DNA from: a virus | Lineage: Duplodnaviria; Heunggongvirae; Uroviricota; Caudoviricetes | Length of the DNA stretch: 64,000 bases | Virus record (IMG/VR): IMGVR_UViG_3300025659_000002 | Span: 1-64,000 of that record | Reading direction: 5' to 3' (one strand) | In this document: in pieces, positions 1 through 64,000 of the stretch | Numbering within the stretch: position 1 is the stretch's first letter | Layout: every line of letters starts with the position of its first letter | Program-made: the position numbers and the translations under genes | Notes under the pieces: model-generated | Seen by the model: the letters and a program-made list of their open reading frames with translations, nothing else | Database searches by the model: none | What the model was told of the DNA's origin: nothing

Positions 1-277
1 TCAGAGAGTCATACGCATACCCTTTTAAAAAGTCCCTATACACGGGAGTGAAATAATAACATTTCTTTTTTAAAAAAGTTGCTTCTGAATCAGTTAACCG
101 TAGTGATCCCATTGCGTTAATATTGCTTATCAATTTTGTAGCAAACGAGTCACTAAACTCAACTGGAGTTCTCAATATCCACTTGTATTCTACTTCCAGG
201 TTTGGAAATTGCTGACAAACAAACATTTGTTGTGTAAATTTATATATGTCGTTATCTAAAATTGAATTAATTAACAT
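1..277 (-). CDS. nicotinate phosphoribosyltransferase-like (PncB N-terminal part); 3' end truncated by window edge
   Basis: Minus-strand ORF not in the track, starting at ATG (rev-comp of 275-277) and running off coordinate 1 with no stop. N-terminus MLINSILDNDIYKFTQQMFVCQQF resembles the PncB N-terminal LLDTDxYKLxMxQ motif (from memory). Confidence 0.4.
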   Translation of the reverse strand, partial: MLINSILDNDIYKFTQQMFVCQQFPNLEVEYKWILRTPVEFSDSFATKLISNINAMGSLRLTDSEATFLKKKCYYFTPVYRDFLKGYAYDSL

Positions 278-570
278 TATTTGGTATCCTTTCCAGAGTG
301 TATTGTACGTAATACGGTTAGGCTGGAAGAACCGTCAACCACCTCTATTATACAACGCTCGATAGCATAGTCTTTCAATAAAAAGTGTCTTTCTGCTATC
401 TTTCTCCAACCGTAGTTATCGTATCCTTGAACGTCTATTTTAGTGGGACTAACTTTAGTTATTGCCCACCTACGTTGTGTCCAGTATGACGGAATGTGGT
501 CTTCGCCAGTACTAGCTCGTACCGTTATAACGTCATCTACTTTTAATTTAAACATCTGTTTCCTCTCCAT
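277..570 (-). CDS. hypothetical protein (97 aa)
   Basis: ORF track; TAA stop; co-directional with tightly packed neighbours (TAATG overlap with downstream gene). Confidence 0.45.
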   Translation of the reverse strand: MERKQMFKLKVDDVITVRASTGEDHIPSYWTQRRWAITKVSPTKIDVQGYDNYGWRKIAERHFLLKDYAIERCIIEVVDGSSSLTVLRTIHSGKDTK

Positions 571-736
571 TAAGTTTATCGAGTTTTCTACAAATTTGTA
601 ATAGAAGTATATCTGTAAGGGTTAGTCTGCCATTTCCAAATTTGGTTTCCAAAATAAGTTGTAAATCCTCATCTATGGTAGCTTCTAAAGGTAGTATAAC
701 CTCACTCATTAATAAACCTTCTCGAGTATTTCCCAA
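548..736 (-). CDS. hypothetical protein (62 aa)
   Basis: ORF track; fills gap in minus-strand operon; TAA stop. Confidence 0.35.
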   Translation of the reverse strand: MGNTREGLLMSEVILPLEATIDEDLQLILETKFGNGRLTLTDILLLQICRKLDKLNGEETDV

Positions 737-1044
737 CGTGCCTCGGGAATATTAATTACTTGAACTATTTCGCCATTGACAAAAAAAGTTAGTTTGTTGT
801 CACCTATTGACACACGATCCGCTAAGTATTCTTTGTCATATTTAATATTATAAGCTTTGTCATAAACTGTAAGAGTATAGGTAGTTCTAGAATCATTTCC
901 ATAACCTAATTCTGTTTTCGTACCATTCGCATCTATAACACCAGAATTAAAAAGCTTTGGTATTGCCACTGAGCCTATAATCCCTGCAATTACTAGAACA
1001 ATAATTAGTTCTATTATTGTAAATCCTTTTTTACTTCCATTCAT
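709..1044 (-). CDS. prepilin-type N-terminal domain protein (type IV pilin/pseudopilin-like)
   Basis: N-terminus MNGSKKGFTIIELIIVLVIAGIIG is the class-III signal / N-methylation motif (K-G-F-T-[LI]-I-E plus hydrophobic helix) of type IV pilins and ComGC-like pseudopilins. Confidence 0.55.
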   Translation of the reverse strand: MNGSKKGFTIIELIIVLVIAGIIGSVAIPKLFNSGVIDANGTKTELGYGNDSRTTYTLTVYDKAYNIKYDKEYLADRVSIGDNKLTFFVNGEIVQVINIPEARWEILEKVY

Positions 1045-1492
1045 TTTCTTTTAGTTCCTTTCTTACTTTCATTAATGCTTTTCCTAAAAGGTTTGTACCT
1101 TTACCATTTTTTCCGATGCCCCATATTGCGTCGTTCCATTCAGCCGCGTCTTCTATTAATTCTGCATCTTGTGTACATAGTAAAATCTTTTTGTAAAGAT
1201 CTATTTTGAATTTTTCTCTTAAGCACATAACCATAATGTCATATTTTACTTCTTCCCAATCTGGGCGAAGATTTACTTTATTACCCGCACGTTTAGATTT
1301 GCCAGGGGTTTTTAACTGTGCTATTTCTTTACGTATTGTGTTATTAAATGTTTTATGTGCTTGAAACGCATGCTCTACTGTTGGATATTCAATACCTTCT
1401 ATAGTAATAGGGGAATGTGCAAAATTAGAAAAATATTGATCATAGCCTGATGGCTTCTTTGCGGAGAAAATTATTTGGTTTGTGTTTTTCAT
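1031..1492 (-). CDS. NADAR / YbiA-like (DUF1768) domain protein
   Basis: YDQYFSNFAHSPITIEGIEYPTVEHAFQAHK matches the conserved NADAR core (SNF...G..Y.S.EH.fQa.K). Confidence 0.6.
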   Translation of the reverse strand: MKNTNQIIFSAKKPSGYDQYFSNFAHSPITIEGIEYPTVEHAFQAHKTFNNTIRKEIAQLKTPGKSKRAGNKVNLRPDWEEVKYDIMVMCLREKFKIDLYKKILLCTQDAELIEDAAEWNDAIWGIGKNGKGTNLLGKALMKVRKELKENEWK

Positions 1493-1523
1493 TTGTTAGT
1501 TTGATTTTTATTATTTAAAAGTG

Positions 1524-1606
1524 TGGGCAGAGAAGGATTCGAACCTCCGAACCCCGTAGGGACCAGATCTACAATCTGGCGCTTTTGACCGCTCGGCCAG
1601 CTGCCC
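1524..1606 (-). tRNA. tRNA-Tyr (anticodon GTA), type II with long variable arm
   Basis: Rev-comp reads GGGCAGCTGGCCGAGCGG...CCAGA-TTGTAGA-TCTGG...GGTTCGAATCC...CTGCCCA. Anticodon loop TTGTAGA; D-arm CCGAGCGG like tRNA-Tyr. Confidence 0.7.
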
Positions 1607-1613
1607 AACTTAA

Positions 1614-2321
1614 TTATCGTTCTCTTCCATGGTAGTCGTTCGGATATAAATCTTCTGATAAGTCTGATTGCCAGTACTCATGCGTATTTACATCCATGAT
1701 AGTAAGTTTTCCTTCCCAACCTGATCCGGTGTCTAACATCCATAGATTGGAAATATTTAAAGGTTTATCCGTTCCAAACATTCCTGTAGTTGTATGCCCA
1801 ACGAATACCTCTTTATAATCTTTAAATTCACGCTTTTGAGTTACGTAAATTTTTGCCACTTCAATGATGTGACGATTCCAATACAAATTATACGGATCCT
1901 GATCCCGGATAGGGACCTTTTGATCGAATCCTCCGTGTACGTAGATTTTGTTCTCATCATCGATGTGGTAAAATACTGTTTTGTTACGTAGATAATGTAG
2001 GTGCTTAGTTCTCCATTCTAGTGGGGCTGACACGTAGCTGGCAATTGTAGCCATACCACCTTGTCTAGTCCACAATGAGGGAGTTTGTCCATATTCTAAC
2101 CACCCAAGTAGCCATACGTCGTGATTACCTATAACCTATATTAAATTCTTAATCTTTAAAAGTTCTTCGAAACACTTTGCCGTATCTGGCCACCCGTCAT
2201 TTATATCGCCAAGAAAGACTAATGTATCCTCCTCATAATTGAAGTTAGAACGTTCGAAACATTGGAGCATGCCCTGGTAATTACCATGTACGTCTCCCAG
2301 TACAAATATTTTATTTTTCAT
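1614..2321 (-). CDS. calcineurin-like metallophosphatase (lambda Ser/Thr phosphatase-like), interrupted by one in-frame TAG at 2136-2138
   Basis: ORFs 2136..2321 (GDVHGN, GDINDGW motifs) and 1614..2075 (HGGF, GHT) are in the same frame. The 20 codons between them translate VIGNHDVW (the GNHD motif), so a single TAG splits an otherwise intact gene. Confidence 0.55.
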
Positions 2322-2557
2322 CCTTCATCCTTTGTAATGTGGTTTATACAGGCAGCTATTCTACTATCCTGGTAAAATGGATCCATTGCTGTAGCTCTAA
2401 TCTCTTCTGCTACTTCCGGATAAAGTATATAAAGTGCATTAAAAATACATTGCCCACGTCTCCAGAGGGGGTTGTTTAGTCCCATTTTATTTGTTGTTTG
2501 AAAGAGGGTTTTCATTTCCTCTTGAGTTAATTTATTCATTACCAACGTCTCCCGCAC
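2318..2557 (-). CDS. hypothetical protein (79 aa)
   Basis: ORF track; ends in TGA that overlaps the downstream ATG (ATGA), so TGA acts as a stop here. Confidence 0.45.
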   Translation of the reverse strand: MRETLVMNKLTQEEMKTLFQTTNKMGLNNPLWRRGQCIFNALYILYPEVAEEIRATAMDPFYQDSRIAACINHITKDEG

Positions 2558-2724
2558 TCACACTCCCAGCGTCCTTTATAAACTTTGGTTGCTAATAGTC
2601 CGCAACTATGGCATGTCATTTTTGGGGCTATACGGGTATTTATTCCGAATAGTACTCCTTTTAAAAAGGTGTCAATTACTTGGAAAAGCCCGGTAGTAAT
2701 TTTATCTTTAGTTTCTTGTTTCAT
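2539..2724 (-). CDS. small zinc-ribbon protein (start trimmed to MKQETKD)
   Basis: ORF track 2539..2787; the upstream part overlaps a tRNA-like element, so the internal ATG at about 2724 was chosen. CHSCG...CECG motif. Confidence 0.35.
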   Translation of the reverse strand: MKQETKDKITTGLFQVIDTFLKGVLFGINTRIAPKMTCHSCGLLATKVYKGRWECECGRRW

Positions 2725-2746
2725 AATTATTTCTCTTTTTTTTCTG

Positions 2747-2819
2747 TAGCACGAGTGGGCGTCGAACCCACCTTCCCAGGTTTCCAAAACCCAAGAGCCT
2801 CGCCCCCGGTCACCGCACT
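2747..2819 (-). tRNA. tRNA-like element with atypical D/anticodon arms (possible pseudo-tRNA)
   Basis: Rev-comp has acceptor AGTGCGG/TCGTGCT (7 bp with G-U pairs) and T-arm GTGGG-TTCGACG-CCCAC. The only hairpin in the middle is GGTTT-TGG-AAACC, a 3-nt loop; no 7-nt anticodon loop could be drawn. Confidence 0.35.
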
Positions 2820-2831
2820 AAACCTATTTAG

Positions 2832-3068
2832 CTACCTAACTTTCCTAGCTACCGCTATTATTTCATGTACAAATACATCTCCCAATTCATAGCTGCCATA
2901 AGTATAGGGAGACTTAACTCCGCAAAACCATCTAGCGCCTTCTTTGTTATCATCTATTTGCCATTTTTTTAAAACTTTCCATTCCCAAGACTGATCTAAA
3001 GTTCTCCATATTTCATATGGGTTGTCAAGAGGTCTGGTCTTTCCACATAAATTCTTCTGTCTTGTCAT
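2832..3068 (-). CDS. hypothetical protein (start trimmed to MTRQKNL)
   Basis: ORF track 2832..3152; the N-terminal 28 codons are the reverse complement of tRNA-Glu, so the internal ATG was used. Confidence 0.4.
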   Translation of the reverse strand: MTRQKNLCGKTRPLDNPYEIWRTLDQSWEWKVLKKWQIDDNKEGARWFCGVKSPYTYGSYELGDVFVHEIIAVARKVR

Positions 3069-3094
3069 TTTATTTTTCTGGTTTGTTACCTTCG

Positions 3095-3166
3095 TAGCGC
3101 ATAGGAGAATCGAACTCCTGTACCCAGACTGAAAACCTGGTGTCCTAGCCATTAGACGAATGCGCC
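3095..3166 (-). tRNA. tRNA-Glu (anticodon TTC) candidate
   Basis: GGCGCAT-TC-GTCTAATGGCTAGGAC-A-CCAGG-TTTTCAG-TCTGG-GTAC-AGGAG-TTCGATT-CTCCT-ATGCGCT-A; cloverleaf closes with G-U pairs. Confidence 0.5.
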
Positions 3167-3178
3167 GTTATTAATGAG

Positions 3179-3252
3179 TGGAGAAGAGGGGATTTGAACC
3201 CCTGACCCTCTGCGTGCAAAGCAGTTGCTCTCCCAGACTGAGCTACAACCCC
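3179..3252 (-). tRNA. tRNA-Ala (anticodon TGC) candidate
   Basis: GGGGTTG-TA-GCTCAGTCTGGGAGAGC-A-ACTGC-TTTGCAC-GCAGA-GGGTC-AGGGG-TTCAAAT-CCCCT-CTTCTCC-A. G3:U70 present; two acceptor-stem mismatches in my hand fold. Confidence 0.5.
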
Positions 3253-3258
3253 ATTAAT

Positions 3259-3495
3259 TTATTCTGTTTGTTCTGTTGCTTGTTTTTCTTCTTCTGCCAT
3301 GACTACTTCTGATTCGGCCCATGAAAGTATTAAAAGATACCACACGATTCCACAAATGGCATAACAAGCTAGTCCATATGTTTTTGCCCATCCGGCTTTC
3401 TTTGTATACTTTGGCATTAGCGACATTACTAGGAACATAGTTCCAAGCCCAAATATAATTCCCACTGGTATGAGAAGTACTATAATTCCCATCAT
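3259..3495 (-). CDS. small membrane protein (78 aa, two TM helices)
   Basis: ORF track; hydrophobic stretches; TAA stop. Confidence 0.45.
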   Translation of the reverse strand: MMGIIVLLIPVGIIFGLGTMFLVMSLMPKYTKKAGWAKTYGLACYAICGIVWYLLILSWAESEVVMAEEEKQATEQTE

Positions 3496-3520
3496 AACGT
3501 TGTCCTTTCTTTTTATTTCG

Positions 3521-3593
3521 CAGAGCGCACGGGGATCGAACCCGCAGTCTCCGGCGTGACAGGCCGGCGTGTTACCATTAACACTTCCACCCT
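3521..3593 (-). tRNA. tRNA-Asp (anticodon GTC)
   Basis: AGGGTGG-AA-GTGTTAATGGTAACAC-G-CCGGC-CTGTCAC-GCCGG-AGACT-GCGGG-TTCGATC-CCCGT-GCGCTCT-G. The CUGUCAC loop is classic tRNA-Asp. Confidence 0.65.
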
Positions 3594-3602
3594 ATAAATT
3601 AG

Positions 3603-3674
3603 AGCCTAGGGAAGGAGTTGAACCTCCATTTCTCTTAGCGGACTAAGAGCGTCTTACCATTAGACGACCACGGC
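3603..3674 (-). tRNA. tRNA-like element with 8-nt (or self-pairing) anticodon loop, anticodon region AGTCCGCT
   Basis: GCCGTGG-TC-GTCTAATGGTAAGAC-G-CTCTT-AGTCCGCT-AAGAG-AAAT-GGAGG-TTCAACT-CCTTC-CCTAGGC-T. The anticodon arm is an 18-nt perfect palindrome (7-bp stem plus 4-nt loop, or 5-bp stem plus 8-nt loop). Two acceptor-stem mismatches. Confidence 0.35.
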
Positions 3675-3676
3675 GT

Positions 3677-3749
3677 TGGTTGGGGGTGTGGGATTTGAAC
3701 CCACATTCGCCTGCCTCTGCAGACGTCCTTTACGTTGGATGAGCCCCCA
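3677..3749 (-). tRNA. tRNA-like element with encoded 3' CCA and shortened anticodon loop
   Basis: TGGGGGC...GTGGG-TTCAAAT-CCCAC-ACCCCCA-A-CCA. The middle hairpin GTCTG-CAGAGG-CAGGC has a 4-6 nt loop, not a 7-nt anticodon loop. Confidence 0.35.
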
Positions 3750-3786
3750 TTAATTTTTTCTCTCTATGTCAAAAAACTAGAATCTT

Positions 3787-4026
3787 CTATAGAAGGTTCT
3801 TTTGTTTTAAAATACGATTTACATGTAGTTTTGTAATTACAGGCTGTTTATTTTGACTAGCCATATGTAACGCAATTTTAACCTCTTTACCTTTGTGCCC
3901 TGGTTTGCTTGTTGCAAATTTTACAATTCGTCTTGCTATGTTCATTTCCCGTGTTTCACGCCCCAGGTATCGTTGGCATTTTATTTTGTCTCTACCCTGT
4001 TTGTTAGAGTTTGATTTTTGTGACAT
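3787..4026 (-). CDS. basic small protein (79 aa)
   Basis: ORF track; K/R-rich; lies between tRNA genes. Confidence 0.4.
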   Translation of the reverse strand: MSQKSNSNKQGRDKIKCQRYLGRETREMNIARRIVKFATSKPGHKGKEVKIALHMASQNKQPVITKLHVNRILKQKNLL

Positions 4027-4035
4027 TAGCTTTCC

Positions 4036-4431
4036 TTATTTTTTAAATCTTTTTTCCAATTGTTTATAAAGCTCAAAATCGTCTTTTTCTTTCTTATTCT
4101 TCCGTCTTGTCGCGTTTCGCTTTCTAGTTATTTCAGATTTTTTTGCTCTATCTTTTAATACATTCGTTCTAATAGTAAATTCCTCATCCGTCTCTTTTCG
4201 ACTCACGCTAACCTCTAATTCGTCGAGCTCTATCCTATCGTCCCACGAGTTGAACTGGCTACAAACTGCGGTAAACCTCACATCTGGGTTGTCTACCCCT
4301 GTCTGTTGTCTAGAAAGAGCTATGATGTGCCTTAGTACCTCTTGTACGTCTTCAAGTTTTCCTTCTAGATCATCATAATCATACGGGTGTGCTATTATTA
4401 TTTTAACTGTTTTCTTTTCATAACTTGCCAT
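4036..4431 (-). CDS. hypothetical protein (131 aa), acidic core with basic C-terminus
   Basis: ORF track; TAA stop. Confidence 0.5.
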   Translation of the reverse strand: MASYEKKTVKIIIAHPYDYDDLEGKLEDVQEVLRHIIALSRQQTGVDNPDVRFTAVCSQFNSWDDRIELDELEVSVSRKETDEEFTIRTNVLKDRAKKSEITRKRNATRRKNKKEKDDFELYKQLEKRFKK

Positions 4432-4453
4432 TGTTTTTTATTGGTTTTATTTG

Positions 4454-4524
4454 AGCAACTAGAGAGAATCGAACTCTCATCGTCTGAGTGGAAGTCAGAA
4501 GTCTTACCGTTGGACCATAGCCGC
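4454..4524 (-). tRNA. tRNA-Gly (anticodon TCC)
   Basis: GCGGCTA-TG-GTCCAACGGTAAGAC-T-TCTGA-CTTCCAC-TCAGA-CGAT-GAGAG-TTCGATT-CTCTC-TAGTTGC-T; all stems pair. Confidence 0.7.
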
Positions 4525-4773
4525 TTTAATTGGTAAAGCTGTGACAATTTCATTAGTTTTCTTATCATATACTACTTTGTATCTAATGCTATTTTGCTCA
4601 ATAATCATAACTAACCTGTGTCCTACTTTTTCTAGAACGCTTACTCCTTGGTCGTTATACTCGTTCCTAATTCTATTCAATAATTCTTTTCTTAGCTTTT
4701 TGGTCAACGTAATATCATAACGCTCTTCAAATCTTTTTACAGCGTGTTGTCGTTGATTGTGTTTATAACTCAT
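4504..4773 (-). CDS. hypothetical protein (start trimmed to MSYKHNQ)
   Basis: ORF track 4504..4851; upstream codons overlap tRNA-Gly(GCC), so the internal ATG was used. The last 6 codons overlap the 5' end of tRNA-Gly(TCC). Confidence 0.4.
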   Translation of the reverse strand: MSYKHNQRQHAVKRFEERYDITLTKKLRKELLNRIRNEYNDQGVSVLEKVGHRLVMIIEQNSIRYKVVYDKKTNEIVTALPIKAAMVQR

Positions 4774-4794
4774 GTTGCCCTTTCTATTTATTTG

Positions 4795-4865
4795 AGCAGC
4801 TAGACGGATTTGAACCGACATTCCAACCATGGCAAGGTTGTGTCCTACCATTAGACGATAGCCGC
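4795..4865 (-). tRNA. tRNA-Gly (anticodon GCC)
   Basis: GCGGCTA-TC-GTCTAATGGTAGGAC-A-CAACC-TTGCCAT-GGTTG-GAAT-GTCGG-TTCAAAT-CCGTC-TAGCTGC-T. Confidence 0.7.
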
Positions 4866-4866
4866 A

Positions 4867-5544
4867 TTACCAAGAAACTTTTCTTATTTTTAATAGAAAA
4901 TCATTTACTAATTTTGAGTTAGCTTCTTTTTTTGTAGACTTATTAAACGCGTCTTCTAGTTTTTCTTCCCAAGAGCTACAAGTTTTTATAACCTCTGGTA
5001 TAGTAGATTCGCCTTCCTTATATTTTCTGCAAAGAATGCCTACTTCTGTATCAGCTATTCTGGCTGTAAAATCGCCAGTTTGTAATAGTTCGTATCCATT
5101 ATATAACATTCTTAACCAGGCCGCTGATGATTTTCTTTTTCTAATGGTATCTAATTCTACATTTCCATTACTAAGGGCTTCATCATTTTCTAAAAGCTTT
5201 TTGCGTTGCGATTGAGCATAACCCCTGTACGAGTGGAAAACTAATTTAGAACTCCAAACGTCTGGAAATAGACTTCTTAACTCTTCACACCAGTTCTCGT
5301 TTTCTGTAGTAAATGTCGCTTTAAAAGTTTCCAGAATTGTAGGATTACTTCTTAATGCGAAATGTAGAAATCTAGCTAATTCCCAGGTATCTGCTGGATC
5401 CTTTGGATCGCTGGGCTGGTGCTCTGGTAAAGCTAAAATATTTGAAGTAGTCTCAATAAATACAGTTTTATAATCGAAATCACTTATAGGAGTATCTAAC
5501 CCATGCAATCTACTTCCTACTAACGCTCTCATTAATAATCTCAT
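4867..5544 (-). CDS. nucleotidyltransferase (Pol-beta superfamily, GS...SD[FI]D motif)
   Basis: N-terminal GSRLHGLDTPISDFDYK matches the minimal nucleotidyltransferase G[SG]x(9-13)Dh[DE] signature. Confidence 0.5.
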   Translation of the reverse strand: MRLLMRALVGSRLHGLDTPISDFDYKTVFIETTSNILALPEHQPSDPKDPADTWELARFLHFALRSNPTILETFKATFTTENENWCEELRSLFPDVWSSKLVFHSYRGYAQSQRKKLLENDEALSNGNVELDTIRKRKSSAAWLRMLYNGYELLQTGDFTARIADTEVGILCRKYKEGESTIPEVIKTCSSWEEKLEDAFNKSTKKEANSKLVNDFLLKIRKVSW

Positions 5545-5578
5545 TTATAATTCCCTATTGTTAATAATTGTTAAAAAA

Positions 5579-5612
5579 AAGACCCAGCGAGTGATCGCCG
5601 GGCCTAATTTCA
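5579..5612 (-). terminator. rho-independent terminator candidate
   Basis: On minus strand: GGCCCGGCGATCACTCGCTGGGTC hairpin followed by TTTTTTTT, immediately downstream of the Hsp20 gene. Confidence 0.45.
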
Positions 5613-5669
5613 AAGATATAAAGCGGTTAAGCTTTATAATGTCTTTTATTGACGATCTACATAGAAGCG

Positions 5670-6056
5670 CTAGCCTTCGCTAACTGTGAACTCCTGTGGA
5701 GTGAATTTCCCTTTTACAGGTATGGCGATGGTTAAAACACCACGAACTAGCGAACTAGTTAATTTTCCATAATTAAAATGTTCACCGTTCTGTAATGGAA
5801 ATTCGTTATAGAAACCTTTACAGAAAGTTCCTTTACCAATCTCTTTATCCGGTCCAGCTGTCACTAACAGGCGGTCATGAGTTGAAGGCGAATTGCCGAA
5901 CGCAGTTCCAGCCTTAGCTATTCTAATTTTAATGTTAGAAGCCTGATAACCTGGTACTAATAGCTCAACCATTACGTTTGGCTCGTTCCAGTACAGTACG
6001 AAGTCTACTGCATCATATTTTTTATCGTCACTTAATTTTGAGTATAAATTGCTCAT
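5670..6056 (-). CDS. small heat-shock protein (Hsp20 / alpha-crystallin family)
   Basis: 128 aa; C-terminal GVLTIAIPVKG is the sHSP I-x-I box; alpha-crystallin-like beta-strand region. Confidence 0.6.
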   Translation of the reverse strand: MSNLYSKLSDDKKYDAVDFVLYWNEPNVMVELLVPGYQASNIKIRIAKAGTAFGNSPSTHDRLLVTAGPDKEIGKGTFCKGFYNEFPLQNGEHFNYGKLTSSLVRGVLTIAIPVKGKFTPQEFTVSEG

Positions 6057-6068
6057 TTGTTGTCTTGA

Positions 6069-7760
6069 TTATTTCATTTTTAGTTGATACATCCGATTCA
6101 TTTCATAGAACCGAACAATATTGCCCTCGTGGGCCAGTGTCATCGACGACTTGATGGCAGAGTCTTTGTAGACCTGCACATCACTTGAAGCCTTAGCGCG
6201 AAACATTTCTAAAGCGCCATCTTCATGTATACTTATAGTTAATCCGTTAGGTAGGCAGATAAAATTCAACATATTATCTGCGTCCTTCAAGATTCTTATA
6301 TCATATTTTTTGAAATTTTCATCGAATACGATAATAAATTTATCATACTTGCTGCCTGATTGTCCTATTATCATACAAACCCTGTCTCGGCATTTTGCAT
6401 CAATTATCTTGTACTTATCTAGTTCAGGAATTGCTACAATTGCACATTTGTTGGGTGCGTATGGTAAATATAAATGAGTTTTACCTAAAATACTAGAACA
6501 TAATACTCCATCTAACATTTCTGTAGAATTATTGAATATTTCCCAAGTATTTAAAATATAAAACGTAGGCTTTGAGCCGGTATCTAATACATCTATTTCA
6601 AAAAATCTATCCTTGTTTACGCCATATAGCCTATTTTCGTATATCATAGTTTTTTCAACCTTAATATTTGTACTATGATAAGGAGATTGGCTATCTTCCA
6701 ATGATCTGTATACTAAAGATTCATCCTTAGTTTTCACAAGAAACGTCTTTTGAGACATACTGTGTGAAAAAACCTTGGAGGTGGTATCTTTAATATAACT
6801 ATTATTGTTATATATGACAACATCTTTTTTGGTATATATTATATACTGTCTACCAAAATAAGTGCAGTCAATTATGTCGCCAGGATAATCGTTTAATTGT
6901 TGTATTGTAAAATATTTGCTTCCGGTGTGTGTTGTTATTATAGGAGTTATTGGAAGTATAATGTACTGCCCTTTCATGTCTGGAGGAGTACTTCTATAAC
7001 CATTTTCAAATACTTCTTTAAACCAATCATAATAACTCTTAGGTATATTTGTAAAGTCCCTTACTGCGCCCGGAACACGCGTTTCAGGGTTAAAGATTGA
7101 TACGTTTGCTCTCATACGTTCTTCTAATGTAGCTCGTTTAAAGTGAGAATTCTTTCCCTTATATGGGTGAATTCCTATAAACAGTTGACAAGCTATTACA
7201 GCGAAGGAAAACCAATCTGAAATTTCTGTGAATTCTGTAGCATGCCAATCTCTAATAGAGGGCATAATTACTGTAGCTGGATAATTAGGAGTTTGCCATG
7301 AGTTTACATCTATACAATAAGCAGTAGTATGCTTTCTAGTTTCTATTAAATAATTTAATTCGTTACCATCGACCATTATTATGTCATGATCGTGCACATG
7401 ACTAATTGTATCCTTAATATTTGTAACTAATTTAGTAACGGTATCGTTATTTAAATTGTTTCTATTAAGATACGCAGATGTAAACATTCTTGGTAATGGA
7501 ATAGACTGAGGTACAGTCTGCATCATAAATCCTATTAACGTGTTTTTTGTAGTGTAAATTAAATTCTCAGGTTTTATAATGGTATTCTTAGTAAGAACTG
7601 ACAGTTCCCTAATTTTTTCTTCAGGTATCATAGTTTTTGGGTCATGAAATATTTTATAAGCTCTTCCACCTTTTACATATACTTTACCCTCTCCACCTTG
7701 AGCTACAAAATTAGAGTCTAATAATGATACTTGCCCCTTTCCTTGTACTAAAACCTTCAT
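6069..7760 (-). CDS. protein kinase-like protein (TerY-P triad kinase candidate)
   Basis: 563 aa. N-terminal AQGGEGKVYVKGGRAYK resembles a glycine-rich ATP loop with following Lys; HDHDIIMVDGNELN is catalytic-loop-like. ATGA overlap with the upstream PP2C gene. Confidence 0.45.
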   Translation of the reverse strand: MKVLVQGKGQVSLLDSNFVAQGGEGKVYVKGGRAYKIFHDPKTMIPEEKIRELSVLTKNTIIKPENLIYTTKNTLIGFMMQTVPQSIPLPRMFTSAYLNRNNLNNDTVTKLVTNIKDTISHVHDHDIIMVDGNELNYLIETRKHTTAYCIDVNSWQTPNYPATVIMPSIRDWHATEFTEISDWFSFAVIACQLFIGIHPYKGKNSHFKRATLEERMRANVSIFNPETRVPGAVRDFTNIPKSYYDWFKEVFENGYRSTPPDMKGQYIILPITPIITTHTGSKYFTIQQLNDYPGDIIDCTYFGRQYIIYTKKDVVIYNNNSYIKDTTSKVFSHSMSQKTFLVKTKDESLVYRSLEDSQSPYHSTNIKVEKTMIYENRLYGVNKDRFFEIDVLDTGSKPTFYILNTWEIFNNSTEMLDGVLCSSILGKTHLYLPYAPNKCAIVAIPELDKYKIIDAKCRDRVCMIIGQSGSKYDKFIIVFDENFKKYDIRILKDADNMLNFICLPNGLTISIHEDGALEMFRAKASSDVQVYKDSAIKSSMTLAHEGNIVRFYEMNRMYQLKMK

Positions 7761-8536
7761 AATATTATTCCAGCAATTCCAATATCGTCTGCGTTAGTAA
7801 TATAATTTCTATTCCAGGTTTTCTTAAGAAACCTTAGTTTTCTTACAGCGAATGCTCCTGCGGCACTTGGGAAATGAGTGATGATATCATCAATCACTAC
7901 TCTCTCTCCAGTATCCCTATCTATTACTTGGTCTATACCATCAGTAGTTAAAATTACCGAAGCTATCGGGTAATCAGGCTGAAATATAAAGGGCATTCCA
8001 GTTTCTAATGCTACATTGGTAGGATCCTCGTCACCATCATTCATGTGAACAACTGTTTGTCCTTTGTCCTTTAAACACTCTTTGTATTCTTCCTGATCTT
8101 TTCGAGTAATGTTATACGCAGGATAGTATGGAGTATTATGAGGTGATTGAATATCTATATGAAGCGGTCCTTCTTTTGAATCTAAGAAACAATGTCCATC
8201 TCCGGCCATAAGAATATAAAAGCTTTGTTTTTCTTTATTATAGATAGCTACCAACACAGTTGACAGCAGCATACGGCGGTCCAGGCCTTGGACATCAGTA
8301 TAACCTTTACATAATTGAAGTTGCCACTCTAATTTTTGACGAGTCAGCTCTCCAAATTCTCTAATGGCTTGTTCTACACTATGGGCTATTAATCTAGCTC
8401 CAAAATCTGTGTGAGGAGCGCTTGAACACCCATCACATACAATAATATAAGCTATCTCATCTGTTTCCCCATGAAGTGTATAATCTTCACAAACCCGATG
8501 AGTGGCCCCTTGAATAAAATGTGAATCTATGTTCAT
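7757..8536 (-). CDS. PP2C-family Ser/Thr phosphatase
   Basis: IVCDGCSS, LMAGDGH, LTTDGI metal-binding Asp/Gly motifs; 259 aa. TGA stop overlaps the kinase ATG. Confidence 0.6.
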   Translation of the reverse strand: MNIDSHFIQGATHRVCEDYTLHGETDEIAYIIVCDGCSSAPHTDFGARLIAHSVEQAIREFGELTRQKLEWQLQLCKGYTDVQGLDRRMLLSTVLVAIYNKEKQSFYILMAGDGHCFLDSKEGPLHIDIQSPHNTPYYPAYNITRKDQEEYKECLKDKGQTVVHMNDGDEDPTNVALETGMPFIFQPDYPIASVILTTDGIDQVIDRDTGERVVIDDIITHFPSAAGAFAVRKLRFLKKTWNRNYITNADDIGIAGIIL

Positions 8537-8565
8537 AGTTTTCCTTTTAATAAGAACGAACGTAA

Positions 8566-8633
8566 CAGCGCGGATTGGATTCGAACCAATGTCTAGGGTA
8601 TCCCCTAACTCTACCCTGCTGAGATACCGCCCC
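8566..8633 (-). tRNA. tRNA-like element (68 nt) with truncated anticodon arm
   Basis: GGGGCGG-TA-TCTCAGCAGGGTAGAG...ATTGG-TTCGAAT-CCAAT-CCGCGCT-G. The anticodon position holds TAGGG-GATA-CCCTA (4-nt loop). Lies between the vWA and PP2C genes. Confidence 0.35.
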
Positions 8634-8664
8634 GTTACGCCGTTTCTTACGTACGTTTTGTAAG

Positions 8665-9429
8665 TTAGAATTTCATACTAGCTTGAGCAGAAGGTCCGCC
8701 AGTGCCAAGTGAATGGCTCTGTGAACTAATGCTTTGGCTAATGAAATTCCCTAATTTTGCAAGAGTTTTAGCATTTGCATTGCCCGCATCAATATATTGC
8801 GTGAGGTCTGCATCATCTTTAAACTCTTTTAATAGTTGTGAAACCCTAGAGCCCCAACCATGGTTGCCGTCTGTGCCTATCCCGATTAATACGGAAATTA
8901 AAGATTCAATTGATTCTTCGGCACGTTTAATGGAGTGTATTCTGTCCTTTACATTAGTGGCTGTCATAGTCGAAGAATTATCATCTCCGTCTGTAATAAC
9001 ATACACGGCAGCATTTACACTGTATTCCTGGTCCGCTAGGGATTTACCATACTGTTCAATTGATCCGATCATATCATAAGTGGCATCAAACAGGTTAGTA
9101 GCTGCGTCAGGTACTAATTTCCCTGAATACTCACTTAAATCTATATCGTTTACAGGCTTAAATCCATGGATTTCCAAAATATCAGTCTGACTATTAAACA
9201 GTGTTACCCTAACAAGTAGATTTTCAGAACGTGCAGACATTTTACATGCCCCCACTATTTCTTCAATCATCTTTTGTAACATAGTTTCATAACCGCCCAC
9301 TGATCCGGTAATGTCAACGACTATACCTACTAAGGTATATTCGGAGGCTTCTAGTTCATCTAAGCCTATTGCTGAAAACTTAAAATTTCCAGCTCCTAAT
9401 AAGTCCACACTTTGCATGGTATCTACCAT
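8665..9429 (-). CDS. von Willebrand factor A domain protein (TerY-like)
   Basis: VVDITGSVGG MIDAS-like DxTGS motif; 254 aa; first gene of the vWA-PP2C-kinase triad. Confidence 0.6.
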   Translation of the reverse strand: MVDTMQSVDLLGAGNFKFSAIGLDELEASEYTLVGIVVDITGSVGGYETMLQKMIEEIVGACKMSARSENLLVRVTLFNSQTDILEIHGFKPVNDIDLSEYSGKLVPDAATNLFDATYDMIGSIEQYGKSLADQEYSVNAAVYVITDGDDNSSTMTATNVKDRIHSIKRAEESIESLISVLIGIGTDGNHGWGSRVSQLLKEFKDDADLTQYIDAGNANAKTLAKLGNFISQSISSQSHSLGTGGPSAQASMKF

Positions 9430-9459
9430 TGATAATCTCCTTTATCTTTGTGTGTTTGT

Positions 9460-10323
9460 TTATTTCAAAAAGTCTTCAGCTTTACAGATCTGCATACCGC
9501 GTGAAACCATTTCCGTTACAAAGTCGGTACCCAATTTCTCAAACCCAGTAACATTTGAAGAAGTGTCTTCAAGCAGTACTAGTTTTTTGATATTCTCTTC
9601 TCCGAAGTTGTCTGCAATATCTTTAACTGTATTAGCTACACAGTGTGATAGAGCCTGACCTGAAAGGGCAATTATGTCTGCGTCTTTTAAAAGTTTTAAA
9701 AGAGTGACGTTTAACTGCGTAGTAGGATCTTCATCGTCAGGTACATCAGCAATAACGCCAGAGTAATGTTCTGTCCAAGGGTTGTGTCCTTTTGTAACAT
9801 AGTTTATTCTGCGTTTTCTGCTTTCTTCCCAGGCTTCAAGTTCTGCGTTTACAACATCTACTACATTGTGGCCCCATGTGCCCACTTTACAATGTGGTGG
9901 CCATATACACAGAAGGTATCTGTCGTTGTCTTGGAGAGCTTGCAGGTAAGCTCTGGCTCTTGGAATTCGATCTGGGCTAGTCGGTGTCCAAACTGATCCG
10001 TTTAAGTCGTCTAGACTTATAAGTGTAAACGGGCCCGGATGTTCTCCAGCACTATTCATCCAAAATAATGGATGCGAAATATCCAACAATTGGTGGGTAT
10101 CTAGCGTCACGTGGATCCCAGTAATTTTACCTCTTAAGCGGTTAAGCACCATAGCTAACCTCTCAGAGTCCTCATAAGCCCCCGGTACCGGTAATTCTGG
10201 TTCTGGAAGTCGTAATCCTATATCCGCCAAATTTATGCCGGCTTTTTGAAGTAAGACTAAATCATTGTTTCGATCCATAAAAGAGTTTTGTGGATCAATT
10301 ATTAAGAAGTGCAATTTTTGCAT
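9460..10323 (-). CDS. isochorismatase-family amidohydrolase, nicotinamidase (PncA)-like
   Basis: LIIDPQNSF (catalytic Asp region), WPPHCKVGTWGH, and SGQALSHCV (nucleophile Cys) are typical of PncA/Pnc1-type nicotinamidases. Confidence 0.6.
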   Translation of the reverse strand: MQKLHFLIIDPQNSFMDRNNDLVLLQKAGINLADIGLRLPEPELPVPGAYEDSERLAMVLNRLRGKITGIHVTLDTHQLLDISHPLFWMNSAGEHPGPFTLISLDDLNGSVWTPTSPDRIPRARAYLQALQDNDRYLLCIWPPHCKVGTWGHNVVDVVNAELEAWEESRKRRINYVTKGHNPWTEHYSGVIADVPDDEDPTTQLNVTLLKLLKDADIIALSGQALSHCVANTVKDIADNFGEENIKKLVLLEDTSSNVTGFEKLGTDFVTEMVSRGMQICKAEDFLK

Positions 10324-10377
10324 TTTGTTTTTTTTCCTTTTCTAACTTGTATGTTATTATTTCGTCAGTTTATTAAT

Positions 10378-11292
10378 TTAGAAGTTTCCGTAGTTTACTT
10401 GGAAACATTGTAGACCTAAGTCTTTACGCCATAGACCAACTACTTGGTCTCTATCATCAAACACGCAAAATACGTTGTATTTATCTTTAACGTGTTCATC
10501 ATAAAGTTTGCGTTTAAGAATTGAATCTCTTATATTATGCTCAAACAATGGTCTCATGAACATCTTCCAATGAGGAAACGGAAGGTTTGCTTTCAAAAAC
10601 TGTCTAGTTTCTGAAAGGTATTTTTCCGATCTTCCAGATAAAAAGATTATTTGGTATCCCTGTTTGTCCATAACGTGAAGAATTTCCCCCAAAATCGCAT
10701 TGTAAGTATCGTTCTCACAAGTAGAGGCGTCATAAGGGTTACGGCCTTTAAGGAATGCCATCGTGCCGTCTAAGTCACAAATGATTGCCTTAGGTAAGCC
10801 GTCTACCAACTCAACCGTGCCTGGAGGCTCAGGATAGTCGTGAGGCTCATCTTTCTTTAGAAACCTACTGTACATATCATAAATAACTTTAGAGCCTACA
10901 TGGGCCGATCCTGTACGTAATGCGTCTCGATCAATGGCATCAAATACATCTGTAGGGAATTCTCTAACCACAACTAATACGTCGTGCTTAACTTCCCGTA
11001 AAATGTTATAGTCCGCCACTATTTTTCTAATATGCTCCTCATTTGAGCTGTGTAAGTTTGTATCATCTACGAATACTGATCTTCCGGCATCTAAGTATCT
11101 AAAGATTAAAGAGTCTCTAATTGCTTTAATTATTTTCTCATTTCCTTTAGAGTATACTCCACCATCAACCATGCTTCGTAGACTATCCCTATTTACACGT
11201 TTGTATGTATCTGGCATTTTATCCATCATATCTACGGCATACGAAGTCTTACCGCTTGCGGGTAACCCCCGTAGTATTATTACTTGTCTCAT
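10378..11292 (-). CDS. pnk: polynucleotide 5'-kinase / 3'-phosphatase (T4 Pnk-like)
   Basis: N-terminal P-loop GLPASGKTS plus C-terminal HAD motif I CDLDGTM; same two-domain architecture as T4 Pnk. Confidence 0.7.
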   Translation of the reverse strand: MRQVIILRGLPASGKTSYAVDMMDKMPDTYKRVNRDSLRSMVDGGVYSKGNEKIIKAIRDSLIFRYLDAGRSVFVDDTNLHSSNEEHIRKIVADYNILREVKHDVLVVVREFPTDVFDAIDRDALRTGSAHVGSKVIYDMYSRFLKKDEPHDYPEPPGTVELVDGLPKAIICDLDGTMAFLKGRNPYDASTCENDTYNAILGEILHVMDKQGYQIIFLSGRSEKYLSETRQFLKANLPFPHWKMFMRPLFEHNIRDSILKRKLYDEHVKDKYNVFCVFDDRDQVVGLWRKDLGLQCFQVNYGNF

Positions 11293-11316
11293 TTTGTATT
11301 TCCTTTTATTTATGGC

Positions 11317-11700
11317 TTAGTCTCTATCCCATAACTTTATAGAACTCTCCGCCGTACTCTGGGCGTGTTTGTACTCAACGTCAGAGTATTGGTATAAAGA
11401 TGCTTTCCACATATCTTTATTTCGTGCAAATTGTTCAAGATGCTCGGGAGCTATCACTTCTGTTATTGACAAACAGTTTCCAGCTGATTCACCTAACTGT
11501 GAACTATGTACGCGAGTATTTACATACAAAGTGTCAGAGTCAAAGTCTAACCAGTCGAAAGAGCGCCCCTCACCCTTTGGAATGAATTTAGTATTTTTGA
11601 GTTGGCATATCTCTAACACTGAAGGCTCATATAACCCAGGAAGCACCATTAATACTATATCGCCATCTTTCAGTGTTTTTAAAAGCTGGTTACTTTTCAT
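11317..11700 (-). CDS. hypothetical protein (127 aa)
   Basis: ORF track. Confidence 0.45.
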   Translation of the reverse strand: MKSNQLLKTLKDGDIVLMVLPGLYEPSVLEICQLKNTKFIPKGEGRSFDWLDFDSDTLYVNTRVHSSQLGESAGNCLSITEVIAPEHLEQFARNKDMWKASLYQYSDVEYKHAQSTAESSIKLWDRD

Positions 11701-12765
11701 TTATTCTCCAAACTTAATTAAGAAGTCAGGGTTAATTACTTTAAAACTAAAGCTACCATCTCTCGCTCTAATCACAATTCCCTCTCTTGGGATATCAGGA
11801 TTTAGAAGGCTTGGGCCTTTAGAAAGCTCTACTAATTCGTCTACTGTATGGTTTAACACCATCTTTGGATTAAGGACAGGTACAGTATTAAATATTCTAT
11901 CTAACCCTCGTACGCGAACTTCCCCCTCAGTTGTGTAGTCCCCAAATATAAGATTTAGAAAGCTCTCAATACTTCCAAAGCCACCATCTTGTATAGTAAA
12001 AGCGTTAAACATTTTTACTTCTGTAGCAGACAATTTGTATTTATTTTTCTGAATCCCTGGCCCCAGTAATTCTCCTTGGAAAATTACATTTATACCAAGT
12101 TTAGACATTTTCTCTTCTGCGTCAATATCTCTAGCGACTTTCCAGAAAGAATTTTTGTCATTCTCTATTAGGTCAAGCTTCCGACTGCATACTCCGAAAG
12201 GTGTTGCTTTTCGGTAGTTAGGTGCATAATAAAAGGTAGATGACGATCCATCTAATTTCTCTGTTATGTAGCACTCTGTTCCTGCCCATTCTTTTATTTC
12301 ATCTACAAGATTCTGTACACGTTCTTCATCCGTCTTAGGAATCCAGGAAGGTCTGTGGCCTTTAATCTGGCCACTTAAGCATGCTGGAATGGGTGCTTCA
12401 TATTTTACTACTTTCAAAAGTTCACTTACGTCTGTTCCCACTTCGGGGCCATCGGCGAGCTCTTCGAAAGTATCTAATGGCATGGCTAGCCCTTGACTAA
12501 TTTGCTTACGCAATTTTATAGTTCGTAAGCGATAACCTCTTGTGCCGTCATCTATTGTTTTGACACCGTTTTTCTTTAAGAATTCAAACGGCTCTATTTC
12601 TGGCAACAAAGAGTCCACTTCAAAGTAGACGCATTTATCACCTATTTGAAATTCCCCCTTCTTAACTACTAGATGCCAGCCTTTTACAGTTGCTTTTTCA
12701 ATTACATCTGCTCCAGAGATAGGCTCTAAATTAGCTATGAGTTGGATTGTTGCTAAATGTCTCAT
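11701..12765 (-). CDS. ATP-dependent RNA ligase (KxDG nucleotidyltransferase family)
   Basis: ITEKLDGSSSTFYY contains the ligase motif I K-x-D-G; 354 aa; adjacent to Pnk. Confidence 0.55.
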   Translation of the reverse strand: MRHLATIQLIANLEPISGADVIEKATVKGWHLVVKKGEFQIGDKCVYFEVDSLLPEIEPFEFLKKNGVKTIDDGTRGYRLRTIKLRKQISQGLAMPLDTFEELADGPEVGTDVSELLKVVKYEAPIPACLSGQIKGHRPSWIPKTDEERVQNLVDEIKEWAGTECYITEKLDGSSSTFYYAPNYRKATPFGVCSRKLDLIENDKNSFWKVARDIDAEEKMSKLGINVIFQGELLGPGIQKNKYKLSATEVKMFNAFTIQDGGFGSIESFLNLIFGDYTTEGEVRVRGLDRIFNTVPVLNPKMVLNHTVDELVELSKGPSLLNPDIPREGIVIRARDGSFSFKVINPDFLIKFGE

Positions 12766-12766
12766 T

Positions 12767-13288
12767 TTATAATTTCCATTCTTGTTTTAAAAAGTTTATT
12801 CTGGCTGTTATACTTTTATAATATTGCCAACCTGCTGGAGACTCCCAGCGATTGCCCGCCCTGTAGGATCTTACAGTTTTGGACCAGCTACCATTATGTC
12901 TCTCATTCTTCCAATAGGTTAGTTCAGTTATTGCTTCTCTACAACTAAGTATGTGACTATCTATGAGCCATTGGGCCACTACATTCCTATTAAAGGGTGT
13001 GTCCTCTATCTCATCTCTATGTCTACTCATATATGTGTTGATATTGATATGGTGAGCTCCTGCGGAAGGGTCTTGCAAATTTACAAGGTATTTACCTCCT
13101 GCAGATTCTTGCCACTCAATAGCAGCTAATGTCCACCCTAAATCAAAGGGCACCCCATATTCATAGGATGCCCGTATTGATTCTTGTTGATGGCTTGTTA
13201 AAGCTTTCCATTCCTCAGGTAAGGCTCCAACGCATAAACATATATTTGTGAGTAGTATTAGTAAATATCTAATCGAGCCAACTTGCAA
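12767..13288 (-). CDS. secreted protein, weak lytic-transglycosylase-like motif
   Basis: N-terminal hydrophobic signal-like segment; AAIEWQESAGG resembles an Slt catalytic ES motif (weak). Confidence 0.3.
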   Translation of the reverse strand: MQVGSIRYLLILLTNICLCVGALPEEWKALTSHQQESIRASYEYGVPFDLGWTLAAIEWQESAGGKYLVNLQDPSAGAHHININTYMSRHRDEIEDTPFNRNVVAQWLIDSHILSCREAITELTYWKNERHNGSWSKTVRSYRAGNRWESPAGWQYYKSITARINFLKQEWKL

Positions 13289-13469
13289 TTGCAGCTATAC
13301 CGCCTACAGCTAAAAATAATAAGACGAAGCCAAGCCACAGCGGGGCAGTTATCCACCACCAACTCCATGTAATGACTCCAACTAACTTTAGGACAAGTAA
13401 TACTATAAATAGTATGAATCCGGGATTTTTCATTTTTTCTCCGTTTGTTTTGGTTTTAAATATTTCCAA
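13269..13469 (-). CDS. small membrane protein (66 aa)
   Basis: ORF track; two hydrophobic helices. Confidence 0.4.
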   Translation of the reverse strand: MEIFKTKTNGEKMKNPGFILFIVLLVLKLVGVITWSWWWITAPLWLGFVLLFLAVGGIAAIASWLD

Positions 13470-14503
13470 ATTAAGGGCTTTATGTTTTTCCCTTGTAACA
13501 TTGTAAATACTAAAGAAATTATTTGTTTATTTCCAATATTTATGACTTTTTCTGCTACTGCTTTGGAAGTTCGTTTTTTCATATCAATTGATTCTGGGAA
13601 ACTAGTTATAAGGTGCATGTATTGTTTACAAGCAGTGTTTGCTAATATCACATAATTCTCTCTAAAGTTATCTATAGAGGTATGAAGCCATTTATAGTAT
13701 TCATCTGGTACAATATCAATTAACTCTTGTATATCTAATTCTGGATCTGATAAGTATTTCCATACCGTTTTATCATTGCAAAGCTGCAATATACGGTGAT
13801 GTCTTACATACCAGTCAAATTTTACTTTAACTCTGAACCCGTTATCATATGCTAACACAAATCCTTCTTTGTTTTCTTGATTTGGTACATTATATAACTC
13901 ACTTACATCGCAATCATGTTCATATAGCTCTGTTCTTGGTATACAAGTAGTAACAGCGTGCAACCCTATCTCTCTGCCAGTAAACGTATCGCGTACTGCC
14001 AATAGCCTTAGGTCGCTCTCTGGGTAGGTGATACAGGTCATCCCCCCTTTCTTAAGAGTAGGTGTTAAGAACTCATAGCAGTATGTGAAGTCCTCCCTTA
14101 TAGTAAGGTCAGGGTATTTTTCTTCTAAGACTACATTGGCCTCTGTAATATATTCATTATCAAAAGAGCCTCTTGTAGATTTAATTAAATGCCCCCTCCA
14201 CATAACCATTATAAATAGACATCCGTCTAGTTTATTAAAAATGCTGTAGTGGTCATCTGGGAGCTCGATACCTAGTCCTTCTAATTCTGTATAGTTGAAA
14301 AATTTTCTAAAAGGGTTGGCTACTACAGTTCCATATTCATCTAGTATAAGACCCCTACATCTAGTAGTGGTATCGTTCCAATTTCGAGCATACTGTGTGG
14401 CATGGGTATAATTATATATCCAAAGTGGAAACTCTGGATGTTTTCTTCGCTTTACCCACCCTTCCTTTATTTGGGTTTCTAAAACTGTTAGGACTGTATT
14501 CAT
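13430..14503 (-). CDS. second KxDG nucleotidyltransferase (RNA ligase 2-like)
   Basis: FNKLDGCLFIM motif I; 357 aa; a second ligase paralog as in the T4 rnlA/rnlB arrangement. Confidence 0.5.
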   Translation of the reverse strand: MNTVLTVLETQIKEGWVKRRKHPEFPLWIYNYTHATQYARNWNDTTTRCRGLILDEYGTVVANPFRKFFNYTELEGLGIELPDDHYSIFNKLDGCLFIMVMWRGHLIKSTRGSFDNEYITEANVVLEEKYPDLTIREDFTYCYEFLTPTLKKGGMTCITYPESDLRLLAVRDTFTGREIGLHAVTTCIPRTELYEHDCDVSELYNVPNQENKEGFVLAYDNGFRVKVKFDWYVRHHRILQLCNDKTVWKYLSDPELDIQELIDIVPDEYYKWLHTSIDNFRENYVILANTACKQYMHLITSFPESIDMKKRTSKAVAEKVINIGNKQIISLVFTMLQGKNIKPLIWKYLKPKQTEKK

Positions 14504-14506
14504 TAT

Positions 14507-15523
14507 TTACCTTTTTGTTTTAAAGCCTATATTATGAGAAGAAATTGCTACTTCAGACGTAGCTACCTCTTGCCTTAGTTTATTAATTCTGTCTATTGAT
14601 ACTTTATAATCTGTATCTAACATTATGACGCTTACTATGAGTTCTTTAATATGTGCGAAAGACCAGTTATTAGTATCTTTTACCCAAGTATTTAATTCTT
14701 TACCCTTTAAACTACTCTTTAATTGTAAATATTTTTTACGAGTAATTTCATCTGGGTAATCCTGGTGCATAACCCTGTCAAACCTCGAAGGTCTATTTTT
14801 TAAAGATGTAGGAAGCCGTTCTGGATAAGCAGTTGTAGCTAAAAATACAACATTATTTATTACTCCTATTCCATCTAGTAAATCCAGAATCTTTGCTTCA
14901 GCTACTGGATCCATTATAATTCTGTCAATGTCTTCAATTATAACAAGTATGGGCCTATTCCCCTCAATATCTCTTATTCTAGTAATACCTTCTGATACTA
15001 CAAAAGAGCTATCAAATACTAAATATCCTTTTTGAATACAATTTGACATTACTATTTTCATTGTACTATTTTTTCCTGAGCCGTCTCCACCATAAATTAG
15101 AATTCCTCTTTTATGGCTTTCTCCCCAAGCTTTATAAGCTGATCCAAGTTTCCAAAATTTTCCTAATTCTAATAATATTTCTTCAGCTATTGAATTACTA
15201 AATAAAATTAGGTCCGAGGCTTCTAGCTCAATATTTAAGAACTCTACGGCGGCTCCTCTAGATTCTAATACTTCATAATACCCTGCTGGTAAAATTTTTA
15301 CAAAAGCTGAAGCTGGTAAAAAAGTTCCTTGTTCATTGGTTAAATATCCAGAGGTTACGTTTTCAAGATTTAGGTTTTTATCTTCGGGGAGTAGGGCGCT
15401 ATTCTGGCTATCTTCGGATAAAAAAGTTTCAGGTTCACTATTATTATATAATTCTGAACTTGTAATCTCTTTTTTCCTAAATTTATCAATTTGTTTTTTA
15501 TCTACTTCTATTTTGCTAGTCAT
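14507..15523 (-). CDS. AAA-type ATPase
   Basis: Walker A ILIYGGDGSGKNST, Walker B PILVIIEDIDR. Confidence 0.55.
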   Translation of the reverse strand: MTSKIEVDKKQIDKFRKKEITSSELYNNSEPETFLSEDSQNSALLPEDKNLNLENVTSGYLTNEQGTFLPASAFVKILPAGYYEVLESRGAAVEFLNIELEASDLILFSNSIAEEILLELGKFWKLGSAYKAWGESHKRGILIYGGDGSGKNSTMKIVMSNCIQKGYLVFDSSFVVSEGITRIRDIEGNRPILVIIEDIDRIIMDPVAEAKILDLLDGIGVINNVVFLATTAYPERLPTSLKNRPSRFDRVMHQDYPDEITRKKYLQLKSSLKGKELNTWVKDTNNWSFAHIKELIVSVIMLDTDYKVSIDRINKLRQEVATSEVAISSHNIGFKTKR

Positions 15524-15537
15524 AAATCTCCATAAAG

Positions 15538-15566
15538 AAAAACGGGGCCGAAACCCCGTTTATATA
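15538..15566 (-). terminator. rho-independent terminator candidate
   Basis: AAACGGGGTTTCGGCCCCGTTT hairpin followed by TTCTTT on the minus strand, between the 15567..16418 stop and the 14507..15523 start. Confidence 0.5.
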
Positions 15567-16418
15567 TTAATATCTAGTTGTACACGCTGGACAACATATC
15601 CAGGTAGACTTTTTTCGTCTAAGTCCACATTTTTGGCAATAACGTTTCTCTAAATCATTTACCGTAATAGGTTTTAATGACATAGGTAATAATTTATAGG
15701 TTACTACATGAGAGGGAGTATGCTCAAATTTTTGATAGCTTCTTCCGAACTTTTGTTCTGAATGACTACCTTGTTTAATTCTACCCGTCTCTTTCATAGG
15801 CGCGCTTGCAAAGCATGCGGTTGTAAGTACTTCGCCACTATCTTCTATCATACCCATAGCCATTTGAGGCTCTGCTGGATTTGAGCATCTTGTGCCCCTA
15901 GCGCTATACATACTTGGCGCTGACATGCCGCTAATTCCCGTGAATTCGCCAGCAAGGTCGGTCCACCAAGTATTATCGTTGGTTAGTATATCACCTTCCC
16001 ATGTAAACGGTCTTGGGTAGACATTAGGATTAGTGTATGGGCTACAGTATTTATGCTCGATAGGAAATGACTCTCGATAAAACTCTATCTCTAGTAATCC
16101 GTTCTCGGCTATAGCTTTGTCTATTTCCTCAGTATCTTCTACGTTATATGTTGAAAATTCAAACTTTCGATCTACTTCGATATGTCGTTCCAGAAAATAA
16201 TGCTGTCCAGGGTCAAGCACAAGCCCGCCATTGGAAATATATTTTCCATTAAGTTTTATCCTCAATTTACAGGAAGAAGTTTCTAAGTTAGTAAGTTCGA
16301 TTTCAAATTCGTCTTTATCATTTAAGTAATAAGTTGCTTCTATGCCATTCCAGACATCTAATTGGCTATATACTTTTAAACGATTCTTTTGAATTGTAAG
16401 GTTGGTTTTTATATTCAT
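15567..16418 (-). CDS. hypothetical protein with C-terminal zinc ribbon
   Basis: 283 aa; C-terminal CQKCG...CCPAC. Confidence 0.45.
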   Translation of the reverse strand: MNIKTNLTIQKNRLKVYSQLDVWNGIEATYYLNDKDEFEIELTNLETSSCKLRIKLNGKYISNGGLVLDPGQHYFLERHIEVDRKFEFSTYNVEDTEEIDKAIAENGLLEIEFYRESFPIEHKYCSPYTNPNVYPRPFTWEGDILTNDNTWWTDLAGEFTGISGMSAPSMYSARGTRCSNPAEPQMAMGMIEDSGEVLTTACFASAPMKETGRIKQGSHSEQKFGRSYQKFEHTPSHVVTYKLLPMSLKPITVNDLEKRYCQKCGLRRKKSTWICCPACTTRY

Positions 16419-16554
16419 TATTGTTACCTTGTGTTTACGTCAAATTTGTGTGGAATTGCCACACTCAAATGCCACATATTTAATATGACACTCTGATACA
16501 ATTATCAGGTCTCTTAAATATAACTATTATTTTTAATATAACCAACTATTATAT

Positions 16555-16836
16555 TTATAGCGTAAGCATGTCTCCATGCCCACTATCTAGTTTGATACTA
16601 GTGCACCCTGCGTTGGGCATACCAAAATCGTCTAGTGGTTCAAATCCGTCGTATTCTCCGCAAATATATCCGGTGTAATATAATATATCATCATCGTCAT
16701 ACATTTCGAATTTTCTGCCGAATTCTGTAATTTCTTCTTCGGAATATACAGCCCCTCCTGGGCCTAATGTTCCTAATTCATCTTTTAAACTTTCAAGATG
16801 GCTTTCGGTTATAATCCAAGCATAAGCTCTACTCAT
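16555..16836 (-). CDS. hypothetical acidic protein (93 aa)
   Basis: ORF track. Confidence 0.45.
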   Translation of the reverse strand: MSRAYAWIITESHLESLKDELGTLGPGGAVYSEEEITEFGRKFEMYDDDDILYYTGYICGEYDGFEPLDDFGMPNAGCTSIKLDSGHGDMLTL

Positions 16837-16849
16837 AGTAGTTTATTGG

Positions 16850-17206
16850 TTAATTAAATAAATATCTCGGTATTATTATTAAGATAGCTGTAATTACCCA
16901 AAGAATCCCAGTACCCATAAATCCGGCTAACATACTTATTAACGCAGTTCCAAAAGTTATTATTATTAGTTCTTTAGAAGTGCAAAAATTTTCAGTAAAT
17001 TTTAACATCTCTGTTGACTTGGTATTTATATCTATAGCAGAAGAATCGTCCGTCGTCGCTAACTTTACTATATGTATAATAACTAATGTTATTAACGCTA
17101 TAGTAGTTAAAGTTATGAAAAAGAATATTAGTCCCTCTATGTGAAGTAAGAACATTATTGCAGGTATTAGTAGTAATAATGTCTTCTTATATTTCATATT
17201 AATCAT
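16850..17206 (-). CDS. membrane protein (118 aa, 3 TM)
   Basis: ORF track; hydrophobic helices. Confidence 0.45.
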   Translation of the reverse strand: MINMKYKKTLLLLIPAIMFLLHIEGLIFFFITLTTIALITLVIIHIVKLATTDDSSAIDINTKSTEMLKFTENFCTSKELIIITFGTALISMLAGFMGTGILWVITAILIIIPRYLFN

Positions 17207-17552
17207 CTTCTGTTTCCTTTTGTTTTTGTTTTTGTACTAGTTTACATACAGCTTCGTATTTTTTAGGCTCTTCTTTAGCCTCACTATAGTTACTATAAAC
17301 TCTTTCCATTTCTTCTTTTATTTCTTGTGCAGTTTGAATGTTGTTGAGAATTTTAATAGGGCCGTCATGCTCAATTCGAATTGAACCGATACAAGGTTCA
17401 CCCCAACCTTCATCCATATGTTCTTGATCTAGTTCAGCTAATTTTTCACTTTCCATTAATTGTGGATAAGCACTTCCATCCCCACCGTTTTGTACACTGT
17501 ACCATATTTTAGTTATCATTATTGTTTTTTTTTGATTTAGTTTAGTTGACAT
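17199..17552 (-). CDS. hypothetical protein (117 aa)
   Basis: ORF track. Confidence 0.45.
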   Translation of the reverse strand: MSTKLNQKKTIMITKIWYSVQNGGDGSAYPQLMESEKLAELDQEHMDEGWGEPCIGSIRIEHDGPIKILNNIQTAQEIKEEMERVYSNYSEAKEEPKKYEAVCKLVQKQKQKETEDD

Positions 17553-17841
17553 GCTCTCTAGTATTTAGAATAGCTTTTACATGTTTAACGAAGGCTTCCC
17601 AATCATCACTTAACTTCTTTAAAGCCTTAGCTTCTTCATCTGTTACATTTTTATAACTCGATGTAACAACTCCATCCTTGTCTTCATACCATAGAACTTC
17701 GCATCTGAATTCGCAACAGTAAAACATACAAGTTTTTCGTAGCTTATTTCGAATCGATTTATAGTAAGATAGTAGGCGTTTAGTATTCAATTTGTGCAGC
17801 TGTTTATCAGTCAGTATATTAATTTCGTCTTGTAATTCCAT
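17542..17841 (-). CDS. hypothetical protein (99 aa), Cys-containing
   Basis: ORF track. Confidence 0.45.
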   Translation of the reverse strand: MELQDEINILTDKQLHKLNTKRLLSYYKSIRNKLRKTCMFYCCEFRCEVLWYEDKDGVVTSSYKNVTDEEAKALKKLSDDWEAFVKHVKAILNTREHVN

Positions 17842-17860
17842 AGGTTTCCTTTTTTGATTG

Positions 17861-17933
17861 CTGTAACGACGAGACTCGAACTCGCAACCACTGCATTAAC
17901 AGTGCAGCGCTCCACCAATTGAGCTACGTTACA
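17861..17933 (-). tRNA. tRNA-Asn (anticodon GTT)
   Basis: TGTAACG-TA-GCTCAATTGGTGGAGC-G-CTGCA-CTGTTAA-TGCAG-TGGTT-GCGAG-TTCGAGT-CTCGT-CGTTACA-G; all stems pair. Confidence 0.7.
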
Positions 17934-17944
17934 GATTTAATTTA

Positions 17945-18196
17945 TTAGGTCATTTTTGGATAATCAATGGAAGAGGCGTGATACTTACCAGCTAAAACAT
18001 CCAGTTTTTCCATTTCAAAGCTTACTTTTAATACTTGATGAACTGGATAATAACTCATAATTCCATTTTCAACGTTACGCCATCCTTCTGTTATTATTCT
18101 ATGTGCATGCTCTCGAGCCACTGCTGAATCACTTACTTCATACTTGAATACTCTTCCGTCTTGCATATACACATTTATTGTAATTGACTTTTTCAT
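17945..18196 (-). CDS. hypothetical protein (83 aa)
   Basis: ORF track. Confidence 0.45.
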   Translation of the reverse strand: MKKSITINVYMQDGRVFKYEVSDSAVAREHAHRIITEGWRNVENGIMSYYPVHQVLKVSFEMEKLDVLAGKYHASSIDYPKMT

Positions 18197-18425
18197 TTTA
18201 TCTTTTATTGGTTGATTTTGCTAAATAAGCCTCTTCATCTTCTTTCCAGTTTCCTGTAAGCTCTGGATAAATTTCAAAAAACATTCCTGAATTTAATAGT
18301 TTATCATAACCTTCTCGAAGATTATCCATTAACTCTTCATATCTTTTGGCAACAGCGTCATCTACTGTATGCTCATGATTATAAACAATTATTTTTTTTC
18401 ATTTGGTTCCTTTTTAATGGGGGCG

Positions 18426-18496
18426 TGAAGGCGGTAGGAATCGAACCTACGTCGGCGGCTTAAAGGGCCGCTGCTAAACCACTCAGCTACGCCTCC
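18426..18496 (-). tRNA. tRNA-Lys (anticodon TTT)
   Basis: GGAGGCG-TA-GCTGAGTGGTTTAGCA-GCGGC-CCTTTAA-GCCGC-CGAC-GTAGG-TTCGATT-CCTAC-CGCCTTC-A. Confidence 0.7.
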
Positions 18497-18582
18497 ACAG
18501 TTTTTATATTATGAGTGTTAATATTAATAGTAGTGCTACAAAATGTAGGAACTGGTCAAAACCTATAGTATTAAACATAAAC

Positions 18583-18897
18583 CTAATTTTGTTTAAAGCA
18601 AATGCTTTTTTTTACTATTCTACTAGTAACAGCGTCTATCCATAAATGTGACATAAATAATAAAGACCAGCATAGCGCTGCATTTCCTAATGAAATAGTT
18701 ATTATTGTGCCAAGAGAGGGCGCTAGCATTATAAACGCCGTCAATACAGTGGCATATACTACACAATGTAAAATTAGAATGCCCCAGTGTTCATGTTTTT
18801 TTGAAGCCATTTCCTGTGTTTGAAACAAGAAATCTGCTACCCAATGAACTAGCAATACAACTAGTATTATGTGAACTGTAAATGTTGTAGTTAACAT
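18583..18897 (-). CDS. membrane protein (104 aa)
   Basis: ORF track; multiple TM helices. Confidence 0.45.
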   Translation of the reverse strand: MLTTTFTVHIILVVLLVHWVADFLFQTQEMASKKHEHWGILILHCVVYATVLTAFIMLAPSLGTIITISLGNAALCWSLLFMSHLWIDAVTSRIVKKSICFKQN

Positions 18898-19076
18898 TAG
18901 CAGCCTTTATAGTGGGAATCGTAACGTTCTATAAACGCGGCTAACCACCCTGCTAATAAAAGGCAGCCCGCTATCGTAATAGGAGTACTAGGTAGTATAA
19001 TTCCTCCAGCTATTACAAATACTCCTGTCAAGAAGTTCAGTAGTAATCTTAATGCTCCGAAAAATTTAAAATTCAT
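18897..19076 (-). CDS. small membrane protein (start trimmed to MNFKFFG)
   Basis: ORF track 18897..19178; the upstream part overlaps tRNA-Cys. Confidence 0.35.
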   Translation of the reverse strand: MNFKFFGALRLLLNFLTGVFVIAGGIILPSTPITIAGCLLLAGWLAAFIERYDSHYKGC

Positions 19077-19124
19077 TTTGTGTTCCTTATTATTTTTATT
19101 AATTAAAATACTTATCGTAAGTAT

Positions 19125-19201
19125 TGAGGGATGAGTCGGATTCGAACCGACACAGTCCAGGGTTGCAGCCTGTCGCATTAACCAATTTTGCTTACCATCC
19201 C
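19125..19201 (-). tRNA. tRNA-Cys (anticodon GCA)
   Basis: GGGATGG...CAGG-CTGCAAC-CCTG...GTCGG-TTCGAAT-CCGAC-TCATCCC-T. Confidence 0.65.
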
Positions 19202-19278
19202 TAATTTTTTATCTAAAAAGAAAGAGGGCGGATATTGCACCGCTCTCTTTCTAATCTTTTAAATGTGGCTTCTAGTAT

Positions 19279-20238
19279 CTATTCAAACAATACTTTTAAG
19301 ACACCATTTCTGCTGGTCATCATTATGTTGGTCGACGGTGTTACCGCTTTCTCCAACGTTTCCAACGATTTCACAAAATTATAAAAGTCTGGATCTGCGC
19401 CATAAGCTTCTGCGTAGATCTTGGTAGCTGTTGCATCAGCTGTACCTTTAATCATCTCAGACTCATTATAAGCCTCAGACATTAGATTTTTTATTTTGTT
19501 ATTTCGTCTTCCAGCTAATTCCTGTCTCTCTTTCTGCCCCTGGGCGCGATATTTCTGAGCAATTCGTGACTGCTCTGAAACCATTCTATCCTGTATCTTT
19601 TTCTTGACTACATTGGTAAAATTTACCCGTTTCAGCTGAACGTCTATAATTTCGATTCCTAATTTACGTTCGGCTAGTTTTGATTGAGCCATTGCCAGGA
19701 TTTTAGCCACAATTTCGTCTCGGATTCCTGGTTGCATGAAGCTGGACTCGGTGCCCTGATCTTCAGTATTTGTATCTGAGGTTTCCTGCGAACGTAACAC
19801 CATCTCCCGATTACTAGACCGTACAATTTGAGACATTACATGCTCAGCAATTATGTCACGTGAGCTACCATCTATTACATCATCAATTCGAGATTGTGCC
19901 TGGTTTTCACGACCACCTACAGCTTTATGATATTCCTGAGGATCACTAATTCTCCATCTGGCAAATACATCAATAAAGACATATTTATTATCTTTTGTAG
20001 GTAATTCTTCGGCATCCCCATCCCATTCCAGAATACGTTTGTCATAAACATGCTTATTCTGAATGTAAGGAATCTTCAGGTGAACCCCTGCGTCAGTAAT
20101 CGCTTCGCCGCGAATTTTACCAAACTGAGTAATCACCACTTGTTCTTTTTCATCGATAACGTATAAACCGCTAAAGAATCCAAAAAGCAGGAACATAAAG
20201 AGGAATATGAAAGCCCCTTTTTTAACTGTCAATTCCAT
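19279..20238 (-). CDS. hflC: HflC-like SPFH/band-7 membrane protein
   Basis: N-terminal TM helix then YVIDEKEQVVITQFGK...; SPFH domain; coiled-coil C-terminus; partner gene directly upstream. Confidence 0.65.
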   Translation of the reverse strand: MELTVKKGAFIFLFMFLLFGFFSGLYVIDEKEQVVITQFGKIRGEAITDAGVHLKIPYIQNKHVYDKRILEWDGDAEELPTKDNKYVFIDVFARWRISDPQEYHKAVGGRENQAQSRIDDVIDGSSRDIIAEHVMSQIVRSSNREMVLRSQETSDTNTEDQGTESSFMQPGIRDEIVAKILAMAQSKLAERKLGIEIIDVQLKRVNFTNVVKKKIQDRMVSEQSRIAQKYRAQGQKERQELAGRRNNKIKNLMSEAYNESEMIKGTADATATKIYAEAYGADPDFYNFVKSLETLEKAVTPSTNIMMTSRNGVLKVLFE

Positions 20239-20240
20239 AA

Positions 20241-21164
20241 CTAGTTGCCTCCCAAATTAAAGTGTGGTAGTGCTGAAATGTTTTCATCAATAAACCAAAC
20301 GTTTTCTGCTGTCGGTAGAATTTTCTGCATTGTTTCAAAATATAAACGGTCCTTAGTTACCTTAGGATTTACTTTATACTCATTATATACTGCAGTAAAC
20401 CAAGCTGTGTTACCTTTAGCTTCGTTAACTCTTTCGATAGCATAACCATTTGCTTCCTCAACCAGTCTTGCCGCTTCACCTTCAGTTTCTGTTACCTGCT
20501 TGGTGTAGTCTTCCCTGGCCTCATTAATAGTAGTCTCCTGCGTTTGCTCAGCAGAATTTACTTCTTTAAAGGCAGCCTGAACTAGCGGAGGTGGATCAAC
20601 AGTTTTCAACTGAACCAACTCTACGATAATGCCGCATTCATATAATGTTAGCATATCCTGCAGGTGAGTCTTGGCCGTATTGGCTATAGCTACACGATCT
20701 TTTTGTAATACTTCATAGAAGGAGCGATCCCCTACCATTAAACGCATTACACTTTCCGAACCGTCTCGCAAGAGCTCTTCAGGGTTTCTAGTGGCAAACA
20801 AATACTGATAAGGATCATTAATCTTATATTGTACAACCCATTGTAGGTACACAATATTTAAATCCCCTGTCAGCATTTCTGATTCTTCGACGAATCCGCT
20901 TTTGTTGTAGTTGGTATTTTTACCAGCAGATACAGTTCTAAATCCAAATTCGGCTTTATATTCATACTCAGTTCTCACTTTGTATGCTTCATCAATCCCG
21001 AACGGAATCTTAAATTGTAGTCCTCCAACAGCGGTAGTACTATTGTACTTCCCCAAACGGAGCACGACTGCTTGTTCATTAGCGTCTAGCGTGTATGCAG
21101 CTGAGAATGTACCCCAGAGCACTACAACGACTATAGCTATTAAAATGCCTAGCGCTTTGTTCAT
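20241..21164 (-). CDS. hflK: HflK-like SPFH/band-7 membrane protein
   Basis: N-terminal TM then YTLDANEQAVVLRLGKY; SPFH domain; E/Q-rich coiled coil. Confidence 0.65.
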   Translation of the reverse strand: MNKALGILIAIVVVVLWGTFSAAYTLDANEQAVVLRLGKYNSTTAVGGLQFKIPFGIDEAYKVRTEYEYKAEFGFRTVSAGKNTNYNKSGFVEESEMLTGDLNIVYLQWVVQYKINDPYQYLFATRNPEELLRDGSESVMRLMVGDRSFYEVLQKDRVAIANTAKTHLQDMLTLYECGIIVELVQLKTVDPPPLVQAAFKEVNSAEQTQETTINEAREDYTKQVTETEGEAARLVEEANGYAIERVNEAKGNTAWFTAVYNEYKVNPKVTKDRLYFETMQKILPTAENVWFIDENISALPHFNLGGN

Positions 21165-21167
21165 GCG

Positions 21168-21359
21168 TTATCCTTTTTCTTTTGTTATGGCGTCTTTGAG
21201 GCTAGCGATTTGTTCTTTCAGGCGGTTGCCTAATTGTAAATCCCCTAGTTCTCTTGTTAATTTATTTACTTTACGAACCTCTTTTGGTACTAAAGCATAA
21301 TATAACATTATGACTATCAGTAGTCCAATAATCCCTCGTAAAAATAGTAATCCGAACAT
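21168..21359 (-). CDS. small single-pass membrane protein (63 aa) upstream of hflK
   Basis: ORF track; one TM helix plus coiled-coil tail. Confidence 0.4.
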   Translation of the reverse strand: MFGLLFLRGIIGLLIVIMLYYALVPKEVRKVNKLTRELGDLQLGNRLKEQIASLKDAITKEKG

Positions 21360-21367
21360 GTATGTTA

Positions 21368-21895
21368 CTACTCCTTATCTAAATATCCCGGAAGGTTATA
21401 AGTCTTTATTAATTTTAGAAACGCTTCCAAATTACCCATAGCGTCATCGATAGAGCTATGTGTATGAGGAGTATCTCTCAGGTGTTTGAAGTTTTCAAAA
21501 GGAGTTTGAACCAACCCTTTAAAAAGACTTCCTAGGTTTGCACTTGAGTGCCCAAAGGGATTTATCCCTAAGTACTTATGACAGTAATAATTTATGAACT
21601 GCCAATCATGCCCATTGTTATCAGATATAAACATCGGCCTTCCTTTTGAAGTTTCTTTTACAAACTCTGCTAAAGTTTTTATAGCTTCTTCAGGATCTCC
21701 GTATCCAAGAGTTTCTTCCCTAGTTACCCCTATCTTTTCTAAAGCTTCAGGTTTCCATAGGTTAGTAATAGGCCTTAGGCGCTCGTGGACGGACTCGTCC
21801 TTCGCTTCCGTGACCCTTATTGCTGCAAACTCTACCATAGAGAATATTCCAGGGCATTCCCCGTCAGACTCTATGTCTATCATGAAATAACTCAT
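21368..21895 (-). CDS. DEDD-family 3'-5' exonuclease (DnaQ/oligoribonuclease-like)
   Basis: Exo I MIDIESDGE, Exo II FISDNNGHDWQF, Exo III HSSIDDAMGN. Confidence 0.6.
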   Translation of the reverse strand: MSYFMIDIESDGECPGIFSMVEFAAIRVTEAKDESVHERLRPITNLWKPEALEKIGVTREETLGYGDPEEAIKTLAEFVKETSKGRPMFISDNNGHDWQFINYYCHKYLGINPFGHSSANLGSLFKGLVQTPFENFKHLRDTPHTHSSIDDAMGNLEAFLKLIKTYNLPGYLDKE

Positions 21896-21901
21896 ACTAC
21901 A

Positions 21902-22198
21902 CTACTCCTTGTATTTTAACGTGTCTACTTCGTCTGGAATCCACCAATCGTAGTAATATTCATTATCAAACTGAACGTGATTGACCCACAAGTTGTACTC
22001 GCGTGCAGCCATCTCCGAACTGTTTTCCATTTTATGATGAACTAGGTCTCTAGATATCCATATACTGGCAAATAAACAGAATACTGCTATTAACTCCCAA
22101 TATATAGCTTCTGTTTTCCATCTTGGTAATCCAATTGCTTGAAAATACCACGGTACTAAAAAACATATAACTAGAAATCCTACTATCCATGATAACAT
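21902..22198 (-). CDS. membrane protein (98 aa)
   Basis: ORF track; 2-3 TM helices. Confidence 0.45.
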   Translation of the reverse strand: MLSWIVGFLVICFLVPWYFQAIGLPRWKTEAIYWELIAVFCLFASIWISRDLVHHKMENSSEMAAREYNLWVNHVQFDNEYYYDWWIPDEVDTLKYKE

Positions 22199-22219
22199 CT
22201 TAACCTCCTTCCATTTTTC

Positions 22220-22456
22220 TTAATTCTTTAAAGCTTCGCCTTTAATTATTTGTTCTATAATCATTCCAGAATATTCTTCATCCTGATTTACAACCCAATA
22301 ATTAGGTGCTGCTTCTCTTCCTGTTTTCTCTCTATATTTTTGTATTTTTATTATTATTGCCTGCAGAACTAAGCGTTCATCAGGCTCTAGACCTTTGTCA
22401 ATATCTTCAGTTTTCAGTATTAGGAATAAGTTGTCTTTTATGTTTACTGTACTCAT
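22220..22456 (-). CDS. hypothetical protein (78 aa)
   Basis: ORF track. Confidence 0.4.
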   Translation of the reverse strand: MSTVNIKDNLFLILKTEDIDKGLEPDERLVLQAIIIKIQKYREKTGREAAPNYWVVNQDEEYSGMIIEQIIKGEALKN

Positions 22457-22477
22457 CGGTCTAGATGGTTAGTTGTT

Positions 22478-22675
22478 TTATGCTTCTGCCTCTATTCCTG
22501 AGCTGGCAGTTGCTCGTTCGATACTAATTGTATCTATTGCTTCTCCGTCGTCTAAAGCTATAGCAGCCCTTACTAACGACTCAAGTTCGTACATGGTTAC
22601 CGGTAAACAGGCTCCCAATCGATCTTCTTGATTTTTATGATGCACTACTTTTAATAAGTTTTGCATTAACTTCAT
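22478..22675 (-). CDS. hypothetical protein (65 aa)
   Basis: ORF track. Confidence 0.35.
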   Translation of the reverse strand: MKLMQNLLKVVHHKNQEDRLGACLPVTMYELESLVRAAIALDDGEAIDTISIERATASSGIEAEA

Positions 22676-22697
22676 GTTATCTCCTTTTTCTTATACC

Positions 22698-22949
22698 TTA
22701 TTTATTGTTATATTTTTGGCGTTCGCTGTTAGCTAATGCCGAGTATCTACTGGCATAATCCATTGAAAGTTTTTCAGATACGAAACTAGCCATATTTAAA
22801 TGTTGAGAAAAGGAAACCATCTCTTCTCCAGGAGTAAACCAGAAAACTCTAACTTCTAAGATACCGTCTGCATTTTTTCTAAGAGAAAGCTCTACTCTAT
22901 CTGCCTTTGTAAGTTTAAGAATTTGTTGAAGAGGCTTTATGTCGTTCAT
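22698..22949 (-). CDS. hypothetical protein (83 aa)
   Basis: ORF track. Confidence 0.4.
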   Translation of the reverse strand: MNDIKPLQQILKLTKADRVELSLRKNADGILEVRVFWFTPGEEMVSFSQHLNMASFVSEKLSMDYASRYSALANSERQKYNNK

Positions 22950-23296
22950 AATTTTACATCTCTCAGGTTTTGTCGTAAGATATCTCCTAAAACTACAACA
23001 TAGTAAATAGTAGTATCCTCAAATAATATTTTAGTGTTTATCCACTTGCGAGTTACATAACTAGAGGCATCTTCTTTATAAGTAGCATAAGATACCCCCA
23101 TGTAGAACATCACCTCATCGAACTCTACCGGGATAGTGCCGGGTTCTAACTTCATAAGGACTTCTCCACATTTAGGGAGAAATTCTACCTTATATTCTAA
23201 GATTTCACCTTTTACTATTTTTCTTAATATTTCAGCATTAGTATAGATCATTAGGGTTTTGTTCATTCGTTTTACAAAAGTCATTGGGGTGCTCAT
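22946..23296 (-). CDS. hypothetical protein (116 aa)
   Basis: ORF track; 4-nt overlap with the upstream gene. Confidence 0.45.
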   Translation of the reverse strand: MSTPMTFVKRMNKTLMIYTNAEILRKIVKGEILEYKVEFLPKCGEVLMKLEPGTIPVEFDEVMFYMGVSYATYKEDASSYVTRKWINTKILFEDTTIYYVVVLGDILRQNLRDVKL

Positions 23297-23541
23297 TCGG
23301 AACGGATCCCTCCCATTTTGAAAAAGTCTACATTACTTAACCCGGTAAATTTGAAAGAATCTCTGTCTTTTTTCGAGTATTTATCGCAGACATAATGTTC
23401 CATTTCATCAACAAACTGGTTAAAATCCATTTTGTTGAAATAGTTTATAGTATCAATAGCTTCTTTTAATTCGTGAAAGTTATGTTTTATTTTTCTTATT
23501 GCACACCCGCCTTTAGTTGTGCGAACTATTTCAGTATTCAT
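23293..23541 (-). CDS. hypothetical protein (82 aa)
   Basis: ORF track. Confidence 0.4.
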   Translation of the reverse strand: MNTEIVRTTKGGCAIRKIKHNFHELKEAIDTINYFNKMDFNQFVDEMEHYVCDKYSKKDRDSFKFTGLSNVDFFKMGGIRSE

Positions 23542-23839
23542 GAGTTCTCCCCTTTTGCTTATTATATGGTTCTTTCAAGTAAAAAAAATCACCTAATTCT
23601 GAACATTTTCCTTTTTCTGATTCGGTATAGCAGCATGTCCTATGATATTTATGTTTTTGATATTTCGTATGACACACACATTCACAGCTTTCCCATTTTT
23701 CTTTTGGTTCTGGTATCTTATCCACCAACCATACCACGAAAGGAGTTTCCCAATAAAAATTACCAGATTCTCCGGCTTCATATTGAGCTCTTACATTTTC
23801 CTCTCTCAAATACTGTTCCATTAGTTTTGTTAATTTCAT
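23531..23839 (-). CDS. Cys/His-rich metal-binding protein (102 aa)
   Basis: CECVCHTKYQKHKYHRTCCY cluster. Confidence 0.45.
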   Translation of the reverse strand: MKLTKLMEQYLREENVRAQYEAGESGNFYWETPFVVWLVDKIPEPKEKWESCECVCHTKYQKHKYHRTCCYTESEKGKCSELGDFFYLKEPYNKQKGRTHEY

Positions 23840-24096
23840 TCTTTCTCCTTCGGCTTAATAGACTCAGCAAGCCTCTTGCCTAGATCTGTAGCGCATCTAA
23901 CTATGTCGTTAGCCATAATATCTAAATACTGTTGAGTATAATTCTCAGGAATATTAAAACAGAATGATTCGTCCTCTTCGTTAACAAAGGATATTGTACC
24001 TTCATATCTATCATGTCGTTTATGTTCTTTCTTTTCCCAACCATATCCTTGTTTAAACCTGATACTTATATTATCAAGTTTCCAATTATTTTCCAT
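23836..24096 (-). CDS. hypothetical protein (86 aa)
   Basis: ORF track. Confidence 0.4.
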   Translation of the reverse strand: MENNWKLDNISIRFKQGYGWEKKEHKRHDRYEGTISFVNEEDESFCFNIPENYTQQYLDIMANDIVRCATDLGKRLAESIKPKEKE

Positions 24097-24109
24097 TATT
24101 TCTCCTTAT

Positions 24110-24295
24110 TTAGGGTTTAATAGCAACATACAAATCTAAGGCTTTATATATTATTTCGCCTTCTTGTAAATTCGCCCTCACCTTTTCTTCAATATTGCCC
24201 CACTCCATAAGATTTTTATAATTGTATCTTTTGTCATGAAAGAAATTAATACTTTTTAGCAAATCTTTTTCAATCTGTGTTAAATCATTTTTCAT
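24110..24295 (-). CDS. hypothetical protein (61 aa)
   Basis: ORF track. Confidence 0.35.
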   Translation of the reverse strand: MKNDLTQIEKDLLKSINFFHDKRYNYKNLMEWGNIEEKVRANLQEGEIIYKALDLYVAIKP

Positions 24296-24478
24296 TTAGT
24301 CTCCTCCAGTTTCTCTGGTATACTGTTCATATAGGCAATCTAATTCACCTGCTGAAAACTCACAATCTAACTGAGTTGTCGGTCCATAATGACTTAGATG
24401 CCCTTCTTCTATTAACCATTCTATGAAGTCTTCCATTGTTGTTAGGTCCCCTTGATAAAATATGTTTCTTTGTGCCAA
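24296..24478 (-). CDS. hypothetical acidic protein (60 aa)
   Basis: ORF track. Confidence 0.35.
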   Translation of the reverse strand: MAQRNIFYQGDLTTMEDFIEWLIEEGHLSHYGPTTQLDCEFSAGELDCLYEQYTRETGGD

Positions 24479-24681
24479 TATGGGCTTTCTTTTACAACAC
24501 TTCGATTTTTTTGTTTCTTAAAACATTTTTCACATACCCTGTGCTTTTTTGTAGCCATTCCAAAAGTCCAATAGATCCAGCTATGCCAGCAAAACCACTT
24601 TTTTCGTTGCTTAGTATGTAAAATTAGGTCGAGCTCTTCTCTAGTTAGTCTGTAACTTGTTGGGGTGAAATCAATTACCAT
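24442..24681 (-). CDS. small zinc-finger protein (79 aa)
   Basis: CWHSW...HRVCEKCFKK. Confidence 0.4.
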   Translation of the reverse strand: MVIDFTPTSYRLTREELDLILHTKQRKKWFCWHSWIYWTFGMATKKHRVCEKCFKKQKNRSVVKESPYWHKETYFIKGT

Positions 24682-24817
24682 ACTATGCTCCTTTATAATA
24701 GTTTTTCATCTGTTTATCCATTTTCTGTAGGGTCGTGTATAATTATTGAGTTTCCTTCACTCTTTGTTTCAACTACCATTCCTACACTTAATTCTAATTT
24801 CATTTCTTTTTCACTCC

Positions 24818-25537
24818 TTAATTATTTTCTATTAAATATACATGTTTTTCAATGTAATCTTTACCCCTAGCTGAGGCAAACACTGGGATATTCATATCTG
24901 GGTGGTTATTGTCTATACAGTACCCTTGTCGTCTTAAACTAGAGAAGTCATCAAAATTAATTCCTATCTTTTTGGATAGAAGATGTTTTATATTCTCAAC
25001 ACTTCTCATGTGAAGTTCTTTCTGAGAGAAATGCTCTCTTCCTACCATCTGGACAGCGTTGCGTATAGCATCTTGTTGTCTCCAGATATAATAGTTTGTC
25101 ACTTCATCTTTTGCCAAATTAAAAGCTCTAGCATCAAACTGCACTTTTTCGCCAGTTATTGAATAAAAGTTAGTGCTTACGATAGCTGCTGTAATTGATA
25201 CTATTTTCTGTATGGAATTATTGAACCACGACTGTGTGTTATGAGTTTTATAATCCGTTAATAAAAAACTGATCTCATCAGATTGACCATAGCAAAACTT
25301 TGTTGACTGCATATCTTCCATAGAAGCCCTAGCAGTTTCCATCATATTTGCAGAGAATCCGGTAGACCATCCTCTTCCATATAATTTTCTTGTAAGAGTG
25401 TGAAACGCTCTACCGTCTACTCTTATTATTACTGGCATTCTTTTGTGAAGCTTGTATTTATAGGTAGCTTCATAATCTTTCATACGATCACCTAGTGGGG
25501 TTCCGTCTCCCATATTATTTAGTCTCCTCTTTTTCAT
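24818..25537 (-). CDS. Thg1-like 3'-5' nucleotidyltransferase (tRNA-His guanylyltransferase family)
   Basis: PVIIRVDGRAFHTLT (RxDGRxF motif) and YGQSDEISFLL (catalytic SDE); 239 aa. Confidence 0.65.
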   Translation of the reverse strand: MKKRRLNNMGDGTPLGDRMKDYEATYKYKLHKRMPVIIRVDGRAFHTLTRKLYGRGWSTGFSANMMETARASMEDMQSTKFCYGQSDEISFLLTDYKTHNTQSWFNNSIQKIVSITAAIVSTNFYSITGEKVQFDARAFNLAKDEVTNYYIWRQQDAIRNAVQMVGREHFSQKELHMRSVENIKHLLSKKIGINFDDFSSLRRQGYCIDNNHPDMNIPVFASARGKDYIEKHVYLIENN

Positions 25538-25724
25538 CTACGAACTTTACTTGAAAGTTTTTTCCTTCTACTTGTTTAGTGTGTTCATCACATACATAAA
25601 GGAAGCCTATTAAGTGGTTATCTTTATTACGATGCCCCACCATGTGGATGTCCTTTCTAGTTGAAGAGCATATACAACAACATAGAATATAATCTTTTCC
25701 GCTGTTGTTTCCTACTTTACTCAT
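25515..25724 (-). CDS. Cys-rich small protein (69 aa)
   Basis: CCCICSS...CDEH cluster. Confidence 0.4.
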   Translation of the reverse strand: MSKVGNNSGKDYILCCCICSSTRKDIHMVGHRNKDNHLIGFLYVCDEHTKQVEGKNFQVKFVDEKEETK

Positions 25725-25800
25725 TGTTTTTCATTGTTGTTTTCCTTTTTAGTTAAAAATAGAAAGAGGCGCACAGAATTATCTGGCGCCCCTAATTATT

Positions 25801-26424
25801 CTATAGTAATCCTTGTCTTTCTGCGATTGCTATAAGTGTTTCATTTGGTACTTTACGATTTCCTATACTCAATCCTGTGTCTTCAAAGACTATTACGTCG
25901 CCGTCAAGGAATATTAATGGAGTTGTTTTAACATCTAACACTCTGGAACAGAAGCCAGCTCTAAACAAATGACCTCCCTCTAATCCCGATTGTAATAACA
26001 CATCCATGGCGTTTATACCGCGGTAATAACGTGGACCCGACACCTCACATACCGTTGTAACAGTTTCTATATATTCGTCCATGTATCCATGCCAACTACG
26101 CCATTCTTTATCCGCATGAATACGTGCGAAATCGCCTTCTCTGAAAGCTACTCCATGAGGAGCTTCTGCTTTTATTCCATTTTGATTAAATAATCCCTGT
26201 AGTCCTGAATCAAGTTGTACTCCATATATAGTAATATTTTGGTCCTGGGGATTAATTGCTGAATCCATAATTATTCCCAAGTCACCATTAGCTCCTACTG
26301 AGTGGTATTCCTGGTATTTATCGAGACCAAGTTTTCTCGCCATTTCTTCATAGCCACTATATTGTTGCCCAACGTGGGTTATAGACACTAAAGTATTTTT
26401 AGGGATTATATTATAGTCAATCAT
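25801..26424 (-). CDS. paralog family A member 1 (C-terminus ...ERQGLL)
   Basis: Shares its C-terminal RQGLL tail with the next two genes. Confidence 0.5.
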   Translation of the reverse strand: MIDYNIIPKNTLVSITHVGQQYSGYEEMARKLGLDKYQEYHSVGANGDLGIIMDSAINPQDQNITIYGVQLDSGLQGLFNQNGIKAEAPHGVAFREGDFARIHADKEWRSWHGYMDEYIETVTTVCEVSGPRYYRGINAMDVLLQSGLEGGHLFRAGFCSRVLDVKTTPLIFLDGDVIVFEDTGLSIGNRKVPNETLIAIAERQGLL

Positions 26425-26832
26425 TTACAGTAAGCCTTGTCGTTCTAGTACAATTTTAATAGTATCATTATCGATACATTGGCATCCTACCTGGATATCA
26501 TCCTCACTAAAGACTACTTCATGTTCACCTATATACAAGGTTTCCTCTTCTATTTCTTCTGGCTCCACTCTCATAAGAACGAAGAAAGGATATGAATTAC
26601 CGTCTGATAACTCTATTCCTGTGTTAGAGTTTTTGCCTAGATTTGTTATTTTAAGGATATGCTCCTCTTCAACAGCCTCGGTCATCTCATGGATCCAGCT
26701 GTCTCCCCAACCCATTTCACCATCTTCAGCTGTTCTAACAACTTTAATAGATTCTCCTACTTCGAAGTCAGTGGCCTCGCTTAAAGTCATGTAGGCCATA
26801 CTTAGTTTTGCGCTTGTTTCGCTATTGTTCAT
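26425..26832 (-). CDS. paralog family A member 2 (VVRTAEDGEMGWGDSW, ...ERQGLL)
   Basis: Shares the RTAE-GEMGWG and RQGLL motifs. Confidence 0.5.
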   Translation of the reverse strand: MNNSETSAKLSMAYMTLSEATDFEVGESIKVVRTAEDGEMGWGDSWIHEMTEAVEEEHILKITNLGKNSNTGIELSDGNSYPFFVLMRVEPEEIEEETLYIGEHEVVFSEDDIQVGCQCIDNDTIKIVLERQGLL

Positions 26833-26861
26833 TGTTTGTTTCCTTTATTTTAAAAGATTTA

Positions 26862-27500
26862 TTAGTTTCTGGCAATGATGCCTTGTTTTTTGGCAACAGT
26901 TAATAATTGATCGTTGGATATAGTTAGGTTTCCAACCCTTACATACTCTTTGTGGAAGTGCATAATAGATCCATCAAAGACTAGGGCTACGTCTTCCACA
27001 AACTCTAAAACAAACCAAGGTACCCAGTACGGGTTATCTCCCTCTAGGTCTTCAATTTCATAACTATTGTGATCTTTATTAGTAATTCTATATAAATCGC
27101 CAACATCACAATCGTCTAATTCTTCAGGCCACTCCTCTGCCCATCCATATTCATCTTCTTCTGCAGTTCTGACTAATTTTACTAAATTGCCTGTTTTCAG
27201 CTCACACTTTGCGTGGTATTCCTCAAAAATTCCATATAATGAGTTAGTGTTTGTATCTGGTTCTAGTACAAACCATGGATACCATCTAGTTCCGGCTGGT
27301 GTATCTAACATAATTCCCTGTCTAGGGTCTACAGCTGTTACTGTATAAATATGGTCCACTGTACTGTTCATGTCCGTTGTCCAAACACAGCCGTACCCCA
27401 TTTCGCCAGTTTTAGCCGTTCTAATGACTCTTACTTTATCCCTGACTCTAATATTGCAGTTTTCAGTAAATCGTCTATATAATTCTCGTTCGTTAGTCAT
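26862..27500 (-). CDS. paralog family A member 3 (two VRTA-x-GEMGYG/EYGWA repeats)
   Basis: Internal duplication of the family domain; C-terminal KKQGII. Confidence 0.5.
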   Translation of the reverse strand: MTNERELYRRFTENCNIRVRDKVRVIRTAKTGEMGYGCVWTTDMNSTVDHIYTVTAVDPRQGIMLDTPAGTRWYPWFVLEPDTNTNSLYGIFEEYHAKCELKTGNLVKLVRTAEEDEYGWAEEWPEELDDCDVGDLYRITNKDHNSYEIEDLEGDNPYWVPWFVLEFVEDVALVFDGSIMHFHKEYVRVGNLTISNDQLLTVAKKQGIIARN

Positions 27501-27660
27501 TTGACTTTTCCTTATTTTTATTGTTTATAATAAATGTTGTTTATGTTTGATGTCATATATACTTATGGCTGTGTTTCGCGCTTCGGCGGTGGAAGATCCA
27601 TAGGTAATACACATTTTTGGTTAGAGACGGTTCCTCGGTTCCTAGACCCAGACTCCGTCA

Positions 27661-27706
27661 GGTTGATAGCTTGATAGCTTGATAGCTTGATAGCTTGATA
27701 GCTTAG
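27661..27706. repeat. tandem repeat (GCTTGATA)x6
   Basis: gcttgatagcttgatagcttgatagcttgatagcttgatagctt read directly from the sequence. Confidence 0.9.
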
Positions 27707-28665
27707 TCAGAAAATAGTTTAGATTCGCCATAGTTGTTATACGTATTATCTATACTGTCATTATGGTCATAGTAGTCATCAGCTGGCATTCCAACTGTTT
27801 TAATAAAAGCTTCAGATAGCTCAGCATGTGTAGGTATTTTAGGGTTTACTTCTAATGACCATAAGGGATATGACCACTTTACTAAACTTTCATCTGCAAA
27901 TATACTACGTTTGTCGGTAATGTCGAGATTAGGTTTTAACCATACACGAGCATTATGTATATCTACGCGATCTACAATAGCAAATCTACCAATTGCTTCA
28001 TCCATATTAGGAATCCAACAAGCTTTAGCTCCCAAATATTCATCTGGCACTTTAGTAACTATCTTTACTGAGTCACCAGCGTGTATATAAGACTCTAATA
28101 ATATTGAGTAAGCTTCTTTTATAGAAAGGTCTTGAAGTACGGCGCCAAATACGCTATCTTCCTCTTTACGTACGTCTTCTGCAATTACTTCAGAAATTAA
28201 CTTAGGAACTAATAAAGAAGTATAATTATTACTACTGCAGACGCTGGTAGTTTCTTCTAATTCTATCTTCTTTAAGCACCATATAGGGAAATAGCATTTA
28301 ACTGCTGCTAATATTGTTTCAGTTGTATGTGTAAATATGCCTCTTTCGGAATACCAAATTGGATCTTCGCATAAAGTTACGCCATTCACGTAGGAACGTC
28401 TGTGCCCGAAAGGAGCGTTTGATAGTGTTTCAGGCGAGTCTATTATATGTATACCTTCAACTATAAATCTATGCCCTATTGTTACATCCATTTCTGGTAT
28501 CCAGTCCGTTGACCAGCCTAGCTTTTTACTAATGTCGCTAGTGTCTGAGGGGCTGTTGATTGTGTATGGATTTAGGACTTCTACTATATCTCCTGGCTTT
28601 AGATACGAACTTTGTAAAGTTTCATAAGCCTTTCTTAATATGATATTTTTGGGGGTGTTATTCAT
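27703..28665 (-). CDS. paralog family B member 1 (YPLWSL motif protein, 320 aa)
   Basis: Shares the KPGD..V, W.PEMD..IGH.F.V and YPLWSL motifs with 28747..29343. Confidence 0.5.
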   Translation of the reverse strand: MNNTPKNIILRKAYETLQSSYLKPGDIVEVLNPYTINSPSDTSDISKKLGWSTDWIPEMDVTIGHRFIVEGIHIIDSPETLSNAPFGHRRSYVNGVTLCEDPIWYSERGIFTHTTETILAAVKCYFPIWCLKKIELEETTSVCSSNNYTSLLVPKLISEVIAEDVRKEEDSVFGAVLQDLSIKEAYSILLESYIHAGDSVKIVTKVPDEYLGAKACWIPNMDEAIGRFAIVDRVDIHNARVWLKPNLDITDKRSIFADESLVKWSYPLWSLEVNPKIPTHAELSEAFIKTVGMPADDYYDHNDSIDNTYNNYGESKLFSD

Positions 28666-28746
28666 ATTTGTGTTTCCTTTAATATGTTAAGTTAGTGTGT
28701 TGAATTAATATTGTTTATTATTCTGAAAGTATAATTTACTATATGT

Positions 28747-29343
28747 TTAAGTAAAGAGAGAAGGGGTTACCTCATATCCTTGTGATGGCTTGTTTAATGG
28801 TCCATCTTCTGGATAAGTGCAAGATACATCAGCTGGCTTTGGAGGAGCCAAGGTGCCATCTTTGTCAACAACAAAATTTAAGTCTATATATTCAATTGAT
28901 TGTCTCATTTGTATGCTTACATTTATAGAATCTATTTGTTCTATCATATTTTTATCTAATGTTGTACTTAGATTTCTACGAATTTCATTACTTACAGCTT
29001 TGAGTACATCTGGGTTTTTTGGATACATTGGATGTGGAGGTACTATCTTTTGTAGACTCCATAGCGGGTATAGATAGTTACTAGCGTAGTCAATTGCTTC
29101 GTACTCCTCAGTATCTACGGTATCTTTTAATATAATACTATATTTTGGATGCATCTTAAGAGATATACCGCTATATTCTAATTTGTTTACGATAAATACA
29201 TGACCTATTGCTGGGTGCATATAGTATTCCCAGGAATATGGGTTCCCTGCAAAGTGGCGTGATGTTCGGTGAGTAACTAGTACTACATCACCGGTTTTTA
29301 AATAGGAGTTATATAATGAAGTATATTCGGACGTGTGTGTCAT
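28747..29343 (-). CDS. paralog family B member 2 (start trimmed to MTHTSEY)
   Basis: ORF track 28747..29574; the N-terminal 77 codons are low-complexity translation of the iteron region, so the ATG at about 29343 was used. Confidence 0.45.
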   Translation of the reverse strand: MTHTSEYTSLYNSYLKTGDVVLVTHRTSRHFAGNPYSWEYYMHPAIGHVFIVNKLEYSGISLKMHPKYSIILKDTVDTEEYEAIDYASNYLYPLWSLQKIVPPHPMYPKNPDVLKAVSNEIRRNLSTTLDKNMIEQIDSINVSIQMRQSIEYIDLNFVVDKDGTLAPPKPADVSCTYPEDGPLNKPSQGYEVTPSLFT

Positions 29344-29399
29344 TTTAGTGAGTTCCTGGTTAATTTTGATTGTAATTTTTGTAATAATTTGTGTGTTTT

Positions 29400-30440
29400 G
29401 GGACAATTTATTGGTAAAAAGAGCGCAAAAGTGGTCAAAAGGTGGTTGAAAGTGGTAAGCAATTGGTCGAAAGTGGTAACGAAAGTGCTCAAAGTGGTAA
29501 AGAAAAGTGTAGTTTTGGTAAGACCTATATGTTGTGTAATGGGTATATAGCTTGTGTACGATATAGTTCTGCACAACATATGGGTAACCTATATAGCTGC
29601 TTGCTCTATCTAAAATAGAAATACACTGGCTTTTTTTGATGGTTTTTTTACCACTTTTGATGTTTTGCTTACCAGTTTGGGGCGTTCGCTTACCACTTTA
29701 GGGGGGTTGGCTTACCAGTTTGGGGGTTTTGCTTACCAGTGCCATTTTGGTCGAAATTGGGTGTAAGTATAGGTAAATAATAAAGATAAGAGAAAAGTAT
29801 AAAAAATCCAAACTACACTTTTGAATCCATTACTACACCATTACTACACATAGTAAAAAAATATATGTATATATAATAACAATAACTTATTTGGTCTAAA
29901 CTACGATTACTACGATTACTACGCTTTCTGGAAGGAGAGACACGTCAGCAAATATTTATAAATTGTCGATCTCTTTTTTTTCTGATTAAGGACCCTCTAG
30001 TTTTGGCCTAAAAGTGTAGTAATGTAGTTTAGTATTGATAAGTGTATGTAAATAAAGAATATATCCAAACTACACTTTTGAAAATAGGTGTAGTAACGTG
30101 TAGTAATGAAATTGGTAATTGCTATAAATGCTTAAAAATACTGATGTTATAGATAAAAAAAAGTGTAGTTTAGAATTTGGAAATATTTCCTTAATTAGGA
30201 TACGCTTGTCTTTTTAGTATATAAATGATGGTGTAAGTGATGGTGTAAATGGTGTTCCGTGCAGGCTACAAGCCTACTTTTTCCTAAAGTTAATTACAAG
30301 CGGTTTGCTAGCAACCAACTTGTGTTCTCCTTAGTACGCATTATTGATATATATGCTAACGGAACATTCAGGAAGTTTAATGGCCTTTCGAGAAGAAAAA
30401 GATAGCACGGCCAATTACGGCCAATTATTCTTCTTCAGGA
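29400..30440. repeat. non-coding iteron-rich region
   Basis: 29431-29512: about 7 phased copies of AAAGTGGTAA-like decamers. 29640-29745: about 5 inverted copies (GCTTACCAGTTTGGGG). Two copies of CCAAACTACACTTTTGAA (29808, 30065) and several GTGTAGTAA/TACTACGATTACTAC units. No plausible ORF. Confidence 0.8.
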
Positions 30441-30450
30441 TGTAGTAGTA

Positions 30451-31272
30451 TTATTTGGTTGTGGTGTCTGCTTTTGATACTAAATCTTCAGCACAAGGTA
30501 CATAGACTGACTCATAAGTTACTGAATCTTGTTTGTTAGCTATGTGAGCTAACCCACGCCAGGCTGCTTCAGGTAAGTTCATACATCCTAGTTTTCTGAT
30601 GGTACCGTTTTCTCTGTATCTTATGTTGTATCCGAAAAGCCTTTGAGGTTTTGGGTCTTGTAGGTGTTTGTAGTTGAACCCTGGATAGAAGAATGTGCTC
30701 TTACCCGGAATTAGGTGAGTCTCGTTCTCATACTCATCGCTGTAGTTTTTTAAGGAGTGTATTCGAAATATTGGCTCTAAATAAGAGTCCAGAGCGCTAT
30801 CGATTATTACACATAGCTCGTCATTTCCAACATTTCCAGGTATTTGAACAATATCACCTTCACAAGGAGTTGTAACTTTTGAGGGGTTGTATAGCTTTCT
30901 TATAAGATCTTTAGAAAACATAATTGATCGAGCATCTGTAGCAGAATATACTATAAATGCACCTTTCAACATTGCAAACACAAAGTCTTTAGAGCTGAAC
31001 AACACTTTAGGTACTAACTCTCTGGGGTAGTATATATTAAAGGCTGAGTGAGATAATTTAGCTCCTGAGCTATATAGTAATAGATGAGGAGTGTCTACAG
31101 ATACGCTGTCTTGTTGCATTACTGTTACAACATTATTATTGATATCAGTACATATTCGTAGATGACCTATTAACTCGTCAATGCTTTGCTGACTAGACAT
31201 AAGATAATAGAGCCTTGACATATAGTCTTCTACTGCTAGATTAGCTATTTGGGGATGGTCTTTGAGATTCAT
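30451..31272 (-). CDS. paralog family C member 1 (PCEGD motif protein, 273 aa)
   Basis: Shares the PCEGD[IV]V and RLFGYN motifs with the next two genes. Confidence 0.5.
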   Translation of the reverse strand: MNLKDHPQIANLAVEDYMSRLYYLMSSQQSIDELIGHLRICTDINNNVVTVMQQDSVSVDTPHLLLYSSGAKLSHSAFNIYYPRELVPKVLFSSKDFVFAMLKGAFIVYSATDARSIMFSKDLIRKLYNPSKVTTPCEGDIVQIPGNVGNDELCVIIDSALDSYLEPIFRIHSLKNYSDEYENETHLIPGKSTFFYPGFNYKHLQDPKPQRLFGYNIRYRENGTIRKLGCMNLPEAAWRGLAHIANKQDSVTYESVYVPCAEDLVSKADTTTK

Positions 31273-31273
31273 G

Positions 31274-31990
31274 TTATCCTTTCATTGCGTTTTTTAGAAG
31301 TAAGTCCCATAATTTGGGGTCAATATCTTGGCAACCTACATTTGATATAGCATTTCTTTCTTTATTGTAAGTTGTACAATTACTACCAAATAGAAATTTG
31401 GGAGTAGGGTCTTGTAAAAACTCACAATCTAATAGGTCTGTGTACTCTATGCCTATTTCATAATCATCTACTATTCTAGTACATCTCATCATTAGTTTAT
31501 TACCCGCTATGCAGGCGTCCAAGATCATAACCATCTCACCAGTTTTAGTTCTTACTACGTCACCTTCACAGGGTTGGTTGGTGTGGTCGCTTCGTCGTAT
31601 TTTTCTAATGAGGTTTTTTGTAAATACCCAGATTTCATCTCCGTGTAGTAATAAGTAGGCTTCTCCTATGTCGGCAACAATATAATCGTTTGTTCCATCC
31701 TTATCATAAATAATGTTAGGTATGAGGTGTTCAGGGTATGTGTAAGTTTTTAGCTTTTTGATGGGCGCGAGGTCCCCTATATGAGTTGAGTGCCAGGTTC
31801 TATAAGGCAGTTGTTGATTCATAGGGAAGCCGGGTTTAGAGAACCACATAAACACAGCACCCTCCTGAGTTCGCTGTATTGAGATGTCTTTAAGTTTAAA
31901 AGTGTTGTATCCGCTCAGAACTTCGTCATATAAATGCAGATAAGCTTGTACTAAGGATAGATGATATTTGTTAATAATATGTTGTAGCAT
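31274..31990 (-). CDS. paralog family C member 2 (238 aa)
   Basis: NQPCEGDVV, FLFGSN. Confidence 0.5.
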   Translation of the reverse strand: MLQHIINKYHLSLVQAYLHLYDEVLSGYNTFKLKDISIQRTQEGAVFMWFSKPGFPMNQQLPYRTWHSTHIGDLAPIKKLKTYTYPEHLIPNIIYDKDGTNDYIVADIGEAYLLLHGDEIWVFTKNLIRKIRRSDHTNQPCEGDVVRTKTGEMVMILDACIAGNKLMMRCTRIVDDYEIGIEYTDLLDCEFLQDPTPKFLFGSNCTTYNKERNAISNVGCQDIDPKLWDLLLKNAMKG

Positions 31991-32011
31991 ATTTATTCCT
32001 TTTTTAATAGT

Positions 32012-32698
32012 TTAAAAATAATCGTTGTTGGCGGATTCAAGTAACACGTCCCACAAGGATTTAGTGATCCTATGACATCCAATTTGAACAATCCGGGACT
32101 GAGAACCCTCATTAGTAAATCTGGCGTGATACCCGAACAATCGAGGTGGTCTTTTGGTTTGTAAAAATTCACAAGAATTTACAAAGCTCATAGATACCTC
32201 ACGATCGTAGCCCCGAGTGGTGGCTATAGAATAATTGAAAAGATTATTATTTTCTTGAAGAGTTACATAATTTATAGTATGTGGGGTATCTTCAAATAAT
32301 ATAACATCACCTTCGCAGGGTACCAGTACTTTAGTAGGAAGGCCTATCTTACGTATCAAGTTTTTGGAAATATATATATAATCGGAAAGTTCATGATGAT
32401 ACACTAAAAAATGATTTCTAAAAGCTGCGTAAATTGCTGTACCACTTTTACTTAACACTGTAGGCTTTAATTCTTCTGGAAACTCATAATGGTGAATCGT
32501 TTTGGTAGGAGGTAAGCCTGTATAGCTACGAGAATAAGCTGTGTATTTTCCTGTAGACAACACATACCCTATCGAAACATCGCCGAATATAGTTCTCTGT
32601 ATAATAACTGGAGTATGTATGTCCCCCATTCTATGTTGCAGGGACATATATTCTTTAGCAAGTTCATATGTTAATTTGTCTGTAATAGTTTTAAGCAT
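32012..32698 (-). CDS. paralog family C member 3 (228 aa)
   Basis: LVPCEGDVI, RLFGYHARF. Confidence 0.5.
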   Translation of the reverse strand: MLKTITDKLTYELAKEYMSLQHRMGDIHTPVIIQRTIFGDVSIGYVLSTGKYTAYSRSYTGLPPTKTIHHYEFPEELKPTVLSKSGTAIYAAFRNHFLVYHHELSDYIYISKNLIRKIGLPTKVLVPCEGDVILFEDTPHTINYVTLQENNNLFNYSIATTRGYDREVSMSFVNSCEFLQTKRPPRLFGYHARFTNEGSQSRIVQIGCHRITKSLWDVLLESANNDYF

Positions 32699-32717
32699 TA
32701 CTGCTCCTTTTTATTTG

Positions 32718-32903
32718 TTAATTAGTTTCGATAAGATATTTAGCAAAATCAGATAAGCTTACGTCTTTAGGTAATTGTTTCATGTATTTAGAGATAATAA
32801 CTTTTAGTTCTAGTTCTTTGTTTGATTTTGTAGAACGTAAGGCTTTATTAATTTTGAACACAACCTCTTTATCGAAGAGATTGTTTAAATCGAATTTAGT
32901 CAA
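32718..32903 (-). CDS. hypothetical protein (61 aa)
   Basis: ORF track. Confidence 0.35.
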   Translation of the reverse strand: MTKFDLNNLFDKEVVFKINKALRSTKSNKELELKVIISKYMKQLPKDVSLSDFAKYLIETN

Positions 32904-32982
32904 TGATGGGTCTCCTGTGTATTCCAGTATTCTTATACCGGTATTTATTAAATAATGTTATAGGGTTAAATATTGTCATAGG

Positions 32983-33014
32983 TCTTATACCTACAAATTT
33001 AAGGTAAAAAAAAG
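32983..33014 (-). promoter_or_regulatory. variant copy of the recurrent promoter-like motif
   Basis: gtcttatacctacaaatttaaggtaaaaaaaag, about 75 nt upstream of the 32903 start codon. Confidence 0.35.
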
Positions 33015-34114
33015 AATACGCTTGTAAGATGGCACAGAGTGCACGGGCGTAAGGCCAATTTTTCAGGTGGCTTTCCTGGTATTCTTTTTATGGAAGATGA
33101 GAGTGGCTGAGGGGTAAACTCTTCTTCCGAGGGATGCAACTCCCTTTGCGAGACTTATTAATCCCCGCACCACCTACGTTAAGTAGGAAGCCCTATCTTA
33201 AATTCTTTTCCAAATTGAAGGCTCTAGCCTTGCAACTCCTTCGGATAGACACCCAACGTTTTTATTACGTCTTTGGCCCAGTTTTATGAAGTTTGTACTT
33301 TTCCTGAGAATACAGTTAGTACGGTATATCTTTAAAGGGATCATTTCAATTCCCCTCGTTTCCACGCAGACTTACGTCGTCGTAATACACCAATCACAGC
33401 TCCAGGTATGGAGCCAGGTCTTTCCACTTACATTAACTCTACAATTTCACGACTATCTTAGCTGCCGCCAAGCTTAACCGCTTCCTTATAAATACTGCTG
33501 CAACCCTTGCGAGGCGCAGAGCTCGACGTTATACAGGCCGATATTAGTGATCTTTTATTATAAGCAGCCAGGAATCTAATTGCTTTCATTATAAATGACG
33601 AGAATCGAACTCGTGATCTACGGATTAATATTCCGTTGCTCTACCAACTGAGCTACATTATGGTTTTTCTGTGATTGGGAGGACGCGTTCCCGGTTGTGG
33701 TTACGTAGTTTTCAGCCACATAATGCCACTCGCCCTCGTAAGTCATTAGCCATGACAGCCTCCGATCCTTCATCATAGTAGTTGTCTCTTCTTGACTTAG
33801 AAGCCAATGAAGGCCTCAATATCTTGATCCCGACAAACTATATAATTGATAACCCGCTTGACAGACAGGATATCTTGCGATTACTATACAGACATTTCTG
33901 CCTACCCCTCAGGGGATACGTATCTCGACCTTCACGCCTCGCAGTTAGCCTGGAGTGTTGGACTATTTTTTACAAGATAAATAGAAGTTCGCAGTGTATA
34001 AATGTTTGCACTCCCGAAGGAGAACAACGCAATGCCAGGTATAATTTCACAGACCCGACTGCTTTTAGTCCCATTGCTGGGGTTATCTTTAACTGGATGT
34101 CATACCACCCAGGT
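33015..34114 (-). ncRNA. GC-enriched ORF-poor island, candidate large structured ncRNA with embedded tRNA-like element
   Basis: About 1.1 kb at roughly 45% GC against about 33% background, with no convincing ORF. Bounded by promoter-like motifs at 34146 (oriented toward it) and 32983. Confidence 0.35.
33590..33662 (-). tRNA. degenerate tRNA-like element (anticodon loop ATATTAA; acceptor stem does not pair)
   Basis: CATAATG-TA-GCTCAGTTGGTAGAGC-A-ACGGA-ATATTAA-TCCGT-AGATC-ACGAG-TTCGATT-CTCGT-CATTTAT. Canonical D-, anticodon- and T-arms but unpaired acceptor arms (both sides contain ATAATG as a direct repeat). Confidence 0.35.
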
Positions 34115-34155
34115 GCTAATTAAGGCTAAGCCTTGATTGCGAAATTCTTATACCA

Positions 34156-34190
34156 GAAAATATTGTTTTTTAAAAGACATTGGGTTATAT
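34156..34190 (+). promoter_or_regulatory. sigma70-like promoter candidate (TTGTTT-17-TATATT)
   Basis: ttgttt(tttaaaagacattgggt)tatatt ends 10 nt before the ATG at 34197. Confidence 0.3.
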
Positions 34191-34196
34191 TCAAGT

Positions 34197-35696
34197 ATGG
34201 AAAGAAATTATGAAGTATTTAGAGCTAGGGTAGTTTCAGTAGAGAGTCCTGATGTAAACGCCCTAGATAAAAAAGACATATATATTCAGGCAATAGATGA
34301 GACAGATCCTGAGAAGACGTATTTGGCGTTACCTCCGATATTTATACCAACTTCTGCATTTGGGTCGGGAGTAGTATCAGTGCCTCCTGAAAATCAGGAG
34401 TGTTTGGTGGCCTTGGACAAATGAAATAATGTTGCACAGATTCTTACTTATATCCCCTCAGGACTATCTTCGGCCTTCGGCGGTTTATCTGCAGAAGCTG
34501 TACCAGAGGGGGGAGTGTTATTAAAAATAGGTGGAAAGAACAAAACTAACTTCCTAATGGCTCCAGATGGATTCTTTAGTTGGTTTTCTAACGCCTTCGC
34601 TGAAATAACTTTGGATGGAGCTTATAAGAAACTAAATATTACAACTAAACGATATGAAAGACGAAGCGCAACTAATTTTGTTAGAGACTCATATCATCCT
34701 AAGAAATCTGCAGGAATAGATAAAGGAGCTACATCACATTTAGAAGTATATTCAAAGTTTGATGATACTACTGGGTATCTTGACCATATCTCAGAAAACA
34801 CTGAGACTCACCGCAGTATTCCTTTCAAGCACCAATTCACAGATCAAACTATTATAAAGTCTGGATACATACCTCATGTTAAGAATTTAAAAGGCACGCC
34901 TTATTCCCATTTGTATCAATTAGAGACTAGACAAGCTACTGGAGGTTCTAAACAGAAGAATACCTATACTAAGTTACATCTAGGGTATCAAGGGGCTACA
35001 GATCTATTTGATATAGGAGAAGAACACCCGGCAGGTTCTTTATTTCATTGGGTATTTAAACGAGCAGTAACAAATAATAATAGCTCAATGATAAATAGAT
35101 TTGGGAAATTAGAGTCCGGGAGTTTAGCGGGAGAGTTATATAGACATCAAATATATGATGGAACTTTTGATGCTACAGCCTGGAAAGCTGGGCAAGGTTA
35201 CGATTATACTTTTATCAACACCGGAATTAAACAGCAATATGTAAGTAGTTTTGGCAAGTTAAACACGGGTAGAATATGAGGAAGACACATCCATCAGCTA
35301 GAAACCACAACTAATGGTAAAATGTATACTAAAGAGTTTGGCGGTACAGATATATTAAAGACAACAGTGCAGTCCGGGGATGTTGCAACTCCAGAGTTGA
35401 AATTGACAAAGACGTTAAATAATGAGGCATACACTGTTAAACTGAATCTAGGAGATACTACTCTTACTATAACTTTGGATAGCAGCGGAATAACTCTTGA
35501 CGTGCCTGAAGGTAAAAATGTGTATCTCGGAGGCTCAGAGGGTCAGACGTTAGTTACTAAAGAGTTTGTTACAGAATTATACGCGGGACATACACATGGT
35601 ACAGGAGTGGGACCTTCGTCACCTCCAATAATTCAGCCAAGTATTTATGATCCTTTGGATGAGAATATTTATACTGTGAAGACTTTATCAGAATAA
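34197..35696 (+). CDS. baseplate central spike / VgrG-gp5-like protein (OB-fold N-terminus, beta-helix with HTH motif), containing in-frame TGA
   Basis: ORFs 34137..34424, 34515..35279 and 35322..35696 share one frame and are separated only by TGA at 34422 and 35277. Reading through gives ALDKWNNVAQ and TGRIWGRHIH. N-terminal FRARVVSV...GSGVVSVPPENQECLVAL resembles the gp5/VgrG OB fold; C-terminal YAGHTHGTGVGP is HxH-like. Ends TAA. Confidence 0.55.
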
Positions 35697-36238
35697 TGTT
35701 AAGTGAAACTAATTTAAAGACTGAGCTAATCGCGGAGTTTTATAAGTATTATTATTTAGAAGGCGATAACCGAATAGCTTATACAGTTGATGAAAAAAGC
35801 ATCAGGTTAGGGGAGATTATTAGTGAATATATGAGCGAGGCTGTAGTAGGAGTTACTGGAATCACTACAAACTTTTCTAATGTAGAAATAACTATACCCG
35901 AATGACCAGAGGTTGATGTATCTTTAACTTTTATATCTAACCCATTGGCGGAGATTTCAGGGTCTAGAGGTATATCTGATGAAGATTTACTAGCGGAAGC
36001 TACTACATTAGTACCTACAGCAGTAGGATTTATAACTTATACTCCTGTAGGACCAATAATACCCTTTATAACACCCACATGAGGTAGCAGCAATGCAGAG
36101 TTAATAGCCCAAACTGTGGAGATCTTTTGTGAAGACTTGGCAACTAGTATCCATAACTATGTAAAACAAATAAAGTTTCAAATGACAGGAACGTCGGCAA
36201 GTGGTGTAGTACTTACAGTAGTATGGACTATAACGTAG
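35696..36238 (+). CDS. hypothetical structural-module protein with two in-frame TGA
   Basis: ORF 35696..35905 continues in frame through TGA at 35903 and TGA at about 36080 to TAG at 36236-36238. Readthrough context ITIPEWPEVD, TPTWGSS. ATAATG overlap with the upstream gene. Confidence 0.45.
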
Positions 36239-36245
36239 ATAATAC

Positions 36246-36274
36246 TTGACTAAAAACCTAAGCTTAGTTATATT
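36246..36274 (+). promoter_or_regulatory. sigma70-like promoter candidate (TTGACT-17-TATATT)
   Basis: ttgact + 17 nt + tatatt, 32 nt upstream of the RBS/ATG at 36307. Confidence 0.4.
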
Positions 36275-36306
36275 GAAATGTTAGAAGAAACAAAGTTAGT
36301 GATTAA

Positions 36307-38496
36307 TTGGAGATAATAATGGACAACTTATTTATAAAGAACTCTTTTACTAAAACAGCGTCATACTCAGTGGATATGGACGCAACGAAGTGGGTTAGAA
36401 ATGTAATTACGTATTTTTACGAACAATATCCGTTCGCTCAAAATCAGCCTGCAGTGGTTCAGTGGAAGAAAAAAGATAGTACAAAGGGATATGCGGTAGG
36501 GGTATTAAAGATATCCGGGGCATCCATACCAGTAGTAATCAAAGATTGGAAATTATCTCCTTTAGACATAGTTATGGCAGGTGGAAGAACTTTACCACTT
36601 AATACTGAGGTGTTAAGAACTATGTTAACTTCGCCAGGAGCATTTGTAGGAGTAGCGTCGTCTCCTCCTAAATCAGGACTGGACATGTTCTCACAATTAC
36701 AGTATTCTCCTGATGGGAGTATAAACAATTCAGCTAGCGAGTCTAGTTCACAAGAACGACCTGCTAAAATAGCTTCATTTATTGACAAAATTGAGCATAT
36801 AGACAAAAAAGCCGTTGTTGAAATACTAAATACTGTTAAAAACAACCCAGAAATCCATAATAACTTCAAAAAGACCGGAAGATTAGACGTTTTAGACAAA
36901 CTAGCGTCAAAAACAGAGAGTCAAGAAGAAATCGTGGATTCTTTCATTAGGGACCTTGATATAGATAGACAGTTAGTTATTAAAGACTCTTTAGGTAATC
37001 ACACAGTTAAACAAGCTAATTCTAACATAGATTTTGTATGAGAACTCCCTATTAAGGCTTCAGAAGCTGAAGAATTTGAGATATTAACTGCTTCAAGTTT
37101 CCAAGAAAAGACTGCTGAGTCTGTAGATGCTAATTGCTACAAGATTTGGGACACTGATAGACACCTTATGGTAACATCGGACAAAGATTATCATGATTTT
37201 AGTAGAAATGATGTGAAAACGGCTGAAGCATTTACTTTAGAAGAAGACCAACCACAAGTTGGTGATCTTGGCGTTTGAAAATTTGGAGAATCAGTCTCTG
37301 AACCTTTTGAAGTACTAGGAATGGACAAAGTATCGTCATATTCTTCAAATCTTTATAAACTAGACGGAGGTCCAGGGTATCTTAGCATCAGTAAGAATAA
37401 AGATTGGGTTATTTTAGAGAAATTAGGACAAAAGTCTTCAGAAAATGTAGAAATAGACGGAGATTTTCCTAAAATAGGAGATTTCGGAGCGTGAGTTATG
37501 CCTGATGGCAGTGCCACTAAGCCTTTTGAGATTAGAGAACTATTACAAGACTTAGAAGCTTCTAGCAATAAACAAGTACAAGTAGCAGGTTGGGATGGAT
37601 TGCAGAAGATTGCGTATTACCTGACTGAAATGCCTGTTAAGAGTCTGATGGACTCAGAGAATGGCGGAAAGTTACTACCTAAAGAAGCAAAGTTTGTTAA
37701 ATTAGGCAAAGAATTAAGAAAAGTTTCTGAAGTTAGCGAGGATAATCAAGATACCCCATTAAAAGTTACAGGATGGGCCGGAAGAGAAAAAGTATCTTAT
37801 TACATCGACAACACAACTACTTCTGAAGCAAAATATGTAGAAAAAGAATCTAGTTGGTATTTATCTAAGGACGTGAGCTTCATTAAGCTAGGATCATACT
37901 TACAAAATGAAATACCACATACTGTTAAAGTAAATAAACACACAGTTGGAAAAGACTCTGTAGGCCTTTATTACTTAAAAGGTGCAGAGTTCTCTAAATA
38001 TGCAGAAAACAGCCATGAATTACGTGATTTAAGCCTCTCAGAGGCAGAATGATCATTAATTCATTGTGGAGCAACCAAGACTGATATAAATAAGGCGGCA
38101 ATGTTGCTGAAAGGCACTGAAATGCTAATTGCTTGTCCAATTGAAGCTCCTATACCTCCAAAAGTGTTTATTGATAAAATAGCAGAAACTTATGAAGATA
38201 GTACTAATGACATAGAGATGTTAAAAGTAGACTTAGTAAAAGAGGCTGCGGTTTTATCTGATAAAAGCACTGTAGATGCTGTATTGTCTCTTGGAGCTAT
38301 CAACAAACAGAATATTATAGAATACATAGCTCTATTACCTCAATATGAGATGATTATGAGTGAATTAGCCAAAATGCTGCTTATGACTAGGTTAGGTATG
38401 AGGCATCTTCCGGAGGAAGCCGTAAAGAACGCCATGGATTCAGTAACTAAAATAGTACTGTTGCTTATGGGCGTTAACAAACTGTACTCTAATTAG
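36307..38496 (+). CDS. large structural-module protein (about 729 aa) with four in-frame TGA
   Basis: ORFs 36307..37041, 37498..38052 and 38101..38496 are in one frame. In-frame TGAs at about 37039, 37276, 37492 and 38050 in the contexts NIDFVWELP, GDLGVWKFGE, GDFGAWVMPDG and SEAEWSLIH. Ends TAG at 38494. Strong RBS aattggagataataATG. Confidence 0.55.
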
Positions 38497-38504
38497 GAGA
38501 TACT

Positions 38505-38921
38505 ATGAGATCTTTAGGGGATATGGCGCGACAGATGACTTCATTGCAGAAATTAGTGGTTAGCCAGAATGATCAAGAAGGCGTAGACGAGGTTGTATAT
38601 GAAAAGGCGTACGAGTCTACTGCAGGGGCAGATTCTATAGGGCGAAGTATTTATAACGAAGAAGATGGATCAGTAATGATATTATCTTTGCCAGAAGGAA
38701 CAGAGTTTCCACCACATACTCACGAAAATCCAATAGTAGAGTATGGAATCATATTAAAGGGGAGTATAAGAATTACACAAGAAGGAGTAGATGACGTAAT
38801 CTATTCTTATCAAGACTGCGTAATTCTTAAAGATGAGGTTATGCATTCTGGAGTAGCTTTAGAAGATACGAAGATAATCGCAATAACAATCCCACAAGAG
38901 TTAGGATACCCTGGAGCTTAG
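38505..38921 (+). CDS. cupin-fold protein
   Basis: EFPPHTHENPIVEYGIILKG...VMHSG His/Glu pattern of cupins; RBS aggagatactATG; ends TAG. Confidence 0.45.
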   Translation: MRSLGDMARQMTSLQKLVVSQNDQEGVDEVVYEKAYESTAGADSIGRSIYNEEDGSVMILSLPEGTEFPPHTHENPIVEYGIILKGSIRITQEGVDDVIYSYQDCVILKDEVMHSGVALEDTKIIAITIPQELGYPGA

Positions 38922-38950
38922 TCTCCACATTATAAAATAGGAATATTAGA

Positions 38951-39418
38951 ATGACTGATAAAAAAGGACCAATGAGCTGAGAAGAGTTTTTCGTTAAAAT
39001 CGGAGACAAAGTGGATGAGCATGAAAAGACGTTAGTGACTTTTACTAACGGTAAGTTTAAATCATTAGAAGATAATGTAGATACTTTAAAAGAGACAGTT
39101 GGGGGCATTAAGAATGATATGTCTGAGATTAAAAGAAGACTTCTAGATCCTGAAACCGGCGTAATTCACAAAATGAATGAAGCTACGGTATATGTAGGCA
39201 AATTACAGAAAGAAGAAACGTTAGACCAGATCAAATTAGTCAAAAAAGCTAATACGAACGTTTCACGGTTATTCTGGCTAGTTATGACATTTGTTATAGG
39301 CTCTTTCTTATCTCAGGTCATACCAGACACTTGGTATCCATATTCAGATAAATATACACCAAAAATAGAAAATGTTCAGCCTGAACCAGTGATAATACCT
39401 GATACTATCGCTAATTAA
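38951..39418 (+). CDS. coiled-coil protein with C-terminal TM helix, in-frame TGA near N-terminus
   Basis: ORF track 39011..39418 (GTG start). The frame stays open upstream to ATG 38951/38972 through TGA at 38978-80 (MSWEEFFVKIGD). Hydrophobic LFWLVMTFVIGSFL segment. Confidence 0.4.
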
Positions 39419-39540
39419 TATTTGTATAATACCTAGAATCTAACTATATTAAAGAAAGGGGGTAATTCCAATGATAATACACTGGGGTCTCTCTATAAAA
39501 GACAATTTGAAGAATAAAGTATTAAATCAGTATAAAAATA

Positions 39541-39873
39541 ATGCACAATTCGCCTCTCTCGATTACAAAAGCAGCTGCAATACAGTTAGAAACTAAGAAA
39601 ATTAGCTTAAATCACCCAAAATCCCACATATTAAACATAAAGTTGGCGCCAAATTACGAAACTGAGATGGCACACTTCGATTTTACATATAAAGACATAA
39701 AAGATATTAAAAATATAGTGTATGATGATGACTATGCACACACCATGGATTCGGAAACTGCTATGTATCTTCTTGGCAGTACATTAGATTATAAGGATAA
39801 TAGACTTATATTCGATCATATGGAGCTAGATGGCTTAAATAACTTTAATAATATTGATAATAATAGCAATTAA
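39541..39873 (+). CDS. hypothetical protein (110 aa)
   Basis: ORF track. Confidence 0.4.
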   Translation: MHNSPLSITKAAAIQLETKKISLNHPKSHILNIKLAPNYETEMAHFDFTYKDIKDIKNIVYDDDYAHTMDSETAMYLLGSTLDYKDNRLIFDHMELDGLNNFNNIDNNSN

Positions 39874-39944
39874 TAGCTTTTTAAGGTAAAAAGAAGAGCT
39901 TTCACTCTCCTTTTGTGCAACTGACGTGTTACACAACGTAATTA

Positions 39945-40151
39945 CTAATCGATAGCAGATTCTTCCAAGGATGGAAGGTCTGTATTGCGATTATCATAGG
40001 CTCGTAATCCAAATGCCCCAGCTGCAACACTTAGGACTACTAATCCAGTGTTTTTCACTGCGGGTTTTGAGGCAACGGCTTTAATACCATTAACTGCTTT
40101 ACGAAAATAACCTACTTCTGGGGTCTCAACGACCTTAAGTTCATCAGACAT
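39945..40151 (-). CDS. small protein with C-terminal TM/Ala-Gly-rich helix (68 aa)
   Basis: ORF track. Confidence 0.4.
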   Translation of the reverse strand: MSDELKVVETPEVGYFRKAVNGIKAVASKPAVKNTGLVVLSVAAGAFGLRAYDNRNTDLPSLEESAID

Positions 40152-40232
40152 GTTATGTCTCCTTTTACGTTATTTAGTTGTTTAATTAACGCCAGACATG
40201 GATTTTTCTCATTGTATCCTCTGGCGCATCAT

Positions 40233-40262
40233 TCTTATACCCTATTTGGGGCCAAAATAGCC
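40233..40262 (-). promoter_or_regulatory. recurrent promoter-like motif copy (TTCTTATACCC...)
   Basis: attcttataccctatttgggg upstream of 39945..40151. Confidence 0.4.
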
Positions 40263-40440
40263 CATTTTTGACTAATATGAGCATCATACACTTAATTATT
40301 AACGTTTTAAACTCGATCTTGCGGATTAAGGTTCCATATCATGCCCCCTATCCAAATGCACAGAATAAAACTAAATTGAAGGGTTTAAAATTTTTCCTAT
40401 ATGAGATTTTTTATTTTAAAATTTTTTAATTTATTTTTTT

Positions 40441-40872
40441 TTATTTTAAAACTTTTTCCCCAGATTTCAACATTTTTTCCCGGTGCTTATGGCAGGCCCA
40501 TACTTCTTTTAAGTCACTTCTCTTAAGAGTCACGGTATTTATAATATCCCAACCATAGCCCTGAATAGCTACTTCAAGCCTAATCCGTAAGATTTTAGGC
40601 CCATAGGTTCCATGTAGGCGCATACGGGTTAAAATTCCTTCGGGAGATAATGTATAGGTATCCGTGCCCCCAGGCCATGCTAAACCTATCTTAATTCTCC
40701 CAAAAGGTGAATATTTCAATTTATCAAGCACTTGTTTTAAAACTGAGTATTTATATATATGACAACCAACCCTTAATCCTTCATGATGCGGTACAATATT
40801 CCTATTAATAACCTCATGATCGAGCGCTCCTATGCGTTCCTTGACTTTCCAAGGCCATTTATCATTCATCAC
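40441..40872 (-). CDS. paralog family D member (VGC...PFG...FKRSDLKEVW family)
   Basis: Conserved LRVGCHIYKYSVL..L.YSPFG..KIG and LKRSDLKEVW blocks shared with four other genes. Confidence 0.5.
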   Translation of the reverse strand: MMNDKWPWKVKERIGALDHEVINRNIVPHHEGLRVGCHIYKYSVLKQVLDKLKYSPFGRIKIGLAWPGGTDTYTLSPEGILTRMRLHGTYGPKILRIRLEVAIQGYGWDIINTVTLKRSDLKEVWACHKHREKMLKSGEKVLK

Positions 40873-41270
40873 AACTTCTCCATAATAGCTACTATACTCC
40901 GGTTATAAGCCCACATGTCCTTTAAAACTTTCCTTTTAAAATAGACGGTGTTTACAGGCCACCAAGAACCTTGCCAGCTGATCCCTTCAACAGCGACCCT
41001 TACAATTTTAGGCCCAAACCGAACATTTAATCGAGCGTTATATAGAACATTTTCGGAAAAATCATAAAGTTTTAAATCAACAACATCTTCTATAGCAAGC
41101 CTAAATTCCCCAAACGGTAAATATCTCATTGAGGAAACTATTTTATCCAAAATACTTATGCCGAAACATAGGCAACCTACCTTTACAACCTCAGTATCTA
41201 CGATAATACCTCTAGTAACCTGCATACTCTTTAACTGTTCATCTGCAGTCCATTTATATTCTTGCATCAT
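40869..41270 (-). CDS. paralog family D member
   Basis: VKVGCLCFGISIL...YLPFG...FKRKVLKDMW. Confidence 0.5.
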   Translation of the reverse strand: MMQEYKWTADEQLKSMQVTRGIIVDTEVVKVGCLCFGISILDKIVSSMRYLPFGEFRLAIEDVVDLKLYDFSENVLYNARLNVRFGPKIVRVAVEGISWQGSWWPVNTVYFKRKVLKDMWAYNRSIVAIMEKL

Positions 41271-41770
41271 AAAATTGTCTCCTTATCTTTTTGTAAATCC
41301 TCTTTGATATTATTAGCGGTTAACGTATCAGCTTTTAGCTGAAGCTTTGCAGCTTCCCGCTCTCTAACCAATAACTCTCTCCATAACTCTCTAAGATCTG
41401 ATTTTTTAAATACAAGATCCTGCAAAACTATGTCGTAGTTTATACCCCAGCCAGTAGTAACAATAATTTTTCTTATTCTTACCTTCCTAAGACCCCAACT
41501 CATTTTTAGAAGTGTGGCACTAACTCCAGGACTCGGGGTTTCACGGGTGCTAAGCCCAAAAATGCCACCACGATCGCGTATATACAAATCACCTCGGCCA
41601 AATGGCCACATAACTTTTCTTAGGGCGAGTTCTAATACAGACTTGTGAAAATTATTACAGCCTATATTTACAAGCATACCGTGTTTTTCAGACTCCCATA
41701 ACCTTATACCTAGCTTATGGGGTAGGCGGCTATTATAGTATTCTGCGTGTCTCATATTAACGCCTTCCAT
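41267..41770 (-). CDS. paralog family D member
   Basis: VNIGCNNFHKSVL...WPFG...FKKSDLRELW. Confidence 0.5.
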   Translation of the reverse strand: MEGVNMRHAEYYNSRLPHKLGIRLWESEKHGMLVNIGCNNFHKSVLELALRKVMWPFGRGDLYIRDRGGIFGLSTRETPSPGVSATLLKMSWGLRKVRIRKIIVTTGWGINYDIVLQDLVFKKSDLRELWRELLVREREAAKLQLKADTLTANNIKEDLQKDKETIL

Positions 41771-42138
41771 GCTTTTTTTAGGTCTGATTTATAGAATACA
41801 AGATCTTCTATCACAGAAGCTTCTGAAAATCCCCAACCTTGATAAATCTTTTGTATTCTTAGTTTTCTAGGACTATAACTAACCTTTAAATATGCACGAT
41901 GTGGAGCTGTGTTAACGCCTTCTACGTAAAAAATATCCGTATGGACTATTTCTATAGAGAACTTACCAAATAGCCCTTTAGAACGATGTATTATCTTTTC
42001 CAATAACTCTACCCCATACCTTTCACATCCTACTTTTAAATAAGATCCGCCACCCGCGTCGGTAAACCGCATAGAGTATACACTATAGTGAGCACACACG
42101 CTTCGACGGGCTTTCTTGTGCGGACGGGTCTCAAACAT
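41752..42138 (-). CDS. paralog family D member
   Basis: LKVGCERYGVELL...GLFG...FYKSDLKKAW. Confidence 0.5.
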   Translation of the reverse strand: MFETRPHKKARRSVCAHYSVYSMRFTDAGGGSYLKVGCERYGVELLEKIIHRSKGLFGKFSIEIVHTDIFYVEGVNTAPHRAYLKVSYSPRKLRIQKIYQGWGFSEASVIEDLVFYKSDLKKAWKALI

Positions 42139-42203
42139 AACTTCTTACTCCTCGGCTGATATGCGACATCTTGTTGCCTCCAATAATTTGAGTTTTCTTT
42201 TAA

Positions 42204-42674
42204 TTAGTAAATATTATTAGTAGATAAAACTTGTTTTATTTCTATACATTTTTGCATTTTTCCTATTAACATAAGAGCCTTACCCATCTCTGTGAGTAGT
42301 TCTTCATATATCATATTAGTATGAAATCTAAATAACTGTCCACCAAGTCCTTCAAATTCTAGACTTTTCCAGGTTGATCCGCTACCTTCGAAAGGAAATG
42401 GGTCCCTTGTTACGGGCCCTAATCCTAATGCAGTCCCAATTGACCTAATAGAATCAATATTTACGGTCATATAAGAGTCCTTGTTACCGTTCGTATTGGC
42501 CGGTATTGCGTCATAATGGGCCCAGTATCGCTGTTGTTGGGCAAAGGTCATGTTACACCCCTCCCAATCTTCTATACCCAAGTTTTTATCGAGGTCCCAC
42601 TGCTCTTGGGAACTTAGTTCAAAATAATTTTTAGGTCTTTTGAAGGACTCTTTGTACATTTGAAATTCAGTCAT
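42204..42674 (-). CDS. hypothetical protein (156 aa)
   Basis: ORF track. Confidence 0.45.
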   Translation of the reverse strand: MTEFQMYKESFKRPKNYFELSSQEQWDLDKNLGIEDWEGCNMTFAQQQRYWAHYDAIPANTNGNKDSYMTVNIDSIRSIGTALGLGPVTRDPFPFEGSGSTWKSLEFEGLGGQLFRFHTNMIYEELLTEMGKALMLIGKMQKCIEIKQVLSTNNIY

Positions 42675-42940
42675 TATAAGTCTCCTATATATGTGTTGCC
42701 ATCAGGCAAATCTTCTAGTAATTTTGGAAATCTTCCCATTTTATATAAATAGGAGTCATCTTCATCTGTAACTTCGTCAACGGTAATATCTTTTACTTTA
42801 AAATTGAAGCCTTCTGCTACTTTCATTAAATATAACCTAGAATCACCATCGCCAAGGGTATGTCCCTCGTCATGAAGCTCTCCATTAATATAGATACCTT
42901 CCCAATTCCCACTACCAGAGGTTAATATTAGTACTTGCAT
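42674..42940 (-). CDS. hypothetical acidic protein (88 aa)
   Basis: ORF track. Confidence 0.4.
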   Translation of the reverse strand: MQVLILTSGSGNWEGIYINGELHDEGHTLGDGDSRLYLMKVAEGFNFKVKDITVDEVTDEDDSYLYKMGRFPKLLEDLPDGNTYIGDL

Positions 42941-43345
42941 TTATTTCCTAAGCCCTTTAAGTTCATCTATAATTCCTACAAACTCGCGCCCTTCTGCAAA
43001 GTTAGCTTCACCGGCAGCCAACCCTCTTAAAACTTCATCTTTAGTTGCAAGTCTGAAAAGGCCGCTACTGTTTAAGTGTTCTGCAAATTTAGCTCTAGGA
43101 TGAACTGCAGCAACCATACCATCAGACATGGATATTAAACAGTAATCGCCTCGGCCACTAATGGCCACGTCGTCGTCATCTTCTTTACGATTTTTTATTG
43201 CAAGGTAGTCTACATGCCAGCCTATTTTGTATAACATACTAGTAATACTTCTGTTATCGTCAAGAGTTACTCTATCTGTATGCACAATATACAGCCCACC
43301 AGTAATATCGGCAGTCTCCCATATTGTTTTTATATATTGTCTCAT
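42941..43345 (-). CDS. hypothetical protein (134 aa)
   Basis: ORF track. Confidence 0.45.
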   Translation of the reverse strand: MRQYIKTIWETADITGGLYIVHTDRVTLDDNRSITSMLYKIGWHVDYLAIKNRKEDDDDVAISGRGDYCLISMSDGMVAAVHPRAKFAEHLNSSGLFRLATKDEVLRGLAAGEANFAEGREFVGIIDELKGLRK

Positions 43346-43380
43346 TATTTTTCTCCCATAATCATTTATATTTTAAAAGC

Positions 43381-43659
43381 CTACGGGACCTGTGTTATAG
43401 TAACAGTGCCGAAAAACTCTACGAAAGTTGTATGATCCCATACGTTTGTTATTAACCCATTTGTATATACTGTGCCGCCAAGTTCTTCCCCATAACTATA
43501 GTGTATACACATACCCAAAAGCTCCTTATTGCTGGTGTTGGCACAGCGAACCACTACCACTATATCACTGTGTATTCCGAGGTAGTACCTACCCTGGATA
43601 AATATCTTCTCTCTAGGGGTCGGCAGAACTGTATCTACCGTAGTAACTATTGTTGACAT
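43381..43659 (-). CDS. hypothetical protein (92 aa)
   Basis: ORF track. Confidence 0.4.
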   Translation of the reverse strand: MSTIVTTVDTVLPTPREKIFIQGRYYLGIHSDIVVVVRCANTSNKELLGMCIHYSYGEELGGTVYTNGLITNVWDHTTFVEFFGTVTITQVP

Positions 43660-43832
43660 TTTTCTTTCTCCTTATCTTTTAACACCCACTTTAGTATACC
43701 TATTTCGGACTCTAAGCCCAGCTGTATAAGTGCTAGTGGTGCATTTGCAAATACGGTAGCCGCTGGATACCCCAACCTTTCATCCCCTTTAAGCTCTTTT
43801 AACTTATCCTGGATCTCTTTTTTTGTTTTCAT
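43647..43832 (-). CDS. hypothetical protein (61 aa)
   Basis: ORF track. Confidence 0.35.
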   Translation of the reverse strand: MKTKKEIQDKLKELKGDERLGYPAATVFANAPLALIQLGLESEIGILKWVLKDKEKEKCQQ

Positions 43833-43835
43833 AGT

Positions 43836-44174
43836 CTACTCCTTGATCAATAATGGTAATTTCAACAATTCCGCCAAACACCAATCAGAGCGTTCATAGT
43901 TATGCCCCTCAGCCTGGATAGCCCAAGCATGTACTTGAGTTCTACCGTGAGTGAACTTATACACACTGTCGTAATCAGGGAACCTGTCAAAGAGCCAATC
44001 ATTAACTGCGTGTCTATCGTTCCCAACTAACGTATGGAACAAGAGGTGTTCACTTATATAATTACAAATTCCCCAAGTATTTCCAAGAGAATGCTTAGGT
44101 TTTAATCTAAACACCTTTTCTGCATCAAGAAGCATGTCCCTAATAACTATCAATAATCTTTGCGATGGTTCCAT
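43836..44174 (-). CDS. hypothetical protein (112 aa)
   Basis: ORF track. Confidence 0.45.
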   Translation of the reverse strand: MEPSQRLLIVIRDMLLDAEKVFRLKPKHSLGNTWGICNYISEHLLFHTLVGNDRHAVNDWLFDRFPDYDSVYKFTHGRTQVHAWAIQAEGHNYERSDWCLAELLKLPLLIKE

Positions 44175-44176
44175 AA

Positions 44177-44371
44177 TTAATCCTCCTCACAACAAGGTTC
44201 ATGAGGAAGTATACAATCTGTAACTCTATTGTACGAGCTTGTTATAGGTATCCCTCCAGCCCTAATACAGGCGTCTATAGCTTGTTGCTTGACGACCCAA
44301 ATCCTATCAGCCTCTTTACAACCAATAAATACAAATATACTCATTAGAAGTAATATCTTTATTTTTTTCAT
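44177..44371 (-). CDS. small lipoprotein (lipobox FIGC), QQAIDACI-GG-P motif
   Basis: Signal peptide plus Cys; paralog of 57023..57238. Confidence 0.5.
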   Translation of the reverse strand: MKKIKILLLMSIFVFIGCKEADRIWVVKQQAIDACIRAGGIPITSSYNRVTDCILPHEPCCEED

Positions 44372-44394
44372 TACTATTCCTTTATTTAAGTCTT

Positions 44395-44697
44395 TTAATA
44401 TCCACCTAGTTTTTTACCCGTTTTGTGCGACTCTACGGCAATCTCATCTTCTATAAGTATGAGGCTATCGTCTAGCGCAGATCTTGCTGCAGCTATTATA
44501 TCATTCAACAGCTCTGCAGAACTCTTTCGATTATATGAATGAACTACCTTCCCATCTGTGTCGTAAAACACTACCCTATATGTATCATCCTTTATTTTCC
44601 AAGATGCAGCTTCAAGTTTGGTATATTGTTCTTTTAATTTTTCTAGTTTTGTCATTGTTTTTCCAATTCTATAACTAATTCGTTTAAAGATCCCCAA
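44395..44697 (-). CDS. hypothetical protein (100 aa)
   Basis: ORF track. Confidence 0.4.
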   Translation of the reverse strand: MGIFKRISYRIGKTMTKLEKLKEQYTKLEAASWKIKDDTYRVVFYDTDGKVVHSYNRKSSAELLNDIIAAARSALDDSLILIEDEIAVESHKTGKKLGGY

Positions 44698-45254
44698 ATA
44701 TTCATTAACATTCGGTTCATTTCTGTGTCTACTTCTATAGTTTTCTCATTAACAACATTACACGTAGAACTCAAACGATCAGAAATTATAGGATATTCTT
44801 TTATATACATATTAAAACGGCGTTTACTATGAGACCCACTAAATACCATGTTAGCAAATCGATCACATAATTTTACATATAAAGACATTTTACTAATTAT
44901 GTCTGTCTGCTCTAAAGCTACATATACTGATTCTTTTCTTTTAGCTCTATTGTATCCTGGAGAATCTGATACGTTTCTTACTATTTGCGCTGCAGTTTCG
45001 CCAAACTCTTTTAATAACTGTTCATAAGTTATCTCAGAGTCCTCAATAACATCATGTAATATACAACCTAGCATTATATACCTTCGGAGATCGCTAGCAG
45101 TTTGCGTATACGCCGGTATAAAATTAGATTCAGCAACTATAACCACCTGTTTTAAATGAAATTTATAAGGGTATATGTCATAGCTTTGCCCACGATGAGC
45201 AGCTTCCGCAACCATCCAGGCGCGCTCATATATAGGAATTTCTTTCGGATACAT
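44652..45254 (-). CDS. HD-domain phosphohydrolase, (p)ppGpp hydrolase (SpoT/Mesh1/SAH)-like
   Basis: AEAAHRGQSYDIYPYKFHLKQV...LGCILHDVIEDSEITYEQLLKEFGETAAQIVRNVSD parallels the RelA/SpoT hydrolase-domain pattern AH.GQ.R..G.PY..HP...A.IL.....D...i.AALLHDvvED...t.eei...FG..Va.lV. Confidence 0.5.
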   Translation of the reverse strand: MYPKEIPIYERAWMVAEAAHRGQSYDIYPYKFHLKQVVIVAESNFIPAYTQTASDLRRYIMLGCILHDVIEDSEITYEQLLKEFGETAAQIVRNVSDSPGYNRAKRKESVYVALEQTDIISKMSLYVKLCDRFANMVFSGSHSKRRFNMYIKEYPIISDRLSSTCNVVNEKTIEVDTEMNRMLMNIWGSLNELVIELEKQ

Positions 45255-45283
45255 TTTATTTTTCTCCTAATTGTTATCGAACA

Positions 45284-45532
45284 TTATAGATCTTCTACTT
45301 CTTCTACTTTTACAGTTACCCTAATCACTAACCTTTTACAGTTCTTATCAACAGGGTTTAACCTGGTATGCCTATAACCACGTTTTATTTGGTCCTTTGC
45401 GGTATTGAAAATACCACCGGCATGCTCTCTTAGTGTTAAATTTCCATAATCATACACCATTTCTTGTAATCCCAACTCTACGGGGGCGGAAAGTGTCCTA
45501 CTTTTTATAGTGTCTTTACTCATGACACCCAC
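45284..45532 (-). CDS. hypothetical protein (82 aa)
   Basis: ORF track. Confidence 0.4.
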   Translation of the reverse strand: MGVMSKDTIKSRTLSAPVELGLQEMVYDYGNLTLREHAGGIFNTAKDQIKRGYRHTRLNPVDKNCKRLVIRVTVKVEEVEDL

Positions 45533-45773
45533 TCTCTACTTCAAAATAACCTATTTCGCCAAAGGGCTGCTCTCCCATTTCAGGGGTCCACGTTCCCAAA
45601 TGCCCTATGCAAGGTTCGTCTAACGGCTCGTTTAAAGACGGGTGTGAATCGTCGTCAAAACATTCACGACAAAACCCGGCAATTATTTGGTCTTCACCAC
45701 GACAAACATGCCCACTAAAACAAGTAGCGTCTTCTTTAAGGCAGGTTATACATTTTGCGGTTGCTAATGACAT
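45516..45773 (-). CDS. Cys-rich small protein (85 aa)
   Basis: CITC...C..HVC...CREC cluster. Confidence 0.4.
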   Translation of the reverse strand: MSLATAKCITCLKEDATCFSGHVCRGEDQIIAGFCRECFDDDSHPSLNEPLDEPCIGHLGTWTPEMGEQPFGEIGYFEVESGCHE

Positions 45774-45995
45774 TTTTCTTCCTTTTTGCTATTCATCATA
45801 ATTATTCGTTAACTTCAACTGGGTGGATACTAACAGGTCCATCATCGATAACTTCTTGCTTAGTCATACCTACCATCCCCCAAGGGATGTCATAAGAATA
45901 GACACTCATTACCCACCAGTCTCAAGCCTTAATAGTCATATTTATTTTTCGGCTATCCTCTAGCGTGTTTACCAATTTCACCACTTCTCCACATT

Positions 45996-46421
45996 TTATA
46001 GAGGCCAAGTACTCTCGTGAGTTTCTATAGCTTTTTTCATTTCTTTAAAAACTTTTCTTTTAAAATGAAAGTTTTCTTGAGTAACCCAACTAGGGTATGT
46101 GTGCCATTGGCACTTAGTTTGTAATAATATGTATACATTTACAAACCCATAACGAACTTTAAGCCTAGTTTCTCTTTCAGGTATAGACACATATCGTTTT
46201 TTATAGAAGTAATGCCCATTGCAGTCTCTCTTTATGAATACATTAAACCACCCAAAAGGGTATCTTCTTAGTTTGCTAATAACCTTCATTAGCACAGATT
46301 TATTAAATCTTCTACAACCTATGGCTACTCCGTCAGCATAAAGATTAATTCGACGTGAGTCTTCCATTAATCCCCGATCTACAGCTTCCCATTTATCTGA
46401 TATCAAGTATACAAAATTCAT
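45996..46421 (-). CDS. paralog family D member (5th copy, detached)
   Basis: VAIGCRRFNKSVL...RYPFG...FKRKVFKEMKKA. Confidence 0.5.
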   Translation of the reverse strand: MNFVYLISDKWEAVDRGLMEDSRRINLYADGVAIGCRRFNKSVLMKVISKLRRYPFGWFNVFIKRDCNGHYFYKKRYVSIPERETRLKVRYGFVNVYILLQTKCQWHTYPSWVTQENFHFKRKVFKEMKKAIETHESTWPL

Positions 46422-46422
46422 A

Positions 46423-46965
46423 TTATTTTCCCTCTATTATTTGCTCACTTACATTACTTTTTACCCGTCTTCGGCGAGCACTAATCTCCGCAGGAGTCAG
46501 TCTCTTACGGTTAGGGTTTTTCCATTCCGGATTCGGCGCGCTATTACAGCTTAAAAACTGTATAATATCTAACCACTCGTTTGGGTGAAAGCCGGCTTTG
46601 TCGTCCAGATATATGTCAAAATAAGGCTTGTTTTCATAATAGCCAAAGTCCTCGTATGAACGTACTTCTGGATTTTCGTTTATATAATCAAACTTAATAT
46701 GGTGCCCTTCCAATATCTTTAGGTATTCTAGTATTTGATCAGGATAAGAAGAAGTATATAATATTAATCTAGTATCGTCACGTAAAGTAAGCATCTGCAA
46801 ACAGGTACATGCGAATTTATTAACAAAATTCAACTCTAACTTATCTAAATCATAATTAGGATGGCAAATCACTCCATGAATATCAATCATCCAGTAACTT
46901 TCATACCAATGATATAGCATTTGCTTCTCATGTTGTCGGGCAAGTACATCAATTATTTTACCCAT
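46423..46965 (-). CDS. HAD-like hydrolase candidate
   Basis: WMIDIHGVI (degenerate DxDG motif I) and DIYLDDKAG (motif IV-like); weak. Confidence 0.3.
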   Translation of the reverse strand: MGKIIDVLARQHEKQMLYHWYESYWMIDIHGVICHPNYDLDKLELNFVNKFACTCLQMLTLRDDTRLILYTSSYPDQILEYLKILEGHHIKFDYINENPEVRSYEDFGYYENKPYFDIYLDDKAGFHPNEWLDIIQFLSCNSAPNPEWKNPNRKRLTPAEISARRRRVKSNVSEQIIEGK

Positions 46966-47104
46966 CAGCTATACTCCTCAAAGCCTGCTTCTCAAGCTCT
47001 CTGGAGATGTTTCCGATCGTTTCTGCATCTTGTGTATTCATCGATCATTCCTTTTTTTTAATTTAAAAAGAACGGCATTATACCGTTCTCTTTGTAGTTA
47101 TTAA

Positions 47105-47539
47105 TCAGTTTTTTTCATCCTGAGCAGCTTCAAAGATAAGCACTATATCGTCACTTACTAAAAGAGATACTATATCATAGTAAGGATTATATCCCCCTAT
47201 GAATACATTATCTTTATAATAAATCCAAGCGCCTCTATCAGCATCCCAGTGAATCGTATCAAACTCGAAGAGATCCACTGTGTCATTTAAACGATCACGT
47301 ACTATTAATATATGCTCTCCCTCAAAATAATGCCCATCTTCCAAGTCTACGAATATTGTAGCATATGAAGATTGGGTTTCAACGACGGTTGGATCGAAGG
47401 AAGTATAACTAACTGTATAGCTATAAAACGGACCAACTGTTACGCTTTGAGGGTGTATTCTATCTTTAGCCTGTACTTGGCAACCTATTCCAATGATTAT
47501 TATTAAATCAAATAGGGCAACCTTTATTAAGTTTTTCAT
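47105..47539 (-). CDS. secreted/lipoprotein-like protein (144 aa)
   Basis: N-terminal signal peptide with IGIGCQ. Confidence 0.45.
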   Translation of the reverse strand: MKNLIKVALFDLIIIIGIGCQVQAKDRIHPQSVTVGPFYSYTVSYTSFDPTVVETQSSYATIFVDLEDGHYFEGEHILIVRDRLNDTVDLFEFDTIHWDADRGAWIYYKDNVFIGGYNPYYDIVSLLVSDDIVLIFEAAQDEKN

Positions 47540-47582
47540 AATAGTTTCCTTTCATAATTTATGATTGACTTGTATCTATACT

Positions 47583-47612
47583 TCTTATACCCTTTTTAAG
47601 GTAAAAAAAAGA
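47583..47612 (-). promoter_or_regulatory. recurrent promoter-like motif copy
   Basis: cttcttataccctttttaaggtaaaaaaaag, 44 nt upstream of the 47539 start. Confidence 0.45.
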
Positions 47613-47892
47613 GTATATATTTAAGTTAAAAAAGCAGCTATATCCGTTAGGATACAATCATATACGCTACTTTTTTTATAAGACCTTCTACAGCTTCGAC
47701 CTTCTGTTTTCAGCTTGTGCGTTTTGTTAGGAGGAACGCTTCCTTTTTCAAAATTTAATTATTTTACGCAAGCTCCTATTTCTTTGAAGAAGGACTTGTA
47801 TGGCGAGATAATAATCCAATAATTTTAGTTTTTCAAGATTGCTAATTGCCATGATATACCTTTCGTTATTTTAGTTATTGTTTGCTCTATTA

Positions 47893-47922
47893 TTCTTATA
47901 CCCTTTTTAAGGTAAAAAAATA
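47893..47922 (-). promoter_or_regulatory. recurrent promoter-like motif copy
   Basis: ttcttataccctttttaaggtaaaaaaa. Confidence 0.45.
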
Positions 47923-47948
47923 CACCTCCCCCGGAGGGGAGGGTACAA
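47921..47948 (-). terminator. terminator-like hairpin
   Basis: CCTCCCCTCCGGGGGAGG palindrome followed by a T-run on the minus strand, just after the 47963 stop. Confidence 0.4.
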
Positions 47949-47962
47949 CTCTTTCTTTTATC

Positions 47963-48145
47963 TCAGGAACAGGAATTAACCTTGCCCCTGGACTGGAAAT
48001 ACAAATGACCTCTACAGCCTTTGTACTTACCGTTTTTGATATCTTGTTTCTGGTTCTTATTCTGTAGCTGGCGTAAAAAGCTTCTACGGCGAGCAACAGC
48101 TTCTGGGGATAAGACGTCAAACGCCTCATTATTTTGAGCAGCCAT
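47963..48145 (-). CDS. small basic protein (60 aa)
   Basis: Strong RBS aaaggaag 6 nt upstream; preferred over the overlapping 47896..48159 ORF. Confidence 0.4.
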   Translation of the reverse strand: MAAQNNEAFDVLSPEAVARRRSFLRQLQNKNQKQDIKNGKYKGCRGHLYFQSRGKVNSCS

Positions 48146-48184
48146 AATCTTCCTTTCATTTTTAGTTTATGTTTAACTCTAGTA

Positions 48185-48214
48185 TTCTTATACCCATTTT
48201 AAGATAAAAAAAGA
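48185..48214 (-). promoter_or_regulatory. recurrent promoter-like motif copy
   Basis: ttcttatacccattttaagataaaaaaag. Confidence 0.45.
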
Positions 48215-48292
48215 ACTAGCGGGTTGTTACACTAGCTCTTTTTTATAGTTTCTCACTTTATGCTACTGCATAAGCGGTTCCGCAGTAGAAAA

Positions 48293-48544
48293 TTAAAGAT
48301 TGTGCACTTCAAATTGATAATGACCTGGAATCGGTTTGACTCCTATAGTCACATCAATAGCGAAATCTCGAGCATCTTGCCATCGATCATTTTCTGTTAT
48401 ACCCTCATAATTCCATACAACTACGTATACTCTCCAGGCTGCCTTATGAGCGCATATATCCTGTCCCACATTAGGGACGTGATTGGTGGAAAAGGTTAGA
48501 TTCGTTTTCGAAGAATCGTCAAAAGCTATTCGCATCCTAACCAT
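48293..48544 (-). CDS. hypothetical protein (83 aa)
   Basis: ORF track. Confidence 0.4.
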   Translation of the reverse strand: MVRMRIAFDDSSKTNLTFSTNHVPNVGQDICAHKAAWRVYVVVWNYEGITENDRWQDARDFAIDVTIGVKPIPGHYQFEVHNL

Positions 48545-48556
48545 AATTTTATCTCC

Positions 48557-48742
48557 TTACCATAGGTTATCTTTGCTTCGAAACCATTTACAACTGCTAA
48601 TACAATTAACAGATTGTAAACAGCGTTTTAAACTGCAGTTATACCAGTAGCATTTTTTACACGGCTTTTCAAAATAGCCAGCGTATAAAACACTACCAGC
48701 AACTACACAACATCCAATGACTAGAGCAATAACTCCTGTCAT
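48557..48742 (-). CDS. Cys-rich small membrane protein (61 aa)
   Basis: ORF track. Confidence 0.35.
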   Translation of the reverse strand: MTGVIALVIGCCVVAGSVLYAGYFEKPCKKCYWYNCSLKRCLQSVNCISSCKWFRSKDNLW

Positions 48743-48927
48743 TTTTTACGACTCCTATTGGAGTTCCAGGCATAAACCCATTTCCATCCGTGATAGCCAA
48801 TGAAGACTATCCACACAATGATTACAATAGTTACTAGCATCCTACTTTCTCCACCAGATACTAAATGCGCGTTCCCAATCTTCGAGAACATCAGCTGTAT
48901 CCTTTCCATGTACAACCCAAACTCCAA
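48739..48927 (-). CDS. small membrane protein (62 aa)
   Basis: ORF track; overlaps the next ORF by 86 nt, so one of the two may be wrong. Confidence 0.3.
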   Translation of the reverse strand: MEFGLYMERIQLMFSKIGNAHLVSGGESRMLVTIVIIVWIVFIGYHGWKWVYAWNSNRSRKK

Positions 48928-49099
48928 TACCAGCTATCACTAGTAATACTACGATAGCTCCTATTAGTCCGAAAATGAGCCATAACACAGAGAAGGCTAT
49001 CTTAAGTACAAAGATTACAAAGTAACCAATGAGCAAGAGTACCAACCCTATGACTATTCTGGCCATAAACGGCGCTTCATATAATGATTTAAAATCCAT
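48842..49099 (-). CDS. membrane protein (85 aa, 2 TM)
   Basis: ORF track. Confidence 0.4.
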   Translation of the reverse strand: MDFKSLYEAPFMARIVIGLVLLLIGYFVIFVLKIAFSVLWLIFGLIGAIVVLLVIAGIGVWVVHGKDTADVLEDWERAFSIWWRK

Positions 49100-49120
49100 T
49101 ATTTTCCTTTTTGTTATTTA

Positions 49121-49603
49121 TTAAAATTTATCTCTATCCTCTACGCGGTCAGCACACTTACAATCCTCAATACAATGCTCATCAGCTTCATAAGGTACTT
49201 CCATATCCAAATCGGGCAGTAGTTTCTTAGTGGCGGCCTCAGGATTAGTTAAATACAGAGTCAAATTTTCTATAAAGTCAGTCAAGTCTGAAAATACTAA
49301 AAGTTGACAACCTACATGTACGATAACTCCATTATTTACTCTTTCTATCCTAATATCGTGAATTTGGTACCCTTCTTTACCAACACCCCAATAGCTATGC
49401 GACCCTCCAATTTCTTCCCTATCTAATATTAAGAAATTATATTTGGGAGGAAACTTAGCGCTATAGAAATAGCCGTTGTCGTCTAACCAAAGTACCACCT
49501 CGTTTGCAACATTATTAATGGTGTCTAGTAGCAGCGGACCCGTAAAGGTATGCATGATATACCCATTTTTTGCGTGACTAATAATTATTTTATTTTTGTC
49601 CAT
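49121..49603 (-). CDS. hypothetical protein (160 aa)
   Basis: ORF track. Confidence 0.45.
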   Translation of the reverse strand: MDKNKIIISHAKNGYIMHTFTGPLLLDTINNVANEVVLWLDDNGYFYSAKFPPKYNFLILDREEIGGSHSYWGVGKEGYQIHDIRIERVNNGVIVHVGCQLLVFSDLTDFIENLTLYLTNPEAATKKLLPDLDMEVPYEADEHCIEDCKCADRVEDRDKF

Positions 49604-49779
49604 TAGCCTTCCTCATTTACAAATGTTGCAAAATTTTGATCGCACGGAGGCAGACCTTCGGCCTCACACCAATTTTCAAAGTCATTATAAAATGCTAAAA
49701 GCTCCTCAAAATCGAAGCACGATAACACATCTTTTATTATCTCTGTATCCATATTCTCTCTATTTCTCCATTTCTTATA

Positions 49780-50283
49780 TTATTTGTTAAACCACACTAC
49801 ATGGCTAAAATCTGTTCTCACATTATCAGGTACATCACTAGGGTAAATGTGTATATCCGAAGCCCGGGTCGAAGTAGCATACACGCCATCTCCATCAGAA
49901 TCAAGAAATCCCCCACATTCACAATTTCCAATAAAATCGTCTAAAGAAAAAAGATCTCCAAACGTAGGCACATAATCTTCGTCTTGAAATACGCTCAAGT
50001 ATTGCTTTTCAGCTTCTGATACCGGGTATTTAATTGCAAGTATTCGACCCTCTAACCATAGGTTCTTTGGAGTCGGAGGTAGCACTGAATGATATACAAG
50101 AGTATCTACTTCGTCGGTGATGTAGACAACTTCAACGGATATCAATTGACTATTTACGGGCTCTTTATAACTGCTAAGCCCTTGGTTGAGCACTCCAGTA
50201 AAAATTGCTACCATAATGGATACGACAAATACTATAGCTATGGCATATCTCTTTTTAGTGAATTGTGATTTTGTGTGTAACAT
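49780..50283 (-). CDS. membrane-anchored protein (167 aa)
   Basis: N-terminal TM helix. Confidence 0.45.
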   Translation of the reverse strand: MLHTKSQFTKKRYAIAIVFVVSIMVAIFTGVLNQGLSSYKEPVNSQLISVEVVYITDEVDTLVYHSVLPPTPKNLWLEGRILAIKYPVSEAEKQYLSVFQDEDYVPTFGDLFSLDDFIGNCECGGFLDSDGDGVYATSTRASDIHIYPSDVPDNVRTDFSHVVWFNK

Positions 50284-50301
50284 TATTTTCCTTTTCTTTT
50301 A

Positions 50302-50688
50302 TTAATTGTAAAATTTTTGTACTAATTCATCAAGCTCACTACGAGCTAAACTAAATGTAAGAATCACATCCTTACAAGGTTTATAGCTATTAGTGCTATT
50401 TTTCTTTAATTTCATAGTTTGTGTTAATTGAATTACAATGCTTCCATCCCTTAGATACTGTGCCTGAAGATTTCCGGAGACTATAGTATCACCAAAACCT
50501 CTAGACATTAGCCAGAATCTCAAATCAGGATTAAAGTGCACAGGAACAATGTGAATATGGTCAGGATTACCTGTTAAAATCTTTAACACTACTTCTTTAA
50601 AAGCTCTAGTGCTTATATCAATGTATGGACGCGTGTCCATCCTTAAGAATTGCCCATTATCTATCCAAGCGACCCAGCGAGCTATCAT
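50302..50688 (-). CDS. hypothetical protein (128 aa)
   Basis: ORF track. Confidence 0.45.
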   Translation of the reverse strand: MIARWVAWIDNGQFLRMDTRPYIDISTRAFKEVVLKILTGNPDHIHIVPVHFNPDLRFWLMSRGFGDTIVSGNLQAQYLRDGSIVIQLTQTMKLKKNSTNSYKPCKDVILTFSLARSELDELVQKFYN

Positions 50689-50723
50689 ATGCTTCCTTTC
50701 ATTTAATTAGTTTGGTATTGAAA

Positions 50724-51068
50724 TTACTTGCTCAGCAAAAATTCCATTAGTTGTTTATACTTCTTTTGTATATTAGTGTCTTTATCAACGGCAAAACGTA
50801 TGTTATGATGAACACAAGTAACAGCCGTATTTGCTAAATTGGCAAGCGCCTGCATAGCATATATAACGTCTATAATTCCCCCAGAATAACTCTTACTTAT
50901 TTGAACAGGTATCACTGTAGAAGCAGTGTATATTTCTTTATTAAGTATTATATCACGTTGAATTAAGGCTTTTTTAATGGCCAGTTTATTAGCTTCAATT
51001 TCTTTAGCTCTTGTCTCTAATTTACGTTCGTACCAGTATTCCAATTCCCACATCGGCTTCCATGACAT
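50724..51068 (-). CDS. hypothetical protein (114 aa)
   Basis: ORF track. Confidence 0.45.
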   Translation of the reverse strand: MSWKPMWELEYWYERKLETRAKEIEANKLAIKKALIQRDIILNKEIYTASTVIPVQISKSYSGGIIDVIYAMQALANLANTAVTCVHHNIRFAVDKDTNIQKKYKQLMEFLLSK

Positions 51069-51116
51069 ACTACTGACTCCTTTCTATTATTTATAAATAT
51101 TGATTGTCTTCTATAC

Positions 51117-51146
51117 TTCTTATACCCTTTTTAAGGTAAAAAAAGG
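51117..51146 (-). promoter_or_regulatory. recurrent promoter-like motif copy
   Basis: cttcttataccctttttaaggtaaaaaaagg, 49 nt upstream of the 51068 start. Confidence 0.45.
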
Positions 51147-51148
51147 AG

Positions 51149-51880
51149 CTACCCTTTTTCCGAACAAAACTTAGTTTCATAAGCTAGTATCGCTCTCATT
51201 ATTAACCATTCATAATATCCACATTTATCTTCACCAGAGGACTGTGTGCCGTCTGGAAGACTTTTTTGTTTAGCTCCTAACGCTAATGGGGACGAATTAT
51301 TAGAATTACCTTTCATAATAATAACTACACTTTTCGGGAATAACTCTTCAAGCTTACTACGTAAGCGGGGGGATATGTCTCCCCTAGAGTATTTATTCTC
51401 ACCAACTATTATATACTTCGGCTGTAGGTTATAGTTATTATACCATCCAGGAACGTGGTGTTCCATAGGGGTATCAACTAAATGTTCCGGCCGAACTATG
51501 TTTTTTCTGGGAGTTTCATACTGCAGTATTCCGTGACGTATTACCTCTTCAGGATCAAATAAAAAGACTATCGGACGTAAAAGGTCTGCCTGTTTCTCAA
51601 ACTTATATGACTTGAGATAATTCCATGCAGCATTAACTACGACACTTGCGAACTTAGTAGTTCGTGATAGCCATATATTGGTCCAACAATCGGTGCCCTT
51701 AAAGCCAACCTTTTCATCTTCTTTAGTAATCATAAGATTTCTAAATTGTCCGAAAAGTGTACAAGCTAAGTGGGCGAATCCCCAGTATGGGAATTCTTCC
51801 ATCTGTTTCTGAACTGTCTTACGAGATACAGGTAGTTTCATCCTGTTAGTGTATCTTTCCTCAAAGATATGACACTTCAT
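51149..51880 (-). CDS. hypothetical protein (243 aa)
   Basis: ORF track; motif copy (aTCTTATACCC) 43 nt upstream at 51923. Confidence 0.5.
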   Translation of the reverse strand: MKCHIFEERYTNRMKLPVSRKTVQKQMEEFPYWGFAHLACTLFGQFRNLMITKEDEKVGFKGTDCWTNIWLSRTTKFASVVVNAAWNYLKSYKFEKQADLLRPIVFLFDPEEVIRHGILQYETPRKNIVRPEHLVDTPMEHHVPGWYNNYNLQPKYIIVGENKYSRGDISPRLRSKLEELFPKSVVIIMKGNSNNSSPLALGAKQKSLPDGTQSSGEDKCGYYEWLIMRAILAYETKFCSEKG

Positions 51881-52041
51881 GATTTTCCTTTCATTTTTTT
51901 AGTGTTATGACATTCTCTATATATCTTATACCCATATATAATACTAATTCCTTCGTAAAAAGAACAATCAATGGGAACTAATATTTGACTCTACCCCAAA
52001 AACATATCTATATTTAAGAAAGAGATATAACCACATTTAAT

Positions 52042-52233
52042 ATGAAAACTAAACAAGAATTAATAGACGAAATAGAGAGACTAGAAAGTCTAACATGTCA
52101 GCGCGCCGGCGACTTATTAGGTCGTCCAAATATTGCTATAAATAGAGAAATTGTATCAGAGAATATTTTTCGAATGACATGTAGAATATCTGCTCTGAAA
52201 TGGGCACTGGAAGAAACCGAGATTGTAATATAA
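52042..52233 (+). CDS. small coiled-coil protein (63 aa) on opposite strand
   Basis: ORF track; part of a plus-strand island inside the minus-strand block. Confidence 0.35.
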   Translation: MKTKQELIDEIERLESLTCQRAGDLLGRPNIAINREIVSENIFRMTCRISALKWALEETEIVI

Positions 52234-52508
52234 TGAGGCCAAGAGAAAGGAAATTAGCGACGATAGTAAAACTATTTGCCAAGGCAATGTTTCATGGCAA
52301 TTGGGTATGGGAAACTCCAAACGAAAGGGTAATAGAGATGCTAATGAGGGATATTGGTATGTATCCTTTTGAAGATGAGAACGATATGATTAGCAAAACA
52401 AGGGTAAGTGAAGGACTCTACTTAAAGGCCAAAGAGGTGATACCTACGAGAAAACCTATTGCTCGGCAGGGCCTGGTGAACCCCCGTACTAGCAAGATAT
52501 CAATTTAA
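52233..52508 (+). CDS. hypothetical protein (about 91 aa; start ATG in ATAATG overlap)
   Basis: ORF track 52200..52508, trimmed to the ATG overlapping the upstream TAA. Confidence 0.35.
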   Translation: MRPRERKLATIVKLFAKAMFHGNWVWETPNERVIEMLMRDIGMYPFEDENDMISKTRVSEGLYLKAKEVIPTRKPIARQGLVNPRTSKISI

Positions 52509-52557
52509 GATAAAAAAAATAAGGTAGAGAAAAGCGTTAGCTTCTCTCGGTTATCCG

Positions 52558-52866
52558 TCATATAGCCTGCACCAAAACATCAACAGGCATGCTCTCGGTG
52601 TGGGTGTCTATAAAAGTATCATTATCATCTTCTAGTCTATAGCTATATATCACATCTATCACTCTAAAAGAATCTCCAGCCCCAACAATAGTGCTTTTGT
52701 ACTTTTTAAGTGAATCAGGTATATGTAACTCAATAACACCGGTAAGGTAGATTCGTTCACCTATTCTAGGGACGATGTTAGTGGTTAGACTTCCTATAGT
52801 AAACTCATGTCCTTCAGGTAAGCCCATTTTAAAGCACACCTCTACGGACGTCTGTGGTGTATACAT
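52558..52866 (-). CDS. hypothetical protein (start trimmed to MYTPQTS)
   Basis: ORF track 52558..52923; the motif copy at 52910-52920 would lie inside the ORF if the longer start were used. Confidence 0.4.
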   Translation of the reverse strand: MYTPQTSVEVCFKMGLPEGHEFTIGSLTTNIVPRIGERIYLTGVIELHIPDSLKKYKSTIVGAGDSFRVIDVIYSYRLEDDNDTFIDTHTESMPVDVLVQAI

Positions 52867-52937
52867 TGTTTCTTCCTTTATTTTAATTAATTTAATCGAT
52901 ACACTATCATTCTTATACCCCATTTTATTAATATTTA

Positions 52938-52978
52938 AGATAAAAAAAAGGGAAATGTGCTTTCACACACTCCCTTTT
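52938..52978 (-). terminator. rho-independent terminator candidate
   Basis: Minus strand: AAAGGGAGTGTGTGAAAGCACATTTCCCTTT hairpin followed by TTTTTTTT. Confidence 0.5.
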
Positions 52979-53106
52979 TCAATCGCATTCCTGGAGATTT
53001 TTTCAAATATGTATGGGTTCTCTATGTGAGATCTAATTCTTCATGATAGCTCCTAGTTAAAATTAAGTAATTTTTAATTGCTACTTGTCATCGTTATTCT
53101 TATACC

Positions 53107-53319
53107 CTAAAAATTGCCAGACCTCGTAATTTTTACAAAGCGTCTAGGTACTGTGATATAGGAGTCTCTCATATTTTTTTCTTCATGAAAGTCTTCCATC
53201 TCTGCAAAAGTGTGGCCAGGGCCGCCAGGACTTCCGCCAGATACCTTTAATTTTCCATTGTGCTTAATTAGTGCATCTACACGTTCTTCAACTGTTAATG
53301 TAATTTTTTTGCGTATCAT
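53107..53319 (-). CDS. hypothetical protein (70 aa)
   Basis: ORF track; motif copy immediately after the stop (53097). Confidence 0.4.
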   Translation of the reverse strand: MIRKKITLTVEERVDALIKHNGKLKVSGGSPGGPGHTFAEMEDFHEEKNMRDSYITVPRRFVKITRSGNF

Positions 53320-53337
53320 AAATACACTCCTTTCTGT

Positions 53338-53637
53338 TTATTCAAATCCTAGCGCTAAAAGGCGTTGATCCTTTTCTGGAGCTACATAATTAGCTTCAGG
53401 TAGAAGCTCCACCAAAACATCTACAAAAGCGTGAATGGTTTGGTCAGCAGCGGCGACGCCGCGTTCGAGCCAGGCATCAAGCACCTCTTGTCGATATTTA
53501 TATTCTGAATTTTGTAAGCATATAGCTGTGATCTCATGCCAGACTTTCCCACCGATGTGCTTTTCTCGTCTATATCCCAGCCGTACTGTGATTACAAAAT
53601 CATATCCTTTATAGTGAAAGTCTTTCACCATATCCAT
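53338..53637 (-). CDS. hypothetical protein (99 aa)
   Basis: ORF track. Confidence 0.45.
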   Translation of the reverse strand: MDMVKDFHYKGYDFVITVRLGYRREKHIGGKVWHEITAICLQNSEYKYRQEVLDAWLERGVAAADQTIHAFVDVLVELLPEANYVAPEKDQRLLALGFE

Positions 53638-53639
53638 AG

Positions 53640-54077
53640 TTAATTGCTCCTCATAAGTTTGTTGTTAAAAATTGCTATTGCCTTACACGATAACCCATCT
53701 GCAAACAGTATCGCCACCGCCCACACCTCGGGCAATCTCCTGGGACGGCCAGGTCACTCTCAGACTGTGTTGTCGGGGGTATAATTACCATAAGCCGGCT
53801 GAGTCCTCGCTGCGTCCCATGTTTAAATTTGTGCGAGAGAGGGTCGTGTGATGACAAAATCACCGCCCGTATCCCGCATTTTTGTTGGCCCCTACCGTAG
53901 AGTAGGTTTGCCGCCAACGGCTCGTGTTTTATATTAGCTTAGCTTTCTCCGTGCAGAGTGCCTACGTTACTAATATTAGAGAAGACATTCTGTCAAGAAT
54001 GCCCAGCAGTCCACATTAACCCCTCTCTATGACGCCATAGGAGCGGCCTCTCCTGCATTAAGGTCTCTCTATTAGAC
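53640..54077 (-). ncRNA. GC-rich intergenic island, candidate structured RNA
   Basis: About 440 nt at roughly 50% GC between two minus-strand genes. The only ORF (53675..53917) has an atypical composition (GC-rich, few Lys) for this genome. Confidence 0.3.
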
Positions 54078-54575
54078 CTATTTTGCTGTAAATTGAAATG
54101 GTTCAAATGGTGATCCAATAACCATGTTTGCTTTATCTAAAGGTAGAGTTTCCGTTAACTCATGAGTAAGGTCGCCTTCATTCTTATAAATAAAGGAGTA
54201 CTCGAGTTCTCCAAATTCTTCATGAGAATATAAAGTGACTAAGAAAACCTTATCACCTGTTGGAGGAAAAGTCATCCAAGTTCCTACGCCTCTGCATACT
54301 CCATCAACGACTGCGGCTAACTTACCACCCTCGGCTATATTAAAATCTTCTTCAGACAGTTCGGCCATCAAAGCGTGATTGTACTCATAGGCATGCTTGT
54401 TGACTATAAATAATGGATTAATTTCTTCTGGGGCAACTATAGGTTGTATTTTTTTTAGAGAAGCTTTTCTCTTTCTATTAGCAGCCTGCTTAGCTTTAGC
54501 CCTAGCTATTCTGTCTTGTAAACTTACGTTTCTTTTTCTAGAAGAAGCCGTTTTTATTGGTTTACTGGGTTTCAT
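54078..54575 (-). CDS. hypothetical protein with basic N-terminus (165 aa)
   Basis: ORF track; KR-rich N-terminal 45 residues. Confidence 0.45.
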   Translation of the reverse strand: MKPSKPIKTASSRKRNVSLQDRIARAKAKQAANRKRKASLKKIQPIVAPEEINPLFIVNKHAYEYNHALMAELSEEDFNIAEGGKLAAVVDGVCRGVGTWMTFPPTGDKVFLVTLYSHEEFGELEYSFIYKNEGDLTHELTETLPLDKANMVIGSPFEPFQFTAK

Positions 54576-54893
54576 ATATTTATGTGATTTATTAATTAAT
54601 TAAAAAAGGAAGCCCCCGTCCTCAAATTGAGACAAATCACGGGGGCCGCATGGCTTAAATTGCGTTCAGCTTTTCGGTGTGGCGCTGAAGGTCCTGACTT
54701 TACATAACAAAGTCTAAGTGGTACCAGTTAGCCGTGGAGCTTTGTTAAACAACCAAAACGAAAGGAATGGCCTTATTTACACTGGTAAGGTAAACAGCCG
54801 GGTGTATCATGGTAGCTAGGTCCTCAAAATTCCCAAGGACTGTCGCTACAAAATTATCGTAATTATTATCGCTTGCGTATACTTCTTATACCC
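54576..54893 (-). promoter_or_regulatory. long structured 5' leader with promoter motif (54883) and terminator-like hairpin (54603-54637) directly before the start codon
   Basis: GCCCCCGTGATTTGTCTCAATTTGAGGACGGGGGC followed by TTCCTTTTTT, 25 nt before the ATG at 54575. About 240 nt GC-rich leader downstream of the TTCTTATACCC motif. Confidence 0.4.
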
Positions 54894-54917
54894 TATTTCA
54901 TTGCAATTTTAATTACG

Positions 54918-55127
54918 TTATTTCTTGTCGGATTCTTCTATGAATCTAGGGAATCTACTTCTTTTTAATATGACAGCATCAAGCCGTTTATTAGTATTAA
55001 TAAATTCACTAGCGTCTTCTATAGAGTCTCCACTGAAGAATGCGAAGTCTGCTTTAGCTTCAATCCTGCGAATTAACGAGAGTTGTTGGCTGGTTGCTTC
55101 CTGCATTCGGTGTATTGCTGGTGTCAT
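54918..55127 (-). CDS. hypothetical protein (69 aa)
   Basis: ORF track; overlaps the next ORF. Confidence 0.3.
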   Translation of the reverse strand: MTPAIHRMQEATSQQLSLIRRIEAKADFAFFSGDSIEDASEFINTNKRLDAVILKRSRFPRFIEESDKK

Positions 55128-55329
55128 TTTCTTTTTTTTGATTAAGTTTTCGGTTATAGTTAGTTTTCCATATTTGGGTAATTAGCTCTGGAGAGTGCCG
55201 TTTAAAGTCAACGTGGCACTCAGCGCATTGCATCTCACCGTCATCTCCGTATAGGGCATGAAAGTCGTGGCCATGATTAATCCAAAGAAGTTCTCTTAAT
55301 TCTTTGTTTTCTAATAGTAGTTGTGACAT
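55060..55329 (-). CDS. zinc-finger-like small protein (89 aa)
   Basis: CAECHVDFKRH motif. Confidence 0.35.
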   Translation of the reverse strand: MSQLLLENKELRELLWINHGHDFHALYGDDGEMQCAECHVDFKRHSPELITQIWKTNYNRKLNQKKENDTSNTPNAGSNQPTTLVNSQD

Positions 55330-55330
55330 T

Positions 55331-55597
55331 TTATTTTCCTGTTTGAAGTACTATGGTTTCAGTACATTTAGTTCCGTCGAAGTAGCATAAGTTCTTTTGA
55401 GCCTCTTCTAAGGTACCAAAACTATCGGTACAGTTAGCGCCGCTAGAACTATTGAGCCAAGCATCACACCACCACCATCTAAATAAGTGATGAGGTTGCT
55501 GGATAACCCAAGATGTGCTAGGGCCGGGACCTGTACGTTTAATGATTCTTGCTTTAGTTTTAAATAATTCTTTTAATTTAATTAATATGGTATTCAT
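55331..55597 (-). CDS. hypothetical protein (88 aa)
   Basis: ORF track. Confidence 0.4.
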   Translation of the reverse strand: MNTILIKLKELFKTKARIIKRTGPGPSTSWVIQQPHHLFRWWWCDAWLNSSSGANCTDSFGTLEEAQKNLCYFDGTKCTETIVLQTGK

Positions 55598-55669
55598 TAT
55601 AATCCATTCATTATATTAACCCCCCAATAATACTACATTCTGAAGAATAATTGGAGGGGAGTTAAGGGT

Positions 55670-55942
55670 TTAGTTTTTGCTGTATACTTTTAAATCTTTA
55701 GTTAACATAGCATCCTCTATAACTGAGTCTCGTTTTTTTCTCTCTATTGTTATATCTTTATTATCAAGTTCGGACATTACTTTACTAATTATATCTTTTT
55801 CTCCATAGTAATGCTTGCTTTCCCCGCATAAGTTTGGAAGGAGCGCGCGAGATCTGGTAGAATATACTATCATATATGGGCGATAAATTGTAGGTGGACG
55901 GTCCACTACTATAGTGAAGCCGTTGTGTTCTTTTCTTGTCAT
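55670..55942 (-). CDS. hypothetical protein (90 aa)
   Basis: ORF track. Confidence 0.4.
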   Translation of the reverse strand: MTRKEHNGFTIVVDRPPTIYRPYMIVYSTRSRALLPNLCGESKHYYGEKDIISKVMSELDNKDITIERKKRDSVIEDAMLTKDLKVYSKN

Positions 55943-55946
55943 TAGT

Positions 55947-56528
55947 TTAAGTGATTATTGGTGGCGATAATGCGCTTCCCGTTGAAGAGTCAGATAGATT
56001 TCCAAGCCAAGCAAGGTCATCTTTTACTCCGCTAGCTATTACAAAATCAGAAGATGCTCCAACGCCCATTCTCCTAAGAGAGTTGTCGTCAGTGAAAGGG
56101 TCTTCCATAGCCATGGTTAATTCACGTTGAATTTTATGTCGTTCGGTGACCATTAGTGAAAAGGCTAAATGTCTGTTTTCATATCGTTGGTGTGAGGGGG
56201 TACACCACCAACAAGCTTCGTGAAATTCGGGATGCCAGCTTTTACAGCAAAGACAATACCATCCCTTTAATTTTGTAGCTTCAATATCTTCTTCGGAGAA
56301 TTGAGACATGGGTTTATAATAAGGTTTTCGAAGCCCCTTGGCGTAGTTAATTCCATAATATTTTCGATTTCTGGAGCTAATTACACCTTCAGGTTTCTGA
56401 TGTCGAAATTCTTTGAAGGGGAGTCTTTTGGTTTTTTTGCGTTCTCTTGCGTGGTAGTTATATAATTCATCTGTCACATCTTGAGGCGAACGATTAGCTC
56501 TCCCAAACGCTTGCAAAACACCCGCCAT
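55947..56528 (-). CDS. zinc-finger protein (193 aa)
   Basis: WYCLCCKSWHPEFHEACWWCTPSH. Confidence 0.45.
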   Translation of the reverse strand: MAGVLQAFGRANRSPQDVTDELYNYHARERKKTKRLPFKEFRHQKPEGVISSRNRKYYGINYAKGLRKPYYKPMSQFSEEDIEATKLKGWYCLCCKSWHPEFHEACWWCTPSHQRYENRHLAFSLMVTERHKIQRELTMAMEDPFTDDNSLRRMGVGASSDFVIASGVKDDLAWLGNLSDSSTGSALSPPIIT

Positions 56529-56772
56529 AGAAATCCCTCCCTAATTGCATTACGTGTGTAAACTCGTAGTCAATATCAGACATACATACATTTTCTAAAT
56601 ATTCTTCCCGTTCTTCTTTATCAAATCCATCATAATTACCGTTAGCAAAAATATAGAAATAAAGAGGGTCTTGACCACCTAGCTGTTGAATGTCATAACA
56701 AATACCCTTAGTTCCAGTATCGTTTCCCAACATAGGAAGTCTTAACTTAACTATTGTTCCTTTCATTACCAC
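56494..56772 (-). CDS. hypothetical protein (92 aa)
   Basis: ORF track. Confidence 0.4.
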   Translation of the reverse strand: MVMKGTIVKLRLPMLGNDTGTKGICYDIQQLGGQDPLYFYIFANGNYDGFDKEEREEYLENVCMSDIDYEFTHVMQLGRDFYGGCFASVWES

Positions 56773-57053
56773 TTCTGGCCCCTTCTAATTGCACTAATAT
56801 CGTTTAAAAATGTAATATGTTCTTGAGCGGATGTAGCATCCCTTTCCATTTTTCCTATAACACACCCTACGGTGGCTATAAGTTGTTCTTTATTCATGTC
56901 CTTAATGGGCTGGCCAAAAATAAAAGTTTCCATGCCCTTCTTTAGATATCTATCCATAAAAGTCCCGGGCAATCGTACTTCTATAGGTTTCGTTGAGGTT
57001 TCTTTACTCATGTTTGTTTTGGTTATCTGTTGTTTTCTGGAGGAAATACACAA
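56766..57053 (-). CDS. hypothetical protein (95 aa)
   Basis: ORF track. Confidence 0.4.
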   Translation of the reverse strand: MCISSRKQQITKTNMSKETSTKPIEVRLPGTFMDRYLKKGMETFIFGQPIKDMNKEQLIATVGCVIGKMERDATSAQEHITFLNDISAIRRGQKW

Positions 57054-57238
57054 TCTTTCATGGTATTATGCCAGCCATCTATTGTTGGAACTCCTCCCTG
57101 AGCTATACAAGCATCAATAGCTTGTTGTGATTTAGTAGGACGTCTTTCGTCATTTTTATAAAAAACCATTCCGATCATTATTATTATAAAGGTTGCTGTC
57201 CATATTATATTTCTCTTAATTCGATAATCTTTAGCCAT
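57023..57238 (-). CDS. small membrane/lipoprotein paralog (QQAIDACIAQGGVP)
   Basis: Shares the QQAIDACI-GG-P...DC motif with 44177..44371. Confidence 0.45.
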   Translation of the reverse strand: MAKDYRIKRNIIWTATFIIIMIGMVFYKNDERRPTKSQQAIDACIAQGGVPTIDGWHNTMKDCVFPPENNR

Positions 57239-57260
57239 ATGTGCTCTCCATTGTTAGGTG

Positions 57261-57332
57261 CAGGGACGGCAGGACTCGAACCCGCATTGCCGGTTTTGGA
57301 GACCGGAGCTCTACCAATTGAACTACGCCCCT
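57261..57332 (-). tRNA. tRNA-Trp (anticodon CCA)
   Basis: AGGGGCG-TA-GTTCAATTGGTAGAGC-T-CCGGT-CTCCAAA-ACCGG-CAAT-GCGGG-TTCGAGT-CCTGC-CGTCCCT-G; all stems pair; U11-G24 in the D stem. Confidence 0.7.
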
Positions 57333-57390
57333 ATTAATTTAGTCTTAAGTTAAAAAAATTCGTTCTGAAAGTATAAGCTACTTCATACTG

Positions 57391-57420
57391 TTCTTATACC
57401 CAAATACTGAAAAATTTCGG
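57391..57420 (-). promoter_or_regulatory. recurrent promoter-like motif copy
   Basis: ttcttatacccaaatactgaaaaa upstream of tRNA-Trp. Confidence 0.4.
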
Positions 57421-57524
57421 AGCCGCGCTGCGCTTATTACAAAAGGAAATATGTCGCTTAGTATATAATTTTGGAGATAAAAAGAAAGGCCAAATGGACC
57501 TCTCTTTTTGACAGCGTGGGTAGG

Positions 57525-57701
57525 TTACTTAGTGGTTTCGGCAAGTTCTGAGAGGGTTTTTCCGCAATAATGACAGCGGGGGTCTTCTTTAATATTTTTA
57601 ACTTCATCAGGATGAAACCCATGTATACAGGGTCCGTCCGGATCTGGATCTTCGTCTGGACCAAAAATCCACTCTTTCAAATTAAATGGCCATAGGCTCA
57701 T
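57525..57701 (-). CDS. small zinc-ribbon protein (58 aa, below the ORF-track threshold)
   Basis: MSLWPFNLKEW...CIHGFHPDEV...CHYCGK. RBS aaaaaggagaaacc upstream; ATGA overlap with the upstream 57698..57892 gene. Preferred over the 57458..57664 ORF in another frame. Confidence 0.45.
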   Translation of the reverse strand: MSLWPFNLKEWIFGPDEDPDPDGPCIHGFHPDEVKNIKEDPRCHYCGKTLSELAETTK

Positions 57702-57892
57702 AAGGTTTCTCCTTTTTTAGCTAATTGCCATATTCCGGTTTCTGCATGAGCAGCACACCATATAGCATACAACCGTTTGTAAGTCATTTTAGCATACTTT
57801 GAAGGCGGATCATTAGGCCAGCGTTTCTGAGCCCAAGCCGCCAATTCGTATTGATGTTTGTAGGGACACTGAACCCCAGTAGACCATACCAT
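57698..57892 (-). CDS. hypothetical protein (64 aa)
   Basis: ORF track; TGA stop overlaps the downstream ATG. Confidence 0.4.
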   Translation of the reverse strand: MVWSTGVQCPYKHQYELAAWAQKRWPNDPPSKYAKMTYKRLYAIWCAAHAETGIWQLAKKGETL

Positions 57893-57919
57893 AATATAGA
57901 TCTCCTTAGTTATTACATA

Positions 57920-57949
57920 GTTCTTATACCTTTATTGCATAAATTATAA
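57920..57949 (-). promoter_or_regulatory. recurrent promoter-like motif copy (variant TTCTTATACCT)
   Basis: 28 nt upstream of the 57892 start. Confidence 0.4.
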
Positions 57950-57956
57950 AAAAAAC

Positions 57957-57985
57957 CTTTACAAATAAATTCGTAACACTTATAT
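57957..57985 (+). promoter_or_regulatory. sigma70-like promoter candidate (TTTACA-17-TATATT)
   Basis: tttaca + aataaattcgtaacact + tatatt, 41 nt upstream of ATG 58027. Confidence 0.4.
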
Positions 57986-58026
57986 TGAGATATCAATTGA
58001 TAATTATTTTTAAGGACATAAAATAC

Positions 58027-58371
58027 ATGGATAAAGCACAACACGTGTTTATGAAATACGCTGAGCGTAATAAACGTAAACCTAATCGTCTATTATTAGA
58101 TTTAGCCCCAGGAGCATTATCTGGGACTGTTACCAGTTTATTGCTTCACCCCTTAGATACCCTACAAGTTCGTCGTCAGACGGCTCCTCCCTCTCAAAAT
58201 GTTGACTTTAATAAACCTCCTAAACTTACGAAACCAATAGGTAAATTAAAGGCTTTTAAATCTTTGTATAAAGGTTTAGGATTAAAATTGTTACGTAACA
58301 TTCCAACGTTAGCTATAGGATTTGGTACCTACGGAGTTACTAAAGACTATCTAGACAAAAAATATAAATAG
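58027..58371 (+). CDS. MDKA-motif protein 1 (114 aa)
   Basis: Starts MDKAQHVFMKYAE (ORF track 57985..58371 trimmed to the ATG with RBS aagga). Confidence 0.5.
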   Translation: MDKAQHVFMKYAERNKRKPNRLLLDLAPGALSGTVTSLLLHPLDTLQVRRQTAPPSQNVDFNKPPKLTKPIGKLKAFKSLYKGLGLKLLRNIPTLAIGFGTYGVTKDYLDKKYK

Positions 58372-58379
58372 GAGTTAAA

Positions 58380-60419
58380 ATGGATATTCAATCACCATTA
58401 GGAACTGTAGTAGGGTTAGGAGCCTCAGCAGTCCCGTCGATTCCACAACCAAAAAGGCGTACTAAATTTAGAAAACTTATGAACGCCTCTTTAGTAGGAG
58501 CATCAAGTGCTATTTCTACGTTGGTGCCTGGCGCGCCCTTACAAAGTGCAGCAGCGGCGTCATTAGCTCCGGAAGGGAGAAAGGTGCAAGCAGCTCAAGC
58601 AGCCCTTACTGGGTCTATGTTAGGGTCTTTACCTGGGGCGGCACTGTTTACTAGACAATTTTTTGCAAGTAATAAAAAAAACATAGAAGATTTAAAAGGA
58701 AAAACATTCAACGACATAAGCGATGTTACAAAGGCCTATTTAAAAAATCAAAAGCAGTTAGCTAAAAATTTTATAAAACAACCAGATTTACCATCAAAAG
58801 CTTTTCAATTATTTACTAATAAAATAAAAGGCACCTTAACAAAATTTAAAACATTCAAAGTACCAGCAGCCGCGTTATTAGCAGGAAGTGCTATAGGTTC
58901 TGGCATAGGATACCATAGGAGTACAAATATGAAGAAACAAGGAGAGTTTTCTAAAGCAGAACTATTATTTAATAAAACTGCAGGACCGACTGCTGCAAGC
59001 GTGGCTGAGACAGGGCAGAAGGTATTAAAAAGAACTAAAGAGTTATTTTCTGGCAATAAGATGAAGTCTAAGATAGATGCAGCTAAAAAGAGCGGGAAAG
59101 AGCTTGACGCTAACGAGGCTGGTAAAGAAATTGTAAAAGTATACGCTACACGAGGTGCGGCGGGTACAGGCGCAGCAGCTGTATTAGCAGACGCAGTTAT
59201 AGATAAAAAAGCGGAATATGTATTTTTAAAAGTTGCAATTAATGCGAAGGCATTAAAATTAAAGGCCATAACAATTGCCCAGGAAGCGAAAGCAACCTCA
59301 GATGCGGTTGTTAAAGGAACTTCAAAAAGAGTAGTGAAAAATAAAAGTCTGGCACCCGTAGATGCCCGATGGACCTCTTCTGGAGGTAAAGGAACCGCTG
59401 CGAATACTTCGAAATCTTCGAAAGCGTCAGCAGCTTCAACTACTTCGAAATCTACAAAATCTACAAAGGCTACAACTTCAACTGCTCCGGCAAAAACTGA
59501 GCAACCTGCGGCAAAGAAAGGAATAAGTTTAAATGCTAAACTTCTAGGGTTTGGCGCAGGAACAACTCTCGCAGGAATAGGGATAGGGCGCGCTAGTAAA
59601 ACTGGATCGGTATCTGCTAGATATTTGGAACTAGTAAAAGGTAGCCGTCTAAAGGGCCTTAAACAAAGTAAAGCAGATTATATAAATAAATTAAAAACTG
59701 TGACCTCTAAACTTCATAAGGATCATCCTAAGTATACGGAACTATTAAAAAATGTAGAAAAAGAGATTAAAATCGAAACAGCTAAAGTAGTAGGAACAGT
59801 AGTAGGAACTCCTACAGCAGCAGCTACCTTAGTAGGCGGAGCTATGTCTTTAAATAAAAAAGCAGAAGCTGTAATGAGTAAATTAGGTAAAAAGTATCCT
59901 TATATAGATTTAGCACATGATCTAGAGTTGTCTAGAATAAGAGAAGAGCTACAAGCGCGAGCGCATGCTAGAGCCTTACAGGAAAGTCCTTCTGGCAAAT
60001 GGAATAAAGAAAACGCTCCAGAGTATTCGGCGAGCTCAAAAAAGGAAAGAAGTAAACAATATAGGACTGCCACAATACCTAAAACAACGGGGGTCGGAGC
60101 AGCATTAGGAGCTTGATCAGGTACAAAATGGTTAGGTAAAAATCCTCCTAGTAATTATTGAGCTGTAAACCCAGAACCGCTTTCAGTATTAAGAAAAATG
60201 AAAGGTTTAGGAAAAAATGTTGCAGTAGGAGCTGTAGCGGGTGCAGCGTTTGGAACAATGATAGCAGCTGCCGTAGGGAGCGATAAAGCTCAGCGAAAAT
60301 ATTTGAAAGTTAAAGGATTAAGAGGCGGTCAAGATCTTACCAGTAAACAGCTAAAAAAATATGTACCAGAGGCTTTAACAACGTCTAGATTAATTAATGA
60401 TATAGACTACGCATCTTAA
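58380..60419 (+). CDS. Ala/Lys/Gly-rich large protein (about 679 aa) with two in-frame TGA; candidate virion internal protein
   Basis: ORFs 58380..60116 and 60198..60419 are in one frame, joined through TGA at 60117 and TGA at 60159 (GAALGAWSGTKWLGKNPPSNYWAVNPEP). RBS taggagttaaaATG. Confidence 0.55.
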
Positions 60420-60436
60420 AGAGTGGGAAATAATTA

Positions 60437-60598
60437 AATGAAAAAACAAGCAGTAAAAGACTTAGTTACCGAAGTAAAACATCTGACTCACATGATTGAG
60501 GGTAAAAAGGGTTTTAATGTAATGAGAGGTCTCTACGGACCCAACGCAATTGCAAATTTTGCTAAATGAAAAAAAAGCAAATCCTGGAAAGAAATATA
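60437..60598 (+). CDS. small ORF (uncertain)
   Basis: ATG with an aattaaATG context; length and possible internal TGA are uncertain from my hand reading. Confidence 0.2.
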
Positions 60599-60652
60599 AA
60601 GATTATGCTCAGTTATACAAAAAAGCAGAATACATTTTCTCAAAAATAGTCA

Positions 60653-61195
60653 ATGCCTAAATTCTTTCCAGTACCAAAATTTAAGATAGATCGAGGATTC
60701 GATCCAACCCTCATTCAACAAAAAGCTGGATGAGACAATATCTTTTTGCAGGGACGAAAGAACAAAGCTAAATATAGAGCCTTAATAGCTAATAAATCTA
60801 TACCATTTATGAGTAGAGAAGTGTTTACTAGGAAACCCCTCCCTAACGTTACTAGGGAAGGTTATAATGGGATCTTAACCTCTTTTAAGAAGGTAGCTCA
60901 GGTATTTGAGAAGTATGCTAAATATACCTCTTGTAAAATCAAGTTTAAGAAACTTCAAAAACATAAAAAACCTCTAACTCCAGAAGAGCGCGCGTTAGTG
61001 ATGAAAAGCAAAGCAGTTTGGAATTTTCATTTTGGTAGAGATGGCAAACGCCAAGCAACTCCGGCTGTATGGAAATCGGTACAACCTGATGGTAGAACTA
61101 TATATGTAACTAATACTCATCGAGCCTTTAATACAGCTCCTACAGTAAAAGGCGCAATTAACAGATATCACACATTTATAAAAGGAACAGCATAA
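60653..61195 (+). CDS. basic protein with in-frame TGA (extends ORF 60746..61195 upstream)
   Basis: ORF track starts at TTG 60746. The same frame is open back to ATG at about 60653 through TGA at about 60731 (QQKAGWDNIFLQGRK). Confidence 0.4.
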
Positions 61196-61917
61196 TGAAT
61201 AAAGCACAATACATATTTGAAAAATGAGCTTCAACTGCGATGATAAGAGCGGTTAAGGCTAGAAAGATCTCTGCAGAAGCAGCGGGAAAAGCTACTCAAA
61301 CTTTAGGACTTAAGTCTAGATATTTAAAAGATTTGGGCCAGGGAGTTGAAGGGTTGGCACAGTTAAGGACTTCCGCAAAACACCAACTTCAAGTTGCTAA
61401 ACTCTATGACCCTAAGGGAGGGCTTTCGAGTAAAGAGGTATTAAAAGAAAAAGTTCGTACTTTTAAAACAATGTCAGGCAAAGGCAATTTTGCCAAGTAT
61501 TATGGAAAAGATCCTAAACGACCCATCACTTTCCACGAGTATAGTCCAGGAACTGCCGGAATTGGGAGCTCTATAAAACAAACTCTTCTAACAAAGGCAC
61601 AAGCTACACTGAGAGGTGTACCTATGGCCGACGTAGTTAGAAACCCAGGAAACATTCAGGGTGGAAAAATAATTGACTTCCTTCCCGCAGGTAGAAGGGG
61701 GCGCAAAGCTCTACAAACAACCACTGTCGGGAAACAGACTGAGGGATTTAAAAAAGCGGTTAAGAGTGAAGTGTGGAAGGCTCTGTCTTTAAAGAAAAAA
61801 CCAGCTGCAGCTATAGAAGGTATTAAGTACCAAGCTATAGATTTTGGAAGTAAGTTATTAGAGAGCGGTATGACCCGAAATTCTAATATACCTAAAGCAA
61901 TATACGGTAAGAAATAA
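61195..61917 (+). CDS. MDKA-motif protein 2 (MNKAQYIFEKW..., basic, 240 aa) with in-frame TGA
   Basis: ATG at 61195 (TAATG overlap). TGA at 61225 is in frame (MNKAQYIFEK-W-ASTAMIRAV); the ORF track begins only at the internal Met at 61240. Confidence 0.5.
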
Positions 61918-61918
61918 A

Positions 61919-63319
61919 ATGGATAAAGCCCTACACGTATTTAATAAGTATGCTGCCGATCAGCCCCACCAAGCTAGAGTATTAAAGAAGCTTGAGAAGA
62001 CTGATCAAATGTTGTTATATCACGGCTTAGGTTCTGGTAAAACCTATACGGCATTACGTGCAGGTGAAAAGTTTAAGAAACCTGTAACAGTTATAGGCCC
62101 TGCAGCTTTAAAACATAATTTTCCTAAAGAGAGGCTTAAGCATAAAATAAAAGGGGAAGGTTCTTATTATTCTTATAATAAACCTCCAACAAAAAATGTT
62201 TCAAAAGACGTAGTTGTATTCGATGAAGCCCACAGAATGGGTAGAACAGAGTCCCAACGTTCACACTATCCAGATAAAATAAAGGGTAAGAAAACCCTGC
62301 TTCTATCAGGAACTCCTATTAGAAATGAACCTGCAGAATTAATACCGCTTTTACGGGGTTTAAATATTAATATAGGTAGAGATAAAAAAAGATTTAACCA
62401 GGCGTTTATTCAAGAGACTAAACAAAAACCTGGATTTTTTGCACGAGTATTTAAGGGTATTAAGCCTGGAACGGTAAAACGTGGGAAAAATTTAGGAGTT
62501 CTTAGAAAAGCTCTACGAGGCAAAGTAGATTATCATGCCCCAACTAAAGATAAAAATTATCCTTCAGTTATAAATGAGCGTATAGAAACTACAATGTCTA
62601 AAAAACAACAAGCAGCTTATAAAATGGTTATGAAAGAAGATCCTGATTTAAAGTATAAAATTAGGCATGGAATAGCTCCTTCTAAAACAGAATCATCTCG
62701 AATGAATGCATTCTTAGGAGCGGCACGCCAAGTATCTAATCGTCCGGGCAAATACAATTTAAGCGCTACAGAGGCCGATGCTCCTAAACTAAATAGAGCG
62801 ATGTCAGAAATTTCTAAGAGGCATAAAGCTAATAAAAAATATCGTGGAGTAACTTACTCTACATACTTAGGTCACGGAGTGGACCCAATGGCCAAAAGAC
62901 TTAAGAGAACTAAGATACCTTTTGGCACCTTTACAGGAAGACAGACTGACCTAGAAAAAGCTGATGTAGTAAAGAAATATAATTCTGGCAAGATTAAACA
63001 CTTACTTATATCTGGAGCGGGAGCAGAAGGGCTTGATTTAAAAGGAACAAGGCTTCTTCAAATATTAGAGCCTCATTGGAATGAACCTACTCTAAAACAA
63101 GTAAAAGGTAGAGTAAATAGATTCAAGTCTCATGAACATTTAAAAAAACAAAATCGAAATATAACGATTCAAACATATATTAATAAGCCACGTAAAACTA
63201 GATTCTTACGTAGACAACATGCGGGAACTGATGAGTATCTAGAATTGCTATCAAAAAATAAACAAAATCTTGTAAATGATTTTACTAAAGTATTAAAGGA
63301 AGTAGGAAGTGATGGATAA
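61919..63319 (+). CDS. SNF2/DEAD-like superfamily-2 helicase with MDKA N-terminal motif
   Basis: MDKALHVFNKYAAD; Walker A GLGSGKT, DEAH box VVFDEAHR, LLSGTPIRN (SNF2 motif III-like); 466 aa. Confidence 0.55.
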   Translation: MDKALHVFNKYAADQPHQARVLKKLEKTDQMLLYHGLGSGKTYTALRAGEKFKKPVTVIGPAALKHNFPKERLKHKIKGEGSYYSYNKPPTKNVSKDVVVFDEAHRMGRTESQRSHYPDKIKGKKTLLLSGTPIRNEPAELIPLLRGLNINIGRDKKRFNQAFIQETKQKPGFFARVFKGIKPGTVKRGKNLGVLRKALRGKVDYHAPTKDKNYPSVINERIETTMSKKQQAAYKMVMKEDPDLKYKIRHGIAPSKTESSRMNAFLGAARQVSNRPGKYNLSATEADAPKLNRAMSEISKRHKANKKYRGVTYSTYLGHGVDPMAKRLKRTKIPFGTFTGRQTDLEKADVVKKYNSGKIKHLLISGAGAEGLDLKGTRLLQILEPHWNEPTLKQVKGRVNRFKSHEHLKKQNRNITIQTYINKPRKTRFLRRQHAGTDEYLELLSKNKQNLVNDFTKVLKEVGSDG

Positions 63320-63764
63320 AGCTGCGCAAGTATATAATAAATATTTTTATAAGTTTGGAATGGCGAGAGTACCCTCGTTACAAAGTTGGGATGACGTTAT
63401 TAGCCAGGTAAAGAGCCATACCCGCCTTAAACCAAAATTGGACCGCGTAACACGAATGAAGTCAGTTACGTCTAATAGGAATGAAGGAAAAGATATAATA
63501 GAGAAAGTATTACCAGAAATAGATATAGTCAAAACTAAAATGAATATTGGAGATAAAGGGGTGGTACAAACTAAAAACCATCAACTTATATTTCACAGAG
63601 CTAATCCGGATTGGGGAGAAAGCGGTGATATGCATATGTCAACATATTATACAAAAGACATGCCCATTCAAAAAAGGTTTGGTGAAAAACTAATTAATTT
63701 TACTGATGCTAGTTTAAAAAAGAAAATAAAAGACAAATATCCAGAATTAGAGATGAATTGGTAA
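63312..63764 (+). CDS. MDKA-motif protein 4 (150 aa)
   Basis: MDKAAQVYNKYFYK; ATG 63312 overlaps the end of the helicase gene. Confidence 0.5.
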   Translation: MDKAAQVYNKYFYKFGMARVPSLQSWDDVISQVKSHTRLKPKLDRVTRMKSVTSNRNEGKDIIEKVLPEIDIVKTKMNIGDKGVVQTKNHQLIFHRANPDWGESGDMHMSTYYTKDMPIQKRFGEKLINFTDASLKKKIKDKYPELEMNW

Positions 63765-63767
63765 ACT

Positions 63768-64000
63768 AGTGCAAAATAAACCCTCTATATCAGACCACTA
63801 TCAATATGGTAAACGTCTTCTTAGGCATAAGGCCTTTATGATTAGGCCCGGCAGGACTATAGGAGCCCCATACGGGACGCTTTTAGCTCATGACCTCTCT
63901 AAGTTCCGCCCAAGCGAGTGGAAGCCTTATGTAGCCTATTGGCAGGGCCCTAAAGGTATTACTGGTACGAAGGATCCAGAAGTAACTAGAAAATTTAGAG
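63768..64000 (+). CDS. partial ORF running off the window end
   Basis: Open frame from GTG 63768 (or ATG 63837) to the window edge; VQNKPSISDHYQYGKRLL...; not in the track. Confidence 0.25.

What the first reader, a model, noticed from the sequence alone, without database searches (positions are those of the whole stretch)
6069..9429. TerY-P-like triad (vWA / PP2C phosphatase / protein kinase) encoded by a phage, with a tRNA-like element inserted between vWA and PP2C
Gene order vWA (8665-9429), PP2C (7757-8536), kinase-like (6069-7760), with translational coupling (ATGA) between PP2C and kinase. This three-gene architecture is known from bacterial Ter/TerY-P stress and defence islands; in a phage it suggests a phosphorylation-based host-manipulation or counter-defence module. 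The 68-nt tRNA-like element at 8566-8633 sits inside the operon.
Basis: partly seen in the sequence, partly recalled or inferred. Interest (0 to 1): 0.6.

Follow-up and report, generated by a model that had tools for sequence, protein, structure and literature searches.

The report
Phage NAD-salvage cassette with kinase switch
The vWA, phosphatase and kinase genes are real, but they belong to a conserved four-gene cassette led by a nicotinamidase that recurs in huge phages and bacteria among NAD+ recycling genes, so it probably controls NAD+ salvage rather than acting as a free-standing defence triad.

Summary
Every coordinate in the finding checks out. That covers the three minus-strand ORFs, the ATGA overlap and a 68-nt tRNA-shaped element (Rfam tRNA 37.6 bits, cutoff 29). 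The 563-aa protein is a protein kinase with all catalytic residues, fused to a C-terminal beta-propeller. The 259-aa protein is a PP2C with intact metal ligands. The 254-aa protein has a vWA fold with a MIDAS site. Profiles of all three match E. coli YegI, PphC and YegL.

The unit is four genes, not three. The gene just upstream (9460-10323) is a nicotinamidase-like hydrolase with both the catalytic and the zinc-binding triads. The order pncA-like, vWA, PP2C, kinase is present in 68 of 74 non-redundant viral loci and 50 of 79 genome loci. PncB, NadE and a NadD-like gene lie next to the cassette or inside it. This phage also carries PncB, NadE, NUDIX and NADAR nearby.

Best reading: a phosphorylation switch coupled to Preiss-Handler NAD+ salvage. 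The coupling is shown by gene context; the switch mechanism is inferred.

The tRNA-like element has no anticodon loop and is absent from 133 other cassettes. It is one of three such RNAs in the window, so it is a passenger in this lineage.

The parts
9460..10323 (-). Nicotinamidase-like (PncA/Pnc1-type) isochorismatase-fold hydrolase, 287 aa.
   Evidence: The family profile matches yeast Pnc1 (2h0r) at E=3e-11 and other nicotinamidases. Pfam Isochorismatase hits 19 of 20 homologues. Invariant D10/K178/C228, plus D75/H77/H144 aligned with the Pnc1 Zn ligands. JGI names homologues 'nicotinamidase/pyrazinamidase'.
8665..9429 (-). vWA-domain protein (YegL/TerY-like), 254 aa, with a MIDAS site (D39-x-T-x-S43, T111, D147) and a conserved Ser-rich C-terminal helix and tail (aa 229-247).
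   Evidence: AF2 model pLDDT 91.6. Foldseek matches integrin I and vWF-A domains, E down to 6e-9. hhalign against E. coli YegL gives E=6e-5 with the MIDAS motifs aligned. Invariant columns. Homologues are named YegL or carry PF00092.
8551..8650 (-). Structured intergenic RNA. A helix of about 23 bp is formed by 16 bp of flanking sequence plus the acceptor stem, and it encloses the tRNA-like core.
   Evidence: RNA fold of 8537-8664: dG -40.9 kcal/mol, z=-3.8 against shuffles. The flank duplex is -12.8 kcal/mol, against -0.2 to -4.3 for the 11 ordinary tRNAs in the window.
8566..8633 (-). Anticodon-less tRNA-like element. Acceptor, D and T arms are present; the anticodon arm is a 5-6 bp stem capped by a GAUA tetraloop.
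   Evidence: Rfam RF00005 37.6 bits, above the gathering score of 29. Not called by ARAGORN. Custom covariance model R1 scores it at 41 bits.
7757..8536 (-). PP2C-type Ser/Thr phosphatase, 259 aa.
   Evidence: Pfam PP2C_2, E=5e-13, above cutoff. Invariant metal-binding residues D18, D35-G36, G112-D113-G114, D199-G200 and D250-D251. hhalign against E. coli PphC: 93.6% probability, E=2e-7.
6981..7760 (-). Protein kinase domain (aa 1-260) of the 563-aa protein, YegI-like.
   Evidence: Invariant GGEG loop, K36, E52, D131-x-N-E-x-N136, D151, D182-W183 and G196-x-H-P. Foldseek matches IRAK4, CDK and LRRK2. hhalign against E. coli YegI: 97.1% probability, E=5.5e-11.
6069..6911 (-). C-terminal all-beta, WD40-like beta-propeller domain (aa about 284-563, plus the stop codon) of the kinase. 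Presumed sensor or docking domain.
   Evidence: The AF2 model has about 28 strands with pLDDT near 90. Foldseek matches Nup133 and Hsv2 propellers and the LRRK2 kinase+WD40 half.
5580..5605 (-). Terminator-like hairpin followed by a T-run, after the Hsp20-like gene. Likely the 3' end of the transcription unit.
   Evidence: 11-bp stem with 7 GC pairs, followed by TTTTTTT. This is a consensus match only.
1..277 (-). 5' part of a nicotinate phosphoribosyltransferase (PncB) gene that runs off the left end of the window. It encodes the next enzyme of the same pathway.
   Evidence: NCBIfam TIGR01514/PRK05321 match on the 92-aa fragment, E=1e-20. On the identical contig the full 381-aa gene carries NAPRTase_N + NAPRTase and is followed by NAD synthase and NUDIX genes.
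1031..1492 (-). NADAR-domain protein (NAD/ADP-ribose metabolism), part of the same NAD-related neighbourhood.
   Evidence: Pfam PF08719 on the identical contig, L169 16269-16730.

Best explanation
The region encodes a conserved four-gene cassette, most likely one operon: a nicotinamidase (PncA-like), a vWA/MIDAS protein, a PP2C phosphatase, and a YegI-like Ser/Thr kinase fused to a beta-propeller.

Shown:
- All four proteins keep their catalytic or metal-binding residues.
- The four genes travel together, in this order, in huge phages and in bacterial chromosomes.
- The remaining Preiss-Handler NAD+ salvage enzymes (PncB, NadD-like, NadE) and other NAD+ genes (NrtR, SIR2, PARP, NUDIX, NADAR) sit beside the cassette or inside it.

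Inferred:
- The kinase and the PP2C form an opposing pair that sets the phosphorylation state of a cassette protein.
- The best substrate candidate is the conserved Ser-rich C-terminal helix of the vWA protein. The equivalent helix gates the MIDAS site in integrin I domains.
- The vWA protein in turn binds or releases the nicotinamidase, or assembles the salvage enzymes. This switches on the conversion of nicotinamide to nicotinate, and through PncB, NadD and NadE to NAD+, when the propeller domain senses a cue.
- In the phage this would rebuild NAD+ from the nicotinamide released by NAD+-degrading host immunity or by the phage's own NAD+-consuming enzymes.

The tRNA-like RNA between vWA and PP2C is a lineage-specific insertion. 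It may be cut out by tRNA-processing enzymes or RNase III, and it is not a component of the cassette.
For: Protein identities.

Synteny:
- All four genes are present in 74 of 80 IMG/VR loci and 51 of 80 GTDB genome loci fetched through the kinase.
- Among loci that hold all four, order and strand match in 71 of 77 viral and 45 of 51 genome loci.
- By 95% kinase clusters, 68 of 74 viral and 50 of 79 genome clusters carry all four.
- The reciprocal search from the nicotinamidase finds all four in 68 of 79 viral loci.
- Cellular copies are compact, with median gaps of 38, 63 and -4 nt. They occur on complete 4-6 Mb Capsulimonadaceae chromosomes.

Link to NAD+:
- PncB lies directly after the kinase in L118, L127 and L153. 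NadE does so in L144, and PARP+WGR in L116.
- PncB is within 10 kb in 29 of 84 viral and 22 of 83 genome loci. NadE is within 10 kb in 20 of 84 and 8 of 83.
- The most common genes inserted inside phage cassettes are PncB (9 loci), Gln-dependent NadE (5 loci) and a MazG + nucleotidyltransferase NadD-like gene (3 loci).
- One bacterial variant reads SIR2 | pncA-like - PP2C - NrtR. Another is a pncA-like + vWA pair, with the kinase on a different contig of the same assembly.
- This phage's own contig carries NADAR, PncB, NadE and NUDIX within 12 kb.

Substrate candidate: invariant S233 and S238 and near-invariant S231, S235 and S247 in the vWA C-terminal helix and tail.
Against: - There is no experimental data, and no precedent known to me for Ser/Thr phospho-control of PncA.
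- The substrate, the signal and the direction of regulation are all inferred.
- Loci were sampled through sequence similarity. MAG bins may contain phage contigs, and IMG/VR may contain cellular fragments.
- 29 of 79 genome clusters lack the full set within the fetched DNA. In 17 loci the kinase is alone, so the kinase may have other targets.
- In this window PncB lies 5.8 kb away, beyond a tRNA cluster. The cassette sits among RNA-repair genes (PNKP, two RNA ligases, RlaP), which suggests a different theme.
- The window's own nicotinamidase-like and vWA proteins do not reach Pfam thresholds. Their assignment rests on family profiles, motifs and a predicted structure.
Confidence: 0.6

Rival explanations
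1. The triad is a free-standing TerY-P-type module that the phage uses for superinfection exclusion, or to manipulate the host by phosphorylating host proteins. On this reading the nicotinamidase is only a neighbour.
For: Profiles match E. coli YegL, PphC and YegI. TerY-P-like triads have been reported as stand-alone antiphage systems (PMC11090510, quoting Gao 2020). One bacterial pncA-vWA pair lies next to a TerD gene.
Against: The nicotinamidase is the most tightly linked and the most conserved member. The pncA-to-vWA gap has a median of 48 nt in phages, and the link holds in 68 of 79 reciprocal loci. Other NAD+ enzymes are inserted inside the cassette. The kinase lacks the Zn-ribbon or OB-fold tail described for TerY-P. 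The neighbours examined in a subset of loci, and the window itself, included no restriction or Ter genes apart from the single TerD.
Confidence: 0.15
2. The cassette regulates or supports the phage's tRNA/RNA-repair system. The tRNA-like RNA and the vWA protein would work together in the way a Y RNA works with the vWA-containing Ro60 protein.
For: In the window the cassette lies between PNKP and two RNA ligases on one side and RlaP plus a tRNA cluster on the other. L004 has RtcB and a CCA-adding enzyme downstream. tRNAs lie within 10 kb in 30 of 84 viral loci. The element has a long closing stem, a tRNA-like core and no anticodon loop, which from my own knowledge resembles bacterial YrlA.
Against: Relatives of the window's RlaP appear near only 8 of the 167 loci and relatives of its RNA ligase near 5. 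PncB appears near 51. No other cassette has a tRNA-like element at this junction. No TROVE/Ro60 gene was found in the window. No Rfam family other than tRNA scores below E=0.1 on the element. Compact cellular operons have no RNA-repair neighbours.
Confidence: 0.07
3. The 287-aa enzyme is an isochorismatase-fold amidase acting on a substrate other than nicotinamide, such as a modified nucleotide or a peptide amide. The cassette would then make or destroy a signalling metabolite unrelated to bulk NAD+ salvage.
For: The protein is about 70-80 aa longer than classical PncA, with conserved insertions. Pfam and NCBIfam do not recognise the window's copy.
Against: The catalytic triad and all three Zn ligands typical of nicotinamidases are invariant. 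The best PDB matches are all nicotinamidases. The next pathway enzyme, PncB, is the commonest neighbour.
Confidence: 0.1
4. The tRNA-like element is simply a decayed tRNA gene (pseudogene) with no function.
For: It has no anticodon loop and a G3-G70 mismatch. No homologue was found in IMG/VR or in JGI metagenomes.
Against: The residues of the tRNA tertiary core are kept in the sequence: U8, A14, G18-G19, the T-loop GGUUCGAAUCC and C48. A 16-bp in-register flank helix is unique to it among 13 elements. Two further tetraloop-capped tRNA-likes in the same genome, and similar ones in other huge-phage loci, argue for a selected class.
Confidence: 0.3

Closest known systems
TerY-P triad: TerY-like vWA + PP2C + Ser/Thr kinase. 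Examples are E. coli YegL-PphC-YegI, the CoCoNuT-associated triads, and the stand-alone TerY-P defence of Gao 2020 as described in PMC11090510.
   Same: Same three domain types, same gene order (vWA, PP2C, kinase) and same strand. Profile-level homology to YegL, PphC and YegI. MIDAS, PP2C and kinase catalytic residues are all intact.
   Different: The kinase C-terminus is a beta-propeller rather than a Zn-ribbon or OB fold. A nicotinamidase gene leads the cassette. The context is NAD+ salvage rather than Ter, restriction or CoCoNuT genes.
Preiss-Handler NAD+ salvage (PncA, PncB, NadD, NadE) and the 'NAD-jumbo phages' (PMC11662467)
   Same: The phage contig carries PncA-like, PncB and NadE genes plus a NUDIX gene. 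Jumbo phages encoding this pathway have been reported.
   Different: That report does not mention a kinase, a phosphatase or a vWA protein. Here the pncA-like gene belongs to a distinct subfamily of about 265 aa that is nearly always followed by the triad.
Phage NAD+ reconstitution pathways: NARP1 (Adps+Namat), NARP2 (Nampt+Nmnat) and NARP3 (PnuC+NadR)
   Same: Phage-encoded enzymes that rebuild NAD+ from its breakdown products to counter NAD+-depleting immunity.
   Different: The chemistry differs: this route is deamidating, going through nicotinate and needing NadE. The earlier pathways are not described as having an embedded protein-phosphorylation module. The counter-defence role proposed here is untested.
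Ser/Thr kinases fused to a C-terminal propeller, such as the LRRK2 kinase-WD40 half (and, from my own knowledge, D. radiodurans RqkA)
   Same: The architecture is a kinase followed by a beta-propeller. LRRK2's C-terminal half is the top Foldseek match over both domains.
   Different: About 12% sequence identity. There is no evidence of common descent for the fusion, and the partners differ.
tRNA-like non-coding RNAs without an anticodon loop (bacterial Y RNA YrlA and mascRNA, both from my own knowledge)
   Same: tRNA-shaped core with T and D arms, a shortened anticodon arm, and a long closing helix formed by the 5' and 3' flanks.
   Different: No Ro60/TROVE gene was found. There is no match to any Rfam family except tRNA. 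The element sits inside a protein-coding operon.

Membership tests
TerY-P triad | TerY/YegL-like vWA protein with a MIDAS site | tested here: met
   vWA fold. D-x-T/S-x-S, T and D motifs are invariant. hhalign against YegL gives E=6e-5 at 65% probability, which is moderate.
TerY-P triad | PP2C phosphatase encoded next to the vWA gene | tested here: met
   Pfam PP2C_2 above cutoff. hhalign against PphC: 93.6% probability. Metal-binding Asp residues are invariant.
TerY-P triad | Ser/Thr protein kinase as the third gene | tested here: met
   Kinase fold and motifs. hhalign against YegI: 97.1% probability, E=5.5e-11.
TerY-P triad | Kinase fused at its C-terminus to a Zn-ribbon (CoCoNuT type) or an OB fold (Gao 2020 defence type), as described in PMC11090510 | tested here: not met
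   The C-terminal 280 aa form a WD40-like beta-propeller.
TerY-P triad | Match to curated defence-system models (PADLOC) | tested here: inconclusive
   None of the three proteins hits a TerY-P model. The positive control, E. coli YegI/PphC/YegL, also hits none, so the test is uninformative.
TerY-P triad | Association with Ter, restriction or DNA-processing genes | tested here: not met
   The neighbours identified are NAD+ salvage and RNA-repair genes. A TerD gene was seen once, in L179.
Nicotinamidase (PncA/Pnc1) | Asp-Lys-Cys catalytic triad on an isochorismatase fold | tested here: met
   D10, K178 and C228 are invariant in 20 homologues. Pfam Isochorismatase hits 19 of 20 homologues.
Nicotinamidase (PncA/Pnc1) | Asp-His-His metal site | tested here: met
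   D75, H77 and H144 are invariant and align with Pnc1's RDWH and WPVHC motifs. The residue numbering of Pnc1 is from my own knowledge.
Nicotinamidase (PncA/Pnc1) | Hydrolysis of nicotinamide to nicotinate | not testable with these tools
   Needs an enzyme assay. Synteny with PncB supports it.
tRNA (decoding) | 7-nt anticodon loop carrying an anticodon | tested here: not met
   The loop is 4 nt, GAUA. ARAGORN makes no call.
tRNA (decoding) | Cloverleaf with acceptor, D and T arms and conserved core residues | tested here: met
   Rfam tRNA 37.6 bits, above 29. MFE cloverleaf.
Bacterial Y RNA (YrlA-like) | Encoded with a Ro60/TROVE protein and matching a Y RNA model | tested here: not met
   No TROVE gene was called in the window or on the flanking contig. 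No Rfam hit apart from tRNA and a weak SpF41 match at E=0.18.

The most novel reading that the evidence does not exclude
The cassette is a previously undescribed, signal-gated NAD+ reconstitution pathway of huge phages, also present in many bacteria. A propeller-kinase and PP2C pair would toggle a vWA/MIDAS adaptor, which switches a dedicated nicotinamidase and the downstream PncB, NadD and NadE enzymes on when NAD+ is being destroyed. This would be the first regulated phage NAD+ counter-defence, and the first physiological role for a YegI/PphC/YegL-type triad. Separately, the three tetraloop-capped, anticodon-less tRNA-like RNAs could be a new class of phage non-coding RNA tied to tRNA-targeting conflicts.
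Probability: 0.3. Interest if true: 0.8.

Novelty: new variant of a known kind. Interest (0 to 1): 0.62.

Why it matters
NAD+ depletion is a major bacterial anti-phage strategy, and three phage NAD+ reconstitution pathways have been characterised recently. A deamidating, Preiss-Handler-type route with a built-in kinase, phosphatase and vWA switch would add regulation to that picture. It appears in well over a hundred distinct huge-phage and bacterial loci.

It would also give a concrete, testable function to the TerY-P / YegIKL triads, whose roles remain unknown even in E. coli. The cassette is small, at four genes. All active sites are intact, and bacterial versions are compact operons, so the hypothesis can be tested directly by heterologous expression.

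Tried and rejected
- A nucleotide search of 5500-10400 against 50,697 phage records found no match.
- Pfam, NCBIfam and PHROGs on the window's own vWA and nicotinamidase-like proteins gave nothing usable. Family profiles and structure models were needed.
- PADLOC found no TerY-P hit. The test was rejected because E. coli YegIKL also fail it.
- A sequence-profile search of the vWA family against PDB gave no hit. The fold search did.
- BLASTP of the PP2C against PphC was not significant. Only the profile comparison was.
- An exact-match scan of IMG/VR and a degenerate pattern scan of JGI metagenomes for relatives of the tRNA-like element returned only unrelated tRNA-Ser variable arms and the like. 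No covariation test was possible.
- The Y RNA/Ro idea was considered and rejected, for lack of a TROVE gene and of any Rfam support.
- The Hsp20-like gene (5670-6056) was considered as a fifth member and rejected, because it has no homologue in any other locus.
- The original TerY-P paper (Anantharaman et al. 2012) is not held in the library and could not be checked.
- Ten literature searches found no paper that links pncA with vWA, PP2C or a kinase.


Full report
**1. Observation.** The PP2C stop codon and the kinase start codon overlap as ATGA. The 128-nt spacer between vWA and PP2C holds a match to the Rfam tRNA model at 8566-8633. It scores 37.6 bits against a gathering score of 29, with E=8e-5 in a 20-kb search. 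ARAGORN finds 12 tRNAs in the window but not this one. The cmscan alignment explains why: four nucleotides (GAUA) stand in place of the last anticodon-stem pair and the seven-nucleotide loop.

**2. The three proteins.**
- The PP2C passes Pfam's threshold. It keeps every metal-binding Asp motif across 20 homologues.
- The 563-aa protein scores below Pfam's kinase cutoff. An alignment of 67 full-length homologues nevertheless shows an invariant GGEG loop, K36, E52, D131-G-N-E-x-N136, D151, D182-W183, G196-x-H-P and R215. These correspond to the complete set of eukaryote-type protein kinase motifs, including the substrate-binding C-lobe.
- An AlphaFold model of this protein (pLDDT 91.2) has a kinase domain at aa 1-260 and an all-beta domain at aa 284-563. 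Foldseek matches IRAK4, CDKs and Lyn over the kinase, and Nup133 and Hsv2 propellers over the C-terminal part. The LRRK2 kinase+WD40 half matches over both domains.
- The 254-aa protein has no Pfam hit. Its homologues are named YegL by JGI, and some carry PF00092. Its model (pLDDT 91.6) matches integrin I domains and vWF-A domains, and the MIDAS residues are invariant.
- Profiles of the three families match E. coli YegI (97.1% probability), PphC (93.6%) and YegL (65%). E. coli encodes these three in the same order.

**3. The real unit has four genes.** tblastn and iterated HMM searches over loci fetched through the kinase showed that a fourth gene almost always precedes the vWA gene. In the window this is the ORF at 9460-10323.
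- All four genes are present in 74 of 80 IMG/VR loci and in 51 of 80 GTDB genome loci. They are also present in three of the four huge-phage loci examined first.
- Among loci that hold all four, order and strand match in 71 of 77 viral and 45 of 51 genome loci.
- After collapsing kinases at 95% identity, 68 of 74 viral and 50 of 79 genome clusters carry all four.
- The reciprocal search, starting from the fourth gene, finds the full set in 68 of 79 viral loci.
- Cellular copies include complete 4-6 Mb Capsulimonadaceae chromosomes. They are compact operons with median gaps of 38, 63 and -4 nt.
- Phage copies are often split by inserted genes. The pncA-like-to-vWA junction stays tight, with a median gap of 48 nt.

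**4. The fourth gene is a nicotinamidase-type enzyme.** Its family profile matches yeast Pnc1 (E=3e-11) and several other nicotinamidases in the PDB. Nineteen of 20 homologues hit Pfam Isochorismatase. D10, K178 and C228 are invariant. So are D75, H77 and H144, which align with the zinc-binding RDWH and WPVHC motifs of Pnc1. JGI names many homologues nicotinamidase/pyrazinamidase.

**5. The context is NAD+ salvage.**
- In cellular loci, the gene directly after the kinase is nicotinate phosphoribosyltransferase, above the NCBIfam equivalog cutoff, in L118, L127 and L153. In L144 it is NAD synthase. In L116 it is a PARP with a WGR domain.
- PncB lies within 10 kb in 29 of 84 viral and 22 of 83 genome loci. 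NadE lies within 10 kb in 20 of 84 and 8 of 83.
- The commonest genes inserted inside phage cassettes are PncB (9 loci), glutamine-dependent NadE (5 loci) and a MazG + cytidylyltransferase-like, NadD-type protein (3 loci).
- One bacterial variant reads SIR2 | pncA-like - PP2C - NrtR. Another is a pncA-like + vWA pair next to TerD, with the kinase on a different contig of the same assembly.
- The window's own contig, 100% identical over the overlap, continues past the left edge with PncB, which starts at window position 277. A HAD_SAK_2 protein, a nucleoside deoxyribosyltransferase-like protein, NAD synthase and NUDIX follow. A NADAR gene lies at 1031-1492.

**6. Mechanism.**
- *Shown:* four catalytically competent proteins, conserved co-linearity, and linkage to the Preiss-Handler enzymes.
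- *Inferred:* the kinase and the PP2C form an antagonistic pair acting on a cassette protein. The vWA protein ends in a highly conserved Ser-rich helix and tail (FISQSISSQSHSLGTGGPS, with S233 and S238 invariant). In integrin I domains the equivalent C-terminal helix controls MIDAS affinity (established structural knowledge). Phosphorylation there could therefore gate vWA binding to the nicotinamidase or to the other salvage enzymes. The propeller is the likely sensor or docking domain.
- In a phage this module would recycle the nicotinamide released by NAD+-degrading defences or by the phage's own NAD+ users.
- I put about 0.9 on the protein identities, about 0.8 on the link to NAD+ salvage, and about 0.4 on the specific switch model.

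**7. The tRNA-like element.** The whole spacer folds at -40.9 kcal/mol (z=-3.8). The fold is a helix of about 23 bp (16 bp of flanks plus the acceptor stem), a D arm, a 5-6 bp stem with a GAUA tetraloop, and a canonical T arm.
- Among the 13 tRNA or tRNA-like elements tested in the window, it has the strongest flank pairing. None of the 11 ordinary tRNAs comes close.
- A covariance model built from the window's tRNAs was run over 133 other cassettes. It found a tRNA-like sequence inside only one of them, L011, at a different junction. The element is therefore not part of the cassette.
- It is not unique in this genome. The elements at 3602-3674 (7-bp stem + UCCG) and 3679-3749 (6-7 bp stem + AGAG) are also cloverleaves with tetraloop-capped anticodon arms. 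Similar elements occur in other huge-phage loci, at L064 5967-6041 and L038 5948-6009.
- No relatives of the 8566 element were found, so conservation and covariation could not be tested. Its function is unknown. Excision by tRNA-processing enzymes or by RNase III is a reasonable guess.

**8. Phage origin.** The window has no structural genes. The same contig carries a GpA_ATPase terminase-like ORF 8.6 kb beyond the right edge. The helicase at 61919-63319 has its best matches in isolated phages. The identical proteins occur on contigs up to 211 kb in many samples. One such contig is labelled as a Scalindua MAG, probably through mis-binning.

**9. Comparison with what is known.** TerY-P triads are described as vWA + PP2C + a kinase fused to a Zn-ribbon or an OB fold, and as linked to Ter, restriction or CoCoNuT systems (PMC11090510). 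This cassette shares the three domains and the order, but not the kinase tail or the context.
- Jumbo phages encoding Preiss-Handler genes are known (PMC11662467). NARP1-3 are established phage NAD+ pathways. None of these sources mentions a kinase, phosphatase and vWA module.
- No paper in the library links pncA with vWA or PP2C. The original 2012 TerY-P paper could not be consulted.

**10. Verdict.** The feature is a new variant of a known kind: a TerY-P-like phospho-switch attached to a dedicated nicotinamidase within NAD+ salvage, widespread in huge phages and bacteria. Interest 0.62.

Noticed in passing
window 3602-3674 (-) and 3679-3749 (-): Two more tRNA-shaped elements lack an anticodon loop. 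One has a 7-bp stem + UCCG (ARAGORN reports 'tRNA-???' with anticodon 'cc'). The other has a 6-7 bp stem + AGAG (missed by ARAGORN; custom model 35.3 bits; clean cloverleaf at -32.4 kcal/mol). They sit side by side in the tRNA cluster, just upstream of tRNA-Asp.
   Followed up: partly
window 33589-33661 (-): A further tRNA-like sequence that ARAGORN does not call (custom model 46.9 bits, GC 0.37). It has a normal 7-nt loop, AUAUUAA, and a weak A/U-rich acceptor stem.
   Followed up: no
L064 5967-6041; L038 5948-6009: Other huge-phage contigs that carry the same cassette also hold tRNA-like elements with a shortened, capped anticodon arm, for example GAUC-GCAA-GAUC. They lie 1-1.5 kb upstream of the nicotinamidase gene. 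This hints at a recurrent class.
   Followed up: partly
window about 1-25,540: A large island mixes RNA-repair and NAD genes: PncB (<1-277), NADAR (1031-1492), 8 tRNAs, RlaP (4867-5544), the cassette, PNKP (10378-11292), a PHA02142-type RNA ligase (11701-12765), a T4 Rnl1-type ligase (13430-14503), an AAA protein (14507-15523), two Band_7 proteins (19279-21164), RNase T (21368-21895) and a Thg1-like protein (24818-25537).
   Followed up: partly
window 5670-6056 (-): A 128-aa ORF directly after the kinase has weak Hsp20/Hsp14 similarity (Pfam E=0.085, NCBIfam E=0.006). It has no homologue next to any other cassette.
   Followed up: partly
L116 11718-12989; L118 3675-6677: In Armatimonadota chromosomes the cassette is flanked by a bacterial PARP with WGR and PARP_reg domains, or by a 1000-aa protein with WGR and ATP-dependent DNA ligase domains. 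This suggests a link between DNA damage, ADP-ribosylation and this salvage operon.
   Followed up: no
L097 and L179 (same assembly, GCA_024235135.1); L089, L094-L096: Giant sulfur bacteria, Desulfobacterales and some Gammaproteobacteria keep the kinase-propeller gene alone at one locus. In the one assembly where both loci were seen (L097 and L179), the nicotinamidase-vWA pair lies elsewhere, so the parts can act in trans.
   Followed up: partly
L132 (GTDB 'Bacteriovoracaceae' MAG, 546-kb contig): This 'genome' locus has at least 10 tRNAs within 5 kb upstream of the cassette. It looks like a huge-phage contig binned into a bacterial MAG. The window's own phage is likewise labelled as a Scalindua MAG in NCBI.
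   Followed up: no
window 57,5xx-57,9xx (L178 1233-1577): A 114-aa ORF has a Pfam Mito_carr (mitochondrial carrier) hit, which is unusual for a phage.
   Followed up: no
L011 4482-4599: A 118-nt tRNA-like sequence with a long internal insertion sits between the nicotinamidase and vWA genes of another phage's cassette. It is the only other RNA element found inside any cassette.
   Followed up: no

Follow-up and report, generated by a model that had tools for sequence, protein, structure and literature searches.

A dispersed set of RNA end-repair enzyme families among the tRNA genes of an uncultured marine jumbo phage

Genes and tRNAs of the region

The window, a stretch of 64,000 nucleotides, belongs to an uncultured marine jumbo phage of approximately 210 kb, for which a DNA-level search of INPHARED gave no match. 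A preliminary description of this DNA had assigned four open reading frames, at 10378-11292, 11701-12765, 13430-14503 and 24818-25537, to a polynucleotide kinase, two KxDG ligases and a Thg1-like protein (TLP), and had read them as a complete tRNA repair kit next to tRNA genes. All four were found at exactly these coordinates in the ORF list, on the minus strand and with an ATG start, and profile searches upheld every one of the family assignments well above chance. The motifs quoted for them were also present, RVDGRAF at residue 39 and GQSDE at residue 84 of the TLP and KxDG in both ligases. The features of the region are as follows.

1031..1492, minus strand: NADAR-domain protein (ADP-ribose processing); PF08719, 105.9 bits, 3.3e-30
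1523..4865, minus strand: cluster of eight tRNA genes; ARAGORN, with Rfam support for seven of the eight
1614..2321, minus strand: calcineurin-like metallophosphoesterase, candidate 2′,3′-cyclic phosphodiesterase/phosphatase; PF00149, 9.1e-12 with the joined translation
4867..5544, minus strand: RlaP (RNA-ligase-associated Pol-beta nucleotidyltransferase); PF10127, 78.5 bits against a cutoff of 23, 8.2e-22
10378..11292, minus strand: T4-type bifunctional polynucleotide 5′-kinase/3′-phosphatase (Pnkp), 304 aa; profiles, structures and motifs
11317..11700, minus strand: orphan ORF (orf127), 127 aa, lying between the stop of Rnl5 and the start of Pnkp
11701..12765, minus strand: Rnl5-family (DraRnl/NgrRnl type) ATP-dependent RNA ligase (ligase A), 354 aa; Pfam, NCBIfam and structure
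13430..14503, minus strand: distant Rnl1-family RNA ligase (ligase B), 357 aa; Pfam, PHROG and T4 Rnl1 alignment
17860-17933, minus strand: tRNA-Asn(GTT); ARAGORN, Rfam RF00005
18425-18496, minus strand: tRNA-Lys(TTT); ARAGORN, Rfam RF00005
19126-19201, minus strand: tRNA-Cys(GCA); ARAGORN, Rfam RF00005
21368..21895, minus strand: DEDD (RNase T-like) 3′-5′ exonuclease; PF00929, 8.5e-8, phrog_192, 6.7e-10
24818..25537, minus strand: bacterial-type TLP, predicted 3′-5′ nucleotidyltransferase, 239 aa; PF04446 and BtTLP match

The proximity of tRNA genes was confirmed, as the Asn, Lys and Cys genes (Rfam RF00005, 52-69 bits) lie inside the span of the four ORFs, with a further eight 5-9 kb downstream. 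The latter comprise Tyr, Pro, Glu, Ala, Asp, an unusual tRNA whose anticodon loop has 6 nt, Gly(TCC) and Gly(GCC). All 12 of the ARAGORN tRNA genes lack an encoded CCA, each ending in the discriminator plus C, and post-transcriptional completion is therefore needed. An extra tRNA-like gene at 33590-33661 has a one-nucleotide deletion in the 5′ acceptor strand. On the plus strand, TGA appears to be a sense codon in a block of genes at 34-38.5 kb.

The repair genes are co-oriented and interleaved with 11 tRNA genes, and a single strand holds at least six RNA-end-processing families in 25 kb, next to tRNA genes. The span itself does not hold a complete kit: the RlaP, metallophosphoesterase and NADAR genes sit outside it, and the ORFs tested yielded no CCA-adding enzyme. 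Neither could these 15 kb be regarded as a single repair operon, since SPFH, AAA, SLT-like and orphan genes are also inside. The ligase cluster includes the SLT-like orf173 and an AAA ATPase, neither with a visible RNA role, and the 10 kb between the TLP and the ligases harbour SPFH, the exonuclease and approximately 20 small orphan genes. A promoter and terminator scan gave no operon signal above that of shuffled sequence. Orf127 had no match in Pfam, PHROG, NCBIfam or PADLOC, and its single-sequence AF2 model was unusable (pLDDT 46). The genes at 6069-9429 resemble a TerY-P triad (vWA, PP2C and Ser/Thr kinase) in architecture only, and this assignment was rejected: PP2C_2 passed (49.4 against a cutoff of 24), Pkinase fell short (21.1 against 31.7), the vWA-TerF-like match had an E-value of 0.12, and PADLOC did not find TerY-P among these genes.

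Family membership and catalytic motifs

The minus-strand product of 10378..11292 matched PF25109 HAD_PNKP (3e-42; 144.6 bits against a cutoff of 27.6, with the whole profile covered), PF13671 (4.6e-10) and, at full length, phrog_505 (2.6e-74). The best solved structures were Capnocytophaga Pnkp1 (4xrp, 7.5e-42) and T4 Pnkp (1ltq, 3.5e-27), both at full length. The P-loop GLPASGKT starts at residue 9, with K15 and T16 aligned to K15/S16 of T4, the kinase motif NRDSLR (D36, R39) aligns to D35/R38 of T4, and the HAD motif DLDGT is located at 173 (D173-x-D175-x-T177). This is the kinase plus HAD phosphatase architecture of T4-type Pnkp, and the corresponding activity is predicted.

Ligase A has an N-terminal OB module (PF21189, 2.2e-35, residues 4-97) and a C-terminal nucleotidyltransferase domain (PF09414, 2.8e-18, residues 164-344), with the motif I lysine K170 in KLDGSS at 170. 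It passed the cutoff of the NCBIfam equivalog TIGR02306 of the DRB0094 type (198.1 bits against 151.15) and aligned to Naegleria NgrRnl (5cot) at 6.5e-68 over residues 2-351. Its architecture, length and K170 position are the same as those of the Rnl5 enzymes Deinococcus DraRnl and Naegleria NgrRnl, from which it differs in being phage-encoded and located between Pnkp and an Rnl1-like ligase. Rnl5 homologues are present in 340 phage records. Characterised Rnl5 enzymes seal duplex nicks with an RNA 3′-OH strand (PMC4408790, PMC1807946, PMC7261155), and by analogy ligase A is predicted to seal duplex nicks.

Ligase B matched PF09511 (45.2 bits against a cutoff of 28.3), phrog_562 (1.8e-52) and T4 Rnl1 (2c5u, 1e-14). 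It displayed K91 (motif I, KLDGCL), E144 (III), E213/G214 (IV) and K226/K228 (V), and the N-terminal region keeps the Rnl1-specific R50 and RKFFN element; we take their counterparts in T4 Rnl1 to be K99, E159, E227/G228, K240/K242, R54 and K75/F77. With the equivalog TIGR02308 it scored 71.9 bits, below the cutoff of 242.25; this alignment reaches residue 339 of 357 in the C-terminal region, and the pairwise alignment with the T4 structure ends at 285. By sequence, ligase B is thus a member of the Rnl1 family and not a T4 RnlA equivalog, and as it lies so far below the cutoff it may prefer other substrates than T4 Rnl1 does. It is a candidate sealer of anticodon-loop breaks. That the two KxDG ligases are redundant anticodon-loop sealers was rejected, since ligase A is of the nick-sealing Rnl5 type and only ligase B is Rnl1-like.

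In amoebal mitochondria, tRNA 5′-editing is done by TLPs. The phage TLP matched PF04446 (81.6 bits against a cutoff of 29.2, 6.1e-23) and phrog_4717 (8e-68) and, among structures, Bacillus thuringiensis BtTLP (4kgk, 4.9e-43, residues 15-214), an archaeal TLP (5axk, 2.3e-11) and Thg1 (approximately 1e-5). The catalytic residues D41, D87 and E88 were unchanged across 25 homologues. A true Thg1, the tRNA-His G-1 guanylyltransferase, was rejected because AIRNAVQ replaces HINNLYN and the Thg1 structures matched at only approximately 1e-5; like BtTLP, the phage protein keeps the catalytic Asp/Asp/Glu and a TLP-type sequence at the eukaryotic HINNLYN site, the difference being that it is encoded by a phage. 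Gene calls in the public data place its start at Met9 (231 aa, end 25513). A Thg1-family gene had been called uncommon in a phage, which agrees with the 164 of 50,697 INPHARED phage records that contain a TLP, but such genes are well known; most of the INPHARED ones already bear the annotation tRNA-His guanylyltransferase, and IMG/VR has at least 592 contigs with a TLP. Bacterial and archaeal TLPs perform template-dependent addition to 5′-truncated tRNAs (PMC4820378, PMC3701042). Functional data on any phage TLP, or on the proteins described here, were not found in the literature searched.

Among the remaining genes, the metallophosphoesterase has a single in-frame TAG (2136-2138) immediately ahead of its GNHD motif, whereas its homologue in a related phage of 210 kb (L082) is uninterrupted, with F at the TAG codon. 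Because of this interruption the gene is probably inactivated or variant in the present copy. The DEDD exonuclease is conserved in L082 (47% identical) and could be a trimmer of RNA ends or else act on DNA. The NADAR protein may have an accessory part in NAD-linked repair of nucleic acids or in counter-defence.

Neighbourhoods of TLP genes

Genes within 10 kb of a TLP were clustered for 80 IMG/VR TLP contigs. The commonest neighbours were RlaP (14 loci), PhoH (13), metallophosphoesterase (9) and the peptidyl-tRNA hydrolase PTH2 (7). The RlaP of the window, which abuts tRNA-Gly(GCC), is homologous to the first of these and the metallophosphoesterase belongs to the third commonest family. Within the same distance, tRNA genes were present in 23 of the 81 loci examined, with six or more in 13 of these 23, and absent from 58. 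From these neighbours and the tRNA clusters it follows that phage TLPs accompany RNA/tRNA-rescue genes. Near the TLPs of 80 other viral loci (10 kb; tblastn 1e-5, which would miss distant homologues), Pnkp was found twice, Rnl5 twice and Rnl1 not at all.

Possible roles of the enzyme set

What was observed of the set is the families to which its members belong, their intact catalytic motifs, their common orientation and the statistics of their neighbourhoods, and from this we infer every substrate and the whole reaction order of the scheme that follows. It is reasonably likely that the enzymes, dispersed among the phage tRNA genes in a long minus-strand accessory block, mend RNAs cut during infection. 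Host ribonucleases would cut tRNAs or other translation RNAs and leave 2′,3′-cyclic-phosphate and 5′-OH ends, which Pnkp, perhaps with the metallophosphoesterase, would convert to 3′-OH and 5′-phosphate. RlaP may restore a nucleotide lost from the 3′ end ahead of ligation. The Rnl1-like ligase would rejoin breaks in single-stranded loops, as T4 Pnkp/Rnl1 does against PrrC, and the Rnl5 ligase nicks within base-paired stems. Finally, the TLP would rebuild a shortened 5′ acceptor strand, by activation of the 5′-phosphate and 3′-5′ addition templated by the 3′ strand. [quoted passage not shown] A role in RNA/tRNA repair, which the preliminary description read as the healing of both anticodon-loop breaks and 5′-end damage, is a natural inference from the families, but the two ligases, judged by their sequences, differ in kind. 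Counted against the repair pathway are the 10 kb that separate the TLP from the ligases, its rare occurrence near Pnkp or ligases elsewhere and the interrupted metallophosphoesterase; moreover, we know of no anti-phage defence nuclease that specifically shortens tRNA 5′ ends.

Instead of counter-defence, the enzymes may have the upkeep of the phage's own tRNA supply as their task, which we consider unlikely. The TLP, RlaP and exonuclease would then mature or quality-control tRNAs, for instance those with mis-processed 5′ ends or tRNA-His in need of G-1, and breakage of tRNAs in processing would be made good by the ligases and Pnkp. A phage with at least 13 tRNA genes without CCA, a RlaP abutting a tRNA gene, tRNA clusters at 23 of the 81 TLP loci, the 5′ acceptor-strand deletion at 33590-33661 and the 5′-editing by TLPs of amoebal mitochondria (in agreement with PMC4820378) are all in line with this. 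However, all 12 standard tRNAs have correct pairing at acceptor-stem positions 1-3 and thus no need of 5′ editing, and the window has no tRNA-His, while two of the three related loci that do have one encode G-1 in the genome, as in bacteria. Most TLP loci (58 of 81) have no tRNA gene inside 10 kb, and Pnkp with an ATP-dependent ligase points to breaks made by metal-independent RNases and not to normal maturation.

Somewhat less probable again is the absence of any pathway, the genes being separately acquired accessories in a hypervariable early region, each with its own job. For example, the Rnl1 homologue could serve in tail-fibre attachment, as it does in T4; replication could be where Pnkp and Rnl5 work, on nicked DNA/RNA hybrids, and the target of the TLP could be a non-tRNA RNA. 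The phrog_562 family of ligase B indeed bears the T4 name "tail fiber attachment catalyst", TLPs are seldom near Pnkp or ligases in other phages, and the operon scan did not rise above shuffled sequence. Gene content also differs in L082, which lacks Rnl5 and in which a search for a homologue of orf127 found none; its Pnkp is no more than a phosphatase at that site and is duplicated elsewhere, with a second, stand-alone HAD_PNKP phosphatase. On the other hand, Rnl1 and Pnkp are adjacent in L082 as the classic heal-and-seal pair, the same families recur around the TLPs of unrelated phages, and at least six such families are gathered on one strand in 25 kb, next to tRNA genes. The TGA-as-sense block, the CCA-less tRNAs and one or more tRNA-like genes whose 5′ acceptor strand is defective could also suggest that the tRNAs of the phage itself are the main substrates of TLP and RlaP, with 5′ ends edited or repaired in the amoebal-mitochondrial style, which is very improbable; if true, this would be the first virus with reverse polymerisation in the building of a private, recoding-competent tRNA pool.

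Compared with the heal-and-seal system with which T4 counters the PrrC anticodon nuclease, the repair set likewise has a two-domain Pnkp and an Rnl1-family ligase with conserved motifs. Its Pnkp is, however, nearer to Capnocytophaga Pnkp1 than to T4 Pnkp, its second ligase is an Rnl5 and not a T4-type Rnl2, and it adds a TLP and RlaP, both absent from T4. The preliminary description saw here an extension of the T4 kit to 5′-end repair, a role that had already been proposed in 2010 and 2021 (PMC2904730, PMC7824862). In those accounts of phage and jumbo-phage RNA-repair repertoires, by Anantharaman et al. (PMC2904730) and Iyer et al. (PMC7824862), comparative genomics tied Thg1-family genes to polynucleotide kinase and RNA ligase within phage RNA-repair sets. 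The same parts are listed: several ATP-dependent RNA ligase families, PNK-HAD, RlaP, metallophosphoesterases, NADAR/Macro and tRNA arrays, and likewise a "sporadic" Thg1 for restoration of 5′-end nucleotides. Rnl1, Rnl5, Pnkp, RlaP and TLP in one 25 kb stretch make one more permutation. The kit of this phage is a fresh example of the phage RNA-repair sets already described and not a new kind, and the block that appears to read TGA as sense may be of more interest than the repair kit.

Identity of the four core enzymes

The preliminary description had assigned four ORFs to the repair of RNA ends, and all were recovered in the ORF list at exactly the same coordinates, on the minus strand and with ATG starts:

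10378-11292, minus: Pnkp, with a phosphatase domain (PF25109, 3e-42) and a P-loop kinase domain, matching phrog_505 'polynucleotide kinase' end to end
11701-12765, minus: ligase A, with a PHA02142 OB module followed by an RNA_ligase domain
13430-14503, minus: ligase B, above the Pfam threshold and matching phrog_562 (1.8e-52)
24818-25537, minus: Thg1-like protein (TLP), passing the PF04446 check and matching phrog_4717 (8e-68)

The assignment of the first ORF was upheld, with kinase and phosphatase domains found by profile and their motifs in place. It aligned over its full length with Capnocytophaga Pnkp1 (7.5e-42) and T4 Pnkp (3.5e-27), and it keeps K15/T16 in the P-loop, D36/R39 as Asp/Arg of the kinase and D173/D175/T177 as the DxDxT nucleophile.

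The two ORFs described as KxDG ligases were both RNA ligases by profile, but ligase A was not a generic KxDG ligase. It passed the curated DraRnl model TIGR02306 with 198 bits (cutoff 151), and the Naegleria Rnl5 structure aligned with residues 2-351 (6.5e-68), placing the adenylylated lysine K170 at the same position. Characterised Rnl5 enzymes seal duplex nicks with an RNA 3′-OH strand (3′-OH/5′-PO4) (PMC4408790, PMC1807946, PMC7261155). Ligase B was matched by T4 Rnl1 at 1e-14 and kept motifs I, III, IV and V together with Rnl1-specific N-terminal residues; it scored far below the NCBIfam equivalog cutoff and is, judged from its sequence, a distant Rnl1.

The Thg1-like assignment held at the level of the profile and could be narrowed. 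The nearest relative was the Thg1-like protein of Bacillus thuringiensis (4.9e-43), an archaeal TLP came second, true Thg1 showed marginal similarity only and the HINNLYN motif of true Thg1 was replaced. The enzyme is therefore classified by these comparisons as a bacterial-type TLP and not as a tRNA-His guanylyltransferase proper. Residues D41, D87 and E88 were invariant in an alignment with 25 metagenomic homologues.

The TLP has the same sequence as NCBI MBT6050810.1, which is labelled 'hypothetical protein' in a 'Candidatus Scalindua sp.' MAG, and it was found on 47 or more metagenomic contigs, the longest of 211,738 bp, marine samples included. Other proteins of the window are deposited under the same MAG name (locus tags HOG49_...), and the same genes occur on phage-like contigs in many metagenomes. 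Since the gene content is phage-like (PHROG matches, tRNA arrays, orphan genes), the Scalindua assignment is probably a binning artefact, by which a phage was placed in a bacterial MAG. Public labels are patchy: 'AAA family ATPase' for Pnkp, 'RNA ligase (TIGR02306 family)' for ligase A, 'hypothetical' for ligase B and, at JGI, 'tRNA(His) guanylyltransferase' for the TLP. No DNA-level match to the 15 kb span 10378-25537 was found by megablast in 50,697 phage records, nor any relative of the Rnl1-like ligase or of Pnkp in single-protein IMG/VR scans. Metagenomes and the mis-binned MAG are the only sources from which this phage is known.

Extent and neighbours of the repair gene set

At least 592 IMG/VR contigs encode a TLP, and in 80 of these the ORFs within 10 kb of it were clustered. 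The commonest neighbours were RlaP, the RNA-ligase-associated Pol-beta nucleotidyltransferase (14 loci), and PhoH (13), followed by calcineurin-type metallophosphoesterase (9) and the peptidyl-tRNA hydrolase PTH2 (7). Homologues of Pnkp, Rnl5 and Rnl1 lay within the same distance in 2, 2 and 0 of the other loci, respectively, and tRNA genes in 23 of 81 loci, the window's own counted. From these counts, the association of phage TLPs with RNA- and tRNA-rescue genes is conserved, but it is not specifically one with the heal-and-seal trio. When the neighbour families were searched back on the window, two extra genes, RlaP and a metallophosphoesterase, were found beyond 10378-25537. The additional genes are:

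1031-1492, minus: NADAR protein, outside the span
1614-2321, minus: metallophosphoesterase (PF00149, 9e-12), outside the span, with one in-frame TAG (2136-2138) just before the GNHD motif
4867-5544, minus: RlaP (PF10127, 8.2e-22), outside the span and abutting tRNA-Gly
21368-21895, minus: DEDD exonuclease, inside the span

The kit which had been called complete within 10378-25537 is thus larger and more scattered, and the same 15 kb also holds genes for which no link to RNA is apparent: an AAA ATPase, two SPFH proteins, the SLT-like orf173, the zinc-ribbon orf283 and about 20 small orphan ORFs. Between about 1 kb and 28.7 kb the window forms a single block in which all genes run on the minus strand and the GC skew is negative; as an operon signal, a promoter and terminator scan of the window did no better than on shuffled sequence. 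Among another 20 ORFs, located at 30-63 kb, Pfam scans revealed no CCA-adding enzyme, RtcB, PTH or 2H phosphoesterase; the sole matches were to an SNF2 helicase and, weakly, to an HD domain.

The contig of a related phage, L082 (210,263 bp), has this neighbourhood in common with the window at 28-58% protein identity. It holds Rnl1 adjoining Pnkp, NAD synthase, the DEDD exonuclease, homologues of orf283 and orf173, and an uninterrupted metallophosphoesterase; at the site of the window's Rnl5-orf127-Pnkp it carries a stand-alone HAD_PNKP phosphatase. This arrangement shows that the pairing of Rnl1 with Pnkp is ancestral in this lineage, and that Rnl5 and orf127 were added to it as variable parts. 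The TAG of the window's metallophosphoesterase is F in the L082 homologue and, since it stands for an aromatic codon, is probably most simply a nonsense variant or the sign of a pseudogene; read-through is also possible. TAG terminates at least six other genes in the window and therefore serves this phage as an ordinary stop codon.

A tandem SPFH/Band-7 pair (19279-21164, minus; PF01145, 3.5e-28 and 6.3e-23) separates the tRNA genes from the exonuclease, and is kept in L082. As a repair component, orf173 (12767-13288, minus) was rejected: motifs resembling those of lytic transglycosylases (AIEWQES, SYNAG) were recognised by eye behind a hydrophobic N-terminus, and its homologues are few. Just upstream of the AAA-Rnl1 genes, orf283 (15567-16418, minus) is a member of an uncharacterised and very large family, which comprises 1443 cluster representatives at E ≤ 1e-3 and has an invariant C-terminal CxxC...CxxC zinc ribbon, which alone was recognised; the conserved N-terminal domain matched no Pfam or PDB profile. 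Single-sequence AlphaFold models were unusable for orf127 (pLDDT 46) and orf287 (pLDDT 37).

Directly downstream of Pnkp, a four-gene module at 6069-10323 (minus) comprises orf287, orf254, a PP2C phosphatase and a 563-aa kinase-like protein. The first is nicotinamidase/isochorismatase-like (motifs IIDPQNSF, WPPHC and SHCV; PDB nicotinamidase matches with E 0.0095-0.013) and the second has a vWA-like MIDAS motif with a weak PF10138 match. The same order is repeated right after the TLP in two other viral contigs, L052 (11233-14156) and L036 (16900-19846), and the module is also present in L082 (11080-15708), so that a vWA/PP2C/kinase module with a nicotinamidase-like gene adjoins repair genes in several phages. 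Its identification as a TerY-P defence triad was rejected, as the PADLOC models gave no match and the resemblance is one of architecture.

tRNA genes and in-frame stop codons

Twelve tRNA genes were detected in the window by ARAGORN. Three (Asn, Lys, Cys; 17860-19201) lie inside the 10378-25537 span and eight at 1523-4865, in agreement with the repair genes having been placed next to a tRNA cluster. Rfam confirmed 11 of the 12 and added a thirteenth. In all 12 ARAGORN genes C74 is encoded and C75-A76 are not, a single C after the discriminator being followed by non-CCA sequence, and no CCA-adding enzyme was present among the window ORFs examined.

Two tRNA-like genes were unusual. The thirteenth (33590-33661, minus; Rfam 58.7 bits, missed by ARAGORN) lies between divergent gene blocks; its 5′ acceptor strand is one nucleotide short (AUA-AUG versus CAUUUAU) and its anticodon loop reads AUAUUAA, with AUU as an unusual anticodon. 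An IMG/VR search for its relatives with the anticodon arm returned chance matches only. The other (3602-3674, minus; Rfam only 38 bits) was given a 6-nt anticodon loop and a two-base anticodon 'cc' by ARAGORN, and pairs 4 and 5 of its acceptor stem are mismatched. Near the TLPs of other IMG/VR contigs (L003-L081), three CUA tRNAs (ARAGORN 'Pyl') and one UCA tRNA ('SeC') were seen, which are possibly suppressor tRNAs of recoded phages.

A plus-strand gene block at 34002-38496 is interrupted by in-frame TGA codons only:

34422, 35277, 35903, 36080, 37039, 37276, 37492 and 38050, plus: in-frame TGA codons

Joined across these codons, the ORFs span about 564, 225 and 729 codons and end in TAA or TAG. 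Three metagenomic homologues (609-645 aa) continue without a break through two of the TGA positions and have W/Y/Y at the second of these, and two internal repeat units have a TGA in the same register (alignment score 69 versus 23.6 ± 4.7 for shuffles). From these alignments it looks as if TGA is read as sense, probably as Trp, in the late genes. Stop-codon recoding in late genes has been reported for other phages. The early minus-strand genes are mostly TAA-terminated. The window contains no tRNA with anticodon UCA, and its tRNA-Trp(CCA) gene (57260-57332) has an ordinary U11-G24 pair. The read-through proteins had no tblastn match in the phage records.

A candidate pathway for tRNA repair in phages

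By analogy with the T4 paradigm and with the comparative-genomic literature, the enzymes probably form a repair workflow, in which Pnkp would heal tRNA ends, the Rnl1-like ligase would seal loop breaks, Rnl5 would seal stem nicks, and lost nucleotides would be restored by RlaP at 3′ ends and by the TLP at 5′ ends. The rationale for a second, nick-sealing ligase comes from retron Eco2, whose nicks fall in double-stranded acceptor stems, 6-7 nucleotides away from the CCA end; the same paper names anticodon stems as the target of PARIS (PMC12916289). TLPs repair 5′-truncated tRNAs by templated 3′-5′ addition (PMC4820378, PMC3701042), and a polynucleotide kinase has been predicted to supply their 5′-phosphate substrate (PMC2904730).

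It is also plausible that the enzymes mature the phage's own tRNAs, since no tRNA gene encodes CCA and each ends in the discriminator and a C. The acceptor stems, however, are intact at positions 1-3 in all 12 standard tRNAs, and the window is without tRNA-His, for which G-1 is usually encoded in related loci. Two specific roles of the TLP were rejected: editing of mismatched 5′ acceptor stems of phage tRNAs (12 of 12 paired at positions 1-3), and supply of G-1 to a phage tRNA-His (absent here; G-1 encoded in 2 of 3 related loci). The reading that these genes form no pathway is supported by their being scattered and variable; it loses weight because the same families recur near TLPs in other phages.

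Of 50,697 phage records, 164 have a TLP homologue; they are from large phages, such as those of Bacillus, Prevotella, Caulobacter, Mycobacterium and Erwinia, and most of the homologues are already annotated. A Thg1-family enzyme in a phage is indeed uncommon; Rnl5 homologues and Rnl1-like ligases occurred in 340 and 1675 records. That Thg1 would restore 5′ ends as a part of phage RNA repair had already been proposed. Anantharaman et al. 2010 (PMC2904730) described Thg1-PNK-RNA ligase neighbourhoods and a caudovirus Thg1, and Iyer et al. 2021 (PMC7824862) regarded Thg1 as a sporadic 5′-end restorer in jumbo-phage RNA-repair repertoires which also list RlaP, PNK-HAD, Rnl families, NADAR/Macro and tRNA arrays. 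For phage TLPs the searchable literature consists of annotations and predictions, and no biochemical test was found in it. Given these homologues and this comparative genomics, the set in the window is a correctly identified further example of an already described kind.

If the repair set works as proposed, phages would mend more than anticodon-loop cuts, resealing nicks in tRNA stems and rebuilding 5′ ends. A growing list of tRNA-targeting defences (PrrC, RloC, PARIS, retrons, Cas12a3 and Schlafen-like enzymes) would thereby be blunted, and the well-conserved, abundant marine TLP, with its thousands of metagenomic relatives, offers a concrete protein on which this may be tested.

What the first reader, a model, noticed from the sequence alone, without database searches (positions are those of the whole stretch)
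29344..30450. 1.1 kb non-coding region built from phased and inverted iterons (AAAGTGGTAA / TTACCACTTT) plus CCAAACTACACTTTTGAA and GTAGTAA repeats
About 7 direct decamers spaced about 11 bp apart (29431-29512) face about 5 inverted copies (29640-29745) across an about 130-bp AT-rich core. Further right are two exact 18-mers and several TAGTAA/TACTAC units. The listed ORFs here are low-complexity artefacts. The architecture resembles iteron-type replication origins or a large operator or centromere-like protein-binding array. Genes on both sides run the same direction, so it is not a divergent promoter region.
Basis: seen in the sequence. Interest (0 to 1): 0.6.

Follow-up and report, generated by a model that had tools for sequence, protein, structure and literature searches.

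The report
Phased iteron arrays in phage gap
The largest ORF-free gap in this stretch of an uncultivated, roughly 212-kb marine phage holds a real array of repeated protein-binding sites; it looks most like a replication origin, but that function cannot be shown from sequence alone.

Summary
Window 29344-30450 is a true non-coding gap between two minus-strand genes and the longest ORF-free gap among my gene calls in the window.

Nine 21-bp units share an asymmetric 15-nt core, AAAsTGGTAAgcAAA. Four point right (29428-29500) and five point left (29648-29742). They flank about 147 bp between the innermost sites (120 bp between the arrays as delimited), and this core contains a 63-bp dyad.

A second motif family (AAAGTGTAGT / GTAGTAA, including two exact 18-mers) fills the AT-rich right half. 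That half contains some of the least stable DNA in the window.

Both motifs are at chance level elsewhere in the window, and no comparable arrays occur in the 10 kb fetched on either side. Only the core of each unit is conserved, which points to selected binding sites rather than a recent duplication.

The region is not coding, not a decayed paralogue, not a known RNA family and not one of the phage's own promoters.

Function is unresolved. My best guess is an iteron-type replication origin (about 0.35). Against it: no initiator, partition, integrase or small-terminase gene was recognised within the window plus 10 kb either side, there are no DnaA boxes, and GC skew does not switch sign here.

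No relatives carry the locus, so conservation could not be tested.

A GOLLD giant RNA with an embedded tRNA lies 3 kb away.

The parts
29344..29427 (-). Leader and 5' flank of the 198-aa gene (ATG at 29343). GC is 28.6% and there is no repeat motif.
29428..29520 (+). Array A. Four strong sites (AAAGTGGTCA at 29428; AAAGTGGTAA at 29449, 29470 and 29491) lie exactly 21 bp apart. Degenerate half-step sites lie at 29439, 29460, 29482 and 29504; the last is an exact copy of the family-2 motif AAAGTGTAGT.
29523..29585 (.). Central dyad. The arms ACCTATATGTTGTG and CACAACATATGGGT can form a 16-bp-stem hairpin or cruciform. TATATAGCT occurs at 29544 and 29590. The core as delimited (29521-29640) is 34% GC, so not AT-rich.
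29641..29745 (-). Array B. Five inverted sites (TTACCAsTTT on the + strand at 29648, 29669, 29690 and 29712, and a weaker one at 29733) are spaced 21-22 bp, with G-rich spacers. The innermost A and B sites are 157 bp apart, about 15 helical turns.
29808..29825 (-). First exact 18-mer, CCAAACTACACTTTTGAA. Its reverse complement holds AAAAGTGTAGTTTGG and a -35-like TTCAAA, followed 18 nt later by TATACT.
29827..29848 (-). Tandem 11-mer CCATTACTACA x2 (family-2 sites in minus orientation).
29850..29889 (.). Least stable duplex segment of the gap and third least stable 40-mer in the 64-kb window. It is the candidate unwinding element.
29900..29925 (-). Tandem 9-mer ACTACGATT x2.7 (family-2 sites in minus orientation).
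30009..30175 (+). Right cluster of family-2 sites, mostly in plus orientation: AAAAGTGTAGTAATGTAGTTTAGTA (30009), GTGTAGTAAC x1.9 (30088) and AAAAGTGTAGTTTAG (30159). The second exact 18-mer (30065-30082) is in minus orientation.
30222..30251 (.). 12-bp tandem TAAATGATGGTG x2.5. An independent assembly of the same phage has a run of N exactly here.
30254..30366 (-). Possible small structured RNA or 3'-UTR element on the minus strand, closed by TGTTCCGT / ACGGAACA (the left arm begins at 30253). It rests on folding energy only (z -3.2 to -3.7); no covariation test was possible.
30398..30436 (-). Intrinsic terminator of the upstream three-gene operon. The 'ACGGCCAATT x2' repeat is its hairpin (z -3.9).

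Best explanation
The gap is a cis-acting platform on which a sequence-specific DNA-binding protein assembles into a large complex. Most likely it is an origin, or the origin, of phage DNA replication.

Proposed mechanism (all steps inferred):
1. A phage-encoded initiator recognises the asymmetric 15-nt site AAAsTGGTAAgcAAA.
2. It binds cooperatively to nine sites set two helical turns apart, four pointing right and five pointing left. All sites therefore lie on one face of the helix.
3. The two opposed arrays pair or wrap the DNA across the intervening core and its dyad.
4. The resulting strain opens the easily melted AT-rich DNA about 105 bp to the right (29850-29889).
5. That stretch is bracketed by a second set of related sites (AAAGTGTAGT / GTAGTAA), which may bind the same protein, a relative of it, or a helicase loader.

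Shown: the sites, their phasing, their restriction to this gap, core-only conservation, low duplex stability next door, and the absence of coding, known-RNA and phage-promoter signals.

Inferred: that a protein binds, which protein it is, and that replication starts here.

Confidence is about 0.85 that this is a multi-site protein-binding element and about 0.35 that it is an origin.
For: - Nine 21-bp units share a 15-nt asymmetric core while their spacers differ, as expected for selected binding sites rather than a recent duplication.
- Spacing is exactly 21 bp (21-22 bp in array B), and the innermost A-to-B distance is 157 bp, about 15 turns.
- Both motif families are strongly enriched here and at chance level in the rest of the window. 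Site-by-site motif scans of the right extension (L013) found only scattered single sites, and a tandem-repeat search of both 10-kb extensions found no comparable array.
- Asymmetric 17-22-bp sites in helical phase next to easily melted DNA define classical iteron origins (established knowledge: lambda ori, P1 oriR, R6K, pPS10).
- 29850-29889 is the third least stable 40-mer in the window. 30025-30224 and 29764-29963 are the second and sixth least stable 200-mers.
- The region is not coding and holds no paralogue remnants. It matches no Rfam family.
- It holds none of the phage's own promoters: the best promoter-matrix score here is 5.9, against at least 20.8 for the 14 real sites that pass the scan threshold.
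- Unrelated phages carry arrays of a near-identical motif in or beside replication genes. In L007 inverted arrays lie just downstream of a 766-aa protein with a DnaB-like N-terminus, which I read as a helicase-primase-type replication protein. In L003 they lie beside VRR-NUC and SNF2 genes. In L010 they lie inside an initiator-like gene beside a beta clamp.
Against: - No initiator, helicase loader, primase or polymerase gene was recognised within the window or 10 kb either side. The nearest replication-type gene is an SNF2 helicase 32 kb away.
- The flanking genes are a lineage-specific family and Mind-bomb-type SH3-repeat proteins, neither a known DNA binder.
- The region has no DnaA boxes.
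- GC3 skew has the same sign on both sides of the gap. The local minimum of cumulative skew near 28 kb comes from eight flanking genes of odd composition, not from a switch at the gap.
- The DNA between the two arrays is not AT-rich.
- An array with the same motif in another phage lies next to a tRNA and an integrase, so the motif itself says nothing about function.
- No relatives were available, so conservation is untested.
Confidence: 0.35

Rival explanations
1. It is an operator hub around a regulated promoter. The downstream operon (the 198-aa gene through Thg1) needs its own promoter, because the upstream operon ends in a strong terminator. A repressor would bind both arrays, loop or coat the intervening DNA, and switch off a promoter in or next to the core. 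This resembles ParR on parC, or Rep proteins on inverted iterons.
For: - A strong terminator lies at 30398-30436.
- The phage's standard promoter is absent from the gap, and the next one downstream is at 22690.
- Sigma-70-like candidates lie on the minus strand at 29825-29796 (TTCAAA-18-TATACT) and 29900-29873.
- Array A ends only 85 bp from the start codon.
Against: - Nine or more sites plus a second motif family spread over 750 bp is far more than known phage operators use.
- Promoter-like hits are no more frequent than in shuffled sequence: 10 found against 11.9 expected.
- No DNA-binding regulator was recognised among the adjacent genes.
Confidence: 0.2
2. It is a packaging, terminal or injection-control site: a pac-type site, a terminal-repeat boundary or concatemer junction, or a T5-style injection-stop region. 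A terminase small subunit or another protein would bind the two arrays and DNA would be cut or held in the core.
For: - Two site clusters flanking a central cleavage region is the layout of P1 pac and SPP1 pac (established knowledge).
- In T7 all genes run one way across a repeat-rich junction (established knowledge).
- Assemblies tend to break here. One scaffold has an N gap at 30226-30248. The 273-aa gene is found in 74 blocks of the contig collection against 60 for the 198-aa gene, and most of the excess is in 2-5-kb contigs.
Against: - The only terminase-like gene seen (GpA_ATPase) is about 40 kb away.
- All 24 of the longest contigs read span the gap, so it is not an unbridged fixed end.
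- It has no DnaA boxes, unlike the T5 iss region.
- The assembly break sits in the 12-bp tandem repeat, not in the arrays.
Confidence: 0.12
3. It is a centromere-like site for positioning or partitioning phage DNA, like parC of plasmid R1 or tubC of TubZRC systems. An adaptor protein would coat the phased repeats and a filament-forming NTPase would move the complex.
For: Two clusters of phased 10-21-bp repeats upstream of an operon resemble parC (two sets of five 11-bp repeats around the par promoter) and pSK41 parC (20-bp repeats built of 10-bp sub-repeats); this is established knowledge. The phasing is shown.
Against: - The two clusters are inverted here, whereas in parC they are direct.
- No ParA, ParM, TubZ, PhuZ or ribbon-helix-helix gene was recognised in the window or its flanks.
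- Gene content (13-14 tRNA genes, RNA repair, NAD salvage) looks like a lytic jumbo phage rather than a plasmid prophage.
Confidence: 0.08
4. It works at the RNA level. The gap would be transcribed as a long leader or non-coding RNA in which the two complementary arrays pair (for example as an RNase III site), or it would hold an unclassified RNA gene.
For: - The arrays are 72% complementary over 57 nt.
- The minus-strand RNA 29344-29660 folds better than shuffles, z -2.7.
- The minus-strand element 30254-30366 has z -3.2 to -3.7.
- A giant RNA gene (GOLLD) lies 3 kb away in the same phage.
Against: - No Rfam match at E<=1 other than one chance-level hit lying in the adjacent gene (29218-29277, 16.9 bits, E 0.78).
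- Strict 21-bp periodicity with unconserved spacers fits DNA recognition, not RNA pairing.
- Most 120-nt windows in the gap show no structure signal on either strand.
- GC is low, at 33%.
Confidence: 0.05
5. It is functionless repeat debris, for example slippage products or the remnant of a mobile element.
For: It is single-copy and lineage-specific with no conservation data. The 12-bp tandem repeat looks unstable.
Against: - The phage packs its genes tightly elsewhere.
- Conservation is limited to a 15-nt core across nine units, with exact helical phasing and two opposed orientations.
- It is the same in the 24 assemblies read: neighbouring genes are identical, and one was compared at DNA level.
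- No other copy exists, as a mobile element would have.
Confidence: 0.05

Closest known systems
Iteron-type theta origins (phage lambda ori, P1 oriR, plasmids R6K, pPS10, F)
   Same: Several asymmetric sites of about 15-22 bp lie two helical turns apart on one face of the DNA, with easily melted AT-rich DNA nearby. Extra inverted copies occur in several of these systems.
   Different: In those systems the initiator gene overlaps or adjoins the iterons, and DnaA boxes are usual. Here no initiator was recognised within about 30 kb and there are no DnaA boxes. The arrays are two opposed sets around a dyad, and a second motif family is present.
SaPI (Staphylococcus pathogenicity island) origins and archaeal ORB-type origins
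   Same: Two sets of initiator sites flank the region to be opened. In archaea the sets are inverted, so that helicases load in opposite directions.
   Different: The DNA between the arrays here is not AT-rich; the unstable DNA lies to one side. There is no adjacent Rep-helicase or Orc1/Cdc6 gene. The resemblance is recalled from the literature, not tested.
parC centromere of plasmid R1 (ParMRC) and pSK41 parC
   Same: Two clusters of phased short repeats lie immediately upstream of an operon, possibly enclosing its promoter. The 21-bp units are built from about 10.5-bp sub-repeats.
   Different: The clusters are inverted here and direct there. No ParM or ParR genes are present.
T5 injection-stop (iss) region
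   Same: [quoted passage not shown]
   Different: The T5 iss region has eight paired DnaA boxes and lies in the terminal repeat. This region has no DnaA boxes, and its position relative to the genome ends is unknown.
P1 pac and SPP1 pac sites
   Same: Two clusters of short repeated protein-binding elements flank a central region.
   Different: Those sites lie inside or next to the small-terminase gene. Here the only terminase-like gene is about 40 kb away.

Membership tests
Iteron-type replication origin | Three or more direct repeats of about 17-22 bp in helical phase | tested here: met
   There are four sites at exactly 21 bp and five at 21-22 bp, sharing a 15-nt core.
Iteron-type replication origin | Adjacent AT-rich DNA-unwinding element | tested here: inconclusive
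   The third least stable 40-mer of the window (29850-29889) lies 105 bp from array B, but other intergenic gaps are equally unstable. The core between the arrays is not AT-rich.
Iteron-type replication origin | Cognate initiator (Rep) gene overlapping or adjacent | tested here: not met
   The flanking genes have no Rep or helix-turn-helix match. They are a lineage-specific family and SH3_15-type repeat proteins.
Iteron-type replication origin | Host-factor sites such as DnaA boxes | tested here: not met
   TTWTNCACA has no match in the region, and 5 in the window against 7.4 expected.
Iteron-type replication origin | Replication actually starts there (coverage peak, skew switch, replication intermediates) | not testable with these tools
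   No reads were available. Only 84 kb of the ~212-kb genome was reachable, and within it skew follows transcription and does not switch at the gap.
Type II / type III partition centromere (parC, tubC) | Clusters of phased repeats in the same orientation upstream of the par operon | tested here: not met
   The repeats are phased, but the two clusters are inverted relative to each other.
Type II / type III partition centromere (parC, tubC) | Adjacent NTPase (ParM, TubZ or ParA) and adaptor genes | tested here: not met
   No such Pfam or PHROG hit was found in the window or 10 kb either side.
pac / cos / terminal-repeat boundary | Lies in or beside the small-terminase gene, or at the contig or genome ends | tested here: not met
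   The GpA_ATPase-like gene is about 40 kb away. All 24 longest contigs read span the gap.
pac / cos / terminal-repeat boundary | Read-start pile-up or coverage step | not testable with these tools
   There was no access to raw reads.
T5-type injection-stop region | Paired DnaA boxes in conserved inverted repeats within the terminal repeat | tested here: not met
   There are no DnaA boxes.
attP with arm-type integrase sites | Adjacent integrase gene and a core shared with a host attB | tested here: not met
   No integrase hit was found among the scanned ORFs or the precomputed Pfam annotation. attB was not searched.
Known RNA families (Rfam 15) | Covariance-model match | tested here: not met
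   The only match at E<=1 in 28500-31000 is a chance-level hit (RMST_1, 16.9 bits, E 0.78) in the adjacent gene, outside the gap; nothing in the gap at E<=0.01 in the whole-window scan.

The most novel reading that the evidence does not exclude
The gap is the replication-control centre of an uncultivated ~212-kb marine jumbo-phage lineage. It would be run by an unrecognised initiator with no detectable similarity to known Rep proteins. Two opposed site arrays would load helicases in opposite directions, as at archaeal and eukaryotic-virus origins. The second, related motif (AAAGTG-TA-GTAA against AAAGTG-GTAA) would be read by a paralogous protein.
Probability: 0.12. Interest if true: 0.6.

Novelty: new member of a known kind. 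Interest (0 to 1): 0.35.

Why it matters
Origins and other cis-acting control sites of jumbo phages are almost unknown, and this lineage has no cultured member.

A defined 15-nt site repeated nine times is a ready bait for finding the protein that binds it. It is also a concrete locus to check in read-coverage data from the many metagenomes that contain this phage.

If it proves to be an origin, it would point to a new initiator family. If it proves to be a terminus or injection-control site, it would fix the physical map of the genome.

As it stands it is a well-built but functionally unassigned example of a familiar architecture.

Tried and rejected
**Comparative route (closed)**
- Megablast of the gap against 50,697 phage records found no match.
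- tblastn of the 273-aa protein against phage records found none.
- IMG/VR holds no relative of the 198-aa protein.
- The 273-aa family, searched alone and as a profile, finds only its own three paralogues among 5.8 billion proteins.
- A metagenome scan with the 18-mer gave 63 chance hits, none homologous.
- A genome scan with a two-site pattern gave 7-bp microsatellites and chance hits.
- Thg1 relatives at about 50% identity are similar-sized marine phages, but without synteny or comparable arrays.

**Genome walking**
- Look-ups are restricted to proteins encoded in the window, so only 10 kb either side was reachable.

**Alternatives tested on the sequence**
- Decayed paralogue: tblastn of every called window protein against the gap found nothing significant.
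- Small ORFs: none is convincing.
- Phage promoter: none in the gap.
- Sigma-70 promoters: not enriched.
- DnaA boxes: none.
- RNA structure: only the dyad and 30254-30366 stand out.

**Flanking proteins as candidate binders**
- AlphaFold on the 273-aa family failed, with pLDDT 41.
- The 135-aa paralogue gave pLDDT 64. Its best PDB match is the Mind bomb repeat at E 0.07, which is not significant.
- The family is a widespread SH3_15-type repeat.
- None of this is evidence for DNA binding.

**Literature**
- A search for the motif together with 'iteron' found nothing relevant.

Full report
**Context**

The window comes from a bacteriophage.
- Genes are tightly packed in long co-directional blocks.
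- 56 of 89 genes have a Shine-Dalgarno motif.
- ARAGORN tRNA genes and Rfam adds two more tRNA matches.
- It encodes a tRNA-His guanylyltransferase (Thg1), polynucleotide kinase and two RNA ligases.
- NAD-salvage genes and a lambda-GpA-type terminase ATPase lie just outside the window.

An identical Thg1 protein is deposited under a 'Candidatus Scalindua sp.' metagenome-assembled genome. It occurs on contigs up to 211,738 bp, so this is probably a ~212-kb marine phage that was mis-binned.

Its nearest sequenced relatives are very distant. The helicase is 35% identical to those of Pseudanabaena phage PA-SR01 and Salmonella phage Arash.

**The observation**

Region 29344-30450 lies between two minus-strand genes. 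The 273-aa gene stops at 30451 and the 198-aa gene starts at 29343. At 1107 bp it is the largest gap among my ORF calls, against 484 bp for the next.

The 275-aa GTG-extended ORF and the 58-79-aa ORFs over the arrays translate to periodic low-complexity peptides. No window protein leaves a remnant here.

**Module 1 (29428-29745)**

- Tandem Repeats Finder reports 21-bp arrays of 3.7 and 4.8 copies.
- Strong sites lie at 29428, 29449, 29470 and 29491 on the plus strand.
- Strong sites lie at 29648, 29669, 29690, 29712 and 29733 on the minus strand.
- Put in register, the nine units share AAAsTGGTAAgcAAA, while the other six positions are unconserved.
- The site is asymmetric.
- The innermost sites of the two arrays are 157 bp apart, about 15 turns.
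- Between the arrays lies a 63-bp dyad (29523-29585) that folds with a 16-bp stem, z -2.6.
- This core is 34% GC, so it is not AT-rich.

**Module 2 (29746-30250, 27.5% GC)**

- A related motif, AAAGTGTAGT / GTGTAGTAA, differs from the first by a two-base insertion.
- It occurs in minus orientation at 29808-29925 and mostly in plus orientation at 30009-30175. This includes the two exact 18-mers and the 11-, 9- and 10-bp tandems.
- 29850-29889 is the third least stable 40-mer of the window. The two 200-bp stretches covering this module rank second and sixth.

**Right edge**

- A 12-bp tandem repeat lies at 30222-30251. An independent scaffold of the same phage has a run of N at exactly this place.
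- A minus-strand element at 30254-30366 folds unusually well.
- The terminator of the upstream operon lies at 30398-30436.

**Is it more than chance?**

AAAGTGGTAA with up to 1 mismatch has 19 matches in the window against 8.1 +/- 3.2 expected. Nine fall in the region and the other ten are at background level. AAAGTGTAGT has 17 matches against 7.3 expected, seven of them in the region. Site-by-site motif scans of the right extension found only scattered single sites, and a tandem-repeat search of both 10-kb extensions found no comparable array.

**What it is not**

- It matches no Rfam family.
- It does not carry the phage's own promoter. I found a lineage-specific promoter, GGGTATAAGAA, often preceded by TTTTTTTACCTTAAA, at about 15 minus-strand sites. 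A matrix built from them scores at most 5.9 in the gap, against at least 20.8 at the 14 real sites that pass the scan threshold.
- Sigma-70-like hits are not enriched.
- It has no DnaA boxes.

**Function**

Phased asymmetric sites with core-only conservation, unique in the genome and next to easily melted DNA, are the classic signature of an iteron-type origin. I rank that first, at about 0.35.

The case is weakened in five ways.
1. No replication initiator, partition protein, integrase or small terminase was recognisable within the window or 10 kb either side.
2. The upstream flanking genes are a three-member family found nowhere else.
3. The downstream flanking genes are five Mind-bomb-type SH3-repeat proteins from a widespread family with no known DNA-binding role.
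4. Third-position GC skew is reversed in all eight flanking genes but has the same sign on both sides of the gap. The local minimum of cumulative skew near 28 kb is therefore not an origin-type switch.
5. Arrays of almost the same motif in unrelated phages lie in or beside replication genes in three cases, but beside a tRNA and an integrase in a fourth. The motif itself is therefore uninformative.

**Rivals**

- A regulated promoter with flanking operator arrays. The downstream operon does need a promoter after the terminator.
- A packaging, terminal or injection-control site. The T5 iss region is a close look-alike in general build, and assemblies tend to break here.
- A centromere-like site.
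- An RNA-level role.

None can be excluded without read-level or experimental data.

**Comparison and novelty**

No collection holds a relative with this locus.

The architecture is a familiar kind, so I file it as a new, lineage-specific member with unassigned function.

Noticed in passing
window 33301-33738 (-), within the ORF-poor stretch 32990-34150: A GOLLD giant ornate RNA (RF02032) scores 124.8 bits, E 5e-34, which is below Rfam's gathering score of 150. A tRNA is embedded in it at 33590-33661 (58.7 bits) that ARAGORN missed. A phage-type promoter at 34147 (-) probably drives it. This is a second stretch of about 1.1 kb with no protein-coding gene in the window.
   Followed up: partly
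window, about 15 minus-strand sites, e.g. 47584, 47895, 48187, 51119, 52912, 32984, 34147, 22690: A lineage-specific promoter motif, GGGTATAAGAA(g/t)(a/t)ATAG, is often preceded by a terminator T-run merging into TTTTTTTACCTTAAA. It is found only in front of minus-strand gene blocks and never before plus-strand genes.
   Followed up: partly
window 25801-32698: All eight genes flanking the gap have reversed third-position GC skew (-0.09 to -0.33 on the coding strand), whereas most other genes are near zero or positive. This could reflect different codon usage, an inverted segment or a foreign origin.
   Followed up: partly
window 25801-29343, 30451-32698, 40441-42138 and 45996-46421: There are three expanded paralogue families. 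The first is five Mind-bomb-type SH3-repeat proteins. The second is a three-gene family found nowhere else among 5.8 billion proteins. The third has five members. Many of these share a short 'VGC..I....L' motif.
   Followed up: partly
window 27663-27704: A perfect 8-bp tandem repeat, TTGATAGC x5.2, lies directly after the stop codon of the 320-aa gene.
   Followed up: no
window 58027-58371 (+): A 114-aa ORF matches one repeat of the mitochondrial carrier family (PF00153, E 1e-13), which is unusual for a bacteriophage.
   Followed up: no
L011 11048-11147, equivalent to window 30226-30248: An independent scaffold of the same phage has 100 N inside the 12-bp tandem repeat, and the contig ends overlap by 23 bp. 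This suggests variable copy number or an assembly tangle.
   Followed up: partly
window 30254-30366 (-): An element of about 113 nt just downstream of the operon terminator folds into a closed multi-hairpin structure (z -3.2 to -3.7). It has no Rfam match, and covariation could not be tested.
   Followed up: partly
window 8566-8633 (-) and 3602-3674 (-): An extra tRNA-like Rfam hit (37.6 bits) was not called by ARAGORN. Separately, ARAGORN reports a tRNA with an undetermined two-base anticodon.
   Followed up: no
L007 2370-2660; L003 12020-12175; L010 5300-5440; L009 5450-5660: Unrelated IMG/VR phages carry arrays of a near-identical motif (GTGGTAAC / CTTACCAC). In three the arrays lie beside or inside replication genes. 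In the fourth they lie beside a tRNA and an integrase.
   Followed up: partly
window 24818-25537 (Thg1) and the whole contig: An identical protein is deposited in NCBI as a hypothetical protein of a 'Candidatus Scalindua sp.' metagenome-assembled genome. That contig is probably a phage genome mis-binned into a bacterial genome.
   Followed up: no
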